A stretch of 64,000 bases of DNA, taken from assembly GCA_963788855.1 (NCBI GenBank), contig CAWBIE010000001.1, forward strand, positions 89,437-153,436. The letters run 5' to 3'. This DNA is from an uncultured Verrucomicrobiae bacterium. Lineage in GTDB: Bacteria; Verrucomicrobiota; Verrucomicrobiia; Chthoniobacterales; UBA10450. Numbering within the stretch: position 1 is the first letter of the stretch; each line of letters starts with the position of its first letter. The translations under genes and the position numbers were made by a program. Below, in pieces: positions 1 through 64,000 of the stretch. The notes under the pieces were generated by a model. That model ran no database searches and was not told where the DNA came from. It was given only the letters and a program-made list of their open reading frames with translations.

Positions 1-328
1 CAGGCCCGGAACCGGTAATGCGAAGGCCGCGTAACGTCACGTCATCGGCCGCGATCGTCACGACGTTGCCCTGTCCCGGCGTGCCGCGAATCTCCGGCGC
101 CCCGCTCGCCGACGAGCGTGAGCGGCTTGTTGATGATGATCGGCCCGGCCTCGATGCGACGCCCGGCGGGATTTCCACGCCGGATCGCCGTCGCCAGGCG
201 ACACGGCGCAGCATCGATGCGCGTTCCTGCAGAGCGTGGCGTGTCCGCGGACTCGCTTCAGCGTCGCAGACGTGAAGCCAGCGGCGGGCGCCGGCGAGCA
301 CGCGAGAGCATGCGCTCGCAGCCTCACG
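1..328 (-). pseudogene. nosD: nosD (nitrous-oxide reductase maturation beta-helix protein); N-terminal part only, runs off the window; frameshifted as given
   Basis: Minus-strand translation gives GPIIINKPLTLVGERGAEIRGTPGQGNVVTIAADDVTLRGLRITGSG, a typical NosD N-terminus, but only after joining two frames (shift near 200-215). A candidate GTG at 328 overlaps the stop of the upstream gene. Confidence 0.55.
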
Positions 329-970
329 CGATCAGCCTTCCTTTCGCGAAAACCAGCCCGGCGAGCACGATCAGCACCACCGACACGCAAAGCAGGATAG
401 GCGCCGAGCTGCGGGTAAGCTGTACTCGCGGAAATTCGCGATTTGCTTCACGCCGATCAGGAGCGGTGTGAACGGCTTGATGTGCATCGGGCGCGTGCGG
501 ATCGAGATTGTGCCCGTAGGTGTAGAGGCGATACCAAAACGAGCCGATCGAGAAGACGCCGAAGTAGGAATAGACGGCGAAGAGATCGACCACGTTGCTC
601 ATCTGCGCCGAAGACGACCGAGCGCAGCGATCATCAGGATGATCAAACCGAAGACAAATGGCATCCAGCGCATCTCGAGGAAATCCGCCTGCTCGAATCG
701 GCTTCATGCCGATGTAGTGATTGAGATTGTTGATCTCGTCGAGATGCTGGCCGTTCAACCCGCCGCCGTGGATCTTGTAGCTGTAGATGTAGAGATCGAG
801 CCCGTCGGAATATTGCGGCGCGACGAGGTGCATTTTCCAGAGCGGGAAAAACAGCGACGCCGCAATCGCGGTCGCGGCGGCGAGCAGCAGCAGCCGCGAC
901 CAAAGATTCAGCGGCTTGTGCAGGAAACGGAACTCGCGACGCAGAAGTTCTGGATAATGGTTTCAGCCAT
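324..970 (-). pseudogene. Membrane protein between nosZ and nosD (NosB-like, as in clade-II nos clusters); frameshifted
   Basis: Position between nosZ and nosD. Has TM-like stretches (LLLLLAAATAIAASLFFPLW, SAPILLCVSVVLIVLAGLVF) and the block MHLVAPQYSDGLDLYIYSYKIHGGGLNGQHLDEINNLNHYIGMKPI. Needs at least 3 frame changes. ATG at 968-970 overlaps the nosZ stop. The family name is from memory. Confidence 0.4.
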
Positions 971-2988
971 AATTCCTGGATCGAGCTGCCGCGGCTCGCT
1001 CGTCGAACAAAGGGTTAGTGTCCGCTTTCGGGCTGCGCGGCGGAGTCGCGACGCATCGCCGGCGCCGGCGGCGCAGCGTTGCCGGTCCCGGTAAACCGCG
1101 CCGGGCAAAGGCTTGCCCGGTGTCGCTCACGACGAGGTAGCCCTGCATTTCCTGGTGCAACGCGGAGCAGAAATTGGTGCAGTAAAACGGAAAGACGCCG
1201 GGTTTCTTCAGCTTGATGTGAAACGTCTTGGTCTCGCCCGGATCCATCACCATGTTGATGTTGTGCTCGACCAGGCCGAAGCCGTGAATCATGTCGCGCG
1301 TCTGCTCGACGTTGGTGACGTGCACGGTGAGCGTCGTCGCCGACCTGGGCGTCGATCCGGTCCGGCACGAACCGGCTGCGGATCGCGATCACCTTCGCGA
1401 CCACGCTCGTTGCCGTTGCGCGTCACGCCCGCGTCGCTGCTTATCCCAGACGGCGTTGGGATCCTTGTTATCGTCCTTCGGGTAAACCTCGATCGGCTGC
1501 ACGTCGGTCACCTTCAGAATCTGCGCGAAATGCGGCTCCGGTTCGGTGTAGGCTTCGGCGACCATCTTCATTTTCTCGCCGCTGATGTCGATCAACTGGC
1601 TCGACTCCGGCTGCGACGGTCCGACGTTGACGTGCCGGCCGGCTGAAAGCTTGTTCATCGCGACGCAGCCATTTGCCGTACGGGTTCTCGGTGTCGCTGC
1701 CCGCGACGACGAGGTGGCCGGTGCTGAAATGCGTCGGCATCTTGTCGAGCACGACCTTGTTCAGATCCTTTCTTCTCGTCATCGGTCCACGGCGGGAGCT
1801 TCCATTTCGTGATGTTCGAATCGATGAACAGCGAGGTGTAGGCGAATCCCTTGCCGTCGAACTGGGTGTGCAATGGCCCGAGGCCGACCGGCACTTCGCC
1901 TTCGACGACGGCTTCGTATTTCACGATCGGAATGCCGCGAAAATCGCCGTCGAACGTCTTGTTGTTGATCGCGGCCTGCAGCTTCTCGAAGTTGATGACG
2001 GTGGTGGCGGCTGAAGCTTGCCGCCCGCCACGATCCATTTGCCGCTCGGATCGACATCCATCCCGTGCGGCGATTTGCCGATCGGCACGAAATACAGAAT
2101 CCCGGGAACCTTCGCGGGATCGATGATCGGCACGCCGTCCATCATCTGCGCTTTGCCATCCGCGACCGCTTTCTCGGCGGCGCGCCAGTTCACCACTGCG
2201 GCGAAATCGCGATCTTTCTGCGTCGAGTTCACTTCGAGAAGGTCGTGCGCCATCTCCGTGTTGTAGCTCGTCCAGAACGCCCAGCCGCTGCTCGGACCTT
2301 TGCCGGTCGAGCCGAGATCCCAATCGAAAGGCGGCGTGAGAATCTGCCAGCCGACGTTCATTTCGCCGGTCTGCGGATCGACTTTGATGCCGCTGAGCAT
2401 GCCGTTGAATTCCGTCGCGTAATCCTTCGGGTCAGCGACGCGGCCTTTCGGCAGCGGGACCGAGAAGCGAGTCGCACAGAGAATGTATTCCGTGTTCTCG
2501 GTGATGAACGACGAGCCGTGATTGCCAATCGAATTCGGAATGGGCCCGAGGATCTGGTGCGTTTTGAAATCGCGCAGATCAATCCGGGCGATGCGATTAT
2601 TGGCGTTGTCGTTGACGAACAGCCAGCGCCCGTCGTATTTCGACGCCGTCTGCGACAAGCGCCGGGTGATGCACGTCGCCCCAGGTGAAATCGCCCATCA
2701 TCTTCTTGGATTCCTCATCGAAGCCGTAACCGGTCGCCGGATAAGGCGCGAAGACCGGAATGGTCGAGATGTGACGCAACGACGGAATGCCGGCGACGAA
2801 CACCTGGCCGGAGTGTCCGCCGGAATAGAAGAGGTAGTACTCATCCTTCTCGCCGGGCGCGACGTAACTGGCCAGCGCGTTGGCGGTGCGATCGCCTCGG
2901 ATGGTGCTGCTTTGTTTTCCGCAGCTGACCAAACCCGCGCCGGCCACGATCGGCAAGCGCGATCAAGATATTTGATTGGAATTTTCAT
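963..2988 (-). pseudogene. nosZ: Nitrous-oxide reductase NosZ (clade-II/Sec-type; apparent lipoprotein signal); multiple frameshifts as given
   Basis: Pieces 2597-2956, 1921-2658, 1655-2323, 1389-1658 and 963-1325 together read as NosZ. Beta-propeller segments (YLFYSGGHSGQVFV, DGRWLFVNDNANNRIARIDL, SPHGMDVDPSGKWIVAGGKL) and a C-terminal CuA cupredoxin motif (FYCTNFCSALHQEMQGYLVV) are present. The N-terminus MKIPIKYLDRA/LPIVAGAGLVSCGK carries a lipobox-like LVSC. Confidence 0.85.
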
Positions 2989-3147
2989 AGTTCGATGGCA
3001 TTTGAGATCGACTTGTCGATTTACTTCACTGTCATGAAGCCTTTGGTGCCAAAAAAACGCATCTCGTTTGAATTAAGCGAGATCCGTGTGGAAACAACCC
3101 GGCTGGTCTGACGATTCGCCGACAAATATAAAGATGGCGGCCCGGCG

Positions 3148-3420
3148 TTAGAGTTTGTCTTCGATGATCTGCGCGGCTTCCGCCGAAGGTCGCACCGGGA
3201 AGATCTCAAATTCGATAAGATCTTTCCAATTATCGATCCAACGCGAGACCAGTGATGCATCCTCGGTGCGCATTAATTGCCAGCAGAGTTTGAAGTCGTA
3301 TTCGATCCAGCTCGAAACGTACTCAAGGCCCTCGGGCATCATTCGGCCCTTGGCCCGCAGGCGGCCATAAATCTCGGGCGCGGCGCCTTCCTTGAAACGC
3401 TCGATCACCATGTAAAGCAT
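3148..3420 (-). CDS. DUF3303 family small protein
   Basis: 90-aa ORF from ATG 3418-3420: MLYMVIERFKEGAAPEIYGRLRAKGRMMPEGLEYVSSWIE...FEIFPVRP. It matches my memory of the DUF3303 pattern. The upstream part of the track ORF 3148-3663 is really the kbl C-terminus in the same frame. Confidence 0.6.
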   Translation of the reverse strand: MLYMVIERFKEGAAPEIYGRLRAKGRMMPEGLEYVSSWIEYDFKLCWQLMRTEDASLVSRWIDNWKDLIEFEIFPVRPSAEAAQIIEDKL

Positions 3421-3458
3421 GTTTGCGTCTCTCGTTTTGCGGCTGAGGACAGCCGCCC

Positions 3459-4648
3459 CTACAGTTCTTTCAATTCGTTGTTCGTTTCGGCAAAGGCGTT
3501 GACCGCGAATTCCAGATCTTCGCGCGAATGGGCGGCGGAAACCTGCGTCCGCACGCGGGCCGTGCCGTGCGGCACGACCGGATAGAAGAAACCCGATCAC
3601 GTAAACGCCCTTTTCGAGCATGCGCGCGGCGAATTTTTGCGATTTGGCGGCGTCTCCGATCATGATGGGTACGATGGGATGCGTCCCCGGCTTGATCGTC
3701 AGGCCGCGTTCGGTCAGGGCGGCGCGGAAGTATTTGGTATTCTCCTCGAGCTTGTCGCGCAGTTCGGTGGAGCGCGCTCAGCATCTCAATCGCCTTTATG
3801 GATGCCGCCACGACGGGCGGCGCAATCGTGTTGGAAAAAAGATAGGGCCGCGAGCGTTGTCGCAGCAGATCGACAATCTGTTTGCGTCCGCTGGTGTAAC
3901 CGCCGCTCGCGCCGCCCAGCGCTTTGCCCAGGGTGCCGGTGATGATGTCGATCTTGCCCATGACACCGCAATGCTCCTGGGTGCCGCGCCCGGTCTTTCC
4001 CAGAAATCCGGCGGCATGCGCGTCGTCGATCATGGTGAGCGCGTCATATTTTTCGGCGAGTTCGACGATTCCCTTGAGGTTGGCAATCGTTCCGTCCATC
4101 GAGAAACAGCCGTCCGTCGCGATCAATCGAAATCGCGCGCCGCTGGCTTCGCGCAACTTCGCTTCCAGATCGGCCATGTCGTTGTTTTTGTAACGGAAGC
4201 GTTGCGCTTTGCAGAGGCGGATGCCGTCAATGATGCTGGCGTGGTTCAGTTCGTCGCTGATGACCGCGTCTTTTTCCGTGAGCAGCGTTTCGAAGAGACC
4301 GCCATTGGCGTCGAAGCACGACGGATAAAGAATGGTTTCTTCGGTACCGAGAAATTTAGTCAGAGCGGCTTCCAGTTGTTTGTGAATGTCCTGGGTCCCG
4401 CAGATGAACCGCACGCTCGCCATGCCAAAGCCGTGGGTATCAAGGGCCGCCTTGGCGACCGCGATGAGGGTCGAGTCGTCGGCCAGGCCGAGATAATTGT
4501 TCGCGCACATGTTGAGAACGCGCCGGCCGCCGGCCACGGCAATATGCGCGTCCTGCGGTGACGTAATCACGCGCTCCGTCTTGTAGAGACCCTGCGATTT
4601 AATTTCCTCCAGAGTCTCGGAGAGCTGTTTTTCGAATTCAGCGAGCAT
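3459..4648 (-). pseudogene. kbl: 2-amino-3-ketobutyrate CoA ligase (glycine C-acetyltransferase) Kbl; two frameshifts as given
   Basis: ORF 3470-4648 is collinear with Kbl ([48 protein letters not shown]) up to AIEMLSA. The rest ([61 protein letters not shown] / [42 protein letters not shown]) needs shifts near 3775 and 3590. Confidence 0.9.
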
Positions 4649-4801
4649 AACCGAGCCACAGATTTACACGGATTGGCCCGGATAAACAAAAGCGAATTCA
4701 GAGAGATGGGAAAGACGTAACCGGTCCAGTGATCAACCCGGCCAGGTTTGTTCATCCATGTCGAACCGGCTTTTATCTGCCAAAATGGTGAAAAATACCC
4801 C

Positions 4802-4830
4802 TTGCAATAACTTGTGAATAACTGTTAATA
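4802..4830 (+). promoter_or_regulatory. Putative sigma70-like promoter (TTGCAA-N17-TTAATA) overlapping three phased AATAACT repeats
   Basis: TTGCAA at 4802-4807, a 17-nt spacer, TTAATA at 4825-4830, about 17 nt upstream of the TTG start at 4847. AATAACT occurs at 4806, 4817 and 4827. Sequence pattern only. Confidence 0.35.
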
Positions 4831-4846
4831 ACTCCCGGCGATCTCC

Positions 4847-5572
4847 TTGACCCACGCTGAACTTCGCAGCCTTGCCTTCGCCGTCCTCGCGGCGTTGCTC
4901 GCAATCCTTCTCTCTGCGTGCGAGACCACCAAGACCGCCGCCAGCCGGCCCTTGCCGGCATACGAGGTGCCTCTCCCGAAGAGCGATTTCCAGTCGGTCC
5001 GGACGACGGCTTATACCCATACGGAAGCGGATCATCGAGAATTCACCAATCACAATGCCCTCGGTGGGGAACTGCACGCTGCCAGCGCGCCGATTCATCG
5101 TGCCGAAAATACCCGATCAATTTCCCTGGGGCTCGAGGAGCAGTCCGATTATCGGCAGGTCGCTTATTCAGGAAGCCTATCCCAGCCGTTCTCGATGAAT
5201 GAATCGCGAAAGAAGAGCAAACCTGCGGGCAAGAAAGTCGCGGTTAAACCGAAGGTCCCGAAAATTGGGAGTGCCGCGGCCGACTGGGCGCGCTGGCCGG
5301 CCGGAACCACCTTCCGGCTGTTATCGACCGGTCAAATGTACAAGGTCGACGATTACGGCTGGGCCCTGTGCGGTCGCAACACCATCGATCTTTACATGGC
5401 CACACCGCGCGAGATGAATTCGTGGGGCGCGCGCAAAGAATCGATTCAGATTCTGCATTGGGGCGATCGGCAGGAAAGTCTGCGGCTGCTCGCCCCGCAC
5501 CAGACCGCTCGCCACATCAAGCGGATGATTCTGGAACTGCAAGGCAACGAGCAGGAAGCGGCCGCGCTGTAG
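4847..5572 (+). CDS. 3D-domain (MltA/Rpf-like) lipoprotein
   Basis: Signal peptide with lipobox (LAILLSAC). TAYTHTEADH near the N-terminus. C-terminal GSAAADWARWPAGTTFRLLSTGQMYKVDDYGWALCGRNTIDLYMATPREMNSWG fits the 3D-domain pattern. Confidence 0.6.
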   Translation: MTHAELRSLAFAVLAALLAILLSACETTKTAASRPLPAYEVPLPKSDFQSVRTTAYTHTEADHREFTNHNALGGELHAASAPIHRAENTRSISLGLEEQSDYRQVAYSGSLSQPFSMNESRKKSKPAGKKVAVKPKVPKIGSAAADWARWPAGTTFRLLSTGQMYKVDDYGWALCGRNTIDLYMATPREMNSWGARKESIQILHWGDRQESLRLLAPHQTARHIKRMILELQGNEQEAAAL

Positions 5573-5613
5573 GGAATTCCAGAGCGGCGGCTGTGAGATT
5601 CGCGCCTGACAAC

Positions 5614-5737
5614 TGTCATCCTGAACCGCGCAGACGGTGAAGGACCTCACTTTCAATGACAACGTCACGCAACGGATAATTGTGTGATCGAGGACGCAAG
5701 GAGAGGTCCCTCCTCGTCTGCGCGAGTCGGGATGACA
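5614..5737. repeat. REP/MITE-like imperfect inverted repeat (35-nt arms, ~54-nt spacer) between convergent genes
   Basis: Left arm 5614-5648 (tgtcatcctgaaccgcgcagacggtgaaggacctc). The reverse complement of right arm 5703-5737 is tgtcatcccgactcgcgcagacgaggagggacctc, about 29/35 identical. Lies between the 3D-domain gene stop and the tdh stop. Confidence 0.6.
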
Positions 5738-5811
5738 AGCGCGTGACGCCGCAACACCGAAAGTCGAGTGTGTACGCCTCGGGAATCTGTGCTAATCTGT
5801 GGCGAGATTAA

Positions 5812-6858
5812 TCAGCGTTCGCTCCACTCGAGCACGATTTTGCCGGAGTTGCCGGATTTCATGAGCTCGATCGCTTCCTTGAATTGCTGGTAGGGAAAGT
5901 GGTGGGTGATGACCGGCGAAATGTCGAGACCACTTTGGATCAGAGCCGTCATCTTGTACCAGGTTTCGTACATTTCGCGGCCATAAATTCCCTTGATCGT
6001 GAGTTGATTAAAAACGACGAGATTCCAATCGATGGCAGCGCTGCCGGGCATGATGCCGAGCAGCGCGATTTTTCCGCCGTGAAACATGTTCGGCAGCATG
6101 TCGGCGAAGGCTTTCGGGTTGCCCGACATTTCGAGCGCGACATCGAATCCTTCCTTCATGCCTAGTTTCTGCATGGCATCGGTCAGCTTTTCCGTGCGTA
6201 CGTCGACCCCGAGGACATTCGGCGCCATCTTCCGGGCTAGATCGAGGCGATAAGGATTGACGTCGGTGATGACAACGTTACGCGCGCCAGCCTTTTTGCA
6301 GATTGGCACGGCCATGCACCCAATGGGACCGGCGCCGGTGATGAGAACATCTTCGCCGACCAGATCGAAGGAGAGGGCGGTGTGAACGGCGTTGCCCAGC
6401 GGATCAAAGCAGGAAAGCACATCGAGCGGGATGGATGGATCGGCGTGCCACAGATTTGATTGCGGGATGGAAACAAATTCCGCCCAGGCGCCGGGCCGGT
6501 TGACACCTACGCCCTGAGTGTTCGGGCACAGATGTCTCCGCCCAGCCAGACAGTTCCGGCAGTGTCCGCAGGTAATATGGCCTTCGACCGTGACTAGATC
6601 GCCGGGCGCGAAGCCTTTCACCTGGTCGCCGACCTGATCGATGATACCCACGAATTCGTGACCGATGGTCATCGGCACGGGGATCGTCTTCTGGGCCCAG
6701 GCGTCCCAGTTATATATATGTACGTCCGTGCCGCAGATGGACGTTTTGAGGACGCGGATCAGAACGTCGCTGCCCCGAGCCTCGGGAACAGCAACCTCTT
6801 CGAGCCAAAGCCCCGGCTCGGCCCGGCTCTTGACCACGGCCTTCATCATTTTCTGCAC
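5812..6858 (-). CDS. tdh: L-threonine 3-dehydrogenase
   Basis: Intact 348-aa ORF, near collinear with E. coli Tdh: [93 protein letters not shown]. Confidence 0.93.
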
Positions 6859-6883
6859 GGCCTTGAAATTAGGCGAATCAGGC

Positions 6884-6947
6884 CTGTAGGGGAAGCTGTT
6901 AGCTTCCCGCTTGAAAAAAAATGGGAAGCTGGCAGCTTCCCCTACAG
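6884..6947. repeat. Nested palindrome (two hairpins inside a longer inverted repeat) in the tdh/cdsA divergent intergenic region
   Basis: ctgtag[gggaagc tgtta gcttccc]gcttgaaaaaaaat[gggaagc tggca gcttccc]ctacag. The outer arms are 23/25 complementary, each arm is itself a 7-bp-stem hairpin, and an A8 run sits in the centre. Confidence 0.6.
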
Positions 6948-7024
6948 TGAGACTACGCGCGGACCGCCGAAACGCAGTGGTCCGCTATGGACAAAAGCGC
7001 CTCACGTCTGGATGATGGCAGGCC

Positions 7025-7939
7025 ATGCCCGTGACCCTTGAGCAGACGACGCCACCGCCGGCGACTGCGCGCACCACTTTTCTTTTCCGTTTCTTTAGTA
7101 CGATCGTGCTCTGGTCGATCGCGCTGATCATCGCTTTCTCCGGTTACGAAATCGCGTTTTACGGCTTGATCAGCGCGTTCGGTCTGATCGCTCTCTGGGA
7201 ATTTTACGGCATGCTCGATCACAAAGGTCTGCCGAACTTCAAGATTACCGGCATGATCTGCGGCGCGGTCATGCTGAGCGGGAGTTTTTTTTACTTCCGG
7301 AAGATGGGGCCGGCCGGGTCGTACGATTTCGAGGTAGCGGTTTTACTCTTCTTCCTCTTGACCGTCTTTACCCGCCAAATGTTTGCACGCTTGCGCGATG
7401 ACGAACCGTTGCAAACCATGGCTTACACACTCTTCGGCTTGCTTTACGTGCTCTGGCTTTTCAATTTCATGACCAAGATTGTTTATCTTACTCCCCGTTC
7501 GAGCACGGGCGCCATCACCGGGCAATTTTACTGCCTCTATCTCATCGCCGTCACCAAGTTCAGCGACATGGGGGCGTATCTGGTCGGGAGCGTGATAGGA
7601 CGCCACCAGATGATTCCGCATATCAGTCCGAAAAAAACGTGGGAAGGATTTTGCGGCGCTCTCGCTCTTTCGCTCTTCGCCAGTCTCGGGCTGTTCAAGC
7701 TGATGCCGGGCCATCTCGCCCTTCTCAACTGGACTCATGCCATCGTGCTGGGTTTGCTTCTCGGTTTCGCGGCCGTGGTGGGTGATCTGGCCGAGTCGAT
7801 TATCAAGCGGAGCACCGGAGTGAAAGATTCGGGAAATTTCCTGCCTGGCATCGGAGGGATCCTCGACCTGGTCGACAGCCTGTTGTTTACCGCGCCCTTG
7901 TTGTTCTTCTACCTGCGACTGGTTATTCGCGTGCCGTAG
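7025..7939 (+). CDS. cdsA: Phosphatidate cytidylyltransferase (CDP-diglyceride synthase)
   Basis: Intact 304-aa polytopic ORF with the CTP_transf_1 signature region SDMGAYLVGSVIGRHQMIPHISPKKTWEGF and the C-terminal GDLAESIIKRSTGVKDSGNFLPGIGGILD. Confidence 0.9.
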   Translation: MPVTLEQTTPPPATARTTFLFRFFSTIVLWSIALIIAFSGYEIAFYGLISAFGLIALWEFYGMLDHKGLPNFKITGMICGAVMLSGSFFYFRKMGPAGSYDFEVAVLLFFLLTVFTRQMFARLRDDEPLQTMAYTLFGLLYVLWLFNFMTKIVYLTPRSSTGAITGQFYCLYLIAVTKFSDMGAYLVGSVIGRHQMIPHISPKKTWEGFCGALALSLFASLGLFKLMPGHLALLNWTHAIVLGLLLGFAAVVGDLAESIIKRSTGVKDSGNFLPGIGGILDLVDSLLFTAPLLFFYLRLVIRVP

Positions 7940-8023
7940 GGCAAAACATTCCGGACCGGATTGATGAGATTTTGGAATTAGGATTCACGCCGATCCTGTT
8001 CCATTCTTTAGACCCTGTTTGTT

Positions 8024-9271
8024 ATGAAACGTAAGCGTGTGGTCGTTCTGGGGGCGACGGGGTCGATCGGCGAGAGTGCGCTCAAGGTTGCGCACGACAT
8101 TCCCGAACGCATGGAGATTGTCGGTCTGGCGGCCAACCGCAATGTCGAAAAGCTCGCTGCGGCCGCGAACCAGGTCCGGCCGAAGGCCGTTTGTCTGGTC
8201 GACGAATCGAAGCTCGACGCTCTGGGCAGGGCCCTCGATTACAAGCCACAGATTTTTTCTGGCGCAGCCGGGCTGTGCGAGATAGCGACCCTTAGCGAGG
8301 CCGAGATTGTGTTAATCGCAATCGTCGGGACGGGTGGATTGCGTCCGGCTCTGGCCGCGATTGCAGCGGGCAAGGATCTCGCGGTGGCGAGCAAAGAAAT
8401 TTTAGTCATGGCGGGTGAGATCGTTATGCGCGAAGCGCGCGCGAAAGGCGTGCATGTGCTTCCCGTCGATAGCGAGCACAACGCCATCTTTCAGTGTTTG
8501 GAGGGAAAATTTTCTGTCGGAAAACGCTCAACACCCAACGCTCAACGTCCAACGTCCAAGGCAGAAAATTCGGCGTTGAGCGTTGAGCGTTGGGCGTTCG
8601 ACGTTTCTGATGTGCGACGAATCATTCTCACCGCCTCGGGCGGCCCGTTTCGTAAGACGCCGCGGACGGAGTTCGATGCCATCACGGTCGAACAAGCATT
8701 AAAGCATCCGACCTGGAACATGGGTCCCAAAATTACGATCGACTCGGCTACTCTATTTAATAAGGGCCTGGAGATGATCGAAGCACACTGGTTGTTTGGC
8801 CTGGAGATGCAACGGGTGGAAGTAGTGATCCATCCGCAGAGCATTGTGCATTCGATGGTCGAATTCGTGGATGGCTCGACCGTCGCGCAGCTGAGTTACT
8901 CGGATATGTGCTTCCCTATTCAATATGCGGTGACCTGGCCGGATCGGGTCCCGAATTCACTGCCGCCGCTCGATTTCTCGAAGGTCCAGACACTCGAGTT
9001 CGAGGTTCCGCGTTACGATGACTTTCCCGCCTTGCATCTGGCACGCCGCGCGGGTGAGACCGGCGCCACGTTGCCTGCGGTCATGAACGCCGCCAACGAA
9101 GTGGCAGTGGCCGCATTCCTGGAGAAACGGGTGCGTTTTCCCCAAATCTGGCAAATTGTCGAGGGCGTCATGAATCGCCATACCGGCGTTGCGCATCCCG
9201 ATCTCGATGCAATATTGCGGGCCGATCAATGGGCGCGCCAGGAAGCGGAAAAGCTGGCCGCGGATTTGTAG
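8024..9271 (+). CDS. dxr: 1-deoxy-D-xylulose-5-phosphate reductoisomerase
   Basis: Intact 415-aa ORF: VVVLGATGSIGESAL, DSEHNAIFQCL, ILTASGGPFR, HPTWNMGPKITIDSATLFNKGLEMIEAHWLF. Carries an unusual insert in the variable loop between DSEHNAIFQ and LTASGGPF (see repeat 8522-8606). Confidence 0.93.
   Translation: MKRKRVVVLGATGSIGESALKVAHDIPERMEIVGLAANRNVEKLAAAANQVRPKAVCLVDESKLDALGRALDYKPQIFSGAAGLCEIATLSEAEIVLIAIVGTGGLRPALAAIAAGKDLAVASKEILVMAGEIVMREARAKGVHVLPVDSEHNAIFQCLEGKFSVGKRSTPNAQRPTSKAENSALSVERWAFDVSDVRRIILTASGGPFRKTPRTEFDAITVEQALKHPTWNMGPKITIDSATLFNKGLEMIEAHWLFGLEMQRVEVVIHPQSIVHSMVEFVDGSTVAQLSYSDMCFPIQYAVTWPDRVPNSLPPLDFSKVQTLEFEVPRYDDFPALHLARRAGETGATLPAVMNAANEVAVAAFLEKRVRFPQIWQIVEGVMNRHTGVAHPDLDAILRADQWARQEAEKLAADL
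8522..8606. repeat. Heptamer-built imperfect hairpin element lying in frame inside dxr
   Basis: Left arm is tandem 7-mers ACGCTCA ACACCCA ACGCTCA ACGTCCA ACGTCCA. Right arm (8573-8606) is TGAGCGT TGAGCGT TGGGCGT TCGACGT. The arms are roughly 80 percent complementary. Encodes KRSTPNAQRPTSKAENSALSVERWAFDV. Confidence 0.7.
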
Positions 9272-9372
9272 GGATGCGTTAAGAACGTGGAATCGTTAAA
9301 ATGCCGGGAACCTGAACCATTTGCTGTGCGTAAAACCGATCGCAGGCCAAGAGCCACAGATCACACTTCCTG

Positions 9373-10788
9373 ATGTTTCTCCATATCCTCCGCGTCATCC
9401 TCATCGTTCTCGAGGTCCTGGTTCTTTTTAATCTGCTCATCGTGGTGCATGAGCTCGGGCACTTCCTGGCGGCACGCTGGCGCGGCCTCTACATCGAGAA
9501 GTTTGGCATTTGGTTTGGCAAACCGCTTTGGAAGAAAACCATCAACGGCGTGCAATACTCGCTCGGATCCCTGCCTTTCGGGGGATTTGTGGCGTTGCCG
9601 CAACTGGCTCCCATGGACATTATCGAGGGCAAGGCGGATGTGGATCGCGCCCAGCTGCCGCCGGTTTCGGCGCTGAACAAAATCATCGTGGCGATCGCGG
9701 GGCCCCTCTTCAGTTTATTGCTGGCCTTTGCCTTCGCCTGCCTCGTCTGGGTGTTTGGTCATCCGGTCAGCGAATCGGACATGACCACAACGGTGGGCTA
9801 CGTCGAAAAAGATTCACCCGCCGGGAAAGCGGGCATTCGCGCGGGCGACAAAATTCTGGAGGTCGATGGACAACCGGTCCGGCGCTTTTCCGGGATGAAC
9901 GACAGCGTCGTCTGGAACGTGGTGCGCAGCGAGGGCGAAACCATCCCGTTCAAAGTCGAGCGTGACGGCCAGGTTCTGGACTTCGACGTCGTGCCCTATA
10001 AAGCCGAGACGCGCGGTTGGGCTCGCAAGAGCGTCCGGCGGGTCTTGATCGAACCCGCGGTCACGTCGCTGATCGACAAGGTGCAGCCGGATACGCCCGC
10101 GGCGGCCGCCCACCTCCAGCCCGGGGATGTGATTCTGGGTTACAACGGCACCCGCATTTATCATCCGGTCGCCCTGCACGATTTCATCGAGTCGCACCCG
10201 GATCAGCCGATCAATTTGGAAGTACGGCGCGCGGGCAAGACTTTCGATGCACAGGTCACTCCGAGAATTCTGAACGACGAGAAGAAGCCGCGGATCGGCA
10301 TTCAATGGGATACGAGCGGAATAATGACCATCGCGCATCCGACCCCGCTCGAGCAGATCTATGACAGTGTGACCAGCACGTTGAACACGATTGGCGCAGT
10401 GGCGTCGCCTAAATCGGATGTCAAGCTGCAGCACTTGAGCGGGCCGATTGGGATCGGGCGCATTTATTATTTGCTCTTCGAAAACGACCGTGGCTGGCAA
10501 CTGGCGCTCTGGTTCAGCGTGATCCTGAACGTGAACCTGGCGATCCTGAACATGCTGCCGATCCCCGTACTCGACGGCGGCCACATTGTCCTTGGGATCA
10601 TCGAGTCGGTCCGGCGCCGGCCGCTGAACACGCGTTTCCTCGAGATTGTGCAAGGCACCTGCACGGCCTTGATCATTGGAGTGATTATCTACACAACGTT
10701 CTACGACTTCCAGGATCTGCCCTTCGTCAAAAAGAAGCTCGATCAGTACGAACCACAATCGAAGGAAAAAGACACGGACACACCCTAA
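9373..10788 (+). CDS. rseP: RIP metalloprotease RseP (site-2 protease, PDZ-containing)
   Basis: Intact 471-aa ORF with HELGH (VVHELGHFLAARW), central PDZ-like regions (PAGKAGIRAGDKILEVDG, AAAHLQPGDVILGYNG) and C-terminal NMLPIPVLDGGH. Confidence 0.9.
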   Translation: MFLHILRVILIVLEVLVLFNLLIVVHELGHFLAARWRGLYIEKFGIWFGKPLWKKTINGVQYSLGSLPFGGFVALPQLAPMDIIEGKADVDRAQLPPVSALNKIIVAIAGPLFSLLLAFAFACLVWVFGHPVSESDMTTTVGYVEKDSPAGKAGIRAGDKILEVDGQPVRRFSGMNDSVVWNVVRSEGETIPFKVERDGQVLDFDVVPYKAETRGWARKSVRRVLIEPAVTSLIDKVQPDTPAAAAHLQPGDVILGYNGTRIYHPVALHDFIESHPDQPINLEVRRAGKTFDAQVTPRILNDEKKPRIGIQWDTSGIMTIAHPTPLEQIYDSVTSTLNTIGAVASPKSDVKLQHLSGPIGIGRIYYLLFENDRGWQLALWFSVILNVNLAILNMLPIPVLDGGHIVLGIIESVRRRPLNTRFLEIVQGTCTALIIGVIIYTTFYDFQDLPFVKKKLDQYEPQSKEKDTDTP

Positions 10789-10830
10789 CGTGCGATTGCA
10801 CGCCGGGCGCCGCGCTCTAAATTCGCAGCT

Positions 10831-12771
10831 GTGAGGTACTGCGACTCGCCATTTTCATATCAGCGGCGCGTTTCGCGCGAGGTCATGGTCGGCAAGGTCG
10901 GCGTGGGTGGAACAAGTCCGATCCGCGTTCAATCCATGATCACGTGCGATACCATGGACACGGAAGCGTCCATCGCACAGACGATGGAATTGGCCGCGGT
11001 TGGGTGCGAGATCGTGCGCATCACGGCCCCGACCGTAAAGGACTCGCGGAATCTCGAATTGATTGTCAAAGGTCTGCGCGACCGAGGCTGCGACGTGCCA
11101 ATCGTAGCCGACATCCATTTCAAACCGGATGCGGCCATGGAAGCCGCCAAATGGGTCGAGAAAGTGCGCATCAACCCCGGGAACTACGCCGACTCGAAAA
11201 AATTCGCGATCCGCGAATACAGCGATGAGCAATATGCGGCGGAGTTGGCGCGGATTCGGGAACGCTTTGCGCCGCTGGTCGAACTTTGTCGAAGCCGCGG
11301 CATCGCCATGCGCATCGGCACGAATCACGGGTCGCTCAGCGACCGGATCATGAACCGTTATGGAGATTCTCCACTCGGCATGGTGGAGAGCGCTCTCGAG
11401 TTCGCGCGGATCGCGCGCGACCTCGATTATCACGCCTTCGTTTTCTCGATGAAGTCGAGCAACCCCAAGGTGATGATCGCGGCGTATCGGTTGCTCGTCG
11501 CGCGGCTCGACCAGGAAGGCCCGGATTGGAACTATCCGATTCATCTCGGCGTGACCGAGGCGGGGGAAGGCGAAGACGCGCGCATCAAAAGCGCGATCGG
11601 AATTGGTTCGCTCCTGGCAGACGGCATTGGCGATACCATTCGTGTTTCCCTGACGGAAGACAGCATTCACGAAATTCCGGTGGCGAAGGCCCTAATCGAT
11701 TGCGGATTGCGGATTGCCGATTGCGGAAAGAACAAATCCGAAATCCGAACTCCGGAATCCGGAATTTCCTTTGATCCATTTTCCTATCAACGCCGCGCCA
11801 CGGAGAGGATTTCTGTAGCAACCATCGGCGATCCCGGCCAAACCATTGCTCTGGGTGGAGAGGAGTTAATCCGGGTCGTCGTTAGGCAAGCGAATTTCGA
11901 CAAAATTGCCCACAAGATCGACAAGATGGGTGATTACAAGCCGGAGATCGTCTACGAGAAGGCGCAGATCGTGAAAGTGGATCCGCGCGACGATGTGGCG
12001 ATGGCGCGATTGAATGAAAGTTCGGCGGCGCAGTTCGTGACGGTAAGGGACGACGTGGATTTGCCGGTGATCGCGGCGTTTCGGCTGCTGGCCGCCAGGT
12101 TGGATGCGCGGCATCCGATTCTTTTAAAAGACACGCTGGGCTGGGTGCCGACTCAGAATGACGAAGCACGAATGACGAATGACGAAGGAAGTCCGAATGA
12201 CCGAATGACGAAGGAGGCACCCGGTGATTTCGTTCGGGATTCGAGCTTCGTCATTCCTTCGACATTCGACATTCGTCATTCGTCATTCCTGGAGACGCTA
12301 CTCGTAGCGTCGGCCAACATCGGCTCGCTCCTTTGCGATGGGATCGGGGACGCTGTTCTGGTGCAAGGCGAAGAGGCCCCCGGTCAGGCCCTGCGACTTT
12401 CGTATAATATACTGCAGGCGGCGGGCTCGCGGATTTTCAAGACCGATTACGTGGCCTGTCCGTCCTGCGGGCGCACCTTGTTCAATCTTCAAACCACCAC
12501 CGCGAAAATCAAAGCCGCAACTCTGCATCTCAAAGGCGTCAAGATCGCCATCATGGGCTGCATCGTGAACGGTCCGGGCGAAATGGCGGATGCGGATTTC
12601 GGTTACGTGGGCGGCGCTCCCGGAAAAGTGAATCTCTATGTCGGGAAAACGCCGGTGAAATTCAATATCCCGGAGGCCGAAGCGGTCGATCGTTTGCAGG
12701 ATCTCATTCGCGAGCACGGCAAGTGGATTGAACCGGCGGGGCAACCGGCCACGGCCGACCTTTCGAACTGA
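10831..12771 (+). CDS. ispG: 4-hydroxy-3-methylbut-2-enyl diphosphate synthase IspG, long form with internal insertion domain
   Basis: Intact 646-aa ORF. N-terminal TIM-barrel part (IRVQSMITCDT, VRITAPT, PIVADIHF, RINPGN) and C-terminal 4Fe-4S part (ACPSCGRT, MGCIVNGPGEMADADFGYVG) are separated by ~270 aa, as in long-form (plant/Bacteroidetes-type) IspG. Confidence 0.9.
   Translation: MRYCDSPFSYQRRVSREVMVGKVGVGGTSPIRVQSMITCDTMDTEASIAQTMELAAVGCEIVRITAPTVKDSRNLELIVKGLRDRGCDVPIVADIHFKPDAAMEAAKWVEKVRINPGNYADSKKFAIREYSDEQYAAELARIRERFAPLVELCRSRGIAMRIGTNHGSLSDRIMNRYGDSPLGMVESALEFARIARDLDYHAFVFSMKSSNPKVMIAAYRLLVARLDQEGPDWNYPIHLGVTEAGEGEDARIKSAIGIGSLLADGIGDTIRVSLTEDSIHEIPVAKALIDCGLRIADCGKNKSEIRTPESGISFDPFSYQRRATERISVATIGDPGQTIALGGEELIRVVVRQANFDKIAHKIDKMGDYKPEIVYEKAQIVKVDPRDDVAMARLNESSAAQFVTVRDDVDLPVIAAFRLLAARLDARHPILLKDTLGWVPTQNDEARMTNDEGSPNDRMTKEAPGDFVRDSSFVIPSTFDIRHSSFLETLLVASANIGSLLCDGIGDAVLVQGEEAPGQALRLSYNILQAAGSRIFKTDYVACPSCGRTLFNLQTTTAKIKAATLHLKGVKIAIMGCIVNGPGEMADADFGYVGGAPGKVNLYVGKTPVKFNIPEAEAVDRLQDLIREHGKWIEPAGQPATADLSN
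11694..11767. repeat. Heptamer-built hairpin element (GATTGCG / CCGAAAT family) in frame inside ispG
   Basis: Left arm aatcGATTGCG GATTGCG GATTGCC GATTGCG GA. Right arm TCCGAAA TCCGAAC TCCGGAA TCCGGAA. The arms are partly complementary. Encodes LIDCGLRIADCGKNKSEIRTPESGISF. Confidence 0.6.
12156..12289. repeat. Heptamer-built hairpin element (GAATGAC family) in frame inside ispG
   Basis: Left arm is repeats of GAATGAC(G) (gaatgacgaagcacgaatgacgaatgacgaagg...ccgaatgacgaagg). Right arm cttcgtcattccttcgacattcgacattcgtcattcgtcattcc is its approximate reverse complement. Encodes NDEARMTNDEGSPNDRMTKE...SSFVIPSTFDIRHSSF. Confidence 0.7.
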
Positions 12772-13226
12772 CTGCCCTCGACCGTCCCTGGTCGCGCCTC
12801 TTGTTGGGGCGTGAGCCGGTCAGGCAACACTGCACGGGATAACCGTGCGTCGCGGCGGCTTCTTCATCGTTGTCCTCTTCCGCCGGCCGCGATCAACCTT
12901 GCGCTTTTGTAATGATTCAGCGGGTTGCCGCTACGATTTTTCATAAATACTCCGCAGTGACAGCCTGGTGCCGTTTGAGCCTCATGCGTTGATATTGTAT
13001 GTGTATTACGGATTAATATTTCCCACTACGAAGTGTTCGTTCATCGTTCCGGGATCTCGCTCTGCACGTGGGCGTCTTCTGTTTTCACAGAGGCAGCGCG
13101 CCCAAACGGGTGGGGTTCGGATTGTGAATAACTTTCTTCCAAGAAGACGCAAAATAAGCTTGACCATTTTATGGCGGTTCAGGCAGTCTCGCCACTTACT
13201 CAACCCTATTCTGCATTATAGATTAT

Positions 13227-16200
13227 ATGAAACATACGTTACGGCAGTTTTGTTATGGCTTCTCGTTTTCGAAATTTTCCTTTGCCGCGCCGGTGCTCGT
13301 GGCGCTCGCCCTCGCCTCGCCGCTGGTGCTCCAGACCTCCGCGCAGGACGATGTGGTGACGTCAGCTCCAGCGCCGGATGCGGTTCCGCCCAGCATGCAA
13401 AAGGCTGTAACCGTGATGGTGGAAATGAATGCGGCGCCCGCGGGCGTTGCGTATGCCGCGGCTTTAAAACAGGCGCAGGCCCAAGCCGATGCGACGCGCA
13501 ATTATGCGCTGGCCCATCCTAATGCGAAGACTTCAAAGGCGCTGCTAAAACAGAAGGCCGGCCCGGTTCAAATCAGCTCGAACGCAGCCAGCCAGATTAA
13601 GACTACCGTAAAACAACTCGACCAGACGCAGAAAACAATGCTTCCCGCCTTAACCGGTGCCAACATTGGCGGTACGGTGATCTTTCGCGTGCAGCGGGCC
13701 TACAATGGTATCGCCATGATTGTCAGTCCGACCAAGATCGCTGCGATCGCCGCGCTTCCCGGCGTAAAAGCGGTTCATCCGATGCATCCGAAGTTCCTCA
13801 CAACTGCCTTTTCGGATATCGACTTTTTGAATACTCGCCCGGTTTGGACCACAGGCATCACCGGCACACATGGTGAAGGCGTCAAGGTGGCCGACATCGA
13901 TACCGGCCTCGATTACATTCACACAAACTTCGGCGGATCGGGTTCGGCTGCAGATTACGCTTCCATCAGCGACACGAGTCCCGTGCCGAATGCGGATTTC
14001 CCGACGGCCAAAATCCCCGGCGGCACCGATCTTGCCGGTGATGCGTATGCGGCGACCACCAATCCGTCGGATCCGTCCAACATTCCTCACCCGGACCCCA
14101 ACCCACTCGATTGCAACGGCCACGGGACGGGCACGGCCAGCCTGATTGCCGGCCTCGGCGTTACGAACGGCGGAACGACCTATGTCGGGGCCTACGATGG
14201 GACCAACCCATTGATCTCCTCGCTCAAGATCGCCCCTGGGTTTGCTCCGGGCGCCCTGCTTTATCCGATCCGCGTTTTTGGCTGCAGCGGTTCAACCAAT
14301 CTAGTCACTCAGGCCATCGAATATTGCATGGACCCGAATGGCGACGGCGACTTTTCGGATCACATGGATGTGATCAACATGTCCCTGGGTTCCGATGAAG
14401 GCGATGCGAACGATCCGGATTGTGTGGCTGCTTCAAGCGCCGCCTCGGTCGGTATCATCGTCTGCTCTGCTGCCGGCAACGCGGGAGATTCCTATTACAT
14501 TCACAGCGCCCCGGCGGCCGCGGGCGGCACCCTCAGTTGCGCGGCCAGCTTCAACGATCAGGCTGGATATATTTTCAACGCTAGTTTGACGGCGAACTCT
14601 CCCGCGCCCATCGCCGGCTCAATATATGGTGCCATTTACGGCAGCCCCAGCCCGTCTGTTCCGCCGGCCGGGCTCACTGGCAACATTGTTTACGCGAATC
14701 CGCCGGACGCCTCGGCGCCTCTGACCAATGCCGCCGACATCGCCGGAAACATTTGTATGATTGACCGCGGCGCTGTCAGTTTCGTGTCCAAGGTCCAGGC
14801 GGCCCAGGCGGCCGGCGCGGTGGCTTGTGTCGTCGTGCAAAGCGCTGCGGGCAGCGGGACGCCAAACCCCATCACCATGGCGCTGGATAACTCCACCAGC
14901 ATCCCCGCTGTCATGATCGGGTTAAACGAAGGCAATGCGATCAAAGCGCAGCTCAATCCCTCCCGCACTGGTGTCAACGTGACGATAAATAATGCCAATG
15001 GCGTTACTTCTCCCGGTGGCGTAGCCGCGGCGCCGGACACGATGACTACTTATAGCTCCCGCGGTCCACGGCTCCCGGATAGTGCGATCAAGCCGGATAT
15101 TACGTCGCCAGCAGAAGTCACTGGTGTCGCCCAGAGCGCGGCCGAACAGCCTGTTACGGCTTTCAGCGGCAACGCAGTTGAGAACTTTAACGGCACGTCC
15201 TCTGCCACTCCGCATATTGCAGGTATGATGGCTTTGCTAAAACAGCTCCATCCAACCTGGTCGGTGCAGGAACTAAATGCGCTGGCTTGCAGCACCGCAA
15301 ACCACGATCTCTTCACCACAACGGCGCATACCACGCAATTCGGCGTGGGTCGTGTGGGCGCTGGTCGTAACGATGTGGGGCTCGCGGGCGCGGCCAGTGT
15401 AGTCGCGTATAACGGATCCGACGCGAATCTCATCGGCGTCTCTTTCGGTTCCGTTGAGGCGCCCGCTGGTGGCTCAAGTACGTTGACCAAGAATATTACG
15501 CTGACGAACAAGGGCGCGACGCCAGAAACGTACACGCCGAGCATCCAGAATAATCCGGCGCTTACGGGGGCGACCTTCACCTTGCCCGCCGGTCCCATTT
15601 TGGTTGGTGCGGGCTCGAGCGTGAGCGTTCCGGTCACACTCACGGTGACCAGCAGTGCGCTCAAGCACGCGATCGAGAGCAGCACCACGCCCCATGTGGG
15701 TCAGTGGCTGACTGAAGCTGGCGGTTATGCGGTCTTTACGCCGGGCGACGCTTCGCCGACGCTTCGTGTCACGCTTTATGCCGCGCCGAAGCCAGTGTCT
15801 TCGATGACAGCCGCGATAACGAACTTCGTGCCGACTGCGAGCACAGGGAGCTTTAACATCAATCTGGCGGGGACCCCGGTGAATACCGGCGCGAGTCTCG
15901 GCAGCGGCTTCGATATTCTCAGTCTGGTGAAGGCGTTTGAGTTGCAGTACGCCAGCACGGATGCAGGGGCGCCCGGCGCTTCCACCGATCCTAACGTGAT
16001 TAAGTACGTTGGTGTGACCAGCGATTTCCCGACGCACACGCCCGCAAGTGCGGTGCGAGTTGTTTTCGGCGTCGAAGGCTTCGGTAACGCCGCCACGCCG
16101 GATTTTTCGAGCTCGGACAAGGAAATATTCATCGATACCTTTACAGGCAACGGGCCTGGCGGCGGACCAGATGGAATTCCCGATTTCGCAGTCTTCTTGA

Positions 16201-16946
16201 CGTCTAGCGGCGGGGCCAACCAGTTCGTCCCGGAAGTCGTAAATCTTCACAGCGGCGCTGCGAGTGTGGCTTTCTTGACGAATGGTCTCAGCGCGGCCGT
16301 TGCAGATACGAACATCTTCAACAACAGCGCGATTACCATCCCAGTGCAGGGAACATCCATAGGCCTCTATGGTGTTGGCGGAACTTCGCCCAGCTTGTTC
16401 CAGTATCAGGTTGTGACCTTCGACAGGAGTGGCAACGAAATAGATGAGACCCCAGTTCTCACCTACGACGTGGCGCATCCCGGTTTGGAAGTGGAGAACT
16501 CAGGTGCTGTGGCGGGCGTGTCGAGCGTGTTTAGTTCCACGGCGGCGTTCAGGGAGAACTTCATGTATCAGGATCTCCCGACCAACTTCATCCCGGTTAA
16601 CTATAACGGAACGAACTTCCAGGCCGACGGATCGCTCGGTGTCTTGCTGTTGCACATGCACAATGGCACCGGCCATCATGCGGACGTGGTTGCGTTCCGC
16701 AAACCGACGGTCTCGGGCTTCAGCCCGGCCAGCGCCAAGGTGGGCGCGCTCATCACGATCACCGGCGCCAACTTTGGGGCCGGCACAACCGTGAAGTTCT
16801 ACAACAACCAGCCGGCCGTGGTGAACGTCCTGACTGCCAATACGCTCGTGGCCACGGTGCCACCGGGCGCAATCACGGGTCCGATCCGCGTTGGAAACGC
16901 GGCCGGATCCACGACCGCCCCGGGCAATTTTACGGTCTTGCCATAA
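13227..16946 (+). CDS. Secreted subtilisin-family (S8) serine protease with a PA-like insert and a C-terminal IPT/TIG domain
   Basis: Intact 1239-aa ORF with signal peptide. Catalytic triad contexts VADIDTGLDY (Asp), CNGHGTGTASLIAG (His), NGTSSATPHIAGMMALL (Ser). C-terminus PTVSGFSPASAKVGALITITGANFGAGTTVKFYN...GPIRVGNAAGS is IPT/TIG-like. Confidence 0.88.
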   Translation: MKHTLRQFCYGFSFSKFSFAAPVLVALALASPLVLQTSAQDDVVTSAPAPDAVPPSMQKAVTVMVEMNAAPAGVAYAAALKQAQAQADATRNYALAHPNAKTSKALLKQKAGPVQISSNAASQIKTTVKQLDQTQKTMLPALTGANIGGTVIFRVQRAYNGIAMIVSPTKIAAIAALPGVKAVHPMHPKFLTTAFSDIDFLNTRPVWTTGITGTHGEGVKVADIDTGLDYIHTNFGGSGSAADYASISDTSPVPNADFPTAKIPGGTDLAGDAYAATTNPSDPSNIPHPDPNPLDCNGHGTGTASLIAGLGVTNGGTTYVGAYDGTNPLISSLKIAPGFAPGALLYPIRVFGCSGSTNLVTQAIEYCMDPNGDGDFSDHMDVINMSLGSDEGDANDPDCVAASSAASVGIIVCSAAGNAGDSYYIHSAPAAAGGTLSCAASFNDQAGYIFNASLTANSPAPIAGSIYGAIYGSPSPSVPPAGLTGNIVYANPPDASAPLTNAADIAGNICMIDRGAVSFVSKVQAAQAAGAVACVVVQSAAGSGTPNPITMALDNSTSIPAVMIGLNEGNAIKAQLNPSRTGVNVTINNANGVTSPGGVAAAPDTMTTYSSRGPRLPDSAIKPDITSPAEVTGVAQSAAEQPVTAFSGNAVENFNGTSSATPHIAGMMALLKQLHPTWSVQELNALACSTANHDLFTTTAHTTQFGVGRVGAGRNDVGLAGAASVVAYNGSDANLIGVSFGSVEAPAGGSSTLTKNITLTNKGATPETYTPSIQNNPALTGATFTLPAGPILVGAGSSVSVPVTLTVTSSALKHAIESSTTPHVGQWLTEAGGYAVFTPGDASPTLRVTLYAAPKPVSSMTAAITNFVPTASTGSFNINLAGTPVNTGASLGSGFDILSLVKAFELQYASTDAGAPGASTDPNVIKYVGVTSDFPTHTPASAVRVVFGVEGFGNAATPDFSSSDKEIFIDTFTGNGPGGGPDGIPDFAVFLTSSGGANQFVPEVVNLHSGAASVAFLTNGLSAAVADTNIFNNSAITIPVQGTSIGLYGVGGTSPSLFQYQVVTFDRSGNEIDETPVLTYDVAHPGLEVENSGAVAGVSSVFSSTAAFRENFMYQDLPTNFIPVNYNGTNFQADGSLGVLLLHMHNGTGHHADVVAFRKPTVSGFSPASAKVGALITITGANFGAGTTVKFYNNQPAVVNVLTANTLVATVPPGAITGPIRVGNAAGSTTAPGNFTVLP

Positions 16947-16967
16947 GCTAAGGGATTGATCTATAAT
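16938..16967 (+). promoter_or_regulatory. Putative promoter TTGCCA-N18-TATAAT for the first PEP-CTERM gene
   Basis: TTGCCA at 16938-16943 (overlaps the protease stop codon) and TATAAT at 16962-16967, 23 nt upstream of ATG 16990. The same architecture recurs before the paralogue at 17935-17964. Confidence 0.4.
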
Positions 16968-16989
16968 AATAAGGAATAGCTATAAATAT

Positions 16990-17790
16990 ATGAGACCAAT
17001 AACATCTGCCTCACGTACCGCCGTCCTTCTCGTAGCCGTCCTCTCGCTTACCCTCGGATCGAGAACGGCTCGCGCCGCGACCGAAACGTTCGACTACGGG
17101 TTTACCTTGAATTCGAGTAACAGCATCGGCGATGCGAGTCTTCAAGGAGGTTACTTCGGAATTGGTCCGGTATCGACACCGAACCAGATCCTGCTCACCA
17201 CCATCAGCACGGCTGGCGCGCACGATCCGGGTCCGAACCAGTCAGGCACAAACGCCGTTTCCGTAACAGCGATGGCAGCGTTTCTTGGCATCCCCACGAC
17301 CACCATTCGCGACGGCGTCGTGACCGGCCAGGAAGGCTCTGTTTTGCAACTCAACATCGGGTCCGTGGTGGCTGGTACGATCATCAGCTTCAACTACGAC
17401 TTCCTCACCAATGAAACCGACGGAGGCGCACACACTGACTTCGCCTTCGTCGCACTCGTCGACAGCGTGAATGGCATAAACGGCAATACACCGGTAGTCT
17501 CCGACATATTTGCCCCGCTGTCCGTGACCACGGGCGCCGGCAATCCATTTGCGCTCGAAACGGGGTATCAGACGTACAGTTTCGTGGTTGGCACCACTGG
17601 AACTTATTCGCTGGGTATCGGCGTGACGGATGGAACGACCACGGACACGTCGTCGGCCTTGCTGGTAGACAATGTCAGCGTGCCCGAGGGAGGGACGTCG
17701 GTCGTCCTCCTGGTCATCGCACTGGCCGCAGTCGAAGGCTTGCGCAGATTGCAATCGCTGTCTCGCGCTCCGGCTCGGACCCAATCATAA
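16990..17790 (+). CDS. PEP-CTERM-type sorting-domain protein (variant motif), paralogue 1
   Basis: Signal peptide. Conserved core shared with the next gene (AHDPGPNQSG.NAVSVTA, IRDG.V.GQEGS, AGTIISF.YDFLTN, DFAF, TTGAGNPF.LET, LGIGV.DGTTTDT.SALLVDN). C-terminus VPEGGTSVVLLVIALAAVEGLRR. Confidence 0.7.
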   Translation: MRPITSASRTAVLLVAVLSLTLGSRTARAATETFDYGFTLNSSNSIGDASLQGGYFGIGPVSTPNQILLTTISTAGAHDPGPNQSGTNAVSVTAMAAFLGIPTTTIRDGVVTGQEGSVLQLNIGSVVAGTIISFNYDFLTNETDGGAHTDFAFVALVDSVNGINGNTPVVSDIFAPLSVTTGAGNPFALETGYQTYSFVVGTTGTYSLGIGVTDGTTTDTSSALLVDNVSVPEGGTSVVLLVIALAAVEGLRRLQSLSRAPARTQS

Positions 17791-17934
17791 GGATTCTGTC
17801 TCGATCAGAGGGCAAGAGTCAACCTGGGTGGTGACACGATGGCTTCGACGCAGCGGGCCCGGTGGACGGAAAAGTCACGGGCCCACCGCATTTCAGACGA
17901 ACTGGCGCAGCCAGGCCCTGCTCATCTTAAAGTA

Positions 17935-17964
17935 TTGCCGTGAGCCGAACAAATAGTCTATAAT
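17935..17964 (+). promoter_or_regulatory. Putative promoter TTGCCG-N18-TATAAT for the second PEP-CTERM gene
   Basis: TTGCCG at 17935-17940 and TATAAT at 17959-17964, 15 nt upstream of ATG 17979. Mirrors the element at 16938-16967. Confidence 0.4.
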
Positions 17965-17978
17965 TAACGCGAACTACC

Positions 17979-18752
17979 ATGGCAGCTGTAATTCCATCCT
18001 TCCGCATCTCGGCATGCCTGACGGCCATCTGGTTAGGCTTGCTCGCCGCTGGCGCCACACGCGCGGCTACCGTCGAAGGATTCGAATCGACCACGCTGAA
18101 TGCCGCCAACAGCATCGGTGACGCGAGCATTCAAACCCCCAGTTATTTCACGATTAACCCAACCCAATTAACGCACGAGCTTTTGCTGACCACCATTTTG
18201 GCCCCGGCTCATGATCCAGGCCCGAATCAATCCGGCAACAACGCAGTGTCCGTGACGGCCGTGGCAACCTTTCTCGGTGTGACTACAGCCAGCATCAGGG
18301 ACGGTCTCGTCGCCGGGCAGGAGGGGTCCGCCTTTCAGCTCAGCCTCGGGACTTTGACGGCGGGAACAATCATTTCCTTCGACTACGATTTTCTCACCAA
18401 TGACGCGGCTCCGCCGGACGGTCATAACGACTTCGCTTTTATCACCCTAACGGGCCAGAGCAATGCCGTGGTGGCGGACGAATTAGCTCCAGCTCAATTC
18501 GCGACGACCGGTGCGGGCAATCCGTTTCTCCTTGAGACCCATTATCAAACCTTCACCGTGAGCGTCCCCACGACAGGCGTCTACGCTTTGGGGATTGGCG
18601 TTGTGGATGGAACCACGACCGACACCCCGTCCGCTCTCCTGGTGGATAATATTTCAGTCAATCCCGTGCCCGAGCCTTCCACGCTTGGTCTCACCTTTGC
18701 CGGCGCGACCTTATTGGCCGCGGTTCGCCGCCGCTTCAAGAGAACGTTCTAG
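17979..18752 (+). CDS. PEP-CTERM sorting-domain protein, paralogue 2
   Basis: Signal peptide, same conserved core as 16990-17790, and a canonical C-terminus VPEPSTLGLTFAGATLLAAVRRRFKRTF (PEP motif, TM helix, basic tail). Confidence 0.8.
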   Translation: MAAVIPSFRISACLTAIWLGLLAAGATRAATVEGFESTTLNAANSIGDASIQTPSYFTINPTQLTHELLLTTILAPAHDPGPNQSGNNAVSVTAVATFLGVTTASIRDGLVAGQEGSAFQLSLGTLTAGTIISFDYDFLTNDAAPPDGHNDFAFITLTGQSNAVVADELAPAQFATTGAGNPFLLETHYQTFTVSVPTTGVYALGIGVVDGTTTDTPSALLVDNISVNPVPEPSTLGLTFAGATLLAAVRRRFKRTF

Positions 18753-18776
18753 CATCCGCTTTCCAGCACGTAGCTA

Positions 18777-18811
18777 GCGGGTCAGCAGCAATGCTGGCCC
18801 GCGTTGTTTTT
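18777..18811 (+). terminator. Rho-independent terminator after the PEP-CTERM pair
   Basis: 10-bp stem gcgggtcagc / gctggcccgc (one G-U pair), 6-nt loop agcaat, then gttgttttt. Begins 25 nt after the stop at 18752. Confidence 0.6.
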
Positions 18812-18920
18812 GCGGGCAGAATTTCCCGCGGGCCGCCCGCGCAACTGTAGCCACCACGCTGTGCGCGGTGCAAACCGAGTCGAACATGTAATTGTGTGGT
18901 TCCAAGCGAAGAATTAAATC

Positions 18921-19048
18921 CCTCACCTTGATCCTCTCCCTTTGGTCAAAGGGCGAGGAAACGAGAGAGCACGCGCCCCTTTGGAGTCCACACAGGTCGT
19001 GTTTCCCTTTCCTCTCCTCCGTCGTTCGAGGAGAGGATTAAGGTGAGG
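18921..19048. repeat. REP/MITE-like long imperfect inverted repeat upstream of typA
   Basis: cctcaccttgatcctctccct (18921-18941) versus the reverse complement of gaggagaggattaaggtgagg (19028-19048) is 19/21 identical. The interior is also partly self-complementary. Confidence 0.55.
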
Positions 19049-19245
19049 AGTCGAATTTGAGAGGGCGCCAGAGGCACCAAACAGATAACAGGCCGCCTCC
19101 TGCAAACCGCTCGCCCGCTGGTTGACGCAGGCATGCCTCGGGGGCATATTTCGCGCTCATTCAGATTGCAGGGCAGGCGGTCGCCGCGGCGGCCGTGCCG
19201 CGCCAAGGACGGCGATCCACTGCCCCGCAACTGCAAGGACCTCTC

Positions 19246-21061
19246 ATGGACAAGATCCGTAACATCGCCATCATTGCGCACGTCGACCACGGCAAGACCA
19301 CCCTGGTCGATCAACTGCTGCGCCAATCCGGGACGTTTCGCTCCAATCAGAAAGTGGAAGAGCGCATGATGGATTCGATGGATCTTCGAGCGCGAGAAAG
19401 GCATTACCATTCGCGCCAAGAATGCCTCTTTTCACTGGAACGGTTACCGCGTCAATATCGTGGATACTCCCGGCCACGCGGATTTCGGCGGCGAAGTCGA
19501 GCGCATCATGAAGATGGTGGACGGCGTTCTGCTGGTGGTCGACGCGCACGACGGCCCACAGGCCCAGACGCGCTTTGTTTTGCGGAAAGCGCTCGAGAAC
19601 AAGGTCAAGCCGATTGTCGTAATCAACAAGATCGATCGGGAAAACGCGCGCCCCCACAAGGTGCTCGATATGGTTTTCGATCTTTTCGTGGAACTAAAAG
19701 CCAACGACGAGCAACTCGATTTCCCGATCATTTACGCCAGCGCCAAGAATGGCTTCGCCATGCGCGAACTGCACGACAACAACGAAGACATGACTCCGCT
19801 TTTCGAGGCCATCGTGAAGTATGTCCCGCCGCCGACCGTTTCACCCGAACCGTATTTTCAGATGCTGGTCTCGAACCTTCATTACAGCGATTACCTCGGC
19901 CGCATCGCTCTTGGCCGCATCGTGAGCGGGCGCGTCGCGGTCGGCGATTCCATCGTTTGCATCCATCGCGATGAACGCCGGGAACGCGCCAACGTGACGG
20001 CTCTTTTCACTTATGAGGGACTGGAGCAGGTCGAGATCCAAGCACGCCACCGCCGGCGACGATCGTCGGATTGACCGGCTTTGAGGAAAGTTTACATCGG
20101 GGAAACATTGACTGATCGCGAGGAACGGGCGCCTCTGCAGTTTGTCGACATCGATCCGCCCACCATTCGCATGCGCATCCTGGTGAACGATTCGCCCTTC
20201 GCCGGCCGGGAAGGAAAATTTGTCACCGCGCGGCACGTGCGCGAGCGCCTGGTCCGCGAAACGCGCGGCAATGTTTCGCTGCAAATGAGCGACACGGAAG
20301 CAGCGGGGGCTTTTGAAATTAATGCGCGCGGTGAGATGCAGATTGCCATCCTGGTCGAGCAGATGCGGCGCGAAGGCTATGAGGTCATGGTCTCGCGCCC
20401 CGAGGTCATTTTTCATCGGGACGAAAAGGGCAACTTGCTCGAGCCGCTCGAAAATCTTTACGTCGATCTGCCGAACGACAATCTGGGCGATGTCATGCAA
20501 TCAATCGCCGGCCGTAAAGGCGAAGTCGTGAACATGCACCATCACGCAGCGCGCGTTTCAGTCGAGGCTATCATTCCGACTCGTGGCCTGATCGGATTCG
20601 AAACCGATCTGGTCAATCTGACGCGCGGCGAAGGCGTCATGAGTCATCTTTTTCGGGAATACGCGCCATTCAAGGGCGAGATCGAAGGCCGCAATCGTGG
20701 CGTCATGGTTTCGATGGAGCCGGGGACGAGCACGGCCTACGCTCTCAATAATATCCAGGCCCGCGGCCGCCTTTTTATCGGCCCGCAGGAGGACATTTAT
20801 GCGGGCATGATCGTCGGCGAAAACGCCCGCCCGGAGGATTTGCCGGTCAACCCGTGCAAGGCCAAGCATCTTACCAACATGCGCAGTCAGGGGGACGGTA
20901 AGGGCATCCAGCTGGAGGCGCCACTGCGCCTGAGCCTGGAGCGTGCGATCGAGTACATCGGGCCCGACGAGTTCGTCGAGGCCACCCCGAAATCGCTGCG
21001 TCTGCGCAAGCGCATTCTGGACGCCACCGCGCGAAAAAGGGCCGCTGTCGCCGTGAGCTAG
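19246..21061 (+). pseudogene. typA: Translational GTPase TypA/BipA; frameshifted as given (probably a sequence artefact)
   Basis: [22 protein letters not shown] (G1), then a +1 shift at 19385-19386, [14 protein letters not shown] (G3), NKIDR (G4). A cluster of shifts lies at 20041-20090 around AGD/IVGLTGFEE/VYIGETL. The rest is intact to 21061 (ORFs 19460-20074 and 20081-21061). Confidence 0.9.
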
Positions 21062-21209
21062 GCGGGTTGACAGGGAATGGCTTTTGCTATTGAATAGTTC
21101 CGTTACTTTGCCTCCTCGATAAGTGTCTTTTTCGAGGCTGTCCGGTTCCCGATCCCTCGCGAACCTGGTCTGTCCGGCAAGTTTTTATCATTAGACATTT
21201 CCCCAGCTC

Positions 21210-21966
21210 ATGGCGGGACATAGCAAATGGTCCAAGGTTAAGCGTTTTAAAGGCGCGATCGACGTCAAACGCGGCAGAATTTTCAGCAAGTTGTCCAAGG
21301 AAATCACCATCGCCGCGAAAGACCGGCGGTGGCGATCCCGAGCGGCAATCCTCGCCTGCGCAGTGCCATCCAGGCCGCCCGCGACCAGAGCATGCCGAAT
21401 GACAATGTCGAGCGCGCCATCAAACGCGGGACGGGCGAGGGAAACGAGGCGCGCACTTCGACGAGATTGTTTATGAAGGCTACGCACCGGGCGGAGTCGC
21501 GGTGATTGTCGAAGCCGCCACCGATAACAAGAACCGGACCGCCGCTGAGATGCGCAGCATCTTCACCAAGAACGATGGCAATCTCGGTTCGTCCGGGAGT
21601 GTTTCCTATATGTTTCACAAGAAGGGCCAGATCACCGTCTCACGCGATGCCGTCGAGGAAGACCGCATTTTTGAGCTCGCCCTGGAGGCTGGGGCAGAGG
21701 AGTTGACAACCGAGGAGGATGAGTATGTTATTACCACTTCCCACGATCAGCTATACGCCGTAGCTGAAGCGCTCAAACAAGCGGGCGTAACCACCGATGG
21801 GCAAAAGTTTACGTTCATTCCCGATACGACTGTTCCGGTCGCCGACGAGACCGTTGCGCGGCAGATCTTGCGCCTGTGCGATGCTCTCGAAGACGATGAC
21901 GACGTGCAAAACGTCTATTCAAATCTAGATATTCCCGACGAATTGCTGGCCAGGTTGCCGGCCTGA
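21210..21966 (+). pseudogene. yebC: YebC/PmpR family transcriptional regulator; two frameshifts as given
   Basis: [37 protein letters not shown], then out of frame ([38 protein letters not shown] is readable in another frame), then in frame again from 21502 ([21 protein letters not shown]...). Confidence 0.88.
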
Positions 21967-22030
21967 AAATTTTGACTGCCGCAGGAAATTTCGCGGCGCG
22001 CTGCTCGACAGCGACCGCACCCTTTTAGTT

Positions 22031-23442
22031 ATGGAGCAAGAAAACGAGAACCAGCCACGACCGCTGGAAACAGATAACCAATCAGCGTCCAGCCGAAACG
22101 CCAGCCGGTTCCGCCGACCAGCAACGCCGCCGGCCCCGCCGCCGTTATCCACGCCGGCGTTTTTACGATCGCGGTCCCGGCGGGCGCAACGACAATTTTA
22201 ATTCCTCTCACCAGCAGAACTCTGGGTCGGAATCGTCGCGATTATGCGCCGGGAGACAGTTCCGGCGATGGGCCGGGCGAAGCTGGCGAGGGTCGGGAAC
22301 TGGTTGAGGCCGGCAACGGTGACCAGACCCAGGCTGAACCGGAATTCGGCGAGGGGATCATCGAGATCTCGGGCAAAGGCTTTGGCTTTTTGCGCGACCC
22401 GAAGCGCAACTTCGTCCAGACGCCGCAGGATATTTTCGTCACGCCCGAAATCGTCCGTCGCTTTGGCTTGCGTGACGGCATGTGGATTAACGGCGAGACC
22501 CGCCGCGGCAATCGTGGCCCGCAGTTGACCAAACTGCTGACGATCAACGGCGAAGAACCGACCAAATATCAGGGCCTTCGACCGTTCGAAGAGCTGACCA
22601 CCATCAATCCGAACAAGCGCATCAAACTTGAGACGGTGCCGGATCGCTACACCACGCGCATCATGGATTTGATGACGCCGCTCGGCATGGGCCAGCGCGG
22701 TCTGATCGTCGCGCCGCCGCGCACGGGCAAGACCACGCTGCTCCATCACATCGCCGAGGCGGTCGTCAAAAATCATCCGGAGATGAAGCTCATCATTCTT
22801 CTGGTGGATGAGCGGCCGGAGGAAGTGACCGATTTCAAACGGTCGCATCCCAACGCCGAGATCATCGCCAGCTCAAACGATAGCGATATCAAGAGTCATA
22901 CGCGCATTGCCCAGCTCGCGATCGAGCGCGCGAAACGCCTGGTCGAGGCCGGGCAAGCATGTCTTTATTCTGCTCGATTCGATTACGCGCACGGCGCGCG
23001 CTTTTAACAACGCCATGGGCGGTGGCGGACGCACCATGAGCGGCGGGATCGACGCTCGCGCCATGGAAATTCCGCGGAAGATTTTCGCGGCCGCGCGTAA
23101 CACCGAGGAAGCCGGATCGCTCACCATCGTGGCGACCGCGTTGATCGAAACCGGCAGCCGCATGGACGAGCTCATTTTCCAGGAGTTCAAGGGCACCGGA
23201 AACATGGAAATGGTGCTGGATCGGAAAATCAGCGATCAGCGCATTTACCCGGCGATCGATATTTTCCTGTCCGGCACGCGGCGCGAAGAGTTGCTGCTGC
23301 AAGCCGTGGGAACTGGAGAAGATCAATCTGATTCGCCGCGGCCTGGCCGGTCACAAACCGGAAGAAGCGATCCAGCGTCTTGCTCATGTTCGTGAAGAAA
23401 TTCCCGACCAACATGCAGATGCTGAAGGAAATCCCGGGTTAA
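22031..23442 (+). pseudogene. rho: Transcription termination factor Rho with an R/N/G-rich N-terminal extension; about 5 frameshifts as given
   Basis: Core ORF 22390-23007 has the RNA-binding region and Walker A (APPRTGKTTLL) plus [12 protein letters not shown]. It continues in ORF 22907-23395 ([38 protein letters not shown]). The tail [20 protein letters not shown] is in a third frame (stop 23440-23442). The N-terminus MEQENENQ.../RRRPRRRYPRRRFYDRGPGGRNDNFNSS.../DYAPGDSSGDG... spans three frames. Confidence 0.88.
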
Positions 23443-23501
23443 TCGCTGCGCCGGTCTCCGATCATCTGAAACCTTCCCCCGTCCGCGAAGTTGACTGGGA
23501 G

Positions 23502-23972
23502 GTGCTTCCTCCCGAGGAGCAGACCAAGCGCGCGTCGCTTGAGCCCTCCTTTAAATGGCTGGCGCTGATCATGGACGATCTGCTGCGCTTGCCCGGAACC
23601 AAACTCCGTTTTGGTCTGGATCCAATCATTGGACTGATACCTGGATTAGGCGACCTGGCCTCGGCCATTGTTTCCGGGCTTTCTCTGGTCTATGCGGCCC
23701 AGTTCGGCGTGCCGAAAGTTCTGCTTGCGCGCATGTCTTGCAATATTCTGGTCAACGAGCTGGTCGGAATTATTCCCGGCGTGGGCGATGCGTTTTCCTT
23801 CTGGTTTAAATCGAACGCTCGCAACTACGAGCTTCTCCGCCAGCACTTCGACGCCCCGGTTAAAACTCGAAGGCGCGACTGGCTTTTCGTGGCTTTTGTT
23901 CTCGTTCTCCTGGCGGTCGGTCTTTGCGCCGGACTAGTGGTCAGCTACTTCGTTCTCCGCGCCTTAATTTGA
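23502..23972 (+). CDS. DUF4112 family membrane protein
   Basis: DDLLRLPGTKLRFGLDPIIGLIPGLGDLASAIVSGLSLVYAAQFGVP...GIIPGVGDAFSFWFKSNARNYELL matches my memory of the DUF4112 pattern. The start is uncertain (GTG 23502 or the ATG near 23571). Confidence 0.6.
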   Translation: MLPPEEQTKRASLEPSFKWLALIMDDLLRLPGTKLRFGLDPIIGLIPGLGDLASAIVSGLSLVYAAQFGVPKVLLARMSCNILVNELVGIIPGVGDAFSFWFKSNARNYELLRQHFDAPVKTRRRDWLFVAFVLVLLAVGLCAGLVVSYFVLRALI

Positions 23973-26729
23973 TTTAATCGGTCGGCCCATCTTGATGCGG
24001 CACTCGTAAATGGCGTGAATCGAGGAGCGCGCGGCGTGATATTTTTCGGTAAAGCTTTCGATCCTGTCAAAACCAAGCCGGCGCGCGAAAGCCGATTGCT
24101 TGTTTGAGTCCGACGGCAGCGTGGAAATGCTTTTGTCCTCCTGGCGCCGGAGCGTCGATTCGCAGCGGCGCAGGAAATCATAGGCCTCTTTCAAATTCAG
24201 CGCTTCGGTCTCCGACAACTCAGTTTGCTGGCGCAGGGAGACGACGGCCTGGCCCCAGTTGGGCTGAAAGACGCCTCTCCCCATCTGCAATCCCTGAATG
24301 AGAAACTCCGCTTCGATGATGCCACCGGTCCCGGTCTTGAAGTCGAGGAACTCGGAGCCAGTGCCGCGTTCGCGGCGGATTCGTTCCAGCATTTCGTCAA
24401 TCCTCGCGTAGAGATCGACGTCTTGTCCGCCTGAATGCCATGCTCGCTCGGCCACGGCCATGAATTCTTTTTGCAATGGTCCTGACACCGGACGCGCCCG
24501 CGTCAGGGCCTGCAGTTCCCATGGTTGCGCGCGATTTCGGTAGTAACTCTCGAAGGTTTCCAGCGCGCCCACCAGTGGCCCCTTCTCGCCGTCAGGACGC
24601 AGACGGGCGTCAATTCGCGAGAGGTTTCCTTCCGCGCTGGGCTGGGCCAGCGCCGCCAGAAGTTTCTGGGCGGATTCGCTGGACTGGCCCACAAAGAGAA
24701 CATCGATGTCGGCCCCATAGGTAATTTCGCGCCCTCCAAATTTTCCCATCGCGATGATGGTCAATTCTTCGCCGCCGAGAATCTCGTGGACCGCTACCAA
24801 ACACGCTTCCGCCAGCGAGGATTGTTCCTCAAACAAAGTTGCGAGATCCGATAATCCGAGGACGTCGCGCAGAATAATGCGCAGCAGTTGTGTCTGACGA
24901 TAAGCGCGCACCGCGTCCAGAGAGGTTTCTTTTTTTCCGAGCGCTCTCAATTTTTGAAGATGAGTGGCCGTTTCGACTGCGTGATCCAGCTGTTCGTCCC
25001 GGGTAATGTCTTCCAGGAGCTGGGGTCGCCGCACCAGCAGGTCGGCGGCAAACCGGCTGGCATCGAATGTCTTGATCAGGAGCTCCAACAATTTCGGATT
25101 GGTCACGAGCAATTCGAGGAGCAAACTGCGCAGACCGTAGGCTTCCACGAATCGGACAAAGTGAGTCAGTGTCGCATCGGGATCAGCCGTTTTGCCCAGC
25201 TCCTCGAGCAAGAGCGGCCGGAGCTTGCGAAATACCTGCCTGGTGCGCGGCGAAACATGTGCGCTGGCCGGTCCCTGCAGGATTCTGGCCACGGTTCGCT
25301 CGGCCTGTGCTTCGTTGGCGAAAATTTTGTAGCCGTCCGGTTCCGTCTGTTTGCTCCGCGGTGCGTCGGCGATGACCCGCTGAAACGCGGCTCGCACGGT
25401 GACCATTTCATGTTCGAGGGTCGTGGTGAATTCTTCACCGGAAGTAAATCCAAGACTCCGCGCCAGAAGTCGCACCTGTTCCACCGAATGTGGTACGGTG
25501 TGCGTTTGCTGCTCGGACTCGATTTGCAAACGATGCTCGACCTGGCGAAGAAAGCGGTACGCTCGATCGAGATCGATAATTTCGTTCCGCGGAATGAGTT
25601 CCAGTTCGGCCAGGTCGCGCAGCGCCTTCAGGGTGCTGGGCTGCTGCAGGAAGGCATGCCGGGCTCCATGAATGAACTGAAGCGTTTGCACAACGAATTC
25701 GATCTCCCGTATGCCGCCGCGCCCAAGCTTGACGTTGCGCTCGAGATCCTTCTGGCGAAGAACGTCGCGCTCGATGCGCCGCTTGATATTGGCAATCTCC
25801 TCGAGCAGATCGGGGGTCGGACTCTTCGGATAGATAAACGGCTGATGCTGTCGCGAAAATTCATAGACCAGCTCTGGACTACCGGCTATCCCGCGCGCCT
25901 TGATCAGAGCCAGACGCTCCCAGGTCTCGCCGAAACCGCCATAATAATGCTCCATACTTTCAAGCGATCGGGCGAGCGGTCCGGCTGATCCCTCGGGGCG
26001 AAGCCGGAGATCCACTCGCAAGAACAAGCCTTCCGAATGCGGAGTCGAGAAAGTCTCCAGGATTTTCTCCCCCAGGCGATTGAAAAACTCGTGGTAGGAA
26101 AGCCGCGGCGAAAGCTCGCCCTCCTCATCGTAGAGGAAGATGAGATCAACGTCCGAGCTGTAGTTCAATTCGTGACCGCCGAGTTTGCCGAGGGCGAGGA
26201 TGGCAAATTCAGCATTGGGAGAGCCGAAGCGGCTCCGGAATTCGACATTCCAGTGCTCATAAACGCGGCGGATGCAGATCTCGGCAATCTGCGAGAGTTC
26301 ACTGGTGGTTTCTTCCAGCGGCGCAACATTGGCCACTTCGCGGAGTGCGATGCGCGTCATCTCCCGGGTTTTCCAAAGTCGCAGCGCCCGAAAATTATCG
26401 GCCGCAATGGCCTCGCCTCCCATGGTCCGCAGCGCGTTGGACATGTCCGCGCGATTACGACGCGACAAACAGATCTCCGGACGATTGAGCCAGAGCAAAA
26501 GCTTGGGATCCCGTTGCAACCTCGTCGCGCTGACGGAGGAAGCGGAAAGCAGGTGAAGCAGAGCCGCTTCGCCCAGCGGAAACTTTTCGATCACGTCGCG
26601 CAGAGCACCGGCCTCCTGCGGCCAGATTTGGTTGAGCTGGAAAAGAGCGGTCTCTACCTGCGACGGCTGAAACGACGCAGCCGCCTTTTCTTTAATCCAA
26701 TGCTCAGCACGATTCATCGCGCCGAACAT
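23964..26729 (-). CDS. glnE: Bifunctional glutamine synthetase adenylyltransferase/adenylyl-removing enzyme GlnE
   Basis: Intact 921-aa ORF with two nucleotidyltransferase halves (ILALGKLGGHELNYSSDVDLIFLYD and IIAMGKFGGREITYGADIDVLFV), each followed by a GlnE-type helical domain (RVDLRLRPEGSAGPL / RIDARLRPDGEKGPL). Confidence 0.9.
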   Translation of the reverse strand: MFGAMNRAEHWIKEKAAASFQPSQVETALFQLNQIWPQEAGALRDVIEKFPLGEAALLHLLSASSVSATRLQRDPKLLLWLNRPEICLSRRNRADMSNALRTMGGEAIAADNFRALRLWKTREMTRIALREVANVAPLEETTSELSQIAEICIRRVYEHWNVEFRSRFGSPNAEFAILALGKLGGHELNYSSDVDLIFLYDEEGELSPRLSYHEFFNRLGEKILETFSTPHSEGLFLRVDLRLRPEGSAGPLARSLESMEHYYGGFGETWERLALIKARGIAGSPELVYEFSRQHQPFIYPKSPTPDLLEEIANIKRRIERDVLRQKDLERNVKLGRGGIREIEFVVQTLQFIHGARHAFLQQPSTLKALRDLAELELIPRNEIIDLDRAYRFLRQVEHRLQIESEQQTHTVPHSVEQVRLLARSLGFTSGEEFTTTLEHEMVTVRAAFQRVIADAPRSKQTEPDGYKIFANEAQAERTVARILQGPASAHVSPRTRQVFRKLRPLLLEELGKTADPDATLTHFVRFVEAYGLRSLLLELLVTNPKLLELLIKTFDASRFAADLLVRRPQLLEDITRDEQLDHAVETATHLQKLRALGKKETSLDAVRAYRQTQLLRIILRDVLGLSDLATLFEEQSSLAEACLVAVHEILGGEELTIIAMGKFGGREITYGADIDVLFVGQSSESAQKLLAALAQPSAEGNLSRIDARLRPDGEKGPLVGALETFESYYRNRAQPWELQALTRARPVSGPLQKEFMAVAERAWHSGGQDVDLYARIDEMLERIRRERGTGSEFLDFKTGTGGIIEAEFLIQGLQMGRGVFQPNWGQAVVSLRQQTELSETEALNLKEAYDFLRRCESTLRRQEDKSISTLPSDSNKQSAFARRLGFDRIESFTEKYHAARSSIHAIYECRIKMGRPIKSN

Positions 26730-26773
26730 GCCGCGAATTTAAGGCAAAGACCAATGGTTGATCCGGTCGCGGG

Positions 26774-27607
26774 CTATTCCAGCCGCGCTTTCAACATTTT
26801 CTCGCGCGCTTTGGAAAGATTGCGGCGCTCTCTTCGCGTCAGACTGACCAACCCGGCGCGCGCGATTTTTTCCAGGAGCGGATCGACCTCCTCGGTCATG
26901 AGCTGGCCGATGGTCATTTGCTCATAGCGTTCCGTGACGGTGCGGCGCCGGCGCAAGAAGCGTTGCAGGAACGATGGCCGTCCGAAGCCGAGCAGGTGCG
27001 CATAAAGCCAGCCCGCCGCGCATCCTCCCAGACAAGCGCTGTGCACCACGGTGCCGGTTCGATCGATGCAGACCAGGATGATGGCCAGGATCACTGCGCC
27101 GGAGGCGAGATGTTTTGCTTTTAATCGCAGGGGAATAAAAAACATCATGCCGGTGAGCTCGAGTTCCGGCAGGATCGTGGCGTAGGCGACGACCACTGCA
27201 GCTGTGCCGCCGGACGCCGCCAGTAACACCGTGTCTGCCGGCATCAGAAAAAGGTGTCCAAGTTCGCCGCCAATCGCGCCGGCCAAATAAAGATAAACGA
27301 AATGTCGTTGACCCAGAATCGACTCAAGGTCGCGGCCCAGCAGATACAAAATCAACATGTTCCCGAGCAAATGCCACGGGCCATCATGCAACATCGTGGC
27401 CGTGACAAATTGCCAGGAATAGGCCTCGTGCACGCCGCGGCCGCTCAGGCCCAGATTGTCTTGCACAAATCCCGGCTGATAAGCGTCCAGGAACAATTGC
27501 GCGACGAAGACAGCGAGGTTGGCGCCGATCAGCGCCAGGAGAGCGACCCGCCGCCGCTCCGTCCAAGATTGCGTGTAGGACGAATGCTTTCGACCAGACA
27601 AACGCAT
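26774..27607 (-). CDS. Rhomboid family intramembrane serine protease
   Basis: Polytopic ORF with WQFVTATMLHDGPWHLLGNMLILYLLG, the catalytic-serine context AASGGTAAVV and a downstream AHLLGFG histidine region. It also has a soluble C-terminal tail. Confidence 0.75.
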   Translation of the reverse strand: MRLSGRKHSSYTQSWTERRRVALLALIGANLAVFVAQLFLDAYQPGFVQDNLGLSGRGVHEAYSWQFVTATMLHDGPWHLLGNMLILYLLGRDLESILGQRHFVYLYLAGAIGGELGHLFLMPADTVLLAASGGTAAVVVAYATILPELELTGMMFFIPLRLKAKHLASGAVILAIILVCIDRTGTVVHSACLGGCAAGWLYAHLLGFGRPSFLQRFLRRRRTVTERYEQMTIGQLMTEEVDPLLEKIARAGLVSLTRRERRNLSKAREKMLKARLE

Positions 27608-27695
27608 CTCCCAAGACTATCGCAACAGCCTCGAATTGTCGATTGTGAAATGCGTCTTTCCGGGCGAAAAACGACCGCAAATCGCTGTGGGTGAG

Positions 27696-28571
27696 TTAGT
27701 TAGATGCAGTGGCAGGCGTGAGCACGCGCAGCGTTCGCTCATGCATCTGAAACTCTACCGGACAACTCCCGATCAGTTCCCCGTCCAACTCCACCGGCAC
27801 ATCCTGTTGGCTCGTGACCCGCAATCTCTGAGTTTGAAAGTATTCCACTTCCGGCAGGCGAATCTCCGAACTGAAAAAGACATCTTGCAGATACTTTATG
27901 ATCTCGAGATAACCGAGCTGCTTGAAAATCACCACGTCCAGCAGCCCGTCGTCGATCACCGCCTGTTTGAAAAATGGAAAGGGTCCGCCATAGCGCCGGC
28001 CGTTCCCGATCAGGACGAATGATCCTTCTTCCACCGAAGTGTCTTTCGACTCGATCGATAAACGGGGGGGACGGCGAGCCGCCACCTGGGCGGCGGAAAT
28101 AAGATAACTGAGCGGGCCGAAGTTACGCTTCAAACTGGCACTCGTTTCTTTGACAACCTGAGCATCAAGTCCAACGCCCGCCAATTGGACGAAATGTTTT
28201 CCATTCGCGCTGGGCAAATCGATCAGACGAGTGTGGTCGCTTTGAATAATATCCCAGCACGATTCCAGATTGTTGGCCGGGAGGCCGAGCTCCATCGCAA
28301 AAACATTGACCGTGCCGATCGGCAGGAGGCCCAGAGCCGCGTTGCTTCCGGCGAGGCCGTTCACGACCTCATTGATCGTGCCGTCGCCGCCGGCAGCCAC
28401 AATTTTTTCGAAGCCTTCCTGGACCGCGTGCCGCGCCATGGCCTCTGCCTCCCCCCGTTCCGTCGTCGTGCAGACCGTGCATCCGTGAGCCAGCGATTCA
28501 ACGCGGGCTCGCGCGCGATTCCCTCGTTCGCCGCGGGCGGCCGGATTTAGAATGATGACCGTATTATTCAA
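27696..28571 (-). CDS. Diacylglycerol/lipid kinase family protein (YegS/BmrU-like)
   Basis: Intact 291-aa ORF with ILNPAARGERG, the GGDGTINEVVNGL nucleotide-binding motif and LGLLPIGTVNVFA. Confidence 0.85.
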   Translation of the reverse strand: MNNTVIILNPAARGERGNRARARVESLAHGCTVCTTTERGEAEAMARHAVQEGFEKIVAAGGDGTINEVVNGLAGSNAALGLLPIGTVNVFAMELGLPANNLESCWDIIQSDHTRLIDLPSANGKHFVQLAGVGLDAQVVKETSASLKRNFGPLSYLISAAQVAARRPPRLSIESKDTSVEEGSFVLIGNGRRYGGPFPFFKQAVIDDGLLDVVIFKQLGYLEIIKYLQDVFFSSEIRLPEVEYFQTQRLRVTSQQDVPVELDGELIGSCPVEFQMHERTLRVLTPATASN

Positions 28572-28635
28572 AAGAGTGGCTATCAGAAATGGGCTTTGAT
28601 CTTTTCTTCAAACTTGGCCTGCGTAACGTCTGGAC

Positions 28636-30196
28636 GTGAAAAGATTCATTCGCATCGCCGCGGTTGCGGCCGGAGCAGTCGTGGCCCTCGCTGCGATTGT
28701 CCTGATCGCCCTGAATCTGTATGTGCAATCGCAGGGGACACAAGCAAGGATTCAGCAGGAACTTAGCCATGGTCTCGGCACGACTCTGCAAATCCGGGCA
28801 CTTAGTGTAACGCCGTGGGGCGGATTGACCTTGAACGGAATCACCATTCCGCAAGCCGCGCCCGGTAGTTCCAGCGATTTTCTGACGGCCAAGAGCTTTC
28901 ACCTGCACGTCAGTTTTCTTTCTCTCTTCTCACGGAAGCTGGTCATCAAAAAGATCTCCCTGCTCGAGCCGACTGTGGTCTGGCCGCAGAACGCAGACGG
29001 CAAGTGGAGATTGCCCGGCTCGCAAAAAGAAAAGCCGCATTCATTGGAACCAGCCGAAGCTACAGGCAGCTCTCCGCCGGTCGACGCGGGCGTCCCGGCT
29101 CCGGCCGAATCCGAGACGGCAACACCGGAGCCGACCGCAGCACGGGAGGCACCGGTTGCGGCGAAATCACCCAAACCGAAAATCGGACTGGCGGCCGATG
29201 TTCAACACGTGGGCGTGACAGGCGCTAACTTTCGCTTTCTGGATCGCGCCGCAAATATGATCGCCAGTTTTGAGGACGTTACCTTTCACGCCAATGTTCA
29301 GAATGACGTGGAGTTACGCGGCGTTGCCAAGATAGCAAAGCTGTCGCTGCGGGATCGTTTTTTCCTCGAGCATCTCCAATCACCCCTCCGTTACGATTCA
29401 AATGATCTCGAGCTTTCGAAAATCTCGGCCCACGCGGCGGGTGGAAACTTCAACGGTGAATTCACCATTCATCCCGGATCGCAGGACTCGCCCTTCGCCG
29501 CCAAAGTGAAGTTTGGCGACGTCCAGGCCGATCAACTGATTGTCGAAGCCGGCGGCCCCAGCGGAGTAGTTCAGGGCAAGCTGGAAGGAAGTTTCGAAGC
29601 AACCGGAAAAGCGTCGGATGCGAATGCCCTGTCCGGGACCGGAGAAATCGTTCTGCACGACGGAGAGGTGAAACAATACAGCCTGCTGGTTGCTCTCGGA
29701 CAGGTCCTGCAAATCGAAGAACTGACGCAGCTTCATCTGGAGCAGGCCCAGGCCAAATACCACATCAGTCCTGGGCTGGTTACGATCGATGAGCTCGTCC
29801 TCCGCTCGCCGAATATCCGGTTGTCGGCGACCGGCACGATCACTTTTAACGGCAAGCTGCAGCTCGATTCGCAGCTCGCCATCAACGACAAGGTTCGTGG
29901 CCAGCTTTTTAAGGCCGATTCGTCAGAATTTTCAGCCCACCAGCGAGGCCGGGTTATTCGGCCATCGATTTCCAGGTCGGAGGTTCCCTGGATCGGCCCA
30001 AGTCGAACCTGGTCGACCGTTTGGTTGGTCGCGACTTGAAGGATCTGGTCAACGGATCTGTTTGGCGGAAAAAAGACCGGATCGCCCGAAGAAGAAAAAA
30101 CAGGCGGACGCCGGGCCAGCCACGACCGAAGAGGCGCCGGCGGCTCCTGACGCCCCGGCCGTTCCTAGTGCAACCGCGACACCGCCCGCGCCATGA
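28636..30196 (+). pseudogene. AsmA-like outer-membrane biogenesis protein; C-terminal part frameshifted as given
   Basis: N-terminal TM anchor, then a long beta-rich region typical of AsmA/TamB-like proteins. After ~29910 the sensible reading (PIRQNFQPTSEAG / YSAIDFQVGGSLDRPKSNLVDRLVGRDLKDLVNG / ...KKKKQADAGPATTEEAP...) hops between frames. The end at 30196 is chosen because it gives an ATGA overlap with rsmD. Family assignment is moderate. Confidence 0.55.
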
Positions 30197-30786
30197 GAGT
30201 GATCGCGGGTTCCGCCGGCGGAATCCAGCTCGAGGTTCCGAAGAGTAAAGTGCGGCCGACCATGGATCGGGTGAAGGCCGCGATCTTTTCGAGTCTGGGC
30301 GACGAGATCGCGGACGCCCGCGTGCTCGATCTCTTCGCCGGCAGCGGCGCGCTCGGGATTGAAGCGCTCAGCCGCGGCGCGGCCTCCGCTCTCTTTGTCG
30401 ATCAGGATCGAAAGTCGACCCTGGCGATCGAGAAGAATCTGGCTAAAACAAAACTCGAAGGACGCGTGCGCCAGCAGGATGTCTTTGCTTTTTTGCGGCG
30501 CGCGGACTCGGTCTTCCATATCATCTTCGCCGATCCTCCTTACGAACAAACGGAGTCCGGAGAACGCTTCACCGACAAACTGTTGACCGATGAATTCCTA
30601 CCCCGACTCTTGGAGCCGGGAGGAATCTTTGTCTTGGAAAAGCGACCATCCGAACAACTTCCCGCGACGAAATTCTGGAATGTCATTCGCGCAAAGACGT
30701 ATGGTGCGACCGAGGTCCTCTTTCTCTCCGCGATCCGGGATTTGCAGTCCGCAATCCGCAATCCGAAATCCGAAATGCCTTCGTGA
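30193..30786 (+). CDS. rsmD: 16S rRNA (guanine966-N2)-methyltransferase RsmD
   Basis: MRVIAGSAGGIQLEVPKSKVRPTMDRVKAAIFSSLG, VLDLFAGSGALGIEALSRGA, IIFADPPY. The C-terminal tail is encoded by a heptamer array (see 30749-30776). Confidence 0.88.
   Translation: MRVIAGSAGGIQLEVPKSKVRPTMDRVKAAIFSSLGDEIADARVLDLFAGSGALGIEALSRGAASALFVDQDRKSTLAIEKNLAKTKLEGRVRQQDVFAFLRRADSVFHIIFADPPYEQTESGERFTDKLLTDEFLPRLLEPGGIFVLEKRPSEQLPATKFWNVIRAKTYGATEVLFLSAIRDLQSAIRNPKSEMPS
30749..30776 (+). repeat. Tandem heptamer array CCGCAAT x2 + CCGAAAT x2 forming the 3' end of rsmD
   Basis: ccgcaat ccgcaat ccgaaat ccgaaat encodes SAIRNPKSEM. Same unit family as the ispG element at 11694-11767. Confidence 0.7.
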
Positions 30787-32072
30787 TTCGTTTCATCTAC
30801 AATTTGCTCTGGCCGTTTGGTCTCCTGGTCTTCCTGCCGGGTTACCTGGTGAAGATGTTCCGGCGCGGAGGCTACCGGGAAAAATTTGGCCAACGCCTCG
30901 GATTCTACGACTCCGCCGTTCGGGCCCGTCTGGCGAAGCAAAGATCGACCTGGGTTCACGCCGTTAGCGTGGGAGAAGTCTCGATCGCGCTGAAACTCGC
31001 TCGCGAAATGCGAGCGCTCGAATCCGGCCTCGAGTGTGTCTTAACGACGACGACGACGACCGGATTTTCTTTCGCCCGGCAGAATGCGCCCGCCTGGATG
31101 GAAGTGATGTACATGCCACTCGACTTCTGGCCCATCATGCATCGCGCTTTCTCCGTGATTCGGCCATCCCGGATCGTTCTCGTGGAAGCAGAGGTGTGGC
31201 CGAACCTTGTTGCGCAGGCGCACGCCCGCCGGATTCCGCTCGCGCTGGTCAATGCGCGTCTTTCGCCACGGTCCGAGAAGCGATTTCTTCGGTTTCGACG
31301 ATTCATCGGTCCGATTTTCCGCCAGCTTGATCTGATTTGCGTGCCTGAGCTGGAAGATGTGGAGCGATGGTGCGCGCTCGGAGTCGAGCGCCGGAAAGTT
31401 CATCATACCGGCAGCATCAAGTACGATCCGGCCGGCCTTGAGGATGAGCAGAAGACCCCGGGAATCGGAGTGTTCCACTTGAACGCGCTCAATCCGGACA
31501 ATCTCGTGCTCTTCGGCGGCAGCACGCATCGCGGTGAAGAAGAGATCCTCGCCCAGGTTTTTCTGAAATTGCGCGCGAGATTTCCCTCTCTGGCTTTGTT
31601 CATCGCGCCGCGTCATGTCGAACGTGCGCGAGAGATTCGCCGCCAACTGGAAGCGAACTCTCTGGGTGTTCGATTTGTGAGCGAAGCGGCTGATCATCCC
31701 GATGCCAAGCCAGACTGTGTGTTACTGGACAAGACGGGCGAACTACAGCGCTGCTACGGAGTTGCCACGGTTGTTTTTGTCGGCAAGAGCCTGACCTCGC
31801 ATGGCGGACAAAATCCGGTTGAGCCGATTGCAGCGGGGAAGCCGGTTATCTTCGGTCCACACATGGAAAATTTCGCGTCGCTCGCGCGGGCGCTTGTCCT
31901 GAAAAAAGGGGCAATTCAAATCAGCGACGTCGGCGAGCTGGAACGAGTGGCGGCAAGGCTCCTGGAAGATCGGGCAGCGCGACATCAGCTCATCGCAAAT
32001 GCCAGACAGGTGTTAATGGAACACCGGGGCGCCACGGCGCGAACGGCGCGCCTTGTCGTCGATCTGCCTTGA
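30783..32072 (+). CDS. waaA: 3-deoxy-D-manno-octulosonic acid (Kdo) transferase
   Basis: Intact 429-aa ORF (GTG start, GTGA overlap with rsmD): STWVHAVSVGEVSIALKLAREM, VLTTTTTTGF, GGSTHRGEEE, FVGKSLTSHGGQNPVEPIAAGKPVIFGPHMENF. Confidence 0.88.
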   Translation: MIRFIYNLLWPFGLLVFLPGYLVKMFRRGGYREKFGQRLGFYDSAVRARLAKQRSTWVHAVSVGEVSIALKLAREMRALESGLECVLTTTTTTGFSFARQNAPAWMEVMYMPLDFWPIMHRAFSVIRPSRIVLVEAEVWPNLVAQAHARRIPLALVNARLSPRSEKRFLRFRRFIGPIFRQLDLICVPELEDVERWCALGVERRKVHHTGSIKYDPAGLEDEQKTPGIGVFHLNALNPDNLVLFGGSTHRGEEEILAQVFLKLRARFPSLALFIAPRHVERAREIRRQLEANSLGVRFVSEAADHPDAKPDCVLLDKTGELQRCYGVATVVFVGKSLTSHGGQNPVEPIAAGKPVIFGPHMENFASLARALVLKKGAIQISDVGELERVAARLLEDRAARHQLIANARQVLMEHRGATARTARLVVDLP

Positions 32073-32111
32073 ACGCTTCAACGCTTCAGCGATTTAACGC
32101 TTCAACGATCC
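32072..32111 (+). repeat. Tandem octamer array (AACGCTTC-like x5) between waaA and tRNA-Glu
   Basis: aacgcttc aacgcttc agcgattt aacgcttc aacgatcc, starting within the waaA stop codon. Confidence 0.65.
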
Positions 32112-32164
32112 TACCAATTTGCCTTGCGCGGAGGTGCCGTCATTCCGATATTGCCCGCTCTCCT

Positions 32165-32237
32165 GACCCTATCGTCCAGTGGCCTAGGACACCGCCCTTT
32201 CACGGCGGTAACACGGGTTCGAATCCCGTTAGGGTCG
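32165..32237 (+). tRNA. tRNA-Glu: tRNA-Glu (anticodon UUC)
   Basis: Folded by hand. Acceptor GACCCTA/TAGGGTC, D stem GTCC/GGAC, anticodon stem CCGCC/GGCGG with loop CTTTCAC, T arm ACGGG-TTCGAAT-CCCGT, discriminator G. CCA is not encoded. Confidence 0.9.
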
Positions 32238-32339
32238 CGCCACTCCTTTTCGGAAGTGCCTCGAAACGTCAGCTTTCGTCTCGACGCTCTGCGACCGAAT
32301 TGAAAGTATCTCTTCAGACCTGCTTCTGGGTGAATCCGT

Positions 32340-34728
32340 ATGTCTGCCGAGGCTAAGAAGGAAATTCAGCTCGAGATCGCCCACGTGCTGTTCATCGACA
32401 TCGTTGGTTATTCGAAGCTGTCGGTTAACCAACAGCACGCAGCGGTTGAGGAACTCAACCAGATTGTTCGCGCTTCCGAGCAATTCCAAAGAGCTGAAGC
32501 GGCCAATCGGATCTTAAAAATCCCCACGGGCGATGGCATGGCGCTGGTGTTCTATCGGAGCCCCGAGGAACCGGCGCAGTGTGCCTTTGAGATCAGCCGC
32601 GCGCTCAAGGAACATCCCCGTCTGCAACTTCGGATGGGAATCCACAGCGGACCAGTCAGCGGGATTGTAGATGTAAACGAACGCGCGAACCTCACGGGCA
32701 CCGGAATCAACCTGGCGCAACGGGTGATGGATTGCGGCGACGCCGGACACATTCTTCTCTCCAAACACGTCGCCGACGATTTGGGAGAATACGAACAGTG
32801 GCGACCGCTCTTGCACGATCTCGGCGAATGCGAGAGTGAAACACGGGATGCGCGTGTCTCGGTCGTGAATCTTTACGCGGATGAGGTTGGCAATCCGCAA
32901 CTGCCGGAAAAGTTTCAAGCCCTGAAGAAACACAGATCACGAATGCGCTGGGTGGCGACGACGGCAGCGTTACTGACGCTCGCGGCAATCGTCGCTGGCG
33001 TCGCAATGTTTTCCCGTTATCGCGTGCGATCCGACGCTGGCTGCGCCGGAAAAAAGCATCGCGGTGCTTCCGTTCGAAAACCGGAGCCGCGACCCAGACA
33101 ACGCCTACTTTGCCGACGGCATCCAGGATGAGATTCTGACGCGCTTATCCAAGATCGCCGATCTGAAGAGTGATCTCGCGCACATCGACGCAGCATTACA
33201 AGAGCGCGCCGGAAAACTTGCCCGAGATCGCCAGGCAACTTGGCGTTGCCTACATCCTGGAAGGAAGCGTGCAGAAGAGCGGCGACACTGTGCGGGTGAA
33301 CGTGCAGCTGATCAAAGCGGCCAATGATTCCCATCTTTGGGCCGATACCTTTGATCGCAAACTGACCGACATCTTTTCGGTCGAGAGTGAGGTGGCCAAA
33401 GCCATCGCCGACCAGTTGCGAGCGCACCTCACCGGTCGAGGAAGAGCAAGTCATCGCCGCCAAACCGACAGACAATCCTGAGGCTTACGATGCCTACCTG
33501 CGTGGCCTGGCTTATACACTGAAAACGGCAAACACACCCGCCAACGCCCTTGGCGCACAGAAATATCTCAGAGAAGCGGTGCGGTTGGACCCGAAGTTCG
33601 CCCTTAGTTGGGCGCTGCTGTCATACGTGGATGCGCGCGGCTACACTCACACTGAGTCTTCAACCAACGGTCGCCCTCCGTGAAGAGGCACGGCAGGCAG
33701 CCGAAACCGCGCTCACTCTTCAGCCCAATCTCGGCGAGGCCGCTGCTGGCCAAGGGATATTACCACTACGCCTGTCTAAAGGATTACGACACGGCGGTGC
33801 GTTACTTTGAGCAAGCACGTCAGTTCCTGCCGAATAGCAGCCGGATTCCTGAATCGCTGGCCTATGTCGCGCGGAGGCGAGGCCAGTGGGACCGGAGCGA
33901 GTCGTATTTCAACGAAGCCGAGCGGCTCGACCCGCGCAACGTTAACCTGCTCACCCAGCACGCGCATTTCCTATATCGAGCTTCGTCGTTTCCCCGAAGC
34001 GCTGCGAAAGTTTGATCAGGTTCTCGATATTATGCCGGACGACGTGGATACCCTCGTGGTAAAGGCGGCTATCGCACAAGCCGAGGGCGATCTGCCGCGG
34101 GCGTCGGCGCTCCTCGCTCCGCTCCACCCGACTGCCGACGACTTCCGGGCGCTTGGAAACACAAGTTTACCAAGCGATCCTGGAGCGCCGCCCTGCACAA
34201 ATCATCCCTCGGCTAAAGGAAATACTTGGCCAAGCCTGATCCAGCGTTGGGTTACTATCAATGGCGAACTGCGCTTTTGGTTAGGCTGGGCGCAGGAAGT
34301 CGCCGGCGATCATGCCGCCGCCCAGGAAAGTTGGCGACAGGCGCGCAGCGAACTGGAACCTTTCCTCAAAGAACAGCCGGAAAATTTTGGCCTCATTGGA
34401 GATCTCGCGCTGACCAATATGGGCCTCGGTGACAAAGCCGCCGCATTCAGCTCTGGCGGAGCGGGCCATGGCCGTGAATCCGATCGAGAAAGACGCGGTG
34501 GATGGTCCCATTCCGATCGAGATCCTCGCCCGGGTGGCGGCGCGCATGGGGGAGCCCGACCGCGCCATCGCCGCTTTACAGAAACTGCTCTCGATACCGT
34601 ACGATGGCGCACTGGCTGCGAACGTGCCGCTCACTCCTGCGCTGCTCCGGCTCGATCCGATGTTCGATCCGCTTCGGAATGATCCGCGCTTCCAGAAACT
34701 CGTCGGCTCGGAAGCACCGAAACGGTAG
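32340..34728 (+). pseudogene. Class III adenylate/guanylate cyclase domain, TM, TolB-like and TPR protein; many frameshifts
   Basis: N-terminus HVLFIDIVGYSKL...KIPTGDGMALVF...RMGIHSGPV...NLTGTGINLAQRV is a cyclase homology domain. After a TM helix the reading (SIAVLPFENRSRDPDNAYFADGIQDEILTRLSKI, VISRTSTQHYK, YILEGSVQKSGDTVRVNVQLI, TPR-like repeats, ...DPRFQKLVGSEAPKR*) requires about 8 frame changes across ORFs 32340, 33064, 33170, 33387, 33550, 33680, 33807 and 34429. Confidence 0.75.
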
Positions 34729-34780
34729 GGAGAATTTCTCGGACAATTTCGGACACAGAAACTGCGTGATTCTGCGCGAA
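34717..34780 (+). repeat. Copy A of a ~64-nt direct repeat (partner at 36820-36882)
   Basis: ccgaaacggtagggagaatttctcggacaatttcggacacagaaactgcgtgattctgcgcgaa. About 80 percent identical to copy B, including a perfect 16-mer cggacaatttcggaca(c). Includes the last codons and stop of the upstream ORF (APKR*). Confidence 0.65.
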
Positions 34781-35216
34781 AACAGCCAAGCGGCAATTTT
34801 GCGAAGACAGCGCATTTTGCGCGACGCTCAGAACGTTTGAGACGCTCGACTTCTCTCCTTTCTCAAAGGAACGGGCGTCGAGGAGACTAAAGTTAAGAGT
34901 CACCTGCTCGGCGATTGAACCACAGGCGCGACCTGTTCAACCCCGATATTGTGCAAGAATGGGCGCAAATCCGCCTTGCGGCTCATCTCGGTGAGCGAAA
35001 CCTCGCTTTAATCTACCCGCCGGCAGCTAAATGCGTAGCCACATAGTAGGGCGCGGCCTGGATTTCTGGCGGCGGAGTTGATCTTTCGAAAAGTGATGCG
35101 CGATCACTTGCTCTGAATTTCGCGACCTTGAATTAGACGATTGAGTTCAGCTCAATAGAGAGGTTCTGCCAATACGCCTCGCAAGGTTATTGCAAATTGA
35201 TAATCACGCCTACGGG

Positions 35217-36197
35217 TCAGTGTGAATCCGCGTTCAGCCACTCGCTCCAAAGCTGCGGCCGACCGCCAGGATTGGCACGAGCATATCTATAAAAGGCGCG
35301 GACAAAGGCGATGCGGTCATCAGTATATGGCGCCTTCCAGCTGCCGGACTCGGCGGGGCGCAGCACATCATAATTATATCCGAGCAGTTTCTGCCGTCCC
35401 ACAATGTCCTCTAGCGAGACCCGGCTCGCATTTCGCAGCATATCGTAGAGTACCATGAAGGTAGTCGTCCGACCGCGGCCGGCCTCACAATGAAAGTGCG
35501 CCCAGCCATTCTCTGGCAGCGCGCGCACGGCCTGGATGAATCGGTCTACTTCGTCGTCGAGTGGGCGTGCATGATCGGTAACCGTGAGTCGCACATAAGC
35601 GACATTGTTGTACCCAACAATGTCGCGCTCCGTACTCGCGTGTTCGACGACAACGTGTTCGGGCGCGTTAGATGTGAGGCCAGATTTTTTGACGCCATCT
35701 CCGGCAACCACGATTTCGCTGCCGGGGGTGAGCGACTTTACGCGCGCGGTCTCGTCCACTTCGATGGCCGAGTGAGTGCGACCCACATTCGCCCAATCGT
35801 TCGTAGCAAACCAGCTAATCGGCAGCCCGTTGACAAAGATGTGTGTTTCCTGCCGCAGATCAAAAACAGTGACAGGGCCGCGCGTGCGCTCCAATAGGAG
35901 CTTAAGCCCGCCGGCGCTAAATTCTCCTCCGCCAGAAGCGTGCAGATCGACCAAGCCGGTGTTGGCGGGAATTTTTCCGTTGTCCTCCTTAAGTGGGTCA
36001 TCGCTCGTTCGAAAGTTGCGCGGCAGACTGTTGTCCAGCTTGTGACTAACGTCCCAAATCAGCACCGGCGAGTCCGCGTCGGGAGGTGGAGCCGGCGGCG
36101 TCTTCTGCACGAGCTCAGCCGAGAAACCCGCCGCCGGAGCAAGAACGAAGGTCAACAGGACAAACCAAGCGCCAGAACGAGGAAAGACAAGATTCAT
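35217..36197 (-). CDS. Protein-tyrosine-phosphatase-like (cysteine) phytase, secreted
   Basis: Signal peptide and the P-loop FHCEAGRGRTTTFMVLYDM (HCxxGxGRT, as in Selenomonas/Mitsuokella PTP-like phytases). Intact 326-aa ORF. Confidence 0.75.
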   Translation of the reverse strand: MNLVFPRSGAWFVLLTFVLAPAAGFSAELVQKTPPAPPPDADSPVLIWDVSHKLDNSLPRNFRTSDDPLKEDNGKIPANTGLVDLHASGGGEFSAGGLKLLLERTRGPVTVFDLRQETHIFVNGLPISWFATNDWANVGRTHSAIEVDETARVKSLTPGSEIVVAGDGVKKSGLTSNAPEHVVVEHASTERDIVGYNNVAYVRLTVTDHARPLDDEVDRFIQAVRALPENGWAHFHCEAGRGRTTTFMVLYDMLRNASRVSLEDIVGRQKLLGYNYDVLRPAESGSWKAPYTDDRIAFVRAFYRYARANPGGRPQLWSEWLNADSH

Positions 36198-36424
36198 TAA
36201 GGTCGCACGCTAAGTTGAATAAGGACTCCCATTGTGACCGTCGACAGCTTCCAGCGACTGTTCGATCTTGTCATTAACTCAACAACATCAAGAAACTCAT
36301 TGTGGAAATCAGACCGAAACCGCAGATCAAAAGCGGCTCCATCATAAGCCTCAGACAGCGAGTTATGCTCGACACGTCATCGGAATTATCGACATATTTA
36401 TATGTAAGGCCAAGCGTCAACCCC

Positions 36425-36817
36425 ATGTCCAAGGTGAGAGACAATCCGTGGTGGTTCCGGCACGTTCTGCCACTGGCCGCTGCGATTGCTGTTTTGGGTG
36501 GAGCAGCGGCGGTCCCCTGGTATTATTACGTTTCCCAAACGGGAGAAGCTTTCGCCACGGGGCAGGAGATTACTGTCCGTGGTGAAATCCTGGATATGGC
36601 TTGCTACATCGCTCACAACCTGAGCGGCCCGGGCCATGCAGATTGCGCGAGGACGTGTATTAGAAAGGGATTACCGGTCGGCATCAAAACCGAGGATGGA
36701 AAAGTTTACCTTCTCGTTGGCGAGAGCGTTTCCTTACATGGCCGTCTTTTTGCGCGTCGGTGCGCTTTCGTGCGCATGGGTCAAAATTCGACATGCGCAG
36801 CTAAGCCGCCTCGTTAG
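36425..36817 (+). CDS. Hypothetical small exported/membrane-anchored protein; C-terminus possibly frameshifted
   Basis: ATG 36425: MSKVRDNPWWFRHVLPLAAAIAVLGGAAAV, then GEILDMACYIAHNLSGPGHADCARTCIRKGLPVGIKTEDGKVYLLVGE. No function recognised. The tail looks unnatural, and an alternative frame ends APKQ* inside repeat copy B. Confidence 0.3.
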   Translation: MSKVRDNPWWFRHVLPLAAAIAVLGGAAAVPWYYYVSQTGEAFATGQEITVRGEILDMACYIAHNLSGPGHADCARTCIRKGLPVGIKTEDGKVYLLVGESVSLHGRLFARRCAFVRMGQNSTCAAKPPR

Positions 36818-36819
36818 CG

Positions 36820-36882
36820 CCGAAACAGTAGAGCGAATTTTCCGGACAATTTCGGACACCAAAACTGCGCAATCTTCGCGAA
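36820..36882 (+). repeat. Copy B of the ~64-nt direct repeat (partner at 34717-34780)
   Basis: ccgaaacagtagagcgaattttccggacaatttcggacaccaaaactgcgcaatcttcgcgaa. Aligned by eye to copy A. Confidence 0.65.
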
Positions 36883-36907
36883 TCTGCCCGGGCGAGGCAA
36901 CCAACGG

Positions 36908-38257
36908 TTAATCGTCGTCCTCTGGTTCCTTTGTGCGGGCGTTCTTTGCGCCCGGGGCATTCTCGGGGGCGAGGGCACGATGATCGATGAGGACGGCGTT
37001 TAGGTTTCTCCTGGCGGCGAGCACATCGGGGTCGGTGGTGTCGTTGGCGACGGGTATTTCTTCAAATGGCGCGTTCTTGAGATCGAAGAGCTCTCCGGTC
37101 CGGGTGAGTTTGTAGCGGGCATCGCGGGCGTATGATTTTCCGTTTAACTCCATGTAAATCCAGTCGCGTGGCGTTCCGGTTTCGCCTTTGATTTGCGGAA
37201 CGATGCTGTGGCTGTCGATCGTTAGGCCGTCGGGAAGCCTGGCACCGGCGAGCTCGCTGAACGTGCCGAAGAAGTCGCTGAAGTCGGTCAGATCGTGGCA
37301 GATTTTCCCGGCGGGCGTGGTCCCGGGCCAGTTGACGATAAGAGGCACGCGGCTGCCGCCTTCGAGCATTTCGCCTTTCGCGCCGCAGATGGGTTTGTCG
37401 TCGACTTTCGAAATATTCTTGGCGAAAAGCGCGGTGCCATTGTCCCCGGTGAAGATGACAAGCGTCTTTTCGCGGAGGTGCAGACGGTCGAGCTTGGCCA
37501 TGAGCTTGCCGACGAGCTTGTCCATGTATTCGATGTTGTCGGCGTAACGCTGATCCTTGGACTCGCCTTTTTTGCTGTTGGGCGTGCGAACGATCGGGGT
37601 GTGGATATGAACCATCGGGTAATACAGAAAGAAAGGCTCATCCTTGTGCTTCTCGAGGAAGTTCACGATGAAGGCGTGCATGAGCTCGGGAACGTATTGG
37701 CCCTTCCGCAATCTGATGGATCTGCCGTTCACCTGATATCTCGCAAGTTGCGCGCGCCAGTAGCGGCCGTTGCCGTGAAAGGTGAACCACTGGTCGAAGC
37801 CCCATTCGCCCGGTCCATAGGGCATCTGACCCCATTTGCCGACGGAGGCGGTCACGTAGCCGGCTTTTTTCAGCACCGTCGGAATCATGATCTCTTTCCG
37901 GTCGGCGATGGCCGATTCACTGTTGTTACCGATGAGGCCGGTGCGGAACGGATAACGGCCGGTCAGAAACTGACAGCGCGACGGGCCGCACAGAGGCGTC
38001 GCATAACAATATTCGAAACGCGTGCCACCAGTGGCGAGCGAATCGATGTTCGGCGTATTAAAGTGCCCGCCCGTGCAATGCACATCTCCGAGACCGACAT
38101 CGTCGGCGAGGATGAAAATGATATTCGGTTTTGGAGCGGCCGGCTTTTCTTCGGCGTTGGCGAAGCGGCTCCCGCAGGAGAGGAGGGCGAACGCGGACAG
38201 GGCGGCAACCCGCAGGAGTTTCTGTTTCATATAATACTTAAGACTGAAAGCTGGCAC
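36908..38257 (-). CDS. Arylsulfatase-family sulfatase (formylglycine-dependent), secreted
   Basis: Intact 449-aa ORF: NIIFILADDVGLGD, the Cys-type FGly motif PLCGPSRCQFLTGRYP, GKWG, FTGDNG. The true start is possibly MKQKLL at 38230. Confidence 0.88.
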   Translation of the reverse strand: MPAFSLKYYMKQKLLRVAALSAFALLSCGSRFANAEEKPAAPKPNIIFILADDVGLGDVHCTGGHFNTPNIDSLATGGTRFEYCYATPLCGPSRCQFLTGRYPFRTGLIGNNSESAIADRKEIMIPTVLKKAGYVTASVGKWGQMPYGPGEWGFDQWFTFHGNGRYWRAQLARYQVNGRSIRLRKGQYVPELMHAFIVNFLEKHKDEPFFLYYPMVHIHTPIVRTPNSKKGESKDQRYADNIEYMDKLVGKLMAKLDRLHLREKTLVIFTGDNGTALFAKNISKVDDKPICGAKGEMLEGGSRVPLIVNWPGTTPAGKICHDLTDFSDFFGTFSELAGARLPDGLTIDSHSIVPQIKGETGTPRDWIYMELNGKSYARDARYKLTRTGELFDLKNAPFEEIPVANDTTDPDVLAARRNLNAVLIDHRALAPENAPGAKNARTKEPEDDD

Positions 38258-38304
38258 AATTCAGCCGAGGGGGTAGAAGATGTGGGAGCTTTTTTGACGA
38301 TGCC

Positions 38305-38928
38305 ATGAACATTTCCACTCGTCTTTATCTTGTCGTCGCTGCCATCAGCGGCCTGGCGTCCGCCGGTGCAGCCGAATTGACAATCACGCAGAACATCATC
38401 CCCCCAGGGAGTTGCGGACGTCCTTTGCATCGGTCGATGCGCCCGACATTTATCACTATTCATTCGACCGACAACACGTCCCGTGGCGCCGATGCATTGC
38501 ATAACGCGCTCGCCATGAGGAACGGGCTCCGAGGCCATCACAATCGCACTGGATTTCTCACCTGGCATTTCACGGTGGACGATCATTCGATTTACCAAAG
38601 CCTGCCGACCAACGAAACGGGAGAGCATGCTGATTACGAAGGCCAGGGAAACAGATCGTCCATCGGGATCGAAATGTGTGTGAACCGGGGCAACAACCTT
38701 GCCAGCACCATCGACCGCACCGCGCAACTCACAGCCAGACTGATGCGTCAATATGACATTCCTCTCGATCATGTTGTCCCGCACATGCACTGGCGCATGA
38801 TCCGTTATAGTGACCGCCGCGATTTGGGGTTCAAACGATGCCCAAGAATTCTGCTGGATGGCGGCCGTCTTGGTCCAAAATGGAGTGCATTCATGGCCAA
38901 AGTCTCATTTTATGCACGACGAAATTGA
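38305..38928 (+). CDS. N-acetylmuramoyl-L-alanine amidase (Amidase_2/PGRP fold), secreted
   Basis: Signal peptide, FITIHSTDNTSRGADA, WHFTVDDHSIYQSLP, GEHADYEGQGNRSSIGIEMC, VVPHMHW...KRCP. Confidence 0.75.
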   Translation: MNISTRLYLVVAAISGLASAGAAELTITQNIIPPGSCGRPLHRSMRPTFITIHSTDNTSRGADALHNALAMRNGLRGHHNRTGFLTWHFTVDDHSIYQSLPTNETGEHADYEGQGNRSSIGIEMCVNRGNNLASTIDRTAQLTARLMRQYDIPLDHVVPHMHWRMIRYSDRRDLGFKRCPRILLDGGRLGPKWSAFMAKVSFYARRN

Positions 38929-38976
38929 GCGACTAACTGTCAAAAAAGTGAGAGCGTACGAGTCGAAGGGCCTCAT

Positions 38977-39888
38977 TCAGAATCCGCCGCCCCAGCGGTA
39001 TTGCCATGCAATGCCAACGGCATCGAAGTCGTGTTTCCGATCTCCGTTGAAGCCGGTGACGCCGTAGAACTTCACGGAATGATTGCGCGTCACGGGGAGC
39101 GCAAAGGTCGCGCCAAAACGCGGGCCCTCCTGCTGATCGTTATTTTTCACGCCATTGACCGTGGTGCGTCCGCCGACAAAATACCCGGCATTTACCGCCA
39201 GCCAGCAACTGGGCACAAAGGTGTAGCTGAGGTTTGTCTGGACGGAGTAGATCGGTGCCTGGGCGCGTGTTTGTCCGCCGAAAAAGTCGCCGTTGTTGGT
39301 GTAGAGAGTGACGGCGGGCGCGACCTCGGCCGTCCATCGTCCGAACGCTTTCGAGCAACCGATCTCGGGCTTCAGTGACCAGCGATTGCTGCCGATGTTT
39401 ACGAGTTTTGTGTCGTCGTATTGTCCGAGCGGGACGAAAACGCGCAGACTCGCGCCGAGGATTAAATCCTGGTGGTATTTCTTGAACTCAGCGGCCGTCA
39501 ACGCGGGCGCGCCGATGAAGTTGATCGAGAATCGAAACGCCGGGTCGCCGAAGCCGGTCACGAACCTTTCGTGCGGGATGCCAAAGACGAGGCCTTTGGC
39601 AAACAGCGAGCCGTATGGCACGATCACGTCGACCTTTGCCGATTTGCCGAGCACGTTGAGTGTTCTGGCGAAAGCTAAGACGCCGATGTTCGCGTCGTTG
39701 GTCACGTTCTCCAGTGGCAACGCGGGGTCGGTTAGCACACTGCCTGTGGCATAGCCGTAACCTGCGATGAGGAAATTGAGACCGGTCGGCGAGTTGCTGT
39801 AGGCGCGTGGTTCAAGGTCCTGGGCACGAAGGGCGGAGCAGAGCACGATTGCCGCGAGAATGACTGCGACGACGGTGACGTGGCGCAT
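38977..39888 (-). CDS. Outer-membrane beta-barrel transporter (MetA-pathway phenol-degradation-like family)
   Basis: Signal peptide, then QDLEPRAYSNSPTGLNFLIAGYGYATGSV, alternating beta-strand pattern, C-terminal aromatic residue (GGGF). The family call is from memory of PF13557-type proteins. Confidence 0.6.
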   Translation of the reverse strand: MRHVTVVAVILAAIVLCSALRAQDLEPRAYSNSPTGLNFLIAGYGYATGSVLTDPALPLENVTNDANIGVLAFARTLNVLGKSAKVDVIVPYGSLFAKGLVFGIPHERFVTGFGDPAFRFSINFIGAPALTAAEFKKYHQDLILGASLRVFVPLGQYDDTKLVNIGSNRWSLKPEIGCSKAFGRWTAEVAPAVTLYTNNGDFFGGQTRAQAPIYSVQTNLSYTFVPSCWLAVNAGYFVGGRTTVNGVKNNDQQEGPRFGATFALPVTRNHSVKFYGVTGFNGDRKHDFDAVGIAWQYRWGGGF

Positions 39889-40142
39889 GGCGCTCTCTTA
39901 GTATCATGAACGCTACCGACCGGGCGAATCAGAATCCGTGTGGTCCTGAGCGCGCGCCAGAGAGTCGAAGGGCACCTGATTTCGGTCCTCGGAATCGTAG
40001 CCTTGCTCGCCGCGATGTTTCGGCGGTAGCCTGCGCGGACGGGCCGCGCTCAATTTCGGGCTCTCTCTTATATATATGGATACGCAGCCCTCGTGTGAAC
40101 TTACGGCAGGATTGCACCATGAGCCAAACTGCTGCATCGGTC

Positions 40143-40165
40143 TCGAATCCCGTTAAGGTCGCGCC
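40143..40165 (+). repeat. Direct copy of the 3' end of tRNA-Glu (att-like site or tRNA remnant)
   Basis: tcgaatcccgttaaggtcgcgcc versus tRNA-Glu 32219-32241 tcgaatcccgttagggtcgcgcc is 22/23 identical, same orientation. It includes 4 nt beyond the mature tRNA end. Upstream 40097-40142 folds only poorly as a tRNA. Confidence 0.6.
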
Positions 40166-40219
40166 GGTGGTAACGCAAAGAATTGTCAGGAGTTCGGCGA
40201 TCCGCTTCGATATTCGATT

Positions 40220-42046
40220 GTGCTCCGTTCGTTCCTAGCGAGACCCAATGCCAGAACCTGGATTGGGGCGATGGTTATCGTGGGCGCGGCGGGGTTTTTA
40301 TATTTTCTAACGGCGGCTCGCGACATCGTCGTGGGGGATACGCCGGAAATGATCTTGGTAGCGGCCACCCTGGGCGTAGCACATGCGCCGGGCTATCCGC
40401 TCTTCGCCATGGTCGGCCACCTCTTTAGTTTAATACCGCTCGGTTCGATCCCGTTTCGGCTGAATCTTCTCTCGGCTACGTGCGACGCTTTCGCGGTTGG
40501 TCTTGTTTACTTCACTGCAGTCCGTCTCACCCGCTCCCGGCTGGCCGCCGCCGTGGCGGCTTTGGTCCTCGCGACAAACCCCCTTTTCTGGTCGTGGTCG
40601 CTGGTGAGCGAGGTGTTTCCCTTAAATAATCTGCTCGCCGCTCTGCTGATTTATCTTCTTATCATCTGGCGCGACCAACCAGAGTGTTCCGGTTTTTTAG
40701 TAGCGATTTTTTTTGTGGCCGGACTGGCCCTCACGAACCATCAAACCATTATACTGCTGGCTCCGGCCTTTTGCCTTGTCCTGTGGCAACGGCGCGCATT
40801 TCTGCGGACACGAGTTGGGTTTCTGGCAATTTGTGCGGGCGCCTTCCTGATCGGCCTCTTGCCGTATGCTTATGTGCCGTGGGCGTCGGCGCATCATCCC
40901 CCGTACAACTGGGGTAACGTCTCTTCATTTGGCGATCTTATCGGGCTCATAAGGCGACGGGCTTATGGCACCGGTCATCTCGTTAGCGTGGCGGAATACA
41001 TGGGCGGTTCTGGACTGGCGAGAATTGTTGCTCTAATCAGGTCTTTCGGGCCAATGACAGGCACGTTGGCGTTGCTAGGCGCGGTCGGGGCTTATCGGCG
41101 CCAGCGATGGTATTTCTGGTTCAGTCTGATCGCCTTCCTTTGTGTCGGTCCCTTTTTTGTCTGGATCACCAATCTCAATCTCGCCACCGCCCCGTCGGCG
41201 TTGTTCGTGTTGCAGCGTTTTTTTCTGCTGTCACAAGTCGTCCTCGCGCCTTTGTTGGCTTTCGGCGTTTTGCTAATCGCCCAAGTTATCGCGCGATACC
41301 TGCCGACACTGACCGTTTGGCCTTTGCGCCTGGCTGCGGCCGGATGCCTCCTGGCAGTCGCTTTCCTCGTCCTGAGCAATTACCGACGCCTTGATCAAAG
41401 CCGGAATTTTATCGCACGTCACTTCGGCGAGGACGTATTCGCCACGATTGAGCCCGGTTCCATCCTTCTCATCACGGGTGATGCCGTTGTTTTTCCGCTG
41501 CTCTATCTCCAGAACGTCGACGGCGTCGGACAAGGGACGACCCTGATCGTGCTGCCCTTTCTGTCGTTCGACTGGTATGTGCGTCAACTGAAAGAGCGGC
41601 ATCCGGAATTGATCATTCCATTCGATCGTTATGACGGCCGAACCGATAATTTGAGAAAGCTGGTCGACGCGAACAGCCGCCGAACCATCTACATTGCGGG
41701 GACGATTGGAAACAACGATAACAGTCTCGACGACGGTTACTGGCCGTATCAACACGGCCTTCTCACCATCGTCGAGCCGAAAGCAAAACGACTGGCGCTA
41801 CGAGACATGGTTTATGAGAACGAATCCCTGCTGAATCGCTGGCACCCTCCCGCCTACCAGGCGATTCGAGCCAACACGTTTGAGACCGACCTCCTTACCA
41901 TGTATACGTGGCCGGCTTTTCGCATCGGTTCCGACTGCGAGCGCGTCGGCTTGAACCAAGAGGCGCGAGTCTGGTATGAGCGCGCCCTCGGCGTTAATCC
42001 GCAATTTGTCCTGGCTCGCGACGCCCTGGCGCGATTGCAACCTTGA
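40220..42046 (+). CDS. DUF2723 (TMEM260-like) polytopic membrane glycosyltransferase with a C-terminal TPR-like tail
   Basis: Intact 608-aa ORF. VVGDTPEMILVAATLGVAHAPGYPLFAMVGHLF is the DUF2723 signature region. More than 10 predicted TM helices. C-terminus ARVWYERALGVNPQFVLARDALARL. Confidence 0.7.
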   Translation: MLRSFLARPNARTWIGAMVIVGAAGFLYFLTAARDIVVGDTPEMILVAATLGVAHAPGYPLFAMVGHLFSLIPLGSIPFRLNLLSATCDAFAVGLVYFTAVRLTRSRLAAAVAALVLATNPLFWSWSLVSEVFPLNNLLAALLIYLLIIWRDQPECSGFLVAIFFVAGLALTNHQTIILLAPAFCLVLWQRRAFLRTRVGFLAICAGAFLIGLLPYAYVPWASAHHPPYNWGNVSSFGDLIGLIRRRAYGTGHLVSVAEYMGGSGLARIVALIRSFGPMTGTLALLGAVGAYRRQRWYFWFSLIAFLCVGPFFVWITNLNLATAPSALFVLQRFFLLSQVVLAPLLAFGVLLIAQVIARYLPTLTVWPLRLAAAGCLLAVAFLVLSNYRRLDQSRNFIARHFGEDVFATIEPGSILLITGDAVVFPLLYLQNVDGVGQGTTLIVLPFLSFDWYVRQLKERHPELIIPFDRYDGRTDNLRKLVDANSRRTIYIAGTIGNNDNSLDDGYWPYQHGLLTIVEPKAKRLALRDMVYENESLLNRWHPPAYQAIRANTFETDLLTMYTWPAFRIGSDCERVGLNQEARVWYERALGVNPQFVLARDALARLQP

Positions 42047-42056
42047 TTCACGCCAC

Positions 42057-43856
42057 ATGAGCAGCAACGTCGCGCCGAGTACGCCGAAACGAGCCGGCGG
42101 AAAATTCTGGCGTGATATTGCTGCGGCCGTTCTGCTCGTTGCCGTCATCACAGCCGCGTGGTGTAACGCCAACTCGATGTGGAACCGCGCCGCGTGGAAG
42201 CTTCCTTCCGCCTACATCGGTCCCTACCAGGGTCCGTTGAGTTCGAAAACGGATGTGCTCCTGCATTTGGCTTTTATTCGCGCCGCGCGGGATGGCCATT
42301 TTGTGCCTCTCCGTTCGAAGATCGTGCCGGAATTGGGCGCCCCTAACGACGGAAATTGGAATGATTGGCCAATTACCGAGGAGATACCTATCTATGCCAT
42401 GGGATTACTGGCGCGCGCGTTTGGGATCTTCGCTGCGCTCAATCTCGCGCTGCTCAGCTGCCATTTGCTGGCCGGCCTGGCATTTTACTTTGTCAGTCGC
42501 CACCGCGCTGTCAGCATTATCTGGTCGTTTACGGCTGCGCTGGCCTTTGGTCTGGCTTCTTACATTTTTTCGCAATCACCCGATCACGTGCTCGTAGCGT
42601 TGTGCTGGCACGTGCCGCTATTTCTGGTGGTCTGGGGCTGGGTGGCATCCGAACCAGGGATAGAACTCGGCTCGAGGCGCTTTTGGTTCGGGGTCGTGGT
42701 GGGACTGCTGGCGGGTCTGCAGATGCCTTATTACTCCGGAATATTTTGCCAACTGGTCCTGCTCGGCGGGGTCGCCATGTTCGTCCGCACGCACAACAAC
42801 TGGCGGCGTTTGCTTGCGCCGATCTGCTTCGTCGCAGCGACGGCCTTCGCTTTCGCTCTCATGAACGTCGACACCTGGATGTATCGCCTGAAATTCGGGT
42901 CGAATCCGGGTGCGCTCGTCCGGGAGTATCAATGGCTCGAAGTTTATGGACTAAAACTTGTCGATCTCATCGTGCCGCCGCTGAACCATCGCTGGGAAAT
43001 GTTTCGCAGTTTTGCGCAATGGCGGGCGCACACCCAGATTTTGCACGACGAAGGCTCGTATTTCGGAATCATCGGGATTGCCGCGCTCCTGCTCCTGGCC
43101 GGCGTCGCTTTACGGGCGCTTTGCCAGCGCGGCTCATCGCGCATCCCAAAGGAAGCCTGGCAGGTTCTCTGGGTCTTTGTTTTTTTCACGACGGGCGGCC
43201 TGAACGCGATCGCCGGTCTGCTCGGCTTTACATTCTTCCGCGCCGGGTGCCGTTTCAGTATCGTTATTCTGGCGATCTCGCTTCTTTTCGCCGCCGAATT
43301 TCTGACCCGGCGAGTCCGGGGTCACATCTGGCCAGCCGCAGTGGCGGGTGCGCTTTGCTGTTTCGTCATTCTTCTCGATCAAGTTCCAGCGCCAGCTTCG
43401 GCGCAAGAGCGGGCGGTGATCGCGCAACAGGTTTCCTCCGATCAAAAATTTGTCACCGACATCGAATCCACGCTTGCAAAAGAAGCGCCCCTGTTTCCGC
43501 TTCCCGCAAAGGAAGCTCTGGTTTTCCAACTTCCGGTGATGGATTTTCCGGAGGCGCCTCTGCGCGATGTGAGCGCCTACGACCATTTGCGGCCTTACTT
43601 ATACAGCCATCATTTGCGCTTTTCTTTTGGCTCAATGAAAGGTCGCTCCCGCGAACAATGGCAGCACGATTTGACCAGTTTATCGCTCCCGGACGTGATC
43701 ACCGAGCTGAAGAAGCGCGGTTTCAGCGGTCTCTACGTAAATCGGAATGCCTATCCCGACAAGGCACGCGGCATCGAAGAGAGCCTGCGATCGCTCGGAA
43801 ACGACAAGAGGATCGATAGCGCTGAGGGCGATCTCTTCTTCGTTCCGTTCGATTAG
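42057..43856 (+). CDS. Hypothetical polytopic membrane protein with a C-terminal soluble domain (function unknown)
   Basis: ATG 42057 (MSSNVAPSTPKRAGGKFW...), 11 nt after the previous stop. Many TM segments, then a ~150-aa soluble tail. Co-oriented and tightly spaced with the DUF2723 gene. No family recognised with confidence. Confidence 0.5.
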   Translation: MSSNVAPSTPKRAGGKFWRDIAAAVLLVAVITAAWCNANSMWNRAAWKLPSAYIGPYQGPLSSKTDVLLHLAFIRAARDGHFVPLRSKIVPELGAPNDGNWNDWPITEEIPIYAMGLLARAFGIFAALNLALLSCHLLAGLAFYFVSRHRAVSIIWSFTAALAFGLASYIFSQSPDHVLVALCWHVPLFLVVWGWVASEPGIELGSRRFWFGVVVGLLAGLQMPYYSGIFCQLVLLGGVAMFVRTHNNWRRLLAPICFVAATAFAFALMNVDTWMYRLKFGSNPGALVREYQWLEVYGLKLVDLIVPPLNHRWEMFRSFAQWRAHTQILHDEGSYFGIIGIAALLLLAGVALRALCQRGSSRIPKEAWQVLWVFVFFTTGGLNAIAGLLGFTFFRAGCRFSIVILAISLLFAAEFLTRRVRGHIWPAAVAGALCCFVILLDQVPAPASAQERAVIAQQVSSDQKFVTDIESTLAKEAPLFPLPAKEALVFQLPVMDFPEAPLRDVSAYDHLRPYLYSHHLRFSFGSMKGRSREQWQHDLTSLSLPDVITELKKRGFSGLYVNRNAYPDKARGIEESLRSLGNDKRIDSAEGDLFFVPFD

Positions 43857-43966
43857 AGATGGAGGTAATCACAGCAGTGCTGAATCTGACGACGCACTTC
43901 GGCAAGATGTCTGCAAGATTTTGGTGGCGTATCAGCTGCGTGCCGTGAGAGTTTGAGCCGATTCCT

Positions 43967-46042
43967 ATGATCCCTAAACCATTCAACATTCTTCGTGCGA
44001 TTCCGTTTTTGATCTGCCTGTCGACGCTCGCGGCCGACAATGCGGGTAAGCCGCAATACGGGACCTGGGGTTTCGACTCGGCGGGCGCGGACATGGCAAC
44101 CAAACCGGGCGACAATTTTTTCCGTTACGCCAACGGAACCTGGATCGACAAAACCCAAATTCCGCCGGACAAACCGGGTTATTCGCTTCGGCTGGCCATG
44201 AGCGACCTGACCGAGCAACGCCTGCATGAAATGCTGGAAGCCGCTGCCACCAGTGGCGAAACACCGCCGGTGACGCTGCAGGGAAAAGTGGGGGCATTCT
44301 ATCAGGCCTTCATGGATGAAGCGCGGGTCGAAAAATTGGGAGCCAATCCCATTGCGCCCCAGCTGGCAGAGGTCAAGGCGGCCAAGTCCCGGGATGAACT
44401 GGCCCTTTTGATGGGCCGGACTGCGACCGATGTCGAGTCATCGCTCTTCAACTACAGCATCGATGTGGATTTGAAAGATCCTAGCCGGTATGCGTTCTAT
44501 GTGACGCAGGGGGGGCTTGGTCTACCCGATCGCGATTACTATCTGAAGCCGGATTTTGCGGCACCCAAGGCGGCGTATCAAAAATATATCGCGACGATAC
44601 TGCACCTGGTGAAGTGGCCGGAGCCGGACGCGCGGGCCAAAGACGTAGTCGATTTCGAGACGCGGGTGGCGGAAGCGAGCTGGACCAAGGCGCAGCAGCG
44701 CGACCCGATCGCAACTTATAACCCAATGACGGCGGCTGAGCTTGAGAAACTGGCCCCGGGCTTTGCCTGGCAGGGATTCCTGGAAAGCGCAAAGATGGCC
44801 AAGGTTCCGCGGGTGATCGTCGGGGAGAGGAGCGCGTTTCCGAAGCTCACATCCGTTTACGCGAAGGCGCCGCTGGAGACAATTCGAGCGTGGCACGCAT
44901 TTCACATCGCCGATAATGCCGCGCCTTATCTTTCGAAGGCCTTCACCGAAGCGTACTTCGAAATGCACAACAAGACCCTGTCGGGTCAGCGCGAACAGCA
45001 GGTCCGTTGGAAGCGCGCGATTACCGCGGTAGGGGGCGGCGATTTTGGAGTGGGCGACCGATTCGGCACGTTCGGTACGATGGGCTTTGCGGTGGGCGAG
45101 CTTTACACCGCGAAGTATTTCCCGCCGGAAGCGAAGGCCAAGATCGAAGCTCTTGTGGCGAATGTGAAAGATGCTTTCCACGCGCGCCTGGAGAAACTCG
45201 ACTGGATGGGCGACGCCACTAAAGCCGAAGCGCTTAAGAAGCTAGACACTTATACGATCAAGGTCGGTTACCCCGATCACCCACGCGATTATTCGAAGCT
45301 GGAGATTCGGCGTGACGATCTGGTTGGGGACGTGCTCCGGGCTGCGGCGGCTGATTGGACTTTCTACACGGGCCGCTTTTTCGGGCCGGTGGATCGCGGC
45401 GATTGGGGGATGACGCCGCAAACGAACGATGCCTACAACGGTTCTCTCCGGGACATTGTTTTCCCGGCTGGAATTCTGCAGCCGCCCGTCTTCGATCCCA
45501 ACGCGGATCCCGCCATCAATTACGGAGCGGCGGGCGCGATCATTGGACACGAACTCACCCACGGCTTCGACGACCAGGGGCGCAAGATTGATGCTTCAGG
45601 TGCGTTGCGCGATTGGTGGACGGCAAAGGACGCGAGCACGTTCCAGGCGCGCGCCGCGATGCTGGGGAAACAATTTTCAGAGTATGAGCCGATTCCCGGA
45701 GCGCACGTTAACGGCGAACTGACGATGGGTGAGAACATTGCCGATCTGGGTGGGGTGACCCTGGCGCTGGCCGCTTATCGCGCGTCGTTGCATGGGCAGC
45801 CGGCTCCGGTAATTGACGGCCTAACAGGCGATCAGCGCGTATTTCTCGGCTGGGCTCAGGCCTGGCGCGGCAAGGTGTCGGACGATTTTGTGCGCAAACA
45901 GGTCGTGAGCGACCCGCATTCCCCGCGCCAGTTCCGTGTCATCGGACCGACCCGCAACGTGGACGAGTGGTATGATGCCTACCACGTTCAACCTGACGAC
46001 AAGATGTATGTCGCGCCCGAGAACCGCGTGCACATCTGGTAA
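43967..46042 (+). CDS. M13 family zinc metallopeptidase (PepO/endothelin-converting-enzyme-like)
   Basis: Intact 691-aa ORF with signal/anchor, NAYYN-like NDAYNGSL, zinc motif GAIIGHELTHGFDDQG and the downstream GENIADLGG glutamate motif. Confidence 0.88.
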   Translation: MIPKPFNILRAIPFLICLSTLAADNAGKPQYGTWGFDSAGADMATKPGDNFFRYANGTWIDKTQIPPDKPGYSLRLAMSDLTEQRLHEMLEAAATSGETPPVTLQGKVGAFYQAFMDEARVEKLGANPIAPQLAEVKAAKSRDELALLMGRTATDVESSLFNYSIDVDLKDPSRYAFYVTQGGLGLPDRDYYLKPDFAAPKAAYQKYIATILHLVKWPEPDARAKDVVDFETRVAEASWTKAQQRDPIATYNPMTAAELEKLAPGFAWQGFLESAKMAKVPRVIVGERSAFPKLTSVYAKAPLETIRAWHAFHIADNAAPYLSKAFTEAYFEMHNKTLSGQREQQVRWKRAITAVGGGDFGVGDRFGTFGTMGFAVGELYTAKYFPPEAKAKIEALVANVKDAFHARLEKLDWMGDATKAEALKKLDTYTIKVGYPDHPRDYSKLEIRRDDLVGDVLRAAAADWTFYTGRFFGPVDRGDWGMTPQTNDAYNGSLRDIVFPAGILQPPVFDPNADPAINYGAAGAIIGHELTHGFDDQGRKIDASGALRDWWTAKDASTFQARAAMLGKQFSEYEPIPGAHVNGELTMGENIADLGGVTLALAAYRASLHGQPAPVIDGLTGDQRVFLGWAQAWRGKVSDDFVRKQVVSDPHSPRQFRVIGPTRNVDEWYDAYHVQPDDKMYVAPENRVHIW

Positions 46043-46060
46043 AGTCCGGTCGGGTGCTAA

Positions 46061-47188
46061 TTAGACAACCTGGAGAGATCCTTGCAGCACTGGCCGCCCG
46101 GGTTTCGACGAAGTTACTGGTGCACGTAGCGGGGGTACTTCGCACCAGCCCGCATCGTTGAAGGTAATCGACCGGCGACTAAGTTTGAGGAAGATGGACG
46201 AATCTGGAGAGAATAGGCCGCGCGTAGGAATATTGATCTCCATCCCTGTCAGGCAGCTGCCTTCCAAGGCTGCGATCGACAGGCCAGTCCCTGTGACGCC
46301 GTCGGCCATCTCCGCCTGTGCACTTTTCGCGGAAAGGCGAATAACTGCGGAACGCAGGCCGCCCCGGTACGAATAGCCAATCGTGAGAAGACTCAGATCA
46401 CGATCGACGATTTTTTTTCGCTGCGGGAGATAGATTATTAGCCGCTGCGGCTCACGGGACACAATTTGAATACCCGGTTCGGATATGGCTGCCGGCGGGC
46501 CGTCAAAAGCCAGGAATTGCTCCGGTCGCTCGGCGTAACGCAGAAAGCGATTGCGCGATAGCCTCAATTGGGTGCGGTGACACTGAATTGCTCTCACCTT
46601 TGTCGCGACTTCCCGCGGAGTCCCGGCGAGTGGCTCCGCGTCTGCAAAAAATCCGGCGTTTTTGCCGTGTACCGCGAATTGCCACGTTCTGTCCGGAGCG
46701 GTTTCCGGTGCGATTCGCCTCAAAATGACAAGCAGCATGACGGCTAGCGCATTGTGGTCCGGATGGGCGTCTGCTGTGGATGGGAAGAGGATATCGGTCG
46801 GGGCGAAATCTTCGATTAGACTCTGCAACATTGGCAGCGTGGAAGCATGCCCGCGCATAAGCAGATTAGTTAGGCCTTGATCTGGCAGTCCCAAAAAGCG
46901 CACATCTTCCAGCCGCAGACCGAGAGCAAGCAGCGCAGCTTGCGCCTCCAGTTGTCGCAATTTTCCCCAGCGAGCGCGCTCCGTCTGACCGATCCGCCAT
47001 TTTCGCTCGATTACCCGCTGCGGCCACGGGTTATTTTCACCGTCGGTTGCATACATGACGCGGACTGACGCTCCGGCCGCCACTGCTCGCTGAATTGGGA
47101 TGCTGCAGGCAAGAGACTCGTCGTCAGGGTGCGGTGCGAAAACCATCAGCCTGGACCCTTTGGTGAATGAAATTCGGGATGCTGTCAC
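46061..47188 (-). CDS. PIG-L/LmbE family de-N-acetylase with an extra C-terminal domain
   Basis: MVFAPHPDDESLACS, YATDGENN and TADAHPDHNALAVM are the PIG-L family metal-binding motifs. About 150 additional C-terminal residues of unknown function. Confidence 0.75.
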   Translation of the reverse strand: MTASRISFTKGSRLMVFAPHPDDESLACSIPIQRAVAAGASVRVMYATDGENNPWPQRVIERKWRIGQTERARWGKLRQLEAQAALLALGLRLEDVRFLGLPDQGLTNLLMRGHASTLPMLQSLIEDFAPTDILFPSTADAHPDHNALAVMLLVILRRIAPETAPDRTWQFAVHGKNAGFFADAEPLAGTPREVATKVRAIQCHRTQLRLSRNRFLRYAERPEQFLAFDGPPAAISEPGIQIVSREPQRLIIYLPQRKKIVDRDLSLLTIGYSYRGGLRSAVIRLSAKSAQAEMADGVTGTGLSIAALEGSCLTGMEINIPTRGLFSPDSSIFLKLSRRSITFNDAGWCEVPPLRAPVTSSKPGRPVLQGSLQVV

Positions 47189-47578
47189 GCCGTTACAAGA
47201 GCACTAAATGAGGAGAACAAGCGACCTTATTTTTACATAGGATTGCCCCCATTTATCCATGATAGACTGTGGACGCCGCCAATCAACCTCAGTTCGGTGA
47301 GACCGGAGCTCTCCGGTAACAAGATAGGGGTTGCGCTTAATGAGCGGGTTCGAATTTGGTAAGAAAGCAAGCCGCATCGTCCGATCGCGCGCCGATCCCG
47401 GCTTTGTTCGTTTAATCAACTTCCCAGCAGGCGAGTCCGTCGAGTGTCGATTGAATGCGCAGGCCGTGAAATTGTTCTTCGACAAGACGAAGATCGTCTG
47501 TAGTGGAGATCCCGACGAGCGGCGGAGCCGGTGGGCTTTGCTGTATTTGATCGAGCGTAAGATTCACCAAGTGAGACC

Positions 47579-47914
47579 TTAGGTCGCCGTAGAAGAGATA
47601 AAACTCCTCTGGCAGCATATGGGCCAAATCCGGAGAGCGAGTTCAGCATTCTTAAGCCGCGGAAGTGTCAACGCACTAAGCCAATACTGTAATGGTGGCT
47701 TGATCCCGGTGAGTTGAAAATTGTCGTGCACGGACCATGGACTCAACAAGAGCATTTCGCGCGAACGCTCTGCCGTGAGGAATTCAGCGTCCCCGCCTAG
47801 GAGGGTGCGATGACTTTCAAAGCCGAGCCAGCCAAAGATACAAATCGTCATCAGAGTGGCCGCTGCAATCGACCTCACAGGCGAAGGAGCGTTATCTCTC
47901 ATGGTTGACGTCAT
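47579..47914 (-). pseudogene. N-terminal fragment of an ArnT/PMT-like (GT-C) glycosyltransferase; truncated
   Basis: TM1, then GGDAEFLTAERSREMLLL...TGIKPPLQYWLSALTL...ELALRIWP is the typical first loop of GT39/GT83 enzymes. Only ~110 aa are present, and just ~390 nt of unassignable sequence remain before the next gene. Confidence 0.45.
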
Positions 47915-49702
47915 TTAATCTTTCTCGACTGCGTCTTTCGCCAGTGGCGAGAAAGGCGAAAAACCCTTTTCAGGAGCAACTGACCAAATCACAGCAAGGC
48001 GGTCGGTATCCGTGAGACTCCGGATTTCGTGGTGCCCGGCCGGGAGGTAGCGGGGACCGTCAAATGGCGTCCCATCGAGAAAAGCCACGAGGTTCCCGCG
48101 CTCGGGGAGAAGTTCGTAATTCGCAGGAATCACAATATCGAACTCATATTTTTTCGGAAATTCCTGATCGGACGTGCTGAGCATCTTTCCCAGGACCCGA
48201 ATGCGGAACGCAACCGGGAGGTAATTCTGCTCGATAAAACTGCGCGCCCGTGACGGCATTCGAAGGACTGTTGCGACTGGTGCCCGCGTCGCAATCAGGT
48301 GCTCAGGAATTTCGTCCTTAATCAGGCCGAGTTCGAGACGGCGCAGGGTCACTCCCTCCAACACATAGTAAAACGGTCTGCGCCGAAAAATCGTCTCACC
48401 TTTGGCGTCCATCACGAAATCGCTCTTTGACGTCAGAATCTGGACGTTTGCAATCATTGTGATGGTGTCACGCAAGGCACGGGGGCGCAGTGGATAGAAA
48501 AGGAGCAGCGCGACAATTTCCCCGCCAGCGACGAGTGGGAGCGCGATCGATCGGAAACGATAATCCTGGCAACAATTGACAGATTCCAACAGTGTCCAAG
48601 TCGCAGAGACAACAAGTAGAAACACCAGTGGAACAATTGGGAGAACGTCGTGCGGTTCGACGAGTGGCCAAAGAACACCGAGTAACATGCAGAACGCAAT
48701 GGAAGTTAGCGCGATCAAGGCGATCCGATCTCGCTTGGTCGCTTCAATCGCGTTGCGCCAGCTCAAATAGCCACCAACACATGCCAGAGCTGTTAAAGGA
48801 ACCAGCAATAGCACTCGTTTCGCCAGGTCCGGCCGAAACAAGCCCGGCACAACGTTGTGCTGGATTACACAGTAGTAGAGACTCGGCAGCGCCTCTTTGC
48901 GGGCAAAGAAAGCGACGACAAGTGCGGGGATGAGGAGGGCACCAAAAAGAGCCGCGGTCGCAAGGGTCATGAGGCGTTTCCAATCGAGGCCCGTTTTGCC
49001 AATGGCTTTCGAAGCAAGAATGACAATCAACGCAACGCTCAGCGATATTACCAGGGCACTCGTCTTCATTGAAGTAGCGAAGCTCGCCCCGAGGGCTAAT
49101 CCGGTGAGAAAAGCGTTCCTCAATTCAAGGGGCCGTTTGACCAGGGCCAGGACCGACAACAGCCAGAGCAGCGCCCAAAGGTCATCCGTGCGAAACTCTG
49201 TGGACTTGACAAAAAATATTGGGTAGGCGCCGGTGAGAACGGCAGTCCAGATTCCAATGCGCCGCGAGAAAAGAATCGTTCCGCACCTATAGATACACCA
49301 CAGGCACAGAAAATAGAGGGGGACCATCGCCAGGCGCATCGCAATGACGATGTCGGCCCGTTCACCCAGCGCCCGAAAAAGGGGGACACAAAGAACTTGA
49401 AAAAGCGGCGAATGATTGTCGAAAAAGTCGCGATATGGAATGAAGCCATTCGCCCAGCCCCAGACTACGTGAAGGTGTTGAGTTTCATCGGAGTCGATAC
49501 GGAGAGTGAATACGCAAACAAGTTTCAACGCTGCGAGAAGCGTGAGAAAAAAGATCGCGATGGCTCCCTCAAATCTCGCAAAGAATCCCAGGATTCGCTG
49601 CGGGACTAAATTGGCGGAATTGTCCATTGCCTGATCCACATTTTCATCGCTTTCCACGGTGCTTGTTTTCGGACGCTGGATGGGAACTCCGCGGGATTCC
49701 AA
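47915..49702 (-). CDS. Polytopic membrane glycosyltransferase-like protein (GT-C fold suspected)
   Basis: Intact 595-aa ORF. First loop RIDSDETQHLHVVWGWANGFIPYRDFFDNHSPLF with an acidic DxDE-like motif, about 10 TM helices, C-terminal soluble domain. Family assignment is tentative. Confidence 0.45.
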   Translation of the reverse strand: MESRGVPIQRPKTSTVESDENVDQAMDNSANLVPQRILGFFARFEGAIAIFFLTLLAALKLVCVFTLRIDSDETQHLHVVWGWANGFIPYRDFFDNHSPLFQVLCVPLFRALGERADIVIAMRLAMVPLYFLCLWCIYRCGTILFSRRIGIWTAVLTGAYPIFFVKSTEFRTDDLWALLWLLSVLALVKRPLELRNAFLTGLALGASFATSMKTSALVISLSVALIVILASKAIGKTGLDWKRLMTLATAALFGALLIPALVVAFFARKEALPSLYYCVIQHNVVPGLFRPDLAKRVLLLVPLTALACVGGYLSWRNAIEATKRDRIALIALTSIAFCMLLGVLWPLVEPHDVLPIVPLVFLLVVSATWTLLESVNCCQDYRFRSIALPLVAGGEIVALLLFYPLRPRALRDTITMIANVQILTSKSDFVMDAKGETIFRRRPFYYVLEGVTLRRLELGLIKDEIPEHLIATRAPVATVLRMPSRARSFIEQNYLPVAFRIRVLGKMLSTSDQEFPKKYEFDIVIPANYELLPERGNLVAFLDGTPFDGPRYLPAGHHEIRSLTDTDRLAVIWSVAPEKGFSPFSPLAKDAVEKD

Positions 49703-49795
49703 CCATTTTTAGCGTTCATGTCCTTAAAAAAACTGGGTTTGTGGGCTTTCCTGTAGTATAGATAACTGCCGTTTCCGCTAAGCTTTTGAAGCCCG

Positions 49796-51442
49796 ATGCA
49801 CGCCGCTTTTTATCAGTCTGAACTTGATCAGCCGCACCCGAACCGTGCGCGCGCTATCATAAGTGCGCATCCGGAGGTTCGGCAGTTAATGGTGAGAAAC
49901 CCATACACTGCGCTCATCGCTCTGTCGGTCGTGGTTCTGCAAACATCAATCGCGTATCTGATGGGCAGATTAGGATTCAGTTATTGGTGGCTCAGTATGT
50001 TGGTCGCCTACTGCGTGGGCGCCTTCGCCAATCACTGCAATTACGTCATTATCCACGACGCGACCCATAACCTGATTCTTCGCAGCAAGAGCTGGAACAA
50101 AATAGTGGGAATCATGGCCGATCTTCCCAACCTCACGGCCGGTGCGATGGGCTTTCGTGTTTACCATCTCAAGCACCATTCGCATCAGGGGAATTACGAA
50201 TGGGACGCTGATTTGGCCAACCATTGGGAGGCACGGCTCGTCGGCAATAAATGGTATCGCAAAGCGATCTGGCTGATGCTCTTCCCGTTCTTCCAGCTAA
50301 CGCGCCCGCCGCGTCTGAAGGCGATCACGATGTGGGATCGATGGTTTCTGATCAATCTCGTCTGGGCGGCGGCTTACGATGTGGCGGTGGTTTATTTTTG
50401 CGGATGGGCCGGGCTGCTTTACCTGGTTTTTTCGTTTTTCTTTTCCATCGGCCTTCATCCGGTAGGTGCCCGCTGGATCCAGGAGCATTACACCAACGAT
50501 CCGGAGCAGGAGACCTACAGCTACTACGGGCCGATCAACTTCCTGGCCCTGAACATGGGTTATCATAACGAGCACCACGATCTGCCTTCGATTCCATGGA
50601 ATAATCTGCCGAAACTGCGGGCAATGGCGCCGGAATTTTACGATAATCTGAAGTATCACTCATCCTGGAGCCGGCTCCTTTTCCAGTTCATTTTCGATCC
50701 GCGTTACACGTTGTTCTCGCGAATCGAGCGCGCCAAAGAGAGAAAGGACGGCTCGTCTTATGTCGCGACCGGAAGAGTAGACCGGACAGGGCCGGTCGCT
50801 TTGCCGCCGAAGCGACCAGCCTTTAGCCCCATGGAACAACTCTACGTCTCGAACAAAAACGAAACGGTCCGCATGTTTGAGAGCGACTTCATGGAATTCT
50901 GCTCCCACGTGCATCCGGCCACACCCGTGATCTTGTACATGCCGGTCGTTGGCTACATGCTTTACGCCTCTTTTGCGCACAAGAAATTGTCGATCCTGGC
51001 GGTGGCGGGGTTATTTGTGATCGGGGTGCTGATCTGGACGCTTCTCGAGTACATCATACACCGCCACGTTTTTCATTATGAACCAAAGAGCCGGTGGGGA
51101 AAAAAACTGCACTTTATTGTCCACGGCGTGCACCATGATTATCCGAATGATGCCACCCGGCTGGTCATGCCACCTAGTGTGAGCATTCCGCTGGCGATTG
51201 TATTCTGGGTGCTTTTTGCCGCGACACTGGGCCGGTTCGCGCCGGCCGTCTCCGCCGGATTTGGATTTGGCTACGTCTGTTACGACAGTATTCATTACGC
51301 GACGCACCACTTTGCTATGAAGCGAGGGGTTGGGCTCTGGCTGAAACAGTATCATCTTCGCCATCATTATAAGGACGATGAGGCGGGTTATGGGGTCAGC
51401 TCCCCTCTCTGGGATTACATTTTCCGGACCACCCGCAAGTAG
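49796..51442 (+). CDS. Fusion protein: sphingolipid Delta4-desaturase (DEGS1/DES1-like) N-terminal domain + fatty acid 2-hydroxylase (FA2H/Scs7-like) C-terminal domain
   Basis: Residues 1-~320 align by eye with human DEGS1, with His boxes [15 protein letters not shown] and [34 protein letters not shown] (human: [30 protein letters not shown]). Residues ~345-548 align with the FA2H catalytic domain: [63 protein letters not shown]. A single uninterrupted 548-aa ORF. Confidence 0.85.
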   Translation: [548 protein letters not shown]

Positions 51443-51686
51443 GGCCTGATCTGGCAAAATCCGAACGAACTCGGGCAAGACTGGCCCCACTAAAATCTTG
51501 TGGGGCGTCGTAGAATCGCTACAGTAGTTGCCCCGACATGGGACTCTATCGCGCGCGGCCCTGGAAGCCCCGGCGGGAGAGCCTACCCATAAGGTAATTA
51601 CCAATTCCTCGAAATATTATGAGCAGCCATGTGCTTGTGAACGAACAACATCTTATTGCCGGGGGCGGCATCACGGGCGCGTGGCG

Positions 51687-52940
51687 ATGAACCAGGATCC
51701 CTTCAAACTTAGCCTCGGTAACTTTCTCGCCGCCGGCGAAAGTTCCAACCCTCTTCAAGCCCCGGCCAGCTTCACAAATTGGGTTCGCGAAAGCGCGTGG
51801 GCCCGCGAGTTCTACGAGCCGGAGTTACTCGGTACGGCGGACGCGCGCACAACCGTCACCTACGACGGCAAACCCTGCTCCGTCATCAACCTCTGTTCCT
51901 ACAATTATCTTGGCCTGGCCAATCACCCGGAAGTGCTGGCCGCGGCCCAGGAGGCCCTGAAGACGCACGGTCTGGGGGCGTGCGGCGCACCCATTCTTTC
52001 CGGCATGACCGATCTGCATCGGGAGCTGGAGCGGCGCGTTGCCGAATTTCTTGGCCGCGAGGATGCCATGCTTTTCAATAGCGGATTCGGCGGCGCGCTC
52101 GGTACGATTTCCGGAATGCTGCGCAAGTCCGATGTGGCGATTCTCGATAACCGCTCGCACCTCAGCTTGCGCGATGGCGCCGTCCTGTCGCGCTGTCGCA
52201 CGGAGAAGTTTGAGCATAACGATCCCGCTTCACTCGACACCGCGCTGCGCCGGCAGCAAGGCCGGCGTCAGCTTGTCATCATGGAGGGCATCTATTCCAT
52301 GGACGGCGACTTCGGTAATCTGGAAGAGCTGATCGAGGTGGCCGAGTCTCACGGCGCCAGGACCTTTATCGATGAAGCGCATTCGATGCTGGCCTGCGGT
52401 GAAAATGGTCGCGGCGCTGCCGAGAAATTCGGCGTAGAAGATCGGATTCCGCTCGTCTACGGCACGTTTTCCAAAGCCTTTGCTGCGCTCGGTGGATTTG
52501 TGGCGGGCCCGAAGGAAACGCTCGAATACCTGCGCTTTTACGCGCATCCGTATGTTTATTCCTGCGCGCTGCCACCGGTGGTGATTGCTGGAATTATCAA
52601 AGCGCTCGAGATCGGCATTCGGGAGCCGGAATTGCGAACGCAACTTTGGGAAAACGCCGAATACTTCCACACCCAACTGCGGGGTCTTGGTATCGATACG
52701 GGTGCTTCGACGACCTACGTCATGCCGATCGTCATTGGAGAGCGCGAGCGCATGTACCGGCTGTGCCACGAATTGCGCCGGCGCGGTTTGTGGGTTGCCC
52801 CGGTCGATTATCCGGCCGTGCCCTTGAGTCGCGTCTGCTTCCGCGCCTGTGTCACGGCCAAGCATACGCGGGCGGATCTCGACGAAGCGCTGAACATTCT
52901 CGAAGACACACTCGTCCCGGCGATGCTGCAAAGCGCCTGA
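51687..52940 (+). CDS. Alpha-oxoamine synthase family PLP enzyme, candidate serine palmitoyltransferase
   Basis: ATG 51687. NLCSYNYLGLANHPEV, FNSGFGGALG, DNRSHLSLRDG, EGIYSMDGD, FIDEAHSMLACGENGRG and the PLP-lysine context YGTFSKAFAALGGFVAG. The SPT assignment rests on genomic context (adjacent DEGS/FA2H homologue) plus the presence of a separate kbl in this window. Confidence 0.7.
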   Translation: MNQDPFKLSLGNFLAAGESSNPLQAPASFTNWVRESAWAREFYEPELLGTADARTTVTYDGKPCSVINLCSYNYLGLANHPEVLAAAQEALKTHGLGACGAPILSGMTDLHRELERRVAEFLGREDAMLFNSGFGGALGTISGMLRKSDVAILDNRSHLSLRDGAVLSRCRTEKFEHNDPASLDTALRRQQGRRQLVIMEGIYSMDGDFGNLEELIEVAESHGARTFIDEAHSMLACGENGRGAAEKFGVEDRIPLVYGTFSKAFAALGGFVAGPKETLEYLRFYAHPYVYSCALPPVVIAGIIKALEIGIREPELRTQLWENAEYFHTQLRGLGIDTGASTTYVMPIVIGERERMYRLCHELRRRGLWVAPVDYPAVPLSRVCFRACVTAKHTRADLDEALNILEDTLVPAMLQSA

Positions 52941-52961
52941 GACGGGTTCGATTGCGATTTA

Positions 52962-53888
52962 ATGCCCGAACCCATCGAGCCGACGCTTTCGCCTCTGGAA
53001 GCGACTTACAAGACGCGCGACGTCGAAGGCATCCTCGATCTCTATTTTTATCGGAAGCTCGCTTTTAAACTGGCGACCCTTTTCGCGAGACTAAAGATTA
53101 CGCCGACGGCGGTGACAGTTTTCGGCGGGTTCCTCGGAATCCTGGCCGGGCATCTTTATTTCTATTCCGATCTCTTCACAAACATCGTGGGAATGGTCCT
53201 CCATGTTTGCGCAAATACGCTCGATAATGTCGACGGTCAGCTGGCCCGTTTGCTCAATCAAAAAAGCAGGTCTGGCCGGGTAATCGACAGTCTGTTCGAT
53301 CATTTGATATTTCTGAGCATTTACGTGCATCTCACCCTGCGCTGCCTGGTCGCGGGAGCCTCGCCCGCGGTCTGTCTGCTCGCCCTGGCCGCCGGTCTCA
53401 GCCATGCGCTGCAGGGCGCGGCCGCGGACTATTATCGCAACGGCTATTTGTACTTTGTGAAGGGCCAGGCGGGCGCGGACTGGGATTCCTCCGATTCCCT
53501 TCGAGCCGAGTATCGGCAACTGAGCTGGTGGGCGGAACCGTGGAACAAATTCCTGCTCGCGTCCTATCTCAACTTTACCTGGCAACAGGAATGGCTCTCG
53601 CCGGCGTTGAAACGTTTGCGCGATCTCACCGTGCGCACTTTCCCGGGCGAGATACCAGGGTCGTTGCGGCAGCATTATCGGGAGACAGCCCAGCCGATGC
53701 TCCGATGGTGGGGATTACTCATGACCAACACGCGCATGCTGTTTCTCTTCTTCTTTTTGATCATCGATCGGCCGGCCTGGTTTTTTTGGCTGGAGCTAAG
53801 CGTGTTCAATCTCCTGCTCGGCCATCTGATTCTGCGGCAGGAAAAAATGTCGCTTCTTCTGTGCAAAGACGTGACCGAGGCGGCCTGA
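52962..53888 (+). CDS. CDP-alcohol phosphatidyltransferase family membrane enzyme
   Basis: Perfect family signature D(x)2DG(x)2AR(x)8G(x)3D(x)3D in LDNVDGQLARLLNQKSRSGRVIDSLFDHL. Multiple TM helices. Confidence 0.8.
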   Translation: MPEPIEPTLSPLEATYKTRDVEGILDLYFYRKLAFKLATLFARLKITPTAVTVFGGFLGILAGHLYFYSDLFTNIVGMVLHVCANTLDNVDGQLARLLNQKSRSGRVIDSLFDHLIFLSIYVHLTLRCLVAGASPAVCLLALAAGLSHALQGAAADYYRNGYLYFVKGQAGADWDSSDSLRAEYRQLSWWAEPWNKFLLASYLNFTWQQEWLSPALKRLRDLTVRTFPGEIPGSLRQHYRETAQPMLRWWGLLMTNTRMLFLFFFLIIDRPAWFFWLELSVFNLLLGHLILRQEKMSLLLCKDVTEAA

Positions 53889-53913
53889 GGTCATATAAGT
53901 TTGCTCCAATCTC

Positions 53914-55047
53914 GTGTCGCAAATTGAAATCTCAGAAGTCAGGTCGCGTCGGGACCGCGATGCTTTCATTAAATTTCCGTGGCGCATTTACAAGGATGAT
54001 CCCGCCTGGGTTCCCCCTTTAATCATCGAGCGCAAAGCCTTTCTCGATCGAAAGCGGCATCCGTTTTACGAGCACGGCGATGCGGCTTTGTTTCTGGCGC
54101 GACAGAATGGCGAAATCGTCGGCCGAATCATGGCGAGCGACGATCCGAATTACAACGCGCTTCATCAGTCGAACGTTGGCTGTTTTGGACTATTCGAGTG
54201 CATCGATAACCTCGAGGTGGCGGCCGCGCTCCTGCAGGCGGCCATGGATTGGGTAGGAAAGAAAGGACGCGAGGAAATCATGGGGCCGATCGATTATTCG
54301 ACCAACTATGTTTGTGCGTTGCTCATCGACGGGTTTCAATATCCGCCGACCCTTCTGACATCGCACAACCCGCCCTATTACGCGAAATTGCTCGAAGGCT
54401 GTGGCCTGGCCAAAGTGAAAGACTGGTACGCGTGGTGGTTTTCCGAATATACGGAACCGGCCGAGCGACTTCGAAAAATTGCGATGGCCCGCGCGAGCAA
54501 ACAGGGCGTCTCGATTCGACCGATCAATTTGAAGGATGTCGAGGGCGAGAGTCAGCGAATCCGGGCGATTTACAATCAGGCCTGGGAGAAGAACTGGGGG
54601 TTCGTGCCGTTCACAGAATCTGAAATTCTACATATGGCCAAGGAGATGAAGCCGCTGATTGTTCCGCAGGGAACTTTGCTGGCGGAGATAGCAGGCGAGC
54701 CAGTCGCGTTTGTCATCGCCGTTCCCGACATTCATGTTGCTTTTCGACGAATCAACGGGCGATTGACGTGGTTCGGACTTCCGATTGGCTTACTCAAGCT
54801 TCTCTATTATCGAACGAAGATTCGCACCGGGCGGTTGGTCGCGCTCGGAGTGGTGGAGAAGTATCGCCGCGCTGCCATCGCTGAGATGCTCGTGCTGCAT
54901 CTGATGGACGCGGCGTTCAAGCGCGGATTCACCGGCGAACTCAGTATGACTCTTGAAGACAATGTCATGATCAATAGTTTCATTGAATCGATGGGCGCGG
55001 CCAGATACAAGACTTACCGCATTTACCGGAAAGTTATCAAGGAGTGA
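53914..55047 (+). CDS. GNAT-like (double acyl-CoA N-acyltransferase fold) protein, candidate N-acyltransferase
   Basis: Intact 377-aa ORF (GTG start). N-terminal FIKFPWRIYKDDPAWVPPL...GRIMASDDPNYN...GCFGLFE and C-terminal NQAWEKNWGFVPFTESE...GEPVAFVIAVPD...GVVEKYRRAAIAEML resemble proteins usually annotated as N-acetyltransferases. Recognised from memory only. Confidence 0.45.
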   Translation: MSQIEISEVRSRRDRDAFIKFPWRIYKDDPAWVPPLIIERKAFLDRKRHPFYEHGDAALFLARQNGEIVGRIMASDDPNYNALHQSNVGCFGLFECIDNLEVAAALLQAAMDWVGKKGREEIMGPIDYSTNYVCALLIDGFQYPPTLLTSHNPPYYAKLLEGCGLAKVKDWYAWWFSEYTEPAERLRKIAMARASKQGVSIRPINLKDVEGESQRIRAIYNQAWEKNWGFVPFTESEILHMAKEMKPLIVPQGTLLAEIAGEPVAFVIAVPDIHVAFRRINGRLTWFGLPIGLLKLLYYRTKIRTGRLVALGVVEKYRRAAIAEMLVLHLMDAAFKRGFTGELSMTLEDNVMINSFIESMGAARYKTYRIYRKVIKE

Positions 55048-55070
55048 CGGCTTCCTCAGCGGTCCGGGTT

Positions 55071-56402
55071 TCATTCGGCCCCGACAGCTTTTGGGGTCGC
55101 TCGTTGGATTTGCGATCCCTTGCGCAGCTGGCAAAACACCCAAATCGCACGGGGCAAATGCAAGGCCGCCGTGGCCAGGACTAACCAAGGCATGATGATG
55201 AAAGCTTGGGCTGTCGCCCCGAAGAGAAATCCAATCGTTAGCATCCAGACCATGACATTGCGCCGTCCGCCAATGAGATGCACGAGTCGTTCGAATGTCC
55301 CCAGTTCCTCGATCGATCTGCCGGTCGCGAAACGAACGCCGGATTTCAGGATTCCATCGACCCCTTGGGCCAAAAGGAGCAAGGTGAGGTAACGAAAAGC
55401 GCCGGGTACTTGCCCGGAGTTATGCAAATAATAGGCAAGAGCAATCCACCATGAGATTTCGAAAAATGCATCGAACCAATGCTCCAGTTTTCCGTGCTTG
55501 GTTGTCTCGACTTTGACGCGCGCCTGTTTTCCATCGAGACCGTCGAGAACGCCGACGATTAAGGCGAGGGTGAGGCCCCAACCGAGCCGGCCAGTAGCCA
55601 AAAGAATCGTCGCGCTCCAAGCGACGACGTTGGTAAGAATCGTCAACTGGTTAGGTGTGATCGAAGTTTCGCAGAGGTGGGAAACAAGAAATGTCTCGAT
55701 CGGGCCATGAATGATCGCGGGAAGGTCGAGCGTGCCCTTTTGAGCTGAATCGAGAAGGACCCATTTGGCCAGCTTCGCGCGCTCTGGCGTTGGGGCCGGG
55801 AACCAATAGGCTCTTAGCTTTCGGTTGAGCGGCGCATAATACAGAGGTTCGGTGGCCACATCCGCCGCCGCCAGCGTTTGGTCCTCCAAACCTGTGCGCA
55901 AGACATCTGGCAGGGATCCCGTGCGAGAGCGGGCCCAGTCGCGTCGCAGGAACGCCGGTCCGCAAAGCTTGCCGCGTTTTGTTGGAGGTGCAGAAGCAAC
56001 CAGCGAGGAACGTCGAGCCGGCACAGCGGAATCCACCAGCGCGGCCGGCTCGTCGTACGAAAGAAACATCCGCAAGAGCCGCTGATCTAACACTGAATTA
56101 GCGGGAAGAATGAGCAGAAGTTCAACGCTGTCTGGCCAGAGATCGGCAATGTGTTCCATCGTCACAGGGCCGACCGGTCGCACGCAGATTGTCAAATCGA
56201 GTTCGGCGCGCGCCCATGATGGTCTGGCCAACTCTTGCGCGATCCGTTCGGGAGTGCTTGACAAAACAATCGCCCGTTTGAATCCGCATCGCTGGAGTGT
56301 GCGTAATAAGCGTTCAAGTATCGAGATTCCGCACAATTTGATTAACGCGCTCGGACTGTCCGCCAGAACCACGCATTGCTCAGTCATTGTTTCTGGTCGC
56401 AA
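55071..56402 (-). CDS. Fusion of a degenerate nucleotidyltransferase-like domain with a CDP-alcohol phosphotransferase membrane domain (IPCT/DIPPS-like architecture)
   Basis: N-terminus VVLADSPSALIKLCGISILERLLRTLQRCGFKRAIVL has the layout of an NTP-transferase fold but lacks the GxGxR loop. The C-terminal TM region carries LDGLDGKQARVKVETTKHGKLEHWFDAFFE, a variant of the CDP-OH-P transferase motif. Confidence 0.65.
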   Translation of the reverse strand: MRPETMTEQCVVLADSPSALIKLCGISILERLLRTLQRCGFKRAIVLSSTPERIAQELARPSWARAELDLTICVRPVGPVTMEHIADLWPDSVELLLILPANSVLDQRLLRMFLSYDEPAALVDSAVPARRSSLVASAPPTKRGKLCGPAFLRRDWARSRTGSLPDVLRTGLEDQTLAAADVATEPLYYAPLNRKLRAYWFPAPTPERAKLAKWVLLDSAQKGTLDLPAIIHGPIETFLVSHLCETSITPNQLTILTNVVAWSATILLATGRLGWGLTLALIVGVLDGLDGKQARVKVETTKHGKLEHWFDAFFEISWWIALAYYLHNSGQVPGAFRYLTLLLLAQGVDGILKSGVRFATGRSIEELGTFERLVHLIGGRRNVMVWMLTIGFLFGATAQAFIIMPWLVLATAALHLPRAIWVFCQLRKGSQIQRATPKAVGAE

Positions 56403-57111
56403 TCAATTTCCGGGCATGTTCCAGCGTCTCGGCCGAATCGACATCCTGCCACCATGCGTTGCCGATATCGATCGCCCGAACTTTTCCATCAGCGGCCATC
56501 AATCGGACACCATCGGCCAGACTGCAATCTCCATCGCGTTTCGCTTTCTCCAGACATGCGAAAATCTCCGGCGAACAAACAAACAAGCCGGTATCGATTG
56601 CGTCGTAGTCTTCGAGGTTTTTGCCGATCGCAACGAGCCGGTCTTTGCGCGTCTGGACTTTCATTGCGTCATCTAAATCGAAAATGCAATCAAGTTTTCG
56701 GTCGACCGCGAGAGTCAGTTCATTGGCGTTGGAGCTTCTCAGGAGAAGATCGACAATCGAGTCTTCAAAAATATGGTCGCCCATTGTCAGGATAAATGGT
56801 GCATTCACGCTAGGGGCCGCTGCCAGCACAGAAATGCCATTTTGTTTCTGCCACTCCGGGTTTTCGATCCAAAATAAATTCATGCCAGTAGGAATCAGTG
56901 GCATTATTCCCGCCCGCAGCGAATCGCTCTCGAATCCAATGACAGCGTGAATCGTTTCGATGCCTGCCTTGGCGAGGGTGTCCAAAGTGTAAGAAATGAG
57001 AGGCCGCCCGCTCAGAGAGATGAGCGGTTTGGGCGAATTCTCGCCACTGCGCCGCAGCCGCGAGCCCGATCCGGCCATAAGAATGACCGCGTTAGAGATC
57101 GGCTTCTTCAT
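56380..57111 (-). CDS. Nucleotidyltransferase (sugar/alcohol-phosphate cytidylyltransferase-like)
   Basis: AVILMAGSGSRLRRSGENSPKPLISLSGRPLISYTLDTL is the canonical NTP-transferase N-terminus. 243 aa. The 23-nt overlap with the downstream fusion gene suggests coupling. Confidence 0.75.
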   Translation of the reverse strand: MKKPISNAVILMAGSGSRLRRSGENSPKPLISLSGRPLISYTLDTLAKAGIETIHAVIGFESDSLRAGIMPLIPTGMNLFWIENPEWQKQNGISVLAAAPSVNAPFILTMGDHIFEDSIVDLLLRSSNANELTLAVDRKLDCIFDLDDAMKVQTRKDRLVAIGKNLEDYDAIDTGLFVCSPEIFACLEKAKRDGDCSLADGVRLMAADGKVRAIDIGNAWWQDVDSAETLEHARKLIATRNND

Positions 57112-57485
57112 ATTCCGTAATATCTCTTCAAGTTCGAGAGACGGGCAGTTGTGGCAGAACTGCGCGTGGTGAGCGGTTGCGCGATTGCGTCTGATCCCGG
57201 AGCTGCCCCGGTGACCCGCTTTTTCGTCGGATTATGGCATCGTGAGTTAAAGATTGTCTACGACGCTGCACTAGTCAGTTTCCCGGATGGCTGTGGCTTC
57301 ATGGCCATTGACGTTACCCGTGTGTCACTCTCGGCAGTTTCGTTCCAAATCTCCGGATCTGACACGCGTTTCAGGCTGTGCCGTTGAACGCGGGGGAATC
57401 ATAGCCTTTAAGGTCGTGGCCCGCTTGAGAGTCGTCTGAAAGGAATTCTGCTGGCAAGTTCCCGCGGAATGAATCTCTTCATGTC

Positions 57486-58525
57486 GTGAAGTCGCGGATC
57501 GTTCGGGAGATTGAAAACATTCGGGTCGGCAGAACCAACATCGACCGTCGGCAATTGGTGATAAGCCGGATCATGACGATATTGGTCGGAACTTTAACGG
57601 CGATCGGTCAGTTTGCCTACTCGTCGTTATGGGGACGACGGCAAGCACGATTCATTCGGCAGCTTTTGTCCCACGCTCCCTCGACCCCGAAAGGCCGCGT
57701 GATTGCTTCGTTTTCAACCTTGCCGGATCGAATCAATAATCTCGAGCCAACACTTCGTTCTCTCCTTGAGCAAACACGGCCGCCGGATGAAATCGTCCTG
57801 GCCGTCCCCCAGTTTTCGATCCGTCAACAAAAAAGAGTACGTCGTCCCTAACTATCTCGAGCAAATTCCGCGTCTCCGCATTTTGCGCTGCTCAAACGGA
57901 CTGGGGACCGGCGACGAAATTCATTCCAGTTATTCAAGAGGAGCTGGCCGCCGGTCGCGGTGACACGTTGATTATGGTCCTGGATGACGACCGAGTCTAC
58001 CCGCGGGATGCACTCGAAACGTATCTGCACTACCACGCACGATTGCCGGAGGCCGCGCTTTGTTTTCGCGGTGCACTGATGCCCGACAATTTCGTTTGGT
58101 TTTTACCCAAACTGTTTCCTGCCAACCAAATTCGCGAGCCGAGACGTGTGGCCGTGATCACGGGTACCGCAAGTTATCTTATCCAACCGCGCTTCTTCGA
58201 CTCTGCGCTCTGGGATTACTCCACTTCGCCAGCGAGCGCGTTTTACGTCGACGACATCTGGATTAGCGGTTGCCTGGATCGGCGTGGCATCGAAAAATAT
58301 GTCGTGCCCGCATCCGCCATGATGCGAACCGTCCGAAAGCAATGGGGCACGATGACCCTGTACGATGTGCCAAAGGGCTCCGTGCGGAGCAATACCGAGG
58401 CGATCAAGTTTTTTCGCGATACATGGAATATTTTCTCGTGGCCGTTTGGTCTTGATTATCGACTGCGCGCTCTTCTTCTAGTGTGGCCGGGAACATGGCG
58501 CGCGCGACGAAATAAGCTTTTATAG
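57486..58525 (+). pseudogene. GT-A fold glycosyltransferase (DxD type); two frameshifts as given
   Basis: VIASFSTLPDRINNLEPTLRSLLEQTRPPDEIVLAVP / KEYVVPNYLEQIPRLRILRCSN / DWGPATKFIPVIQEE...LIMVLDDDRVYP...YVDDIWISGC is read across ORFs 57486, 57703 and 57968, with shifts near 57830 (A6 run) and 57898. Confidence 0.6.
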
Positions 58526-59323
58526 TCCGTAGTATTGCTTAAGGCCCCAGATGCGCACTCGCTGCGGGAGTAACCGGAAGATAACGGGCGCGAATTTGGA
58601 TTGGAATCTATCGCCGACTGTCAGGCGCGGCGAGGGATTGACCTGATCGATTAACGCGCAGACGCGTTGGGCAACGAGGTCAGGCCTTGGTGCCCCCTTC
58701 ATGTTGCGTTCGACTGCAGCCCAAACTCTCGCCACCTTAGCGTCATATCGCGGATCTTTTGACGAGCCTTTGCTAATGGCGTCATTAAAGGAGGTGTTAA
58801 TATCCGCCGGTTGCAGGTCGACAATGCGCACGCCTGTATTAGGCAACTCGAGCTGGATCGACATGGTGAAGACCGCCATGGCTGCCTTTGCCGAGTTGTA
58901 GGCTGCCATGAAGGGTACCGGCAAGCGCGAAGCCAGCGAGGTGACGTTGATGATGAGACCCTGTTCTCGCGATCGCATCGCGTGTAGCGCCAGGCGCATT
59001 AAGTGCAGCTGTCCGAATACCAGGACTTGGAATTGATTTTCGATTTCTTCGTCGGAGAGATTTTCCGCTGGTCCAAAATGGCCGCTGCCACCGTTGTTAA
59101 TCAAGACATCGAAGTGGTCAGCTTCTGCGAGCGCGGCGTTGAACGCGTGGTCGATCAAAGCGGCATCGCCGAGATCAAGTCGCACCGGGTGTAGTCGATC
59201 CAACTTTGCCATTCGGCTCGGATCGCGCGATGTTCCCCAGACTTCATCCCCACGGCCGGTTAGCGATCTTGCGATGGCAAGGCCAATGCCGGAACTCGCG
59301 CCAGTGAGAAAAATTCGCTTCAT
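58520..59323 (-). CDS. Short-chain dehydrogenase/reductase (SDR)
   Basis: IFLTGASSGIGLAIA (TGxxxGxG), LINNGG, and the catalytic YNSAKAA (YxxxK). 4-nt overlap with the upstream GT-C-like gene. Confidence 0.85.
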   Translation of the reverse strand: MKRIFLTGASSGIGLAIARSLTGRGDEVWGTSRDPSRMAKLDRLHPVRLDLGDAALIDHAFNAALAEADHFDVLINNGGSGHFGPAENLSDEEIENQFQVLVFGQLHLMRLALHAMRSREQGLIINVTSLASRLPVPFMAAYNSAKAAMAVFTMSIQLELPNTGVRIVDLQPADINTSFNDAISKGSSKDPRYDAKVARVWAAVERNMKGAPRPDLVAQRVCALIDQVNPSPRLTVGDRFQSKFAPVIFRLLPQRVRIWGLKQYYGL

Positions 59324-60819
59324 GAGGTCTGTCCACGATCAATCAAGAACAATCGTAAGAAGTGGTGCTTCACATAGATGACGGGCGAACGGCTGAAGTC
59401 CGCCAAGGGCAAGCGGCGCCAGCCCTCGGGCAAGCGGAAATTTTCATCGTCCGTATAGACCGCGGCGGCGCCTTTTGTCATCTCCCGCAATATATCAGGC
59501 GGCGGGATATGAAGAATGGTGATGAACTCCGGAGCATACCACTCAGCGTGACGCCCAGTGTGGGGGAAGAGGAGTGCGACGTGGCTCCGGGCCGAGCTCG
59601 GATAAAGTCTTTCGAGATACCGAACCAATCGGATAGGAGGCGCCTCCTCGCGATGATTAGTGATTGCTAGGGGGATCGTTATGAAAAGGAGCAAGGCTGG
59701 CAGGGCCAGCGTGCTCCAATCCCAGGGTGCCGGCAGGCGCAAGAACCCGCGCAGCAATGCGATCAGAATAAGAGGAAAAATAATGAGGTAATATCGCTCG
59801 GCGCCATCGAGACAGATGAAAATGGTCGCGAAGTGCAGCAATGCCCAAGGCGCGTGAAAGCTCCAGAAGAGCCGGTCTTCGGCTTCCCGAGGCCGAGATA
59901 AGTAAGCGGCCAATCCGAAAATCACCATCACTGTCCCGACTGCGAGAGCAATCGGCGATTGAAGAAAACCGAAGCCGAGAGCAAACCAAAAAAGAGTATG
60001 TTCACCGAGGCGCATGGCGAGATAATGCAGGCTCCAATCGCCCGCGCCGATGTAAACGTGCGGTTTATCCAACCGCCATTGCCATTGTCCATAAAGGAGT
60101 TTTGGATAGACCAGCCATGCTGGAGCCGACGGTCTGAGGCGCGCTTGCAGATACCACATCGGCACAAGCCAGAGCAGGCATGCCGCGAGCAACGTGCTGA
60201 GGCTAGAGAGCCACGCCTTCCAGGGCGATGACCTTTGCCTCAACGCCGTGACAAGAATGACAGCGACAACGAGAATCAGTTGCGGGCGCGTTCCGGCAGC
60301 CGCGGCGCCAAGCAGAGATGCGGCCAGCAAAGCCCGCCGGCGTCCACTCCGCAAAAAGCAAAGCGCCGCGAAAATTTCGGCGCTGAGAAATCCGGTGGCG
60401 AGACTATCGCTGAGGACTTTTGTGGCCGTCATCCACACGGCGGGTGTGATGGTAAGACAGACGGCTATCCAGCAGGCGAGTCGCTCATTGAATTGCAACC
60501 GGATAATAAGAAACCACATGGCGACAAAAAGCGCGCCGCCGAGGCTGGAAACGAGGTGGAGAGAATCCTCCGGGCTGGCGCCAAATTCGTGGCCGATCCA
60601 ACCGAAAAAGATAAACAATGGATATCCGGGGGGGTGCGGTTGGTGTTCCCAAATATTGAAATTGCGAACCCCCATCGCGAACTGCACCGAATCGTATTCA
60701 TCGAGTCCCGGAGAACGTGAGATAAAATAGAGGGAGAAAGCGATGACAAAAATCAGCGCGGTCTTCAGCGAGGCGCGCGAATCAAGCCAATCCGGCGCGG
60801 TCATTTTCACTTTCAGCAT
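59320..60819 (-). CDS. DUF2723-like/GT-C polytopic membrane glycosyltransferase
   Basis: Intact 499-aa ORF. First loop SPGLDEYDSVQFAMGVRNFNIWEHQPHPPGYPLFIFFGWIG resembles the HPPGYPL signature also seen in 40220-42046. About 11 TM helices. Confidence 0.55.
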   Translation of the reverse strand: MLKVKMTAPDWLDSRASLKTALIFVIAFSLYFISRSPGLDEYDSVQFAMGVRNFNIWEHQPHPPGYPLFIFFGWIGHEFGASPEDSLHLVSSLGGALFVAMWFLIIRLQFNERLACWIAVCLTITPAVWMTATKVLSDSLATGFLSAEIFAALCFLRSGRRRALLAASLLGAAAAGTRPQLILVVAVILVTALRQRSSPWKAWLSSLSTLLAACLLWLVPMWYLQARLRPSAPAWLVYPKLLYGQWQWRLDKPHVYIGAGDWSLHYLAMRLGEHTLFWFALGFGFLQSPIALAVGTVMVIFGLAAYLSRPREAEDRLFWSFHAPWALLHFATIFICLDGAERYYLIIFPLILIALLRGFLRLPAPWDWSTLALPALLLFITIPLAITNHREEAPPIRLVRYLERLYPSSARSHVALLFPHTGRHAEWYAPEFITILHIPPPDILREMTKGAAAVYTDDENFRLPEGWRRLPLADFSRSPVIYVKHHFLRLFLIDRGQTS

Positions 60820-60957
60820 GAGTTTGATTTTCCGGTGGCTAATAGTGCTACGACGGAGACACGATCATTACTCAATTGGCATGGTTCCACAAAGCCTGAC
60901 TTTGACCATAAGCCTCGCATCGTGCAGTTCCGCTGGAATGCGCTATAATCGGCTTCC

Positions 60958-62343
60958 TTGATTTCGATTTTACGTCGCTGGCTCAGTCTAACCTTAAGCC
61001 GTAGTGCGCCGCAAGATCTCGGTGAGCGCCGGGCACGTGGTATTTTTCAAGGGACCGCCTTTGGAATCGTGGCGCGTGTCCTGAACGTTCTGGTAACGAT
61101 CGTCTCGGTTCCCCTGACTATTGGCTACCTGGGAGCCGAGCGCTACGGCGCGTGGATCACTATCGTCGGTCTGCTCGCCTTTCTCGGTTTCACGGACTTC
61201 GGTCTGGCCCAGAGCCTCACGAACGCTTTGGCCAGGGCGGATGCGGAAGACGCACGCCATGTCGGTCAACGTTACGTCTCATCAGCCTTCTTCGTACTTT
61301 CGTTGATCGCGTTGTTTGTTCTTGCTCTGGGCACGACTCTTTCGCCGCGCATTGCCAATCTTTTGTTTCCGCAAGTTCAGTCGCCGGCTGCGCGCGCCGA
61401 GATTGTCATCGCTATCGGGGCTGCGCTCGCCATTTTCGCGCTGAACATTCCTTTCCTCATTACCGAGCGGGTATTGGCTGCTCACCAAGAAACTGCTTTT
61501 GGCTATCTTTGGCAGATTGCGGGAAGCGTGGCCAATCTGGTCGCACTGCTCACCGTCATCTGGCTTCGGGGCGGACTTTTCTGGTTGGTGCTAAGCTGCT
61601 TCGGCTTACGCCTGATTACCGGCCTAACGAGTGCGATTTGGTTGTTTACCATTCGGAAGCCTTGGTTGCGGCCAAAATTTTCCGGCATCGATTTGACCGC
61701 TGCCAAGAGCCTTCTTTCTGACGGTTGGAAGTTCTTCGTGATTAACATCGGGTGGATGGTCAACTCGCAAACGGACAACATGGTTATCGCACATTATCTG
61801 GGCCCAGCTCAGGTCACTCCCTATGCGGTTACGTTTGGCTTGTTTATGGCGGCGACCCTGTTGCAGACGGTCGCGTACCCTTCGCTCTGGCCCGCTTACA
61901 CGGATGCTTTCGCGCGACGCGATTACAGTTGGATTAGGCAGACCATGCGTTCAAATTTCATGTTCAGCCTTTTTACGACTTCTTTGGTTGTGAGTGTGCT
62001 GACAATTTTCGGATCTCAGATCATTCGACTGTGGGCCGGCAATCTCGCGGTGCCCCCGTTTTCGGTCATTATCTGGATGGCGATCTGGCGGCTCATGCTA
62101 TCGACGCTTTTGGTCGGCAGTTGTCTGCTCAACGCTACCGGTCATCTCAAAGGCATGACAATCTACGGCACGATGACCGCGGTCTTGAACCTTATCTTTT
62201 CAATTCTGCTTGTCAGGACCTACGGCATCGCCGGGGTCATCGCCGGAACCGTTATCGCCTTTGCCATCGCCAACTACATTCCAACATTTTTGGAAGTACG
62301 AAGTGTGTTGCGAAAAATTTCCTCGGCGCCAGCAACAGCATAA
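60958..62343 (+). CDS. Wzx-like oligosaccharide/lipid-linked glycan flippase (MOP superfamily)
   Basis: Intact 461-aa ORF with ~12-14 TM helices and the usual polysaccharide-flippase layout (N-terminal basic stretch, GYLGAERYGAW, repeated 6-TM halves). Confidence 0.65.
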   Translation: MISILRRWLSLTLSRSAPQDLGERRARGIFQGTAFGIVARVLNVLVTIVSVPLTIGYLGAERYGAWITIVGLLAFLGFTDFGLAQSLTNALARADAEDARHVGQRYVSSAFFVLSLIALFVLALGTTLSPRIANLLFPQVQSPAARAEIVIAIGAALAIFALNIPFLITERVLAAHQETAFGYLWQIAGSVANLVALLTVIWLRGGLFWLVLSCFGLRLITGLTSAIWLFTIRKPWLRPKFSGIDLTAAKSLLSDGWKFFVINIGWMVNSQTDNMVIAHYLGPAQVTPYAVTFGLFMAATLLQTVAYPSLWPAYTDAFARRDYSWIRQTMRSNFMFSLFTTSLVVSVLTIFGSQIIRLWAGNLAVPPFSVIIWMAIWRLMLSTLLVGSCLLNATGHLKGMTIYGTMTAVLNLIFSILLVRTYGIAGVIAGTVIAFAIANYIPTFLEVRSVLRKISSAPATA

Positions 62344-62377
62344 GTGTTATTCCATCGAAATGTGGCACGGGGGTTGA

Positions 62378-63544
62378 CTATTTCACCGATTGCGATGCCG
62401 GCAACCACGTTGCGATCTCGCGATAAATGGAAACTGTCTCGATAGCCATTCTTTTCCAATCGAACATGGCGGCGCGCTGAATTCCCCGTGCCGAAAGCGA
62501 TTGCCGGAGATCGGCGTCGGCTACGACGCGACGCATGGCTTGGGCTATTCCATTCTCGTCCTGTGGTGCAAACGAGAGGGCGGCGTCTCCCACGACCTCG
62601 GGCAAAGATGTGACATTAGAGCAGATGACAGGGCAACCGCAGGCCATGGCTTCGAGCACGGGAAGGCCAAAGCCTTCGTACAGTGATGGGAAAACAAGCG
62701 CCTCGGCTCGATTATAGAGCGCAATAAGTTCCTCGGTCCTGACTTCGGCCCGGACATTTATTCGCTCCTCAAGTTGCGAGTGTCGAAGAGCCTGTCGAAG
62801 CTCTCGCGGAAGTGTCCGGGCCCGCTCGATGACGAGCAGATGAATGCCATCCGACACTCGGAAGGCCTTTGCGAAGGCGGACACGGCGCCAACGTGATTC
62901 TTGTTCTGGGAACCGCCGCCCAGGACGAGGAAGAAACGTTGGCCTGGAGGAACAACTGACGAACTGACTCGTTCGGCACAAGCTTTCTCCATCGGGCGGA
63001 ACGCCGGCGATTTGCCGAGGAGTGTCACACGGAGTCGCGAGGCGCAGGAAGAGTCCAGCCGGAGGATGTCATCCGCGCTATAATGGCTGACCGCAACTAT
63101 CCGGTCAGCCCGACGGATGGCGTCGCGGATGGCGAGCGACCAGTACTTCTTAATCATGCTTCGCACCAGCGGGTGGGGAAAAACGAGTTCGGGACAGACG
63201 ATGTACATAACATCGTGCATGGTGATGACACTCTTCGCATCGAGCCCTTTGGGGAGGATCCGGTATGGAGCGTGAAAGAGGTCGTGGCGGTCGAGCCGCG
63301 CCTTGAGCCAGCGCCCCAGGCGGAAATAAGACCAGGGGCTATTCGGTTCCCCACCGAGGATCCACTCCGTGACGTTGGGCGCACACGAAAGTGGCACCGA
63401 CTTGGCGGAATGCCGGATAAGGATAATGGGCACGTCGGGCAAAAGCGATGGCAGGTGTTCGATGAGCGCCTCGGTGTACGAAACCACGCCGCCCGGCGCA
63501 CCGCGCAGGTAGCGCGCGTCTAAAATGACACGACCCCGATTCAT
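62378..63544 (-). CDS. GT4 family (GT-B fold) glycosyltransferase
   Basis: C-terminal EX7E region ALVFPSLYEGFGLPVLEAMACGCPVICSNVTSLPEVVGDAA. Intact 388-aa ORF. Confidence 0.85.
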   Translation of the reverse strand: MNRGRVILDARYLRGAPGGVVSYTEALIEHLPSLLPDVPIILIRHSAKSVPLSCAPNVTEWILGGEPNSPWSYFRLGRWLKARLDRHDLFHAPYRILPKGLDAKSVITMHDVMYIVCPELVFPHPLVRSMIKKYWSLAIRDAIRRADRIVAVSHYSADDILRLDSSCASRLRVTLLGKSPAFRPMEKACAERVSSSVVPPGQRFFLVLGGGSQNKNHVGAVSAFAKAFRVSDGIHLLVIERARTLPRELRQALRHSQLEERINVRAEVRTEELIALYNRAEALVFPSLYEGFGLPVLEAMACGCPVICSNVTSLPEVVGDAALSFAPQDENGIAQAMRRVVADADLRQSLSARGIQRAAMFDWKRMAIETVSIYREIATWLPASQSVK

Positions 63545-63574
63545 CGTGACGATCGCGCCGGGCGGCGCTCGATT

Positions 63575-63589
63575 AAAAAAAACCCCCCC
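63575..63589. repeat. Homopolymer junction A8C7 in the divergent promoter region between two glycosyltransferase genes
   Basis: gatt AAAAAAAA CCCCCCC tcg, 31 nt upstream of the GT4 start (63544) and ~92 nt upstream of ATG 63681. Confidence 0.9.
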
Positions 63590-63680
63590 TCGATATTCCG
63601 CTCCGAAAAAATATGATAGGTTGTATTTGGGAACATGCCCTTCTGAAAAGTTCCCGGTCGGTCTTCCGACGTTGGTTCAA

Positions 63681-64000
63681 ATGATTTATCTTGAAGTAAC
63701 AACTTCGTCCAAATCCGTAAGAAACACAGGAATTCAGCGGATCACGCGAAAGATTTTTCAAGAGTTGGCCGCACGCGTTTCGGTTATACCGGTCTCGTGG
63801 AATAAAATCAACCGGCGCTTTCAACTTCTCTCTCCCACGGAGCTGGCCACGCTCGAGACGCCATTTCGCGTTCAATCGCGTCCCACAACCCATCCCGAGC
63901 TCAAGGGAGAGAGTCTACTGGCCGACGCTTATCGCCTGGTTTTTGGCAAAACGTTACGTCTCGAAGACGAGATGAGACCGGGTGACGTTTTTTTGATGCC
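63681..64000 (+). CDS. Glycosyltransferase (GT-B type, N-terminal part); runs off the window
   Basis: Open frame from ATG 63681 to the window end: MIYLEVTTSSKSVRNTGIQRITRKIFQELAARVSVIPVSWN... The TGIQR(V/I)TR start is typical of GT4-like mannosyl/glucosyltransferases. Not in the ORF track because it is open-ended. Confidence 0.5.
   Translation, partial: MIYLEVTTSSKSVRNTGIQRITRKIFQELAARVSVIPVSWNKINRRFQLLSPTELATLETPFRVQSRPTTHPELKGESLLADAYRLVFGKTLRLEDEMRPGDVFLM

What the first reader, a model, noticed from the sequence alone, without database searches (positions are those of the whole stretch)
8522..8606. Heptamer-built hairpin element sitting in frame inside the essential gene dxr
An ~85-nt segment consists of five tandem 7-mers (ACGCTCA-like), a 16-nt spacer, and about four and a half tandem 7-mers that are their approximate reverse complements. 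It lies in the loop between the conserved DSEHNAIFQ and LTASGGPF blocks. That loop is about 40 residues here against about 20 in E. coli Dxr (from memory). The ORF stays open, so the element is translated as KRSTPNAQRPTSKAENSALSVERWAFDV. A palindromic, repeat-built insert tolerated inside an essential MEP-pathway enzyme is unusual. It could act at the DNA level (a MITE/REP-like invader) or the RNA level (an intragenic hairpin affecting translation or stability).
Basis: seen in the sequence. Interest (0 to 1): 0.62.

Follow-up and report, generated by a model that had tools for sequence, protein, structure and literature searches.

The report
Translated heptamer-repeat hairpin inside dxr
A 90-base DNA hairpin built from 7-base repeats sits in frame in a floppy surface loop of the essential enzyme Dxr of a soil Verrucomicrobium. 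It is one copy of a genome-wide, lineage-specific repeat family that keeps refilling this same loop in related bacteria, so it looks like tolerated repeat DNA and not an adaptation of the enzyme.

Summary
At 8522-8606, five AACGYYC-type heptamers face about 4.5 reverse-complement units. The RNA fold is -52 kcal/mol (z = -7.4). The element is in frame in dxr, between DSEHNAIFQ and LTASGGPF.

The insert is lineage-specific. About 95 Verrucomicrobiota Dxr orthologues have a 30-33-residue segment, against 61 here. AlphaFold2 models the insert as a disordered surface loop.

It is not unique. The genome holds 183 period-7 arrays, mostly intergenic, and 18 strong heptamer hairpins. Two of these lie in ispG, and there are in-frame copies in UbiD-like, ThiC, ArgJ, dihydroorotase and aconitase genes. 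The AACGYYC word occurs in 104 of 151 genomes of this Chthoniobacterales family and almost nowhere else in the phylum.

Within one sister genus the same dxr slot is empty, or holds 2-5 AACGYYC units, a different-word heptamer hairpin, a GC-rich palindrome or a nested insert. Its length is always a multiple of three, and the state tracks the genome's repeat load.

Best reading: translated, tolerated repeat DNA in a permissive inter-domain slot. It resembles RPEs in outcome and STRR/heptamer SSRs in build. A dedicated RNA function is unlikely, because the hairpin is lost in several relatives. The copying mechanism is unknown.

The parts
8024..9271 (+). dxr (1-deoxy-D-xylulose-5-phosphate reductoisomerase), 415 codons, intact through the element
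   Evidence: ORF list. Pfam PF02670/PF08436/PF13288. PDB 4zn6_A, E = 1.9e-95. AF2 model mean pLDDT 90.7.
8522..8559 (+). Left arm: about five AACGYYC heptamers (AACGCTC AACACCC AACGCTC AACGTCC AACGTCC AA). No stop codon in any frame.
8560..8568 (+). Hairpin loop (GGCAGAAAA; 9-16 nt depending on register). The motif GCAGARARTTCG is shared with the dxr inserts of G012, L060 and L061.
8569..8606 (+). Right arm: about 4.5 reverse-complement heptamers (GCGTTGA GCGTTGA GCGTTGG GCGTTCG ACGTT). The unit whose TGA would fall in frame reads TGG.
   Evidence: frame
8516..8611 (+). Full predicted stem-loop, including 6-8 extra base pairs made with flanking codons
   Evidence: strand folding: -52.3 kcal/mol, z = -7.42
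8510..8602 (+). Approximate lineage-specific insert (93 nt, 31 codons, residues about 163-193). The boundaries are ambiguous because TTTCTG occurs at 8511-8516 and 8604-8609. AF2 models it as disordered.
   Evidence: Orthologue alignment. pLDDT < 50 for residues 164-188. Direct repeat.
8503..8509 (+). GGGAAAA in X XXY YYZ phase, 6 nt upstream of the stem. This is formally a -1 frameshift configuration. The -1 frame stops after 25 codons. It is not conserved in relatives.
   Evidence: relatives' sequences
10831..12771 (+). ispG (GcpE, long form), same operon (cdsA-dxr-rseP-ispG), carrying two further heptamer hairpins
11695..11765 (+). ispG element 1: GATTGCG x4 facing AATCCGA x4.6, in frame
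   Evidence: -27 kcal/mol
12156..12290 (+). ispG element 2: GAATGAC-type arm facing TTCGTCA-type arm, in frame. It belongs to a dispersed family of about 130 nt with full-length paralogues (C4:758513-758638, 86% over 132 nt).
30744..30776 (+). Single heptamer array (GCAATCC x4.7) at the 5' edge of a Kdo-transferase-like ORF

Best explanation
The segment is one copy of a family-specific heptanucleotide-repeat palindrome. Its word is AACGYYC and its reverse complement. The copy lies in the linker between the NADPH-binding and catalytic parts of Dxr.

Shown:
- It forms a very stable hairpin.
- It is in frame and stop-free, and it is modelled as a disordered surface loop.
- It is absent from most orthologues.
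- The genome and its family are loaded with period-7 arrays and heptamer hairpins, mostly intergenic.
- The same dxr loop in related genera and species is a 'slot' that is empty or holds varying numbers of AACGYYC units, other heptamer hairpins or other palindromes. Its length is always a multiple of three, and its state follows the repeat load of each genome.

Inferred:
- Arrays grow and shrink by replication slippage, with 7-nt units favoured.
- Mirror arms arise and are kept complementary by intra-strand template switching (palindrome self-correction).
- Copies exchange sequence with, or are re-seeded from, the dispersed family.
- Selection only filters for frame, absence of stops and a harmless location.

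On this view the 31 extra residues do nothing for the enzyme, and the mRNA hairpin is a by-product.
For: Hairpin and arrays.

Lineage-specific insert at one site.

Disordered loop. The insert has no counterpart in any solved DXR.

Genome-wide period-7 excess: 183 arrays, against 73 for period 6 and 19 for period 8. Of the 134 merged elements, 67 are intergenic, 30 lie at ORF edges and only about 15 are deep inside genes, although about 82% of the genome is coding.

Other in-frame copies: ispG x2, UbiD-like, ThiC, ArgJ, dihydroorotase, aconitase.

The word is family-specific. It occurs in 104 of 151 genomes and 28 of 36 genera of the family. Among 119 other Verrucomicrobiota genomes, one has it in number and three have single hits.

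Genomes with a dxr insert carry more AACGYYC arrays (Mann-Whitney p = 0.008). Period-7 density is 61 and 52 per Mb in the insert-bearing G000 and G017, against 15 per Mb in the insert-free G006.

Genome-specific unit variants are shared between the dxr copy and dispersed copies. AACGCCG is found in G016 and not in its congeners.

In genus g17, 13 species show slot lengths of 39, 42, 45, 57, 78, 81, 84, 114 and 123 nt with four different kinds of filling. Empty slots occur in genomes with 0-1 arrays.

The hairpin is not conserved. z = -4.4 in G000 and -2.8 in G017, but +0.9 in G016 and 0.0 in G011.
Against: The element is 75% identical between G000 and L060, while four-fold synonymous sites of dxr are near saturation (0.39-0.48 identity). 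Four of 36 stem pairs also show compensatory double changes. Simple neutral decay of an old insert does not predict this. Concerted evolution, re-insertion or selection must be invoked.

Three of about 15 deep intragenic elements lie in dxr and ispG, within about 4.7 kb of one operon (Poisson p about 1e-6, about 1e-3 after correcting for windows).

No enzyme or transposition mechanism has been identified. G011's array word is unique in its genome, so not every filling is a copy of a dispersed family.

Gene calls rest on my own crude codon-usage model.
Confidence: 0.75

Rival explanations
1. The hairpin is a selected cis-acting RNA or DNA structure inside the cdsA-dxr-rseP-ispG operon. It could be a ribosome pause at a domain boundary that aids co-translational folding, an RNase or stability determinant that sets relative expression of the operon genes, or a binding array for a lineage-specific protein.
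For: The stem is very stable. Comparison of G000 and L060 shows four compensatory double changes, and the element is conserved above the synonymous background. There are three hairpins in one operon. All three sit at domain junctions.
Against: The hairpin is lost while the insert persists in G016, L059, L061 and most of genus g17. The slot is empty in most of the family, and it is filled by unrelated sequences in G011, G013, L062, L063, G113 and G140. There is no U-tract and no Rfam family. The same kind of element is mostly intergenic and also sits in unrelated genes. Domain junctions are also where any insert is most tolerated.
Confidence: 0.12
2. The element arose purely in situ. Native codons of the loop (GGCAAA... 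and ...GGACRTTCGC, which resemble the array ends) were expanded by polymerase slippage and then mirrored. No copy arrived from elsewhere.
For: G011's slot holds a CGATCCY array found nowhere else in its genome. The empty LEGK...DIRR class contains GGCAAA and GGACATT, which overlap the array termini. Heptamer SSRs are thought to be favoured by slippage (Mrazek 2007, as cited in PMC4679880 and PMC4692102).
Against: The same AACGYYC word recurs at many unrelated loci in 104 genomes. It also recurs in ispG of G001 and G009. Genome-specific variants are shared between dxr and dispersed copies. ispG element 2 has full-length paralogues that include the loop.
Confidence: 0.08
3. The element is a recoding signal. 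The in-phase GGGAAAA, a 6-nt spacer and the hairpin would drive -1 frameshifting to a truncated product of about 187 residues comprising the N-terminal domain. Alternatively, the ribosome hops between the in-frame TCT codons at 8513 and 8606.
For: The geometry is formally canonical. A hop would give a loop of the ancestral length.
Against: The slippery site and the left TTTCTG are absent from G012, G017 and L060. The zero frame is open, with the potential in-frame TGA read as TGG, which is what translation through the element requires. All 30 or more slot variants are multiples of three.
Confidence: 0.03
4. The element is an assembly artefact or a pseudogene in an error-prone long-read MAG.
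For: Earlier notes say this assembly has many 1-nt indels. Completeness is scored at only 63%.
Against: The frame is intact. Homologous inserts at the same codon occur in more than 15 independent MAGs from different studies.
Confidence: 0.02

Closest known systems
Rickettsia palindromic elements (RPE)
   Same: Both are dispersed hairpin-forming repeats of about 100-150 bp found in intergenic and protein-coding regions. Both are inserted in frame in housekeeping genes, are shared by related species at the same site and proliferate in particular lineages (PMC1779305: PheT carries a 63-84-bp RPE-7-like insert in all Rickettsia).
   Different: RPEs are defined consensus sequences, not arrays of 7-nt units. 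Here the arms are tandem heptamers whose number and word change, the loops are not conserved, and the slot is refilled by unrelated fillings. The host is a free-living soil Verrucomicrobium, not a reduced intracellular genome. No sequence relationship was tested or is expected.
Heptanucleotide simple-sequence repeats: cyanobacterial STRR, Beggiatoaceae TAACTGA, Xanthomonas/Nostoc GGGAATC
   Same: Both are tandem 7-nt units over-represented relative to other periods. Both are mostly intergenic and highly variable between close relatives, with mixed words in one array. Polymerase slippage is proposed as the cause (PMC4679880 and PMC4692102). G000 also has GGGGATT arrays at C5:63838-63885, the word studied in Nostoc.
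   Different: The words are different (AACGYYC, AATGACG and others) and the phylum is different. The passages I read in those papers did not describe mirror-image pairing into long hairpins or translated in-frame copies in essential enzymes.
REP / REPIN elements mobilised by RAYT (IS200-like Y1 transposases)
   Same: Both are short palindromic repeats dispersed through a genome. This genome has 9 PF01797 hits.
   Different: The RAYT genes here are flanked by their own GTAG/CTAC-type REPs, not by heptamers. The dxr element has no GTAG tetranucleotide. Proximity of arrays to RAYT genes is not significant.
MITEs
   Same: Both have inverted terminal arms, are small and non-coding, and occur in multiple copies.
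   Different: There is no conserved core, no cognate transposase and no consistent target-site duplication. TTTCTG flanks the element only in G000.

Membership tests
Heptanucleotide SSR / STRR-type arrays | Head-to-tail tandem units of 7 nt, three or more copies | tested here: met
   TRF period-7 rows at 8523-8559 and 8573-8598
Heptanucleotide SSR / STRR-type arrays | Genome-wide over-representation of period 7 relative to neighbouring periods | tested here: met
   183 arrays at period 7, against 73 (period 6), 19 (period 8) and 10 (period 9). G017 shows the same pattern; G006 does not.
Heptanucleotide SSR / STRR-type arrays | Mostly intergenic location | tested here: met
   67 of 134 elements are intergenic and 30 lie at ORF edges, in a genome that is about 82% coding
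Heptanucleotide SSR / STRR-type arrays | The cyanobacterial STRR words (CCCCAGT, TTGGTCA, CAACAGT; from my own knowledge) | tested here: not met
   The words here are AACGYYC, AATGACG, ACCTCTG and others. So this is the same kind of element, not the same family.
RPE-like translated palindromic repeats | Hairpin-forming repeat with several copies in the genome | tested here: met
   z = -7.4. Arm-level copies occur at 7 other loci. ispG element 2 has full-length paralogues.
RPE-like translated palindromic repeats | In-frame insertion in a conserved protein at a surface site, absent from orthologues outside the lineage | tested here: met
RPE-like translated palindromic repeats | Sequence homology to a Rickettsiales RPE family | not tested
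   No RPE models were available. None is expected given the heptamer build.
REP/REPIN-RAYT | Conserved GTAG-type head, with copies flanking a RAYT gene | tested here: not met
   The flanks of 8 PF01797 genes carry GTAG/CTAC REPs unrelated to heptamers
MITE | Target-site duplication and a conserved internal sequence | tested here: inconclusive
   A TTTCTG direct repeat is seen only in G000. Loops differ between AATGACG copies, but some copies align full-length.
Programmed -1 frameshift signal | In-phase slippery heptamer, 5-9-nt spacer, stable downstream structure | tested here: met
   GGGAAAA at 8503-8509, 6-nt spacer, stem from 8516
Programmed -1 frameshift signal | Conservation of the signal in relatives, and a meaningful -1 product | tested here: not met
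   The slippery site is absent from G012, G017 and L060. The -1 frame ends after 25 codons.

The most novel reading that the evidence does not exclude
This Chthoniobacterales family may have an undescribed, word-agnostic process that writes heptamer arrays and their mirror images, or inserts structured repeats preferentially into existing hairpins. Such a process would keep a few 'hairpin slots' in essential genes (dxr, ispG, UbiD-like) permanently occupied and rapidly turning over. The compensatory arm changes and the conservation above the synonymous background would then reflect an active copying or correction mechanism, or a host use of the hairpins, and not passive tolerance.
Probability: 0.15. 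Interest if true: 0.8.

Novelty: new variant of a known kind. Interest (0 to 1): 0.5.

Why it matters
The case shows how far an essential, textbook enzyme can absorb junk-like structured DNA. The dxr linker accepts 0 to 31 extra residues of arbitrary repeat-encoded sequence, and the filling changes between species of one genus.

There are three practical consequences. First, it marks a permissive site in Dxr, which is an antibiotic and herbicide target, and in IspG. Second, it warns annotators and structure predictors that odd low-complexity loops in Verrucomicrobia are translated repeats. Third, it gives a natural system (slot states compared with genome-wide repeat load) for studying how heptamer arrays and palindromes are generated. 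The papers I found mention only a polymerase-slippage proposal for that process.

Tried and rejected
- RAYT/IS200 as the mobilising enzyme. There are 9 PF01797 hits, but their flanks carry GTAG-type REPs, not heptamers. Only 4 of 9 lie within 3.5 kb of an array.
- Known RNA family. Rfam gave only sub-threshold hits to miRNA-hairpin models (21-27 bits, against cut-offs of 70-105).
- Intrinsic terminator at the dxr hairpin. None found.
- G011's CGATCCY word as an abundant family in its genome. It occurs only in dxr.
- A single origin of the insert on a Dxr tree. The tree is poorly resolved. It needs 5 changes, and the well-supported branches force at least 2. So I cannot separate repeated gain from repeated loss.
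- Consensus RNA structure over four orthologous hairpins. The alignment register is ambiguous in repeats, so I used only the pairwise G000-L060 comparison.
- Literature. No paper in the library contains GAATGAC arrays or describes repeats of Udaeobacter or Chthoniobacterales.

Full report
**1. The observation**

Window 8522-8606 reads AACGCTC AACACCC AACGCTC AACGTCC AACGTCC AA / GGCAGAAAA / TTCG GCGTTGA GCGTTGA GCGTTGG GCGTTCG ACGTT.
- Tandem Repeats Finder finds period-7 arrays on both sides.
- The repeat finder finds inverted arms of 38 nt, 79% complementary and 9 nt apart.
- As RNA the segment folds to -52.3 kcal/mol, against -26.8 +/- 3.4 for dinucleotide shuffles (z = -7.4, 0 of 200 as good). 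The stem runs from 8516 to 8611.
- It lies in a single open frame, 8024-9271. This is Dxr by Pfam and by 29 solved DXR structures (best 4zn6_A, 1.9e-95).
- The operon is cdsA-dxr-rseP-ispG.

**2. The insert is lineage-specific and lies in a disordered loop**

The DSEHNAIFQ...LTASGGPF segment is 61 residues here.
- It is 30-33 residues in 21 of 27 genomes of the same order.
- It is 30-33 residues in 74 of 80 further Verrucomicrobiota loci. By their record titles these are MAGs of Chthoniobacterales, Akkermansiaceae, Verrucomicrobiales and others.
- Every PDB alignment breaks at query residues 164/194.
- An AlphaFold2 model built on a 26-sequence alignment is confident overall (pLDDT 90.7, pTM 0.88). 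Residues 164-188 score below 50 and have no secondary structure. They lie between helix 150-160 and strand 197-204.

**3. It is not unique: the genome is full of heptamer arrays**

The window's genome has 3.01 Mb in 6 contigs at 58% GC.
- My scan counts 183 period-7 arrays, against 73 at period 6, 19 at period 8 and 10 at period 9.
- Many words are used (AATGACG, ACCTCTG, AACGYYC, AATCCGC, ACTGGAT and others). Words drift gradually along single arrays.
- Merged, these give 134 elements. With a rough codon-usage gene model (about 82% coding), 67 are intergenic, 30 touch ORF edges and about 15 lie deep in genes.
- Eighteen are strong hairpins. Four of these are deep intragenic: dxr, two in ispG (11695-11765 and 12156-12290) and one in a UbiD-like gene.
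- Single in-frame arrays also sit in ThiC, ArgJ, dihydroorotase, aconitase and a membrane TPR protein.
- ispG element 2 has full-length paralogues that include the loop, for example 86% over 132 nt at C4:758513-758638. The dxr element matches other loci only at arm level.

**4. Distribution of the word**

- AACGYYC x3 occurs in 104 of 151 genomes and 28 of 36 genera of the family, with up to 465 hits in one genome. The reversed-pattern control gives about zero.
- Among 119 other genomes of the phylum, one has it in number and three have single hits.
- GAATGAC x3 occurs in 49 of 151 family genomes.
- Counts range from 0 to 90 within single genera.
- Period-7 density is 61 per Mb (G000) and 52 per Mb (G017), both with a dxr insert. 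It is 15 per Mb in the insert-free G006, which shows no period-7 excess.

**5. The dxr loop is a 'slot'**

Inserts at exactly this position occur in six genera among the first 27 relatives.
- G017, G012 and G016 carry AACGYYC units.
- G011 carries a CGATCCY array that is unique in its genome.
- G013 carries non-repeat sequence.
- Further cases are L059-L063. L060 is a near-perfect hairpin of -64 kcal/mol with the same loop motif as G000 and G012.
- Insert-bearers are not monophyletic on a poorly resolved Dxr tree.
- They carry more AACGYYC arrays genome-wide (p = 0.008).

The decisive data come from one sister genus, g17, with 13 species.
- The slot is 39-45 nt in the three genomes with 0-1 arrays. 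One of them keeps an LDSQRE footprint.
- It is 57 nt with two units in one species.
- It is 78-84 nt with a single arm of about five units in six species.
- It is 114 nt with a REP-like sequence nested in the array in one species.
- It is 123 nt with a different-word hairpin (GGGTTCA/CTGAAAC, -43 kcal/mol) in one species.
- It is 81 nt with a GC-rich palindrome in one species.

Every length is a multiple of three. The unit variant in G016's dxr copy (AACGCCG) recurs at seven other loci of G016 but is absent from two congeners. The ispG slots behave the same way. Site 2 holds heptamer hairpins or an unrelated palindrome in five genomes. Site 1 holds AACGYYC units in G001 and G009.

**6. What this means**

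The insert is translated. All of the 30 or more variants keep the frame, and in G000 the one right-arm unit whose TGA would be in frame reads TGG. TGG-type units are common in the family, so this single case is weak evidence on its own.

The insert is not needed by Dxr, since most relatives lack it.

No particular sequence or hairpin is conserved. Folding z-scores are -4.4 (G000), -2.8 (G017), -1.9 (G012), -1.4 (G013), 0.0 (G011) and +0.9 (G016).

The most economical reading is tolerated repeat DNA in a permissive inter-domain linker. The process that generates it is active in genomes with a high heptamer load.

**7. What does not fit simple neutrality**

- dxr four-fold sites are near saturation between genera (0.39-0.48 identity). 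Yet the G000 and L060 elements are 75% identical. Of 36 stem pairs, 25 are unchanged, 4 changed on one side compatibly, 4 changed on both sides compensatorily, and 3 are broken.
- Genome-specific variants are shared with dispersed copies. This points to concerted evolution or re-seeding plus palindrome self-correction, and not to selection on an RNA. Selection is not excluded.
- Three intragenic hairpins in one operon is more than chance predicts. This may simply reflect unusually permissive linkers.

**8. Mechanism candidates examined**

- The nine RAYT-like genes have their own GTAG-type REPs.
- Rfam gives nothing above threshold.
- There is no terminator tail.
- An in-phase GGGAAAA lies 6 nt before the stem, which is formally a -1 frameshift site. 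It is not conserved, and the -1 frame stops after 25 codons.
- Native GGCAAA and GGACRTT codons overlap the array termini. They might seed insertion or expansion by microhomology. This is inference only.

**9. Comparison with what is known**

In outcome the element resembles Rickettsia palindromic elements (PMC1779305). In build it resembles heptanucleotide SSRs and STRRs (PMC4679880, PMC4692102). I found no paper describing heptamer-armed hairpins in Verrucomicrobia.

Earlier notes of this scan report the same phenomenon in at least 13 other genomes. Those are unchecked AI notes. They agree with my reading but are not independent evidence.

**10. Limits**

- Gene context rests on my own ORF model.
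- The genome is a MAG scored at 63% completeness, and earlier notes report 1-nt assembly errors.

**11. Verdict**

The feature is real. It is a new variant of known kinds and most likely non-adaptive. It is moderately interesting as a clear, quantifiable example of a repeat 'slot' in an essential enzyme.

Noticed in passing
G000 C5:189582-193106 (-), outside the window; locus L139:583-4053:-: alaS is one open frame of 1157-1175 codons with a domain of about 210 residues resembling a Y1/IS200 (RAYT) transposase inserted in frame. It lies between the catalytic and editing parts (Pfam Y1_Tnp, residues 485-582, 20.1 bits, just under the 23-bit cut-off; motif IMPDHVHAL). REP-like low-complexity peptides flank it. 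G007 (1329-codon ORF) and G004 (1236-codon ORF) align contiguously across it, so it is shared by at least three genera. Other relatives lack residues 443-652 in alaS and encode them as stand-alone genes.
   Followed up: partly
window 10831-12771 (ispG); relatives' loci L032-L050: Both ispG insert sites are slots too. Site 2 (HPILLKD...FLxTLL) holds a GAATGAC hairpin in G000, other repeats in G011 and G002, and an unrelated palindrome (HSERSEAKRN...EESR...LRSAQ) in G009 and G003. Site 1 holds AACGYYC units (NAQRPTS) in G001 and G009.
   Followed up: partly
G000 C1:538150-538650 and flanks: A RAYT-like gene with its GTAG-type REPs lies between two inverted AATGACG-type heptamer arms. It looks as if it was inserted into the loop of a heptamer hairpin. 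A REP-like sequence is likewise nested in the dxr array of G128.
   Followed up: no
G000 C1:244416-245300; C4:66808-67270; C1:720837-721428: Pairs of AACGYYC arrays, inverted in two cases and direct in one, bracket single small genes of 0.4-0.8 kb. The arrays lie within about 60 nt of the start and stop codons. This looks like cassettes, or like 5'/3' UTR arrays able to pair.
   Followed up: no
G000 C5:550859-551004, C2:193700-194025, C1:595537-595572, C4:597109-597148, C1:370118-370150, C3:36806-36834: In-frame heptamer-derived inserts occur in a UbiD-like decarboxylase (49 residues, -77.6 kcal/mol hairpin), ThiC (several), ArgJ, dihydroorotase, aconitase and a TPR membrane protein.
   Followed up: partly
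G243 (another family of the phylum): This is the only genome outside the family with many AACGYYC arrays (24 hits, 22 on one strand). Possible explanations are horizontal spread or convergence.
   Followed up: no
G000 C5:27908-28053 and C5:63759-63885: There is a long pure array (CTGACCT x about 20). Another array drifts stepwise from CGAATGA through CGAATGG and GAATTGT to GGGGATT, the G-rich word studied in Nostoc.
   Followed up: no
window 30744-30776: A GCAATCC x4.7 array lies at the 5' edge of a Kdo-transferase-like ORF, probably in the 5' UTR or N-terminal leader.
   Followed up: no

What the first reader, a model, noticed from the sequence alone, without database searches (positions are those of the whole stretch)
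11694..12289. Two more heptamer hairpin elements inside ispG, in the same operon
Element 1 (11694-11767) has GATTGCG-type 7-mers facing CCGAAAT/CCGGAAT-type 7-mers. Element 2 (12156-12289) has GAATGAC-type 7-mers facing GTCATTC-type 7-mers, about 134 nt in total. Both are in frame and fall inside the insertion domain of the long-form IspG. They encode odd peptides (IADCGLRIADCG..., RMTNDE...SSFVIPSTFDIRHSSF). Together with the dxr element, that makes three repeat-hairpin inserts within 4 kb of one operon encoding two MEP-pathway enzymes. The units differ in sequence but share the same architecture: a tandem 7-mer array, a loop, and the inverse array. This points to a common generating mechanism rather than a single mobile sequence.
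Basis: seen in the sequence. Interest (0 to 1): 0.62.

Follow-up and report, generated by a model that had tools for sequence, protein, structure and literature searches.

The report
Translated heptamer-hairpin selfish repeats in ispG
Two small hairpin-forming repeats built from 7-base units sit in frame inside the essential gene ispG of a soil Verrucomicrobium; they are gene-less copies of a selfish element family whose full form resembles ribosomal-RNA intervening sequences, and relatives keep swapping different such elements in and out of the same protein loops.

Summary
Both elements are real, non-random, in frame and stop-free, and lie in ispG loops that an AlphaFold model predicts to be disordered. 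They are not peculiar to the MEP operon.

- **Genome census.** The genome holds 166 heptamer-array loci (172 arrays of 4 or more units against 2 in a simulation). They are depleted in coding DNA: 11% against 62% for random positions.
- **Family membership.** Element 2 (GAATGAC) is the largest dispersed family. Elements 1 and 2 and the dxr element each use a heptamer that elsewhere flanks, as inverted arrays, a small PF05635 four-helix-bundle gene. This is the layout of ORF-bearing 23S rRNA intervening sequences. GAATGAC-armed genes from four genera are 62-73% identical; differently armed paralogues in one genome are 23-33%.
- **Hot spots.** Across 160 related ispG loci the same three loops hold at least 10 different hairpin families, or none. 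All 395 alleles have lengths divisible by 3, and sister lineages carry different elements.
- **Conservation.** Element DNA is far more conserved than flanking synonymous sites (0.80 against 0.52).

Best reading: these are translated, RPE-like selfish hairpins derived from IVS-like cassettes. The mechanism that moves them is unknown.

The parts
10831..12771 (+). ispG (GcpE, long form, 646 aa from the GTG start; the database copy starts 18 codons later)
   Evidence: ORF and translation. Pfam PF04551 E = 2e-123. Orthologues at 79-85% identity.
11698..11727 (+). Element 1, 5' arm: GATTGCG x4.3
   Evidence: TRF. The same unit forms the arms of PF05635 cassettes in relatives L206 and L207.
11734..11765 (+). 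Element 1, 3' arm: AAATCCG x4.6, a diverged complement (CAATCCG in relatives)
   Evidence: TRF. Weak fold, z = -2.2. Relatives encode SAIRNPQSAI, which is a perfect CAATCCG array.
12156..12212 (+). Element 2, 5' arm: GAATGAC-type units, interrupted so that no TGA falls in frame
   Evidence: TRF x8.4, sequence, alignment of 19 alleles.
12213..12245 (+). Element 2, loop (unique sequence, variable among alleles)
12246..12288 (+). Element 2, 3' arm: GTCATTC/GACATTC units. The related terminal motif CATTCCTTCGTCATTAGACATTCGTCATTCGTCATT is shared by relatives' alleles and gene-bearing cassettes.
8523..8605 (+). Context: dxr in-frame hairpin (AACGCTC/CAACGTC facing GCGTTGA). Same unit family as the PF05635 cassette at G000 C4:66810-67268.
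30744..30776 (+). Context: the only other GATTGCG-family locus in this genome, a one-armed GCAATCC/AAATCCG array at the 3' end of an ORF

Best explanation
The two ispG elements, and the dxr element, are gene-less hairpin copies of heptamer-armed selfish element families. The full-length form is a 450-600-nt cassette: a PF05635 (23S-rRNA-IVS-protein / S23p / Avd-like) four-helix-bundle gene between inverted arrays of one 7-nt unit. This is the architecture of ORF-bearing 23S rRNA intervening sequences.

Copies that land in a dispensable surface loop of an essential protein, with a length divisible by 3 and no in-frame stop, survive and are translated as floppy loop extensions, as Rickettsia palindromic elements are. 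In the Udaeobacter-type Chthoniobacterales the two IspG loops and one Dxr loop are such permissive sites. They are repeatedly filled, replaced (also by RAYT-type REP hairpins) and emptied.

- **Shown:** family membership, the cognate link between gene and arm, in-frame status, dispensability, turnover among relatives.
- **Inferred:** that the elements are translated, that they are neutral or selfish, and that they move. The enzyme and the mechanism of movement are unknown.
For: **Dispersed families.** There are 166 heptamer loci and 82 unit types; GAATGAC accounts for 45 arrays and about 25 loci, always with the GAATGAC arm 5' of the GTCATTC arm. GAATGAC occurs in 16 of 41 relatives and GATTGCG in 14 of 25, with reversed-pattern control hits in only one relative each.

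**Cassette link.** Four of 5 PF05635 genes in this genome lie 30-51 nt from heptamer arrays (P = 0.0006 for at least 3 of 5), and on reading the sequence all four are bracketed by inverted heptamer arrays. This includes GAATGAC and AACGYCC arms. In the order, 16 of 33 PF05635 loci are armed. GAATGAC-armed cassettes occur in three other genera. Their proteins are 62-73% identical to each other, against 23-33% for differently armed paralogues in the same genome. GATTGCG-armed cassettes occur in two relatives. The terminal arm motif is shared between a cassette and the ispG alleles.

**In frame and dispensable.** All 147 + 136 + 112 alleles at the three loops have lengths divisible by 3. Alleles with no element make up 32% at ispG site 2 and 49% at the dxr loop. 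pLDDT is below 50 at exactly residues 295-320 and 438-484.

**Turnover.** At least 10 element families occupy site 2. The GAATGAC allele needs at least 5 changes on well-supported branches, and well-supported sister pairs carry different elements.

**Depletion in genes.** Only 11% of heptamer loci are in coding DNA against 62% for random positions; for strong hairpins it is 8 of 93.

**Published parallels.** The Coxiella IVS has an S23p ORF, a 28-bp stem and tandem heptamers (PMC4990558). RPEs are in-frame palindromic elements (PMC10969869).
Against: - No movement, target-site duplication or enzyme was seen. 'Short' alleles are not clean empty sites.
- No PF05635 cassette with GATTGCG arms was found in this 63%-complete genome.
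- Most genomic GAATGAC copies are closed in all frames (15 of 114 frames open, 12.2 expected). Independent insertions should therefore rarely be viable, yet the allele is scattered on the ispG tree.
- Element DNA is far more conserved than neutral drift allows: third-codon-position identity is 0.80 against 0.52 in the flanks. This hints at selection or active renewal that a purely passive-passenger model does not explain.
- Element 1 is only a weak hairpin, and the commonest site-1 allele in relatives is a one-armed array.
Confidence: 0.7

Rival explanations
1. The hairpins are REP/REPIN-type elements mobilised by one of the genome's Y1 (RAYT) transposases. The PF05635 association is incidental.
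For: Seven Y1_Tnp genes score over the cut-off. Several are flanked by REP hairpins of families that occupy the same ispG and dxr loops in relatives. Y1 genes lie somewhat nearer to heptamer loci than random positions do (median 2.9 against 10.1 kb, P = 0.03).
Against: No RAYT gene is flanked by heptamer arrays; their flanks are GC-rich TGTAG-type REPs. The heptamer arrays instead bracket PF05635 genes at 30-51 nt, and gene and arm are co-inherited across genera.
Confidence: 0.08
2. The arrays arose in place by polymerase slippage on chance heptamer duplications plus fold-back copying. There is no mobility.
For: Heptamer simple repeats are over-represented in many bacteria and slippage has been proposed as the cause (PMC4692102). 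Copy number differs among alleles, and units are homogenised within one arm (L089, L085). The dxr 'empty' alleles contain single-copy look-alikes of the units.
Against: The same few units recur at unrelated sites and in different genera: GATTGCG at site 1 here and at site 2 in L032, L100 and L134; CAACGCC at ispG site 1 and in dxr; GAAACCG at both ispG sites. Non-repeat terminal motifs are shared with distant cassettes. Distribution among relatives is patchy.
Confidence: 0.08
3. The in-gene hairpins are maintained because they function, for example as mRNA structures (RNase III sites, translational pauses at domain boundaries) or as useful protein linkers.
For: Element DNA is conserved at all three codon positions (0.86, 0.86, 0.80) while flanking third positions are at 0.52 and element-free linkers at 0.43. 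The elements sit at or near domain boundaries.
Against: About a third to a half of alleles lack any element, and sister lineages carry unrelated ones. Stem pairs hardly vary, so there is no compensatory evidence (27 pairs, 2 with double changes). Some alleles have broken pairing (L089). Similar conservation is seen for REP-type alleles, which fits renewal from a family consensus equally well.
Confidence: 0.12
4. Assembly artefact of a long-read, indel-prone MAG.
For: No reads could be laid.
Against: The same element sits at the same codon positions in 28 independently assembled alleles from MAGs and soil contigs, and the reading frame is intact.
Confidence: 0.01

Closest known systems
Rickettsia palindromic elements (RPE; Ogata et al. 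2000, as summarised in PMC10969869)
   Same: Dispersed families of 70-150-nt palindromic repeats inserted in frame, without stops, into unrelated housekeeping genes and translated as extra peptide segments compatible with the fold.
   Different: There is no sequence relation. The arms here are tandem 7-nt units. The host is a free-living soil verrucomicrobium. Several families compete for the same loops with fast turnover, and a gene-bearing full-length form (PF05635 cassette) exists.
ORF-bearing 23S rRNA intervening sequences (Coxiella burnetii IVS with S23p; PMC4990558)
   Same: A stem made from terminal inverted repeats with tandem heptamers whose copy number varies between strains, with a PF05635-family gene in the loop. 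The full-length cassettes of the GAATGAC, AACGYCC and GATTGCG families have exactly this layout.
   Different: The ispG copies carry no gene, lie in an mRNA coding region rather than an rRNA helix, and must be translated rather than excised by RNase III. Excision was not testable here.
Cyanobacterial STRR heptamer repeats and small dispersed repeats (Mazel 1990; Elhai 2008, from my own knowledge), and Xanthomonas/Nostoc G-rich heptamers (PMC4692102)
   Same: Many families of tandem heptamers, mostly intergenic and sometimes in inverted pairs. Tiny palindromes nest inside the arrays, as seen here in L003, L005, L006 and the UbiD-family hairpin.
   Different: Different units and a different phylum. 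In-frame residence in essential genes and the link to a PF05635 gene are not part of those descriptions.
REP/REPIN-RAYT systems
   Same: Short hairpin repeats with a dedicated gene flanked by its own repeats. Such REPs share the very same ispG and dxr loops in relatives, and RAYT genes with REP flanks exist in this genome.
   Different: The two ispG elements lack the GC-rich TGTAG-type REP sequence, and no RAYT gene is flanked by heptamer arrays.

Membership tests
RPE-like in-frame palindromic selfish elements (functional class) | Multi-copy dispersed family within the genome | tested here: met
   GAATGAC: about 25 loci and 45 arrays. GATTGCG: 2 loci here and many in relatives.
RPE-like in-frame palindromic selfish elements (functional class) | Hairpin-forming inverted symmetry | tested here: met
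   Element 2 z = -6.8. Element 1 is weak, z = -2.2.
RPE-like in-frame palindromic selfish elements (functional class) | Inserted in frame, stop-free, in a functional housekeeping gene at a structurally permissive place | tested here: met
   Open 646-aa frame. All 395 of 395 alleles have lengths divisible by 3. pLDDT is below 50 over both inserts, though the model's mean is only 62.
RPE-like in-frame palindromic selfish elements (functional class) | Sequence homology to the Rickettsia RPE families | not tested
   No RPE sequences were compared. The composition and the heptamer build make homology unlikely.
Heptamer-armed PF05635 (23S rRNA IVS-type) cassettes | Stem formed by inverted arrays of tandem heptamers | tested here: met
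Heptamer-armed PF05635 (23S rRNA IVS-type) cassettes | PF05635 four-helix-bundle gene in the loop | tested here: not met
   The ispG loops are 6 and about 33 nt and hold no gene. The feature is met only by other family members: C4:780843-781607, L202-L207. The ispG copies are therefore gene-less derivatives, not full members.
Heptamer-armed PF05635 (23S rRNA IVS-type) cassettes | Same heptamer unit and arm-end motif as a gene-bearing cassette, with the gene subfamily co-inherited with the unit | tested here: met
   GAATGAC-armed proteins from four genera are 62-73% identical, against 23-33% for other paralogues. The motif TTCGTCATTAGACATTCG is shared.
Heptamer-armed PF05635 (23S rRNA IVS-type) cassettes | Excision of the stem from the transcript by RNase III | not testable with these tools
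REP/REPIN-RAYT | A RAYT gene flanked by the same repeat | tested here: not met
   The Y1_Tnp genes are flanked by other, GC-rich REPs, not by heptamer arrays.
MITE (IS-derived) | Terminal inverted repeats plus target-site duplication and a parent IS with a transposase | tested here: inconclusive
   The arms act as inverted repeats. Sister-pair comparisons showed no clear target-site duplication, and the 'short' alleles are not clean empty sites. No parent IS was found.
Cyanobacterial STRR | STRR unit sequences and cyanobacterial host | tested here: not met
   The units are GAATGAC, GATTGCG and AACGCYC. The host is Chthoniobacterales.

The most novel reading that the evidence does not exclude
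Heptamer-armed PF05635 cassettes and their gene-less hairpins form one self-propagating system. Each four-helix-bundle paralogue reads its own 7-nt unit. rRNA helices, operon junctions and dispensable loops of essential proteins are alternative habitats.

On this reading the in-gene copies are not decaying passengers. They are actively renewed or re-homed at the same sites. That would explain their conservation at the nucleotide level against saturated flanks and their patchy distribution on the ispG tree.
Probability: 0.3. Interest if true: 0.85.

Novelty: new variant of a known kind. Interest (0 to 1): 0.6.

Why it matters
**For rRNA intervening sequences.** This lineage is among the commonest in soil. 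It offers three protein loops with hundreds of natural filled, empty and replaced alleles, plus matching gene-bearing cassettes. That makes the origin and mobility of these long-puzzling elements directly testable.

**For Dxr and IspG.** Both are antibiotic targets. The alleles give a natural map of insertion-tolerant loops in the two enzymes.

**For annotation.** Peptides such as RMTNDE and SSFVIRHSSF are translated repeats, not protein motifs.

Tried and rejected
- **Family tuned to be translatable.** Rejected. 15 of 114 frames through genomic GAATGAC copies are open, against 12.2 expected. One observation remains: in all five gene-bearing GAATGAC cassettes the PF05635 frame stays open into the inner 5' arm and reads it as ...(R)MTNDE(G)..., the frame ispG uses.
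- **Compensatory base changes in the element-2 stem.** Uninformative, because the pairs hardly vary.
- **Recent spread by recombination.** Flank third-position identity is only slightly raised next to the element (0.526 against 0.473 upstream, no difference downstream). Element divergence correlates weakly with flank divergence (r = 0.17, Mantel P = 0.025). Neither vertical descent nor horizontal spread is excluded.
- **Rfam.** Only sub-threshold chance hits to eukaryotic miRNA hairpins.
- **RAYT link to heptamer arrays.** Weak.
- **Literature on Udaeobacter repeats.** Nothing found.
- **Coding call.** My ORF/codon-model classifier leaves 123 of 166 loci 'ambiguous', mostly short ORFs or arrays within about 70 nt of an ORF end. 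The 11% coding figure is therefore a lower bound.
Full report
**Observation.**
The window lies in a 3.0-Mb, 6-contig, 58% G+C genome. The names of related records place it in the Verrucomicrobiota, order Chthoniobacterales, among Udaeobacter-like soil bacteria.

ORF 10831-12771 is a long-form IspG (Pfam GcpE, E = 2e-123) in the gene order cdsA-dxr-rseP-ispG. TRF and direct reading confirm both elements:
- Element 1: GATTGCG x4.3 (11698-11727) facing AAATCCG x4.6 (11734-11765).
- Element 2: GAATGAC-type x8.4 (12156-12212) facing GTCATTC/GACATTC-type x4.4 (12246-12288).

Element 2 is a strong hairpin (-68.4 kcal/mol, z = -6.8). Element 1 is weak (-27.2 kcal/mol, z = -2.2), because each unit pairs at only 6 of 7 bases. 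Both are in frame.

A pure GAATGAC array carries TGA in every frame. The 5' arm of element 2 is interrupted exactly where TGA would fall in frame.

An AlphaFold2 model has moderate overall confidence (mean pLDDT 62). Its pLDDT falls below 50 at residues 295-320 and 438-484, which are the two inserts.

**Not chance, not an artefact, not operon-specific.**
Period-7 arrays of 4 or more units number 172 in the genome against 2 in an order-3 Markov simulation.

The 242 arrays of at least 2.8 units merge into 166 loci with 82 unit types. GAATGAC is the commonest, with 45 arrays.

Only 19 loci (11%) lie inside well-supported coding frames, against 62% for random intervals. Of 93 strong hairpins of any kind, 8 do. 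The elements therefore avoid genes, and the in-gene copies are survivors.

Hosts of in-frame hairpins or arrays include Dxr, IspG (twice), ThiC, a UbiD-family protein, ArgJ, MiaA, LeuRS, PrmC, a DUF255 protein and AlaRS. Three coding loci within 4 kb is still unusual (P = 0.0045).

**Relatives: three loops are hot spots.**
I fetched 160 related ispG loci, 80 from species genomes and 80 from soil contigs. I cut out the stretches between conserved anchors.

*Site 2 (element 2), 136 alleles.* The counts are:

| Allele type | Count |
|---|---|
| GAATGAC hairpin | 28 |
| TGTAGGGCG...CGCCCTACA REP | 16 |
| GTAGGGGCC REP | 11 |
| GATTGCG array | 10 |
| Other REP families | 6, 6 and 2 |
| GAAACCG array | 3 |
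| CTGGATA array | 2 |
| Unclassified ('other') | 9 |
| Short linker of 36-45 nt | 43 |

*Site 1 (element 1), 147 alleles.* Most hold a one-armed CAACGCC array. Others hold GAAACCG or AAATCCG arrays or REPs.

*The Dxr loop, 112 alleles.* It is empty (39-42 nt) in 55. The rest hold CAACGCT-type hairpins or REPs.

All 395 alleles have lengths divisible by 3. This is what is expected if the inserts are translated, and not if they were bypassed or excised.

On a tree of IspG with both sites masked, the GAATGAC allele needs 17 changes by parsimony. At least 5 of these are forced by well-supported branches. Well-supported sisters carry unrelated elements, for example L023/L131 (98%), L018/L153 (99%), L119/L120 and L017/L090.

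**What the elements are.**
Genomic GAATGAC copies always have the GAATGAC arm 5' of the GTCATTC arm. Their loops are unique and their arm ends are shared.

Following a lead from earlier notes of this scan, I searched the genome for PF05635, the 23S-rRNA-IVS-protein family. It has five such genes. Four lie 30-51 nt from heptamer arrays and are bracketed by inverted arrays:

| Position in G000 | Layout |
|---|---|
| C4:66810-67268 | AACGYCC, gene, GGGCGTT (the dxr unit family) |
| C4:780843-781607 | GAATGAC, gene, GAATGAC + GTCATTC (the element-2 family) |
| C4:369444-369883 | TTTCAGA, gene, CTGAAAC |
| around C6:140472-140789 | GTGAC-type heptamers, gene, ACTCATC (read by eye) |

The chance of at least 3 of 5 lying this close to an array is P = 0.0006.

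In the order as a whole, 16 of 33 sampled PF05635 loci are armed under a strict TRF criterion, with at least 12 different units.

GAATGAC-armed cassettes also occur in three other genera (L202-L205). Their proteins are 62-73% identical to the one here. The four differently armed paralogues of this genome are only 23-33% identical to it. L205 holds a gene-bearing cassette and a gene-less hairpin side by side.

GATTGCG-armed cassettes, the unit of element 1, occur in two relatives.

The arm-end motif TTCGTCATTAGACATTCG of the cassette in L202 recurs in ispG alleles of many species.

This layout matches the published Coxiella 23S rRNA IVS: an S23p ORF, a 28-bp terminal stem, and tandem heptamers whose number varies between strains (PMC4990558).

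The REP-type elements that share these loops in relatives belong to families that flank Y1/RAYT genes in this genome. No RAYT gene is flanked by heptamer arrays.

**An unexplained point.**
Among GAATGAC alleles, third codon positions of the flanking ispG sequence are only 52% identical, which is saturated. Within the element the three codon positions are 86, 86 and 80% identical.

REP-type alleles behave alike (72-89% identity), while element-free linkers are 43% identical. The inserts are therefore either constrained at the nucleotide level or continually renewed from a conserved family.

The tests I could run do not decide between these:
- Stem pairs barely vary, so covariation is uninformative.
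- Some alleles have broken pairing.
- Flank hitch-hiking is slight.
- Element divergence tracks flank divergence only weakly.
- Most genomic copies are closed in every frame, which argues against frequent independent viable insertions.

**Verdict.**
But the elements are members of dispersed families that avoid genes and are not special to MEP genes.

The closest known behaviour is that of RPEs, which are in-frame selfish palindromes. The closest known architecture is the ORF-bearing rRNA IVS. I found nothing in the searchable literature on such repeats in Udaeobacter or Verrucomicrobia. Earlier notes of this scan report similar elements in other phyla.

New here are the cognate co-inheritance of gene and arm across genera and the three hot-spot loops with many alleles.

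Noticed in passing
G000 C5:189582-193106 (outside the window): alaS is one open 1175-aa frame. It holds an in-frame REP hairpin (C5:192050-192165). It also holds an apparently complete Y1/RAYT-like transposase domain in frame in the loop before FAFRLYDEQGFP (HUH motif PDHVHALL; 23.7 bits in the genome scan, 20.1 bits in hmmscan). A GAATGAC hairpin abuts its 5' end.
   Followed up: partly
window 30744-30776: One-armed GCAATCC/AAATCCG array at the very 3' end of an ORF. It is the only other locus of element 1's unit family in this genome.
   Followed up: no
L006:5318-5491, L003:5303-5473, L029 site 2: A mini-hairpin, GGTCCGAGCCGGACTGGCGTT, is nested inside the heptamer arms. In L006 it is present in both arms as exact reverse complements. 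This implies either arm-to-arm copying or orientation-specific targeting of the heptamer.
   Followed up: partly
G000 C1:30547-30576, C1:467338-467420, C4:550020-550050, C5:550873-551003; L005 site 2: A roughly 30-nt repeat, CCGCCTTCGCAGGGCTACGGCGCGRCAGGC, abuts or nests in heptamer arrays, including in-frame copies (peptides PAFAGLRRG and PSQGYG).
   Followed up: no
A1 columns 340-362 and 485-500 (P0066, P0106, P0026): Some IspG orthologues carry REP-derived inserts at a third and a fourth site, for example DAEEAAHGRAGSIEPPGRLGSIAPT between RLNEL and WNYP.
   Followed up: no
G000 C5:81246-81806, C4:61065-61544, C1:538116-538718, C2:171146-171829, C5:318737-319005: Several RAYT-like Y1 transposase genes are each flanked by their own REP hairpins. 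These families (WEGPQRPD, DRRY and TGTAGGGC types) appear in frame in ispG and dxr of relatives.
   Followed up: partly
G030 (relative, same order): The reversed control pattern AAGCAGTAAGCAGTAAG has 12 + 12 hits, so that genome has its own abundant heptamer family.
   Followed up: no
G000 C2:193705-194024: ThiC carries three different heptamer arrays (GAAATCC, ACAGAGG, AGCATCC) in frame within about 320 nt of its N-terminal region.
   Followed up: partly

What the first reader, a model, noticed from the sequence alone, without database searches (positions are those of the whole stretch)
46061..64000. Hypothesis: glycan extension machinery resembling GPI/GIPC assembly around the sphingolipid genes
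Flanking the lipid core are a PIG-L family de-N-acetylase (46061-47188), a GT4 enzyme (62378-63544) and a second GT-B gene (63681-). There is also a GT-A enzyme (57486-58525), two full GT-C/DUF2723-like polytopic transferases (47915-49702, 59320-60819), one GT-C fragment, and a Wzx-like flippase (60958-62343). In eukaryotic GPI synthesis a GT4 enzyme (PIG-A) adds GlcNAc to an inositol lipid. PIG-L then de-N-acetylates it, the intermediate flips, and GT-C mannosyltransferases extend it on the far side of the membrane. Mycothiol (MshA/MshB) uses the same GT4 + PIG-L logic on inositol phosphate. The same parts list next to a putative phosphoceramide synthase suggests a GlcN-containing glycosyl-phosphoceramide, a bacterial analogue of GIPC/GPI-type lipids. 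This is inference from the gene inventory only. These genes could equally belong to an ordinary exopolysaccharide or O-antigen locus placed nearby.
Basis: inference. Interest (0 to 1): 0.66.

Follow-up and report, generated by a model that had tools for sequence, protein, structure and literature searches.

The report
Sugar-decorating genes inside a bacterial sphingolipid cluster

Summary
The gene inventory is real. PIG-L/LmbE deacetylase, two PMT_2-type GT-C enzymes, a deleted GT-C remnant, a MOP/Wzx-type flippase and two GT4 genes are all present. The GT-A gene is broken by two 1-nt insertions.

The lipid core carries a strong inositol signal: an IPCT-like cytidylyltransferase and two inositol-type CDP-alcohol phosphotransferases. 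A myo-inositol-1-phosphate synthase lies about 7.5 kb beyond the window end, behind a MacB/HlyD/OEP exporter. No Wzy, Wzz or initiating phosphoglycosyltransferase was found in the window or in the 10 kb beyond it.

Across about 60 related Chthoniobacterales loci the layout recurs: [ceramide + inositol-phosphate genes] – [variable glycosyltransferase/flippase slot] – [ABC–MacB–HlyD–OEP–OEP] – MIPS. A cytoplasmic GT plus a MOP flippase is nearly constant. GT-C, GT4, GT9 and PIG-L content varies.

PIG-L is locked to GT-C1 as an adjacent pair in at least 21 loci. The pair lies inside the sphingolipid cluster in about two thirds of informative cases. In three loci a PpgS/ArnC-like GT2 follows it. 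This fits an Arn/Lgm/PpgS-type route (polyprenyl-P-HexNAc, then deacetylation, flipping and GT-C transfer) better than GPI-type GT4→PIG-L chemistry.

Verdict: a glycosyl-inositol-phosphoceramide cluster is likely. The GPI-like mechanism is only partly supported. All of this is sequence inference.

The parts
46061..47188 (-). PIG-L/LmbE-family de-N-acetylase with a C-terminal Ig-like domain. No TM segment or signal peptide, so cytoplasmic. Partner of GT-C1.
   Evidence: Pfam PF02585 E=2e-22. Family alignment with invariant HPDDE/HPDH. AF2 pLDDT 83.5 and Foldseek hits to Orf2*, TT1542, BshB and MshB at E 1e-9 to 1e-7. No TM segments.
47415..47914 (-). Remnant of a second GT-C gene: N-terminal ~90 aa and C-terminal ~67 aa, with about 950 nt deleted internally.
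   Evidence: tblastn of the L082 494-aa GT-C. Residues 20-109 map to 47887-47618 and residues 426-492 to 47618-47415, in different frames.
47915..49702 (-). GT-C1, a PMT_2/ArnT-type polytopic glycosyltransferase. Conserved adjacent partner of PIG-L.
   Evidence: Pfam PMT_2 E=8e-7. Eight TM-like segments. Adjacent to PIG-L in at least 21 loci.
49796..51442 (+). Sphingolipid delta-4 desaturase (to ~50830) and fatty-acid/sphingolipid hydroxylase (from 50831), read here as one ORF.
   Evidence: Pfam Lipid_DES + FA_desaturase + FA_hydroxylase. All 120 best homologues are ~342-aa DES only. The junction differs from relatives by one T before the TAG stop.
51528..52940 (+). Serine palmitoyltransferase-like alpha-oxoamine synthase.
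   Evidence: Aminotran_1_2 E=5e-53. NCBIfam SPT models 310-313 bits, below cut-offs. Present in all 40 core loci.
52962..53888 (+). CDP-alcohol phosphotransferase (CDP308) with the canonical motif. Proposed CDP-inositol:ceramide inositolphosphotransferase.
   Evidence: PF01066 E=3e-11. Best NCBIfam hits are archaetidylinositol-P synthase, DIPPS and PIPS. Best PDB hit AF2299/PIPS at 1.4e-9. Motif DNVDGQLARx8Gx3Dx3D; canonical in 35/37 family members.
53914..55047 (+). GNAT acyltransferase, a bacterial ceramide-synthase-like position.
   Evidence: Acetyltransf_1 E=2e-10. Present in 34/40 core loci. 30-33% identical over full length to the GNAT beside SPT/DES in Beijerinckiaceae loci.
55071..56402 (-). 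CDP-alcohol phosphotransferase (CDP443), DIPPS-like, with a ~200-aa N-terminal extension and a conserved variant motif.
   Evidence: NF041135 DIPPS half E=1.5e-14. PDB 4mnd at 3.7e-6. Motif DGxDGKxARx8Gx2Ex3D in 11/12 family members.
56380..57111 (-). Inositol-1-phosphate cytidylyltransferase-like NTP transferase, proposed to make CDP-inositol.
   Evidence: NF041135 IPCT half E=7e-38. The three best PDB hits are IPCTs at E~1e-22 versus 8e-10 for the next.
57486..58525 (+). GT-A (GT2-like) glycosyltransferase, a core member of the cluster in relatives. Frameshifted here by two 1-nt insertions.
   Evidence: Intact homologue PF00535 E=2e-6. Family of 1755 proteins. Present in 7/12 loci with enough flank.
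58520..59323 (-). SDR, 3-ketodihydrosphingosine-reductase-like.
   Evidence: adh_short E=5e-40. NF049977 KdsR 159 bits, below its cut-off.
59320..60819 (-). GT-C2, PMT_2-type.
   Evidence: PMT_2 E=9e-9. Orthologues beside SDR or PIG-L in L001, L009, L086, L091, L096 and L168.
60958..62343 (+). MOP-superfamily (Wzx-like) flippase.
   Evidence: NF041503 E=6e-10. About 10 TM-like segments. The L168 orthologue (61% identity) has Polysacc_synt/MurJ Pfam hits.
62378..63544 (-). GT4 retaining glycosyltransferase.
   Evidence: Glycos_transf_1 E=2e-26. Best PDB and NCBIfam relatives are generic GT4s including MshA, GlgM, PimA and BshA, all below cut-offs.
63681..64000 (+). 5' end of a second GT4 (419 aa on an independent contig). 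Beyond it lie ABC ATPase, MacB/FtsX, HlyD adaptor, two OEP genes and MIPS.
   Evidence: The same tail is seen in L087 and in L167 and L168.

Best explanation
Window 46-64 kb is most of a ~35-kb supercluster found in Chthoniobacterales (Candidatus Udaeobacter-like Verrucomicrobiota). I read it as a pathway to build, glycosylate, flip and export an inositol-phosphoceramide-type sphingolipid.

**Inferred steps**
1. SPT, SDR, GNAT, DES and FA2H make a hydroxylated, desaturated ceramide.
2. MIPS (just past the window end) makes inositol-1-phosphate. The IPCT-like NTP transferase converts it to CDP-inositol. A CDP-alcohol phosphotransferase (CDP308 and/or CDP443) puts phospho-inositol on ceramide.
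3. A cytoplasmic glycosyltransferase adds the first sugar or sugars. This is GT-A in most relatives, and GT4s here.
4. A MOP flippase moves the lipid, or a polyprenyl-linked sugar donor, across the inner membrane.
5. PMT_2-type GT-C enzymes extend the headgroup on the periplasmic face, using polyprenyl-phosphate sugars.
6. The MacB-type ABC/HlyD/OEP machine carries the product to the outer membrane.

**PIG-L.** The PIG-L deacetylase works as a unit with GT-C1. Most probably it de-N-acetylates a polyprenyl-P-HexNAc donor, so that GT-C1 transfers a free-amine hexosamine. ArnC/ArnD/ArnT, Bordetella GlcN, Francisella FlmK and mycobacterial PpgS/Rv3779 use this logic. Acting on GlcNAc-inositol, as in GPI or mycothiol synthesis, is less likely.

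**Shown versus inferred.** Shown: gene families, motifs and conserved neighbourhoods. Inferred: every substrate and the order of steps.
For: **Inositol signal**
- IPCT-like NTP transferase.
- Three inositol-type CDP-alcohol phosphotransferase families with conserved motifs.
- MIPS at the cluster end, beyond the window and in L087, L044 and L167.

**Ceramide genes**
-.

**Conserved architecture**
- In 40 DES-anchored core loci, SPT, GNAT, CDP308 and NTP recur.
- Of 12 loci with at least 4 kb beyond NTP, 11 have a MOP flippase and 7 have GT-A.
- GT-A-anchored loci L167-L169 all read [SPT…SDR] – [GT-C/flippase/GT4 or GT2] – [ABC-MacB-HlyD-OEP] (–MIPS).
- L168 reproduces the window's right half: GT-A, SDR, GT-C2 at 61%, Wzx at 61%, GT4' at 39%.

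**Rearranged but retained**
- The GT-C1/PIG-L pair sits upstream of DES in the window, L031, L081, L082 and L164.
- It sits downstream of the flippase in L087, L090 and L097.
- It lies between Wzx and GT-C2 in L096.

**PIG-L with GT-C1**
- Adjacent and co-directional in at least 21 loci, at 31-62% identity.
- Followed by a GT2 whose best model is polyprenyl-P-GalNAc synthase PpgS (E=1.4e-34) in L099. The same GT2 family follows the pair in L104 and L116.
- DPM1/ArnC-like GT2 genes also sit beside the sphingolipid genes in L017, L052 and L169.

**Precedents**
- Arn pathway (PMC4402001).
- PpgS/Rv3779 with an unidentified deacetylase (PMC9671496).
- A CDP-alcohol phosphotransferase that acts on ceramide, CPES (PMC9550178).

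**No polymer-pathway genes**
- No PGT, Wzy or Wzz.
Against: - There is no chemistry. Every substrate is inferred.
- The window has no PpgS/ArnC-like GT2 (tblastn negative).
- The GT-C1/PIG-L pair also lies in housekeeping contexts with no sphingolipid gene within 10 kb (L092, L165, L166). PIG-L occurs alone in L083 and L093. Its acceptor therefore need not be the sphingolipid.
- PIG-L is absent from L167-L169.
- GT9 (heptosyltransferase-like), WaaA and AsmA genes nearby leave LPS as a possible target.
- All relatives belong to one order, so part of the synteny could be inherited rather than selected.
- CDP443 has a non-canonical catalytic motif.
- GT-A is frameshifted in this window.
- The window's Wzx-type flippase is not detectably related to the flippase conserved in most relatives (hhalign probability 0.8%).
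Confidence: 0.5

Rival explanations
1. GPI/mycothiol-like order. A GT4 (or the GT-A) puts GlcNAc on the inositol of inositol-phosphoceramide at the cytoplasmic face. PIG-L de-N-acetylates it to GlcN-inositol-P-ceramide. The Wzx-like protein flips it, and the GT-C enzymes extend it.
For: - All parts are present in the window.
- L096 has one contiguous block GT4-Wzx-GT-C1-PIG-L-GT-C2 directly beside NTP, CDP443, GNAT, CDP308 and SPT.
- GT4 lies next to PIG-L in L088 and L102.
- The characterised inositol-directed LmbE enzymes (MshB, PIG-L) share the fold.
- MshA and PimA are among the GT4's best solved relatives.
- The GT-A profile weakly touches alpha-GlcNAc transferases: heparosan synthase 6e-4, KfiA 0.06.
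Against: - GT4 is not co-conserved with PIG-L. It is absent from L087, L090, L097, L099, L116, L165 and L166.
- The constant partner of PIG-L is a GT-C, and in three loci a PpgS-like GT2 as well.
- The GT4 matches to MshA and PimA are generic C-terminal-domain similarity, far below family cut-offs.
- The PIG-L model shows no preference for MshB over BshB, teicoplanin deacetylase or chitobiose deacetylase.
- The GT-Cs are not PIG-M/V/B-type.
Confidence: 0.2
2. The glycosyltransferase, flippase and PIG-L genes serve another envelope glycan (LPS core or lipid A modification, or protein O-glycosylation). They sit beside the sphingolipid genes only because outer-membrane biogenesis genes cluster in this lineage.
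For: - WaaA, AsmA-like and GT9 heptosyltransferase-like genes are part of the neighbourhood.
- ArnT/FlmK-type GT-C plus deacylase systems are known to modify lipid A.
- The GT-C1/PIG-L pair occurs away from sphingolipid genes in L092, L165 and L166.
- The glyco content is highly variable, like O-antigen loci.
Against: - The glyco slot lies between the ceramide/inositol-phosphate genes and MIPS in the window, L087, L044, L167 and L168.
- The pair stays in the cluster despite rearrangement.
- About two thirds of informative close PIG-L homologues lie in the cluster.
- No PGT, Wzy, Wzz or O-antigen ligase was found.
Confidence: 0.2
3. The inositol genes do not act on ceramide. MIPS, IPCT and the DIPPS-like enzymes make di-myo-inositol phosphate (a solute) or a glycerolipid such as phosphatidylinositol. 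The ceramide then has a different or no phospho-headgroup, and the GIPC analogy fails at its base.
For: - The closest characterised relatives of NTP and CDP443/CDP248 are the DIP-synthesis enzymes IPCT/DIPPS.
- The Bacteroides 'alternative' cluster is proposed to go through PI-DAG and needs a HAD hydrolase for transfer to ceramide (PMC9246714). No HAD gene is seen here.
Against: - CDP308 is wedged between SPT and the GNAT in 33/40 loci.
- Two or three membrane CDP-alcohol phosphotransferases per cluster exceed what DIP synthesis needs.
- DIP is known from hyperthermophiles (my own knowledge, not tested here), not soil mesophiles.
- A CDP-alcohol phosphotransferase acting directly on ceramide has precedent.
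Confidence: 0.12

Closest known systems
Eukaryotic GIPC / MIPC synthesis (IPC synthase followed by Golgi glycosyltransferases) and GPI-anchor assembly (PIG-A, PIG-L, flip, GT-C mannosyltransferases)
   Same: Predicted product class: a ceramide carrying inositol phosphate and sugars. It uses a DEGS-type desaturase and an FA2H-type hydroxylase. An LmbE/PIG-L-fold deacetylase is present. Topology is split between cytoplasmic GTs, a flippase and GT-C enzymes.
   Different: Phospho-inositol would come from CDP-inositol through CDP-alcohol phosphotransferases, not from PI through AUR1. The GT-Cs are PMT_2/ArnT-type, not GT22/50/76. PIG-L is coupled to a GT-C, not to a PIG-A-like GT4. The N-acyltransferase is a GNAT, not a Lag1-type ceramide synthase. 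No ethanolamine-phosphate transferases are present.
Polyprenyl-phosphate aminosugar modification systems: ArnC/ArnD/ArnE-F/ArnT (L-Ara4N on lipid A), Francisella FlmK (GalN), Bordetella GlcN, mycobacterial PpgS/Rv3779 (GalN on arabinogalactan)
   Same: An ArnT/PMT_2-type GT-C is encoded next to a de-N-acylase. In L099, L104 and L116 a PpgS/ArnC-like GT2 follows. A flippase is encoded nearby. The logic yields a free-amine sugar on an envelope lipid.
   Different: The deacylase has an LmbE/PIG-L fold rather than ArnD's fold. The flippase is MOP-type, not ArnE/F. The GT2 is missing from this window. The likely acceptor is a sphingolipid headgroup rather than lipid A phosphate or arabinan.
Bacteroides inositol-lipid clusters (BT_1522-1526, and the unconfirmed B. 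vulgatus/Prevotella 'alternative' cluster: MIPS + NTP transferase + CDP-alcohol phosphatidyltransferase + HAD hydrolase; Heaver et al. 2022, PMC9246714)
   Same: MIPS, an NTP transferase proposed to make CDP-inositol, and a CDP-alcohol phosphotransferase are clustered. The end product is thought to be an inositol-phosphoryl sphingolipid.
   Different: No HAD hydrolase. Two or three CDP-alcohol phosphotransferases are physically interleaved with SPT, GNAT and SDR. Extra glycosylation and export modules are present. The phylum and habitat differ.
Bacterial ceramide synthesis (Spt, GNAT-type bCerS, CerR) as in Caulobacter, and its glycosphingolipid/ceramide-phosphoglycerate branches
   Same: SPT, a GNAT acyltransferase and a reductase sit in one cluster. 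Headgroup-modifying enzymes are encoded nearby.
   Different: An SDR KdsR-like reductase, eukaryote-type DES and FA2H genes, inositol-phosphate headgroup genes, GT-C/PIG-L modules and a MacB-type exporter. I could not compare sequences with Caulobacter proteins here.
DevBCA-HgdD / MacAB-TolC type tripartite ABC exporters
   Same: ABC ATPase + MacB/FtsX permease + HlyD adaptor + OEP genes are attached to a glycolipid-synthesis cluster. From my own knowledge, DevBCA-HgdD exports heterocyst glycolipids.
   Different: Two OEP genes. The substrate is untested, and a generic efflux role is not excluded.

Membership tests
GPI-anchor-like / GIPC-like assembly line | An inositol-phospholipid acceptor is made by the same gene set | tested here: met
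   Met at gene level only. IPCT-like NTP transferase, inositol-type CDP-alcohol phosphotransferases, and MIPS at the cluster end. No lipid chemistry.
GPI-anchor-like / GIPC-like assembly line | A PIG-A/MshA-like GT4 GlcNAc transferase functionally coupled to the deacetylase | tested here: not met
   GT4 accompanies PIG-L only in the window, L082, L088, L096 and L102. It is absent from the other PIG-L loci. GT4 scores are far below the MshA cut-off: 69.7 versus 462.5 bits.
GPI-anchor-like / GIPC-like assembly line | PIG-L/LmbE-fold zinc deacetylase with intact catalytic motifs | tested here: met
   PF02585 E=2e-22. Invariant HPDDE and HPDH. LmbE fold. Substrate not determined.
GPI-anchor-like / GIPC-like assembly line | GT-C mannosyltransferases of the PIG-M / PIG-V / PIG-B (GT50, GT76, GT22) families | tested here: not met
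   Both GT-Cs hit PMT_2 only. Glyco_transf_22 gives E=4.8 for GT-C2, and no PIG-M or PIG-V models match.
Arn/Lgm/PpgS-type polyprenyl-P-aminosugar modification | ArnT/PMT_2-type GT-C encoded next to a de-N-acylase | tested here: met
   GT-C1 and PIG-L are adjacent in at least 21 loci. The deacylase fold differs from ArnD.
Arn/Lgm/PpgS-type polyprenyl-P-aminosugar modification | GT2 polyprenyl-phosphate (N-acyl)aminosugar synthase in the same gene set | tested here: inconclusive
   Absent from the window. Present right after the pair in L099, L104 and L116, with PpgS as best model at E=1.4e-34, below its cut-off. Present beside the sphingolipid genes in L017, L052 and L169.
Arn/Lgm/PpgS-type polyprenyl-P-aminosugar modification | Deacylase acts on the polyprenyl-P-linked sugar; acceptor is an envelope lipid or polymer | not testable with these tools
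   Needs enzyme assays and lipid analysis.
Wzx/Wzy-dependent O-antigen or exopolysaccharide locus | Initiating phosphoglycosyltransferase, Wzy polymerase and Wzz chain-length regulator | tested here: not met
   None among Pfam/NCBIfam hits for the ORFs scanned across the window, or in the 10 kb beyond its end. One polytopic 626-aa protein (41976-43856) has no family hit, so it cannot be excluded as an unusual polymerase.
Bacteroides vulgatus-type alternative inositol-lipid cluster | MIPS + NTP transferase + CDP-alcohol phosphatidyltransferase + HAD hydrolase | tested here: not met
   The first three are present. No HAD hydrolase was found in the window or in relatives' clusters. Definition from PMC9246714.
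IPCT/DIPPS (di-myo-inositol-phosphate synthesis) | IPCT domain plus DIPPS domain with canonical DX2DGX2ARX8GX3DX3D | tested here: inconclusive
   The IPCT-like protein is clear. CDP248 is canonical in relatives (24/24). The window's CDP443 has the variant Gx2Ex3D. All scores are below the equivalog cut-off of 580 bits.

The most novel reading that the evidence does not exclude
Candidatus Udaeobacter-like Verrucomicrobia are, from my own knowledge, among the most abundant soil bacteria. On this reading they make a eukaryote-style glycosyl-inositol-phosphoceramide through a CDP-inositol route. Its glycan is strain-variable and includes a free-amine hexosamine, installed by an LmbE-deacetylase/GT-C pair. 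A dedicated MacB-type machine exports the lipid to the outer membrane. That would be a bacterial counterpart of plant and fungal GIPCs with O-antigen-like variability. The LmbE/GT-C(/GT2) module would also be a new, widespread way of adding hexosamine to envelope lipids, supplying the kind of deacetylase still unidentified in the mycobacterial PpgS/Rv3779 pathway.
Probability: 0.3. Interest if true: 0.8.

Novelty: new variant of a known kind. Interest (0 to 1): 0.6.

Why it matters
Bacterial sphingolipids are known from few lineages. Inositol-phosphoceramides in bacteria have been characterised mainly in gut Bacteroidetes, and their CDP-inositol route is still unconfirmed (PMC9246714). My full-text searches found no paper linking Verrucomicrobia, Udaeobacter or Chthoniobacter to sphingolipid or inositol-lipid synthesis.

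If the reading is right:
- A dominant soil clade carries a self-contained pathway that joins eukaryote-type ceramide tailoring, a CDP-inositol headgroup route, a variable glycan slot and an exporter.
- This gives a testable candidate for bacterial sources of GIPC-like lipids in soil.
- It gives a candidate direct CDP-inositol:ceramide transferase.
- It gives a compact LmbE + GT-C (+ PpgS-like GT2) module for adding amino sugars to envelope lipids.

If it is wrong, the region is still a useful example of how glycan genes can sit inside a lipid cluster without sharing its substrate.

Tried and rejected
1. **Early conclusion that PIG-L is almost never syntenic with the sphingolipid genes.** The first tblastn against 80 DES-anchored loci found it only in L031. 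I rejected this. In many relatives the pair lies more than 10 kb from DES, outside the fetched flank. PIG-L-anchored loci show this.
2. **Prediction that the PIG-L pair is a standard downstream member of every cluster.** Tested with three GT-A-anchored loci and rejected. L167-L169 lack it.
3. **Using the independent Logan contig to decide whether the GT-A frameshifts are assembly errors.** That contig ends before the informative sites, so it gives no answer.
4. **Sequence searches of GT-C1 and GT-C2 against solved structures.** No hits at E<1.
5. **AF2 model of GT-A.** Too poor (pLDDT 53.5) to fold-search. The profile search against PDB gave only weak hits.
6. **hhalign of the window's Wzx group against the flippase conserved in relatives.** No detectable relation. 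They are treated as different MOP families filling the same slot.
7. **Fold search of PIG-L to discriminate substrates.** All LmbE enzymes match about equally.
8. **Metagenome scan for close PIG-L relatives.** It returned only homologues at 46% identity or less. These were still useful for the pair analysis.
9. **Literature.** NaxD paper PMC3841722 is not held. The Lgm search gave nothing usable.
10. **MIPS detection.** The L087 hit was then confirmed by Pfam.

Full report
**Source and scope.** The window is about 57% G+C. Its sphingolipid desaturase is 73-88% identical to proteins from soil Verrucomicrobiota, named Spartobacteria, Chthoniobacterales or Candidatus Udaeobacter in the source records. 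The window's PIG-L protein is on record from a 734.5-kb contig. Everything below is sequence inference. No chemistry was available.

**Observation check.** The inventory holds.

| Gene | Coordinates | Main evidence |
|---|---|---|
| PIG-L | 46061-47188(-) | PF02585 E=2e-22; invariant HPDDE/HPDH motifs; no TM segment |
| GT-C1 | 47915-49702(-) | PMT_2, polytopic |
| GT-C2 | 59320-60819(-) | PMT_2, polytopic |
| GT-C fragment | 47415-47914(-) | two ends of a 494-aa GT-C intact in L082; ~950 nt deleted internally |
| GT-A | 57486-58525(+) | conserved 292-336 aa GT2-like family, split over three frames |
| Wzx-like | 60958-62343(+) | NCBIfam WZX_like 6e-10 only |
| GT4 | 62378-63544(-) | Glycos_transf_1 E=2e-26 |
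| Second GT4 | 63681- | 419-aa GT4 on an independent contig |

- The AF2 model of PIG-L (pLDDT 83.5) has an LmbE fold plus a C-terminal Ig-like sandwich.
- GT-A is split by two 1-nt insertions relative to L017, one of them in an A-run.
- The Wzx-like protein has about ten TM-like segments. Its 61% orthologue in L168 carries Polysacc_synt/MurJ Pfam hits.

**What the lipid core says.** The genes between the glyco genes are:
- DES and FA2H (one ORF here)
- an SPT-like oxoamine synthase
- a 308-aa CDP-alcohol phosphotransferase (CDP308)
- a GNAT
- a 443-aa CDP-alcohol phosphotransferase (CDP443)
- an NTP transferase
- an SDR resembling KdsR

The NTP transferase is IPCT-like. It matches NF041135 at 7e-38. 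Its three best solved relatives are all inositol-1-phosphate cytidylyltransferases at about 1e-22, and the next hit is at 8e-10.

CDP443 aligns to the DIPPS half of IPCT/DIPPS. CDP308 is closest to archaetidylinositol-phosphate synthase, DIPPS, PIP synthase and AF2299.

CDP308 has the canonical DX2DGX2ARX8GX3DX3D motif. The CDP443 family carries a conserved variant, Gx2Ex3D.

An identical copy of the window's GT4 lies on a 16.4-kb contig. That contig shows what follows the window: the second GT4, an ABC ATPase, MacB/FtsX, a HlyD-type adaptor, two OEP genes and then myo-inositol-1-phosphate synthase.

A CDP-alcohol phosphotransferase acting on ceramide has precedent in insect CPES (PMC9550178). 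A CDP-inositol route has been proposed, but not confirmed, for Bacteroides and Prevotella (PMC9246714).

**Comparative genomics, DES-anchored.** I fetched 80 genome loci anchored on DES.
- 40 of them, labelled Chthoniobacterales, Ca. Udaeobacter or more broadly Verrucomicrobia apart from a few records carrying other phylum names, carry SPT plus CDP308 or NTP. The recurrent order is DES-FA2H-SPT-CDP308-GNAT-(second CDP-alcohol phosphotransferase)-NTP-SDR.
- Of the 12 loci that extend at least 4 kb past NTP, 11 have a MOP flippase and 7 have the GT-A.
- At first sight PIG-L, GT-C1, Wzx and GT4 looked almost never syntenic. That was a flank artefact.

**Comparative genomics, PIG-L-anchored.** Loci anchored on PIG-L homologues show that GT-C1 followed by PIG-L is a tight, co-directional pair in at least 21 loci, at 31-62% identity.
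- For close homologues (41% identity or more) with informative flanks, the pair lies inside the sphingolipid/inositol cluster in the window, L081, L082, L085, L086, L087, L090, L091, L096, L097 and L164.
- L031, whose PIG-L is only 35% identical, has the same arrangement directly upstream of DES.
- L088 and L102 have a cluster-type GT4 beside PIG-L.
- The pair lies in housekeeping contexts in L092, L095, L165 and L166.
- PIG-L is alone in L083 and L093.

The pair's position inside the cluster differs between genomes:
- directly upstream of DES (window, L031, L081, L082, L164);
- after flippase-GT9-GT-C (L087, L090; L097 has GT-A-flippase directly before the pair);
- between Wzx and GT-C2 (L096).

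Retention despite rearrangement argues for functional linkage.

**The supercluster.** Pfam confirms the order in L087: CDP-alcohol PT, NTP, MOP flippase, GT9, GT-C, GT-C1, PIG-L, CDP443, MacB, HlyD, OEP, OEP, MIPS.

Three loci anchored on the GT-A (L167-L169) all read [SPT…SDR] – [GT-C, flippase, GT4 or GT2] – [ABC-MacB-HlyD-OEP], with MIPS visible in L167. L168 reproduces the window's right half: GT-A 72%, SDR 73%, GT-C2 61%, Wzx 61%, second GT4 39%.

A compact version appears in L044. There, a GT4 and a flippase are the only genes between NTP and the ABC ATPase and MIPS.

The conserved feature is therefore a slot for glycosyltransferases plus a flippase. It is bracketed by ceramide/inositol-phosphate synthesis on one side and an exporter plus MIPS on the other. 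Its contents vary: GT-A, GT4, GT2, GT9, four or more GT-C lineages, two flippase families (not detectably related), and PIG-L. None of L167-L169 has PIG-L, so the PIG-L/GT-C1 pair is an accessory module.

**Polymer-pathway test.** No initiating phosphoglycosyltransferase, Wzy, Wzz or O-antigen ligase appears among the family hits for the ORFs scanned across the window, or in the 10 kb past its end. One polytopic 626-aa protein (41976-43856) has no family match and cannot be classified.

**Mechanism of the PIG-L step.** The data show GT-C-PIG-L coupling instead.

In L099, L104 and L116 the pair is followed by a ~245-aa GT2. Its best NCBIfam model (scored on L099) is the polyprenyl-phospho-GalNAc synthase PpgS (1.4e-34, below cut-off), followed by AglJ, dolichyl-P-hexose transferase and ArnC. 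Related DPM1/ArnC-like GT2 genes sit beside DES or SPT in L017, L052 and L169.

This triad matches known routes that put amino sugars on envelope molecules:
- ArnC, ArnD (deformylase, encoded next to ArnT), ArnE/F and ArnT; Francisella FlmK; Bordetella GlcN (PMC4402001).
- PpgS/Rv3779, whose deacetylase is still unidentified (PMC9671496).

I therefore favour PIG-L acting on a polyprenyl-P-HexNAc donor for GT-C1. The GPI-like alternative is not excluded. L096 has GT4-Wzx-GT-C1-PIG-L-GT-C2 in one block beside the lipid genes, and the window itself lacks the GT2. Fold comparison does not discriminate substrates. GT4 similarity to MshA and PimA is generic.

**Rivals.**
1. The exact GPI-like order (0.2).
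2. The glyco genes serve LPS or another envelope glycan (0.2). WaaA, AsmA and GT9 in the neighbourhood favour this. The bracketing by MIPS and the retention of the pair argue against it.
3. The inositol genes make DIP or PI rather than IPC (0.12).

**Data-quality caveat.** The window has several broken or oddly joined genes:
- GT-A, with two insertions.
- DES-FA2H, joined by loss of one T before the TAG stop that relatives have.
- BipA, split into two ORFs.
- YebC, truncated.

Related long-read contigs show similar fragmentation of MacB/FtsX. Assembly indels are a likely cause. The GT-A 'pseudogene' and the DES-FA2H 'fusion' should not be taken at face value.

**Novelty and verdict.** Full-text searches found nothing on sphingolipid or inositol-lipid synthesis in Verrucomicrobia, Udaeobacter or Chthoniobacter.

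The cluster is a new variant of known kinds: bacterial sphingolipid clusters, the Bacteroides inositol-lipid clusters and Arn-type modification systems. A glycosyl-inositol-phosphoceramide cluster is likely, and the GPI-style GT4→PIG-L chemistry is the weaker of two mechanisms. Interest 0.6.

Noticed in passing
window 49796-51442 (junction ~50815-50833): The apparent DES-FA2H fusion ORF (548 aa) differs from relatives by one T. Relatives read TTT-TAG(stop)+2-4 nt+ATG. The window reads CCTTTAGCCCCATG, which puts FA2H in frame. All 120 best DES homologues are ~342 aa and unfused. This is probably an indel (assembly error or recent mutation), not an established fusion.
   Followed up: partly
window 19195-19974, 20081-21061, 21502-21966: BipA/TypA is split into two ORFs in different frames, and only residues 20-65 of the first match the GTPase domain. 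YebC lacks its N-terminal part. Together with the GT-A frameshifts, this suggests indel errors in the assembly.
   Followed up: partly
window 32072-49796, especially 32160-32237: In many relatives WaaA is followed by an MMPL-family transporter and then DES. Here only a 26-aa MMPL remnant (88% identical) is left after WaaA. A ~17.7-kb different block lies between WaaA and DES: cyclase, TPR, PTP-like phytase, sulfatase, amidase, MetA-like outer-membrane barrel, two GT-C-like genes, M13 peptidase, PIG-L and GT-C1.
   Followed up: partly
window 35217-36197 (-): A PTP-like phytase (inositol polyphosphate phosphatase family, PF14566 E=5e-28) lies 14 kb upstream of DES. A link to inositol supply or headgroup dephosphorylation is possible but not examined.
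   Followed up: no
window 40220-42046 (+) and 41976-43856 (+): A strong TMEM260-like/DUF2723 GT-C (E=2e-34) is followed, with a 70-nt overlap, by a 626-aa polytopic protein (about 10 TM segments plus a C-terminal soluble domain) with no Pfam or NCBIfam hit even at E<5. Only the M13 peptidase separates them from PIG-L. They were not found beside the cluster in relatives.
   Followed up: partly
window 55071-56402 (-), and L001, L005, L026, L029, L035, L039, L046, L081, L087, L096: The CDP443 family has a conserved non-canonical CDP-alcohol phosphotransferase motif, DGxDGKxARx8Gx2Ex3D. Glu replaces the third Asp and sits one residue closer to the Gly. It also has a ~200-aa N-terminal extension of unknown function.
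   Followed up: partly
L099 14-3943; L104 76-2010; L116 7-2434: A three-gene module: GT-C, then LmbE/PIG-L deacetylase, then a PpgS/AglJ/ArnC-like GT2, on metagenome contigs with no sphingolipid genes in view. It is a candidate complete polyprenyl-P-HexNAc→HexN transfer system that uses an LmbE-fold deacetylase.
   Followed up: partly
beyond window end; L087 14273-21011; L167 14393-21041: A conserved tail of ABC ATPase, MacB/FtsX, HlyD adaptor and two OEP genes lies between the glyco slot and MIPS. It may be a dedicated lipid exporter.
   Followed up: partly
L001 16771-17748 and 10 other loci (e.g. L002, L005, L026, L029, L096 11311-12219): A radical-SAM protein (PF04055 E=9e-22) recurs between the CDP443-type gene and NTP in relatives. 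It is absent from the window. Role unknown.
   Followed up: no
L087 4866-7651; L090 3140-5907; L167 391-3249; L168 1-1996: A GT9 (heptosyltransferase II-like, E=5e-18) and a ~505-aa PMT_2 GT-C form a second conserved adjacent pair inside or beside the cluster. Neither is in the window.
   Followed up: partly
window 3470-4648 (-) and 5812-6858 (-): A second class I/II aminotransferase-fold oxoamine-synthase-like gene lies near a zinc alcohol dehydrogenase. This looks like a Kbl/Tdh threonine-degradation pair, not a second SPT.
   Followed up: no
L002, L006, L034, L038 record titles: Several loci with 71-85% identical DES genes come from MAGs labelled Acidobacteria, Actinomycetes, Chitinophaga or Bacteroidetes. 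At least L002 and L006 have a fully Udaeobacter-type gene order, which suggests mis-binned contigs. The Bacteroidota ones have different neighbours and may reflect transfer of DES alone.
   Followed up: no
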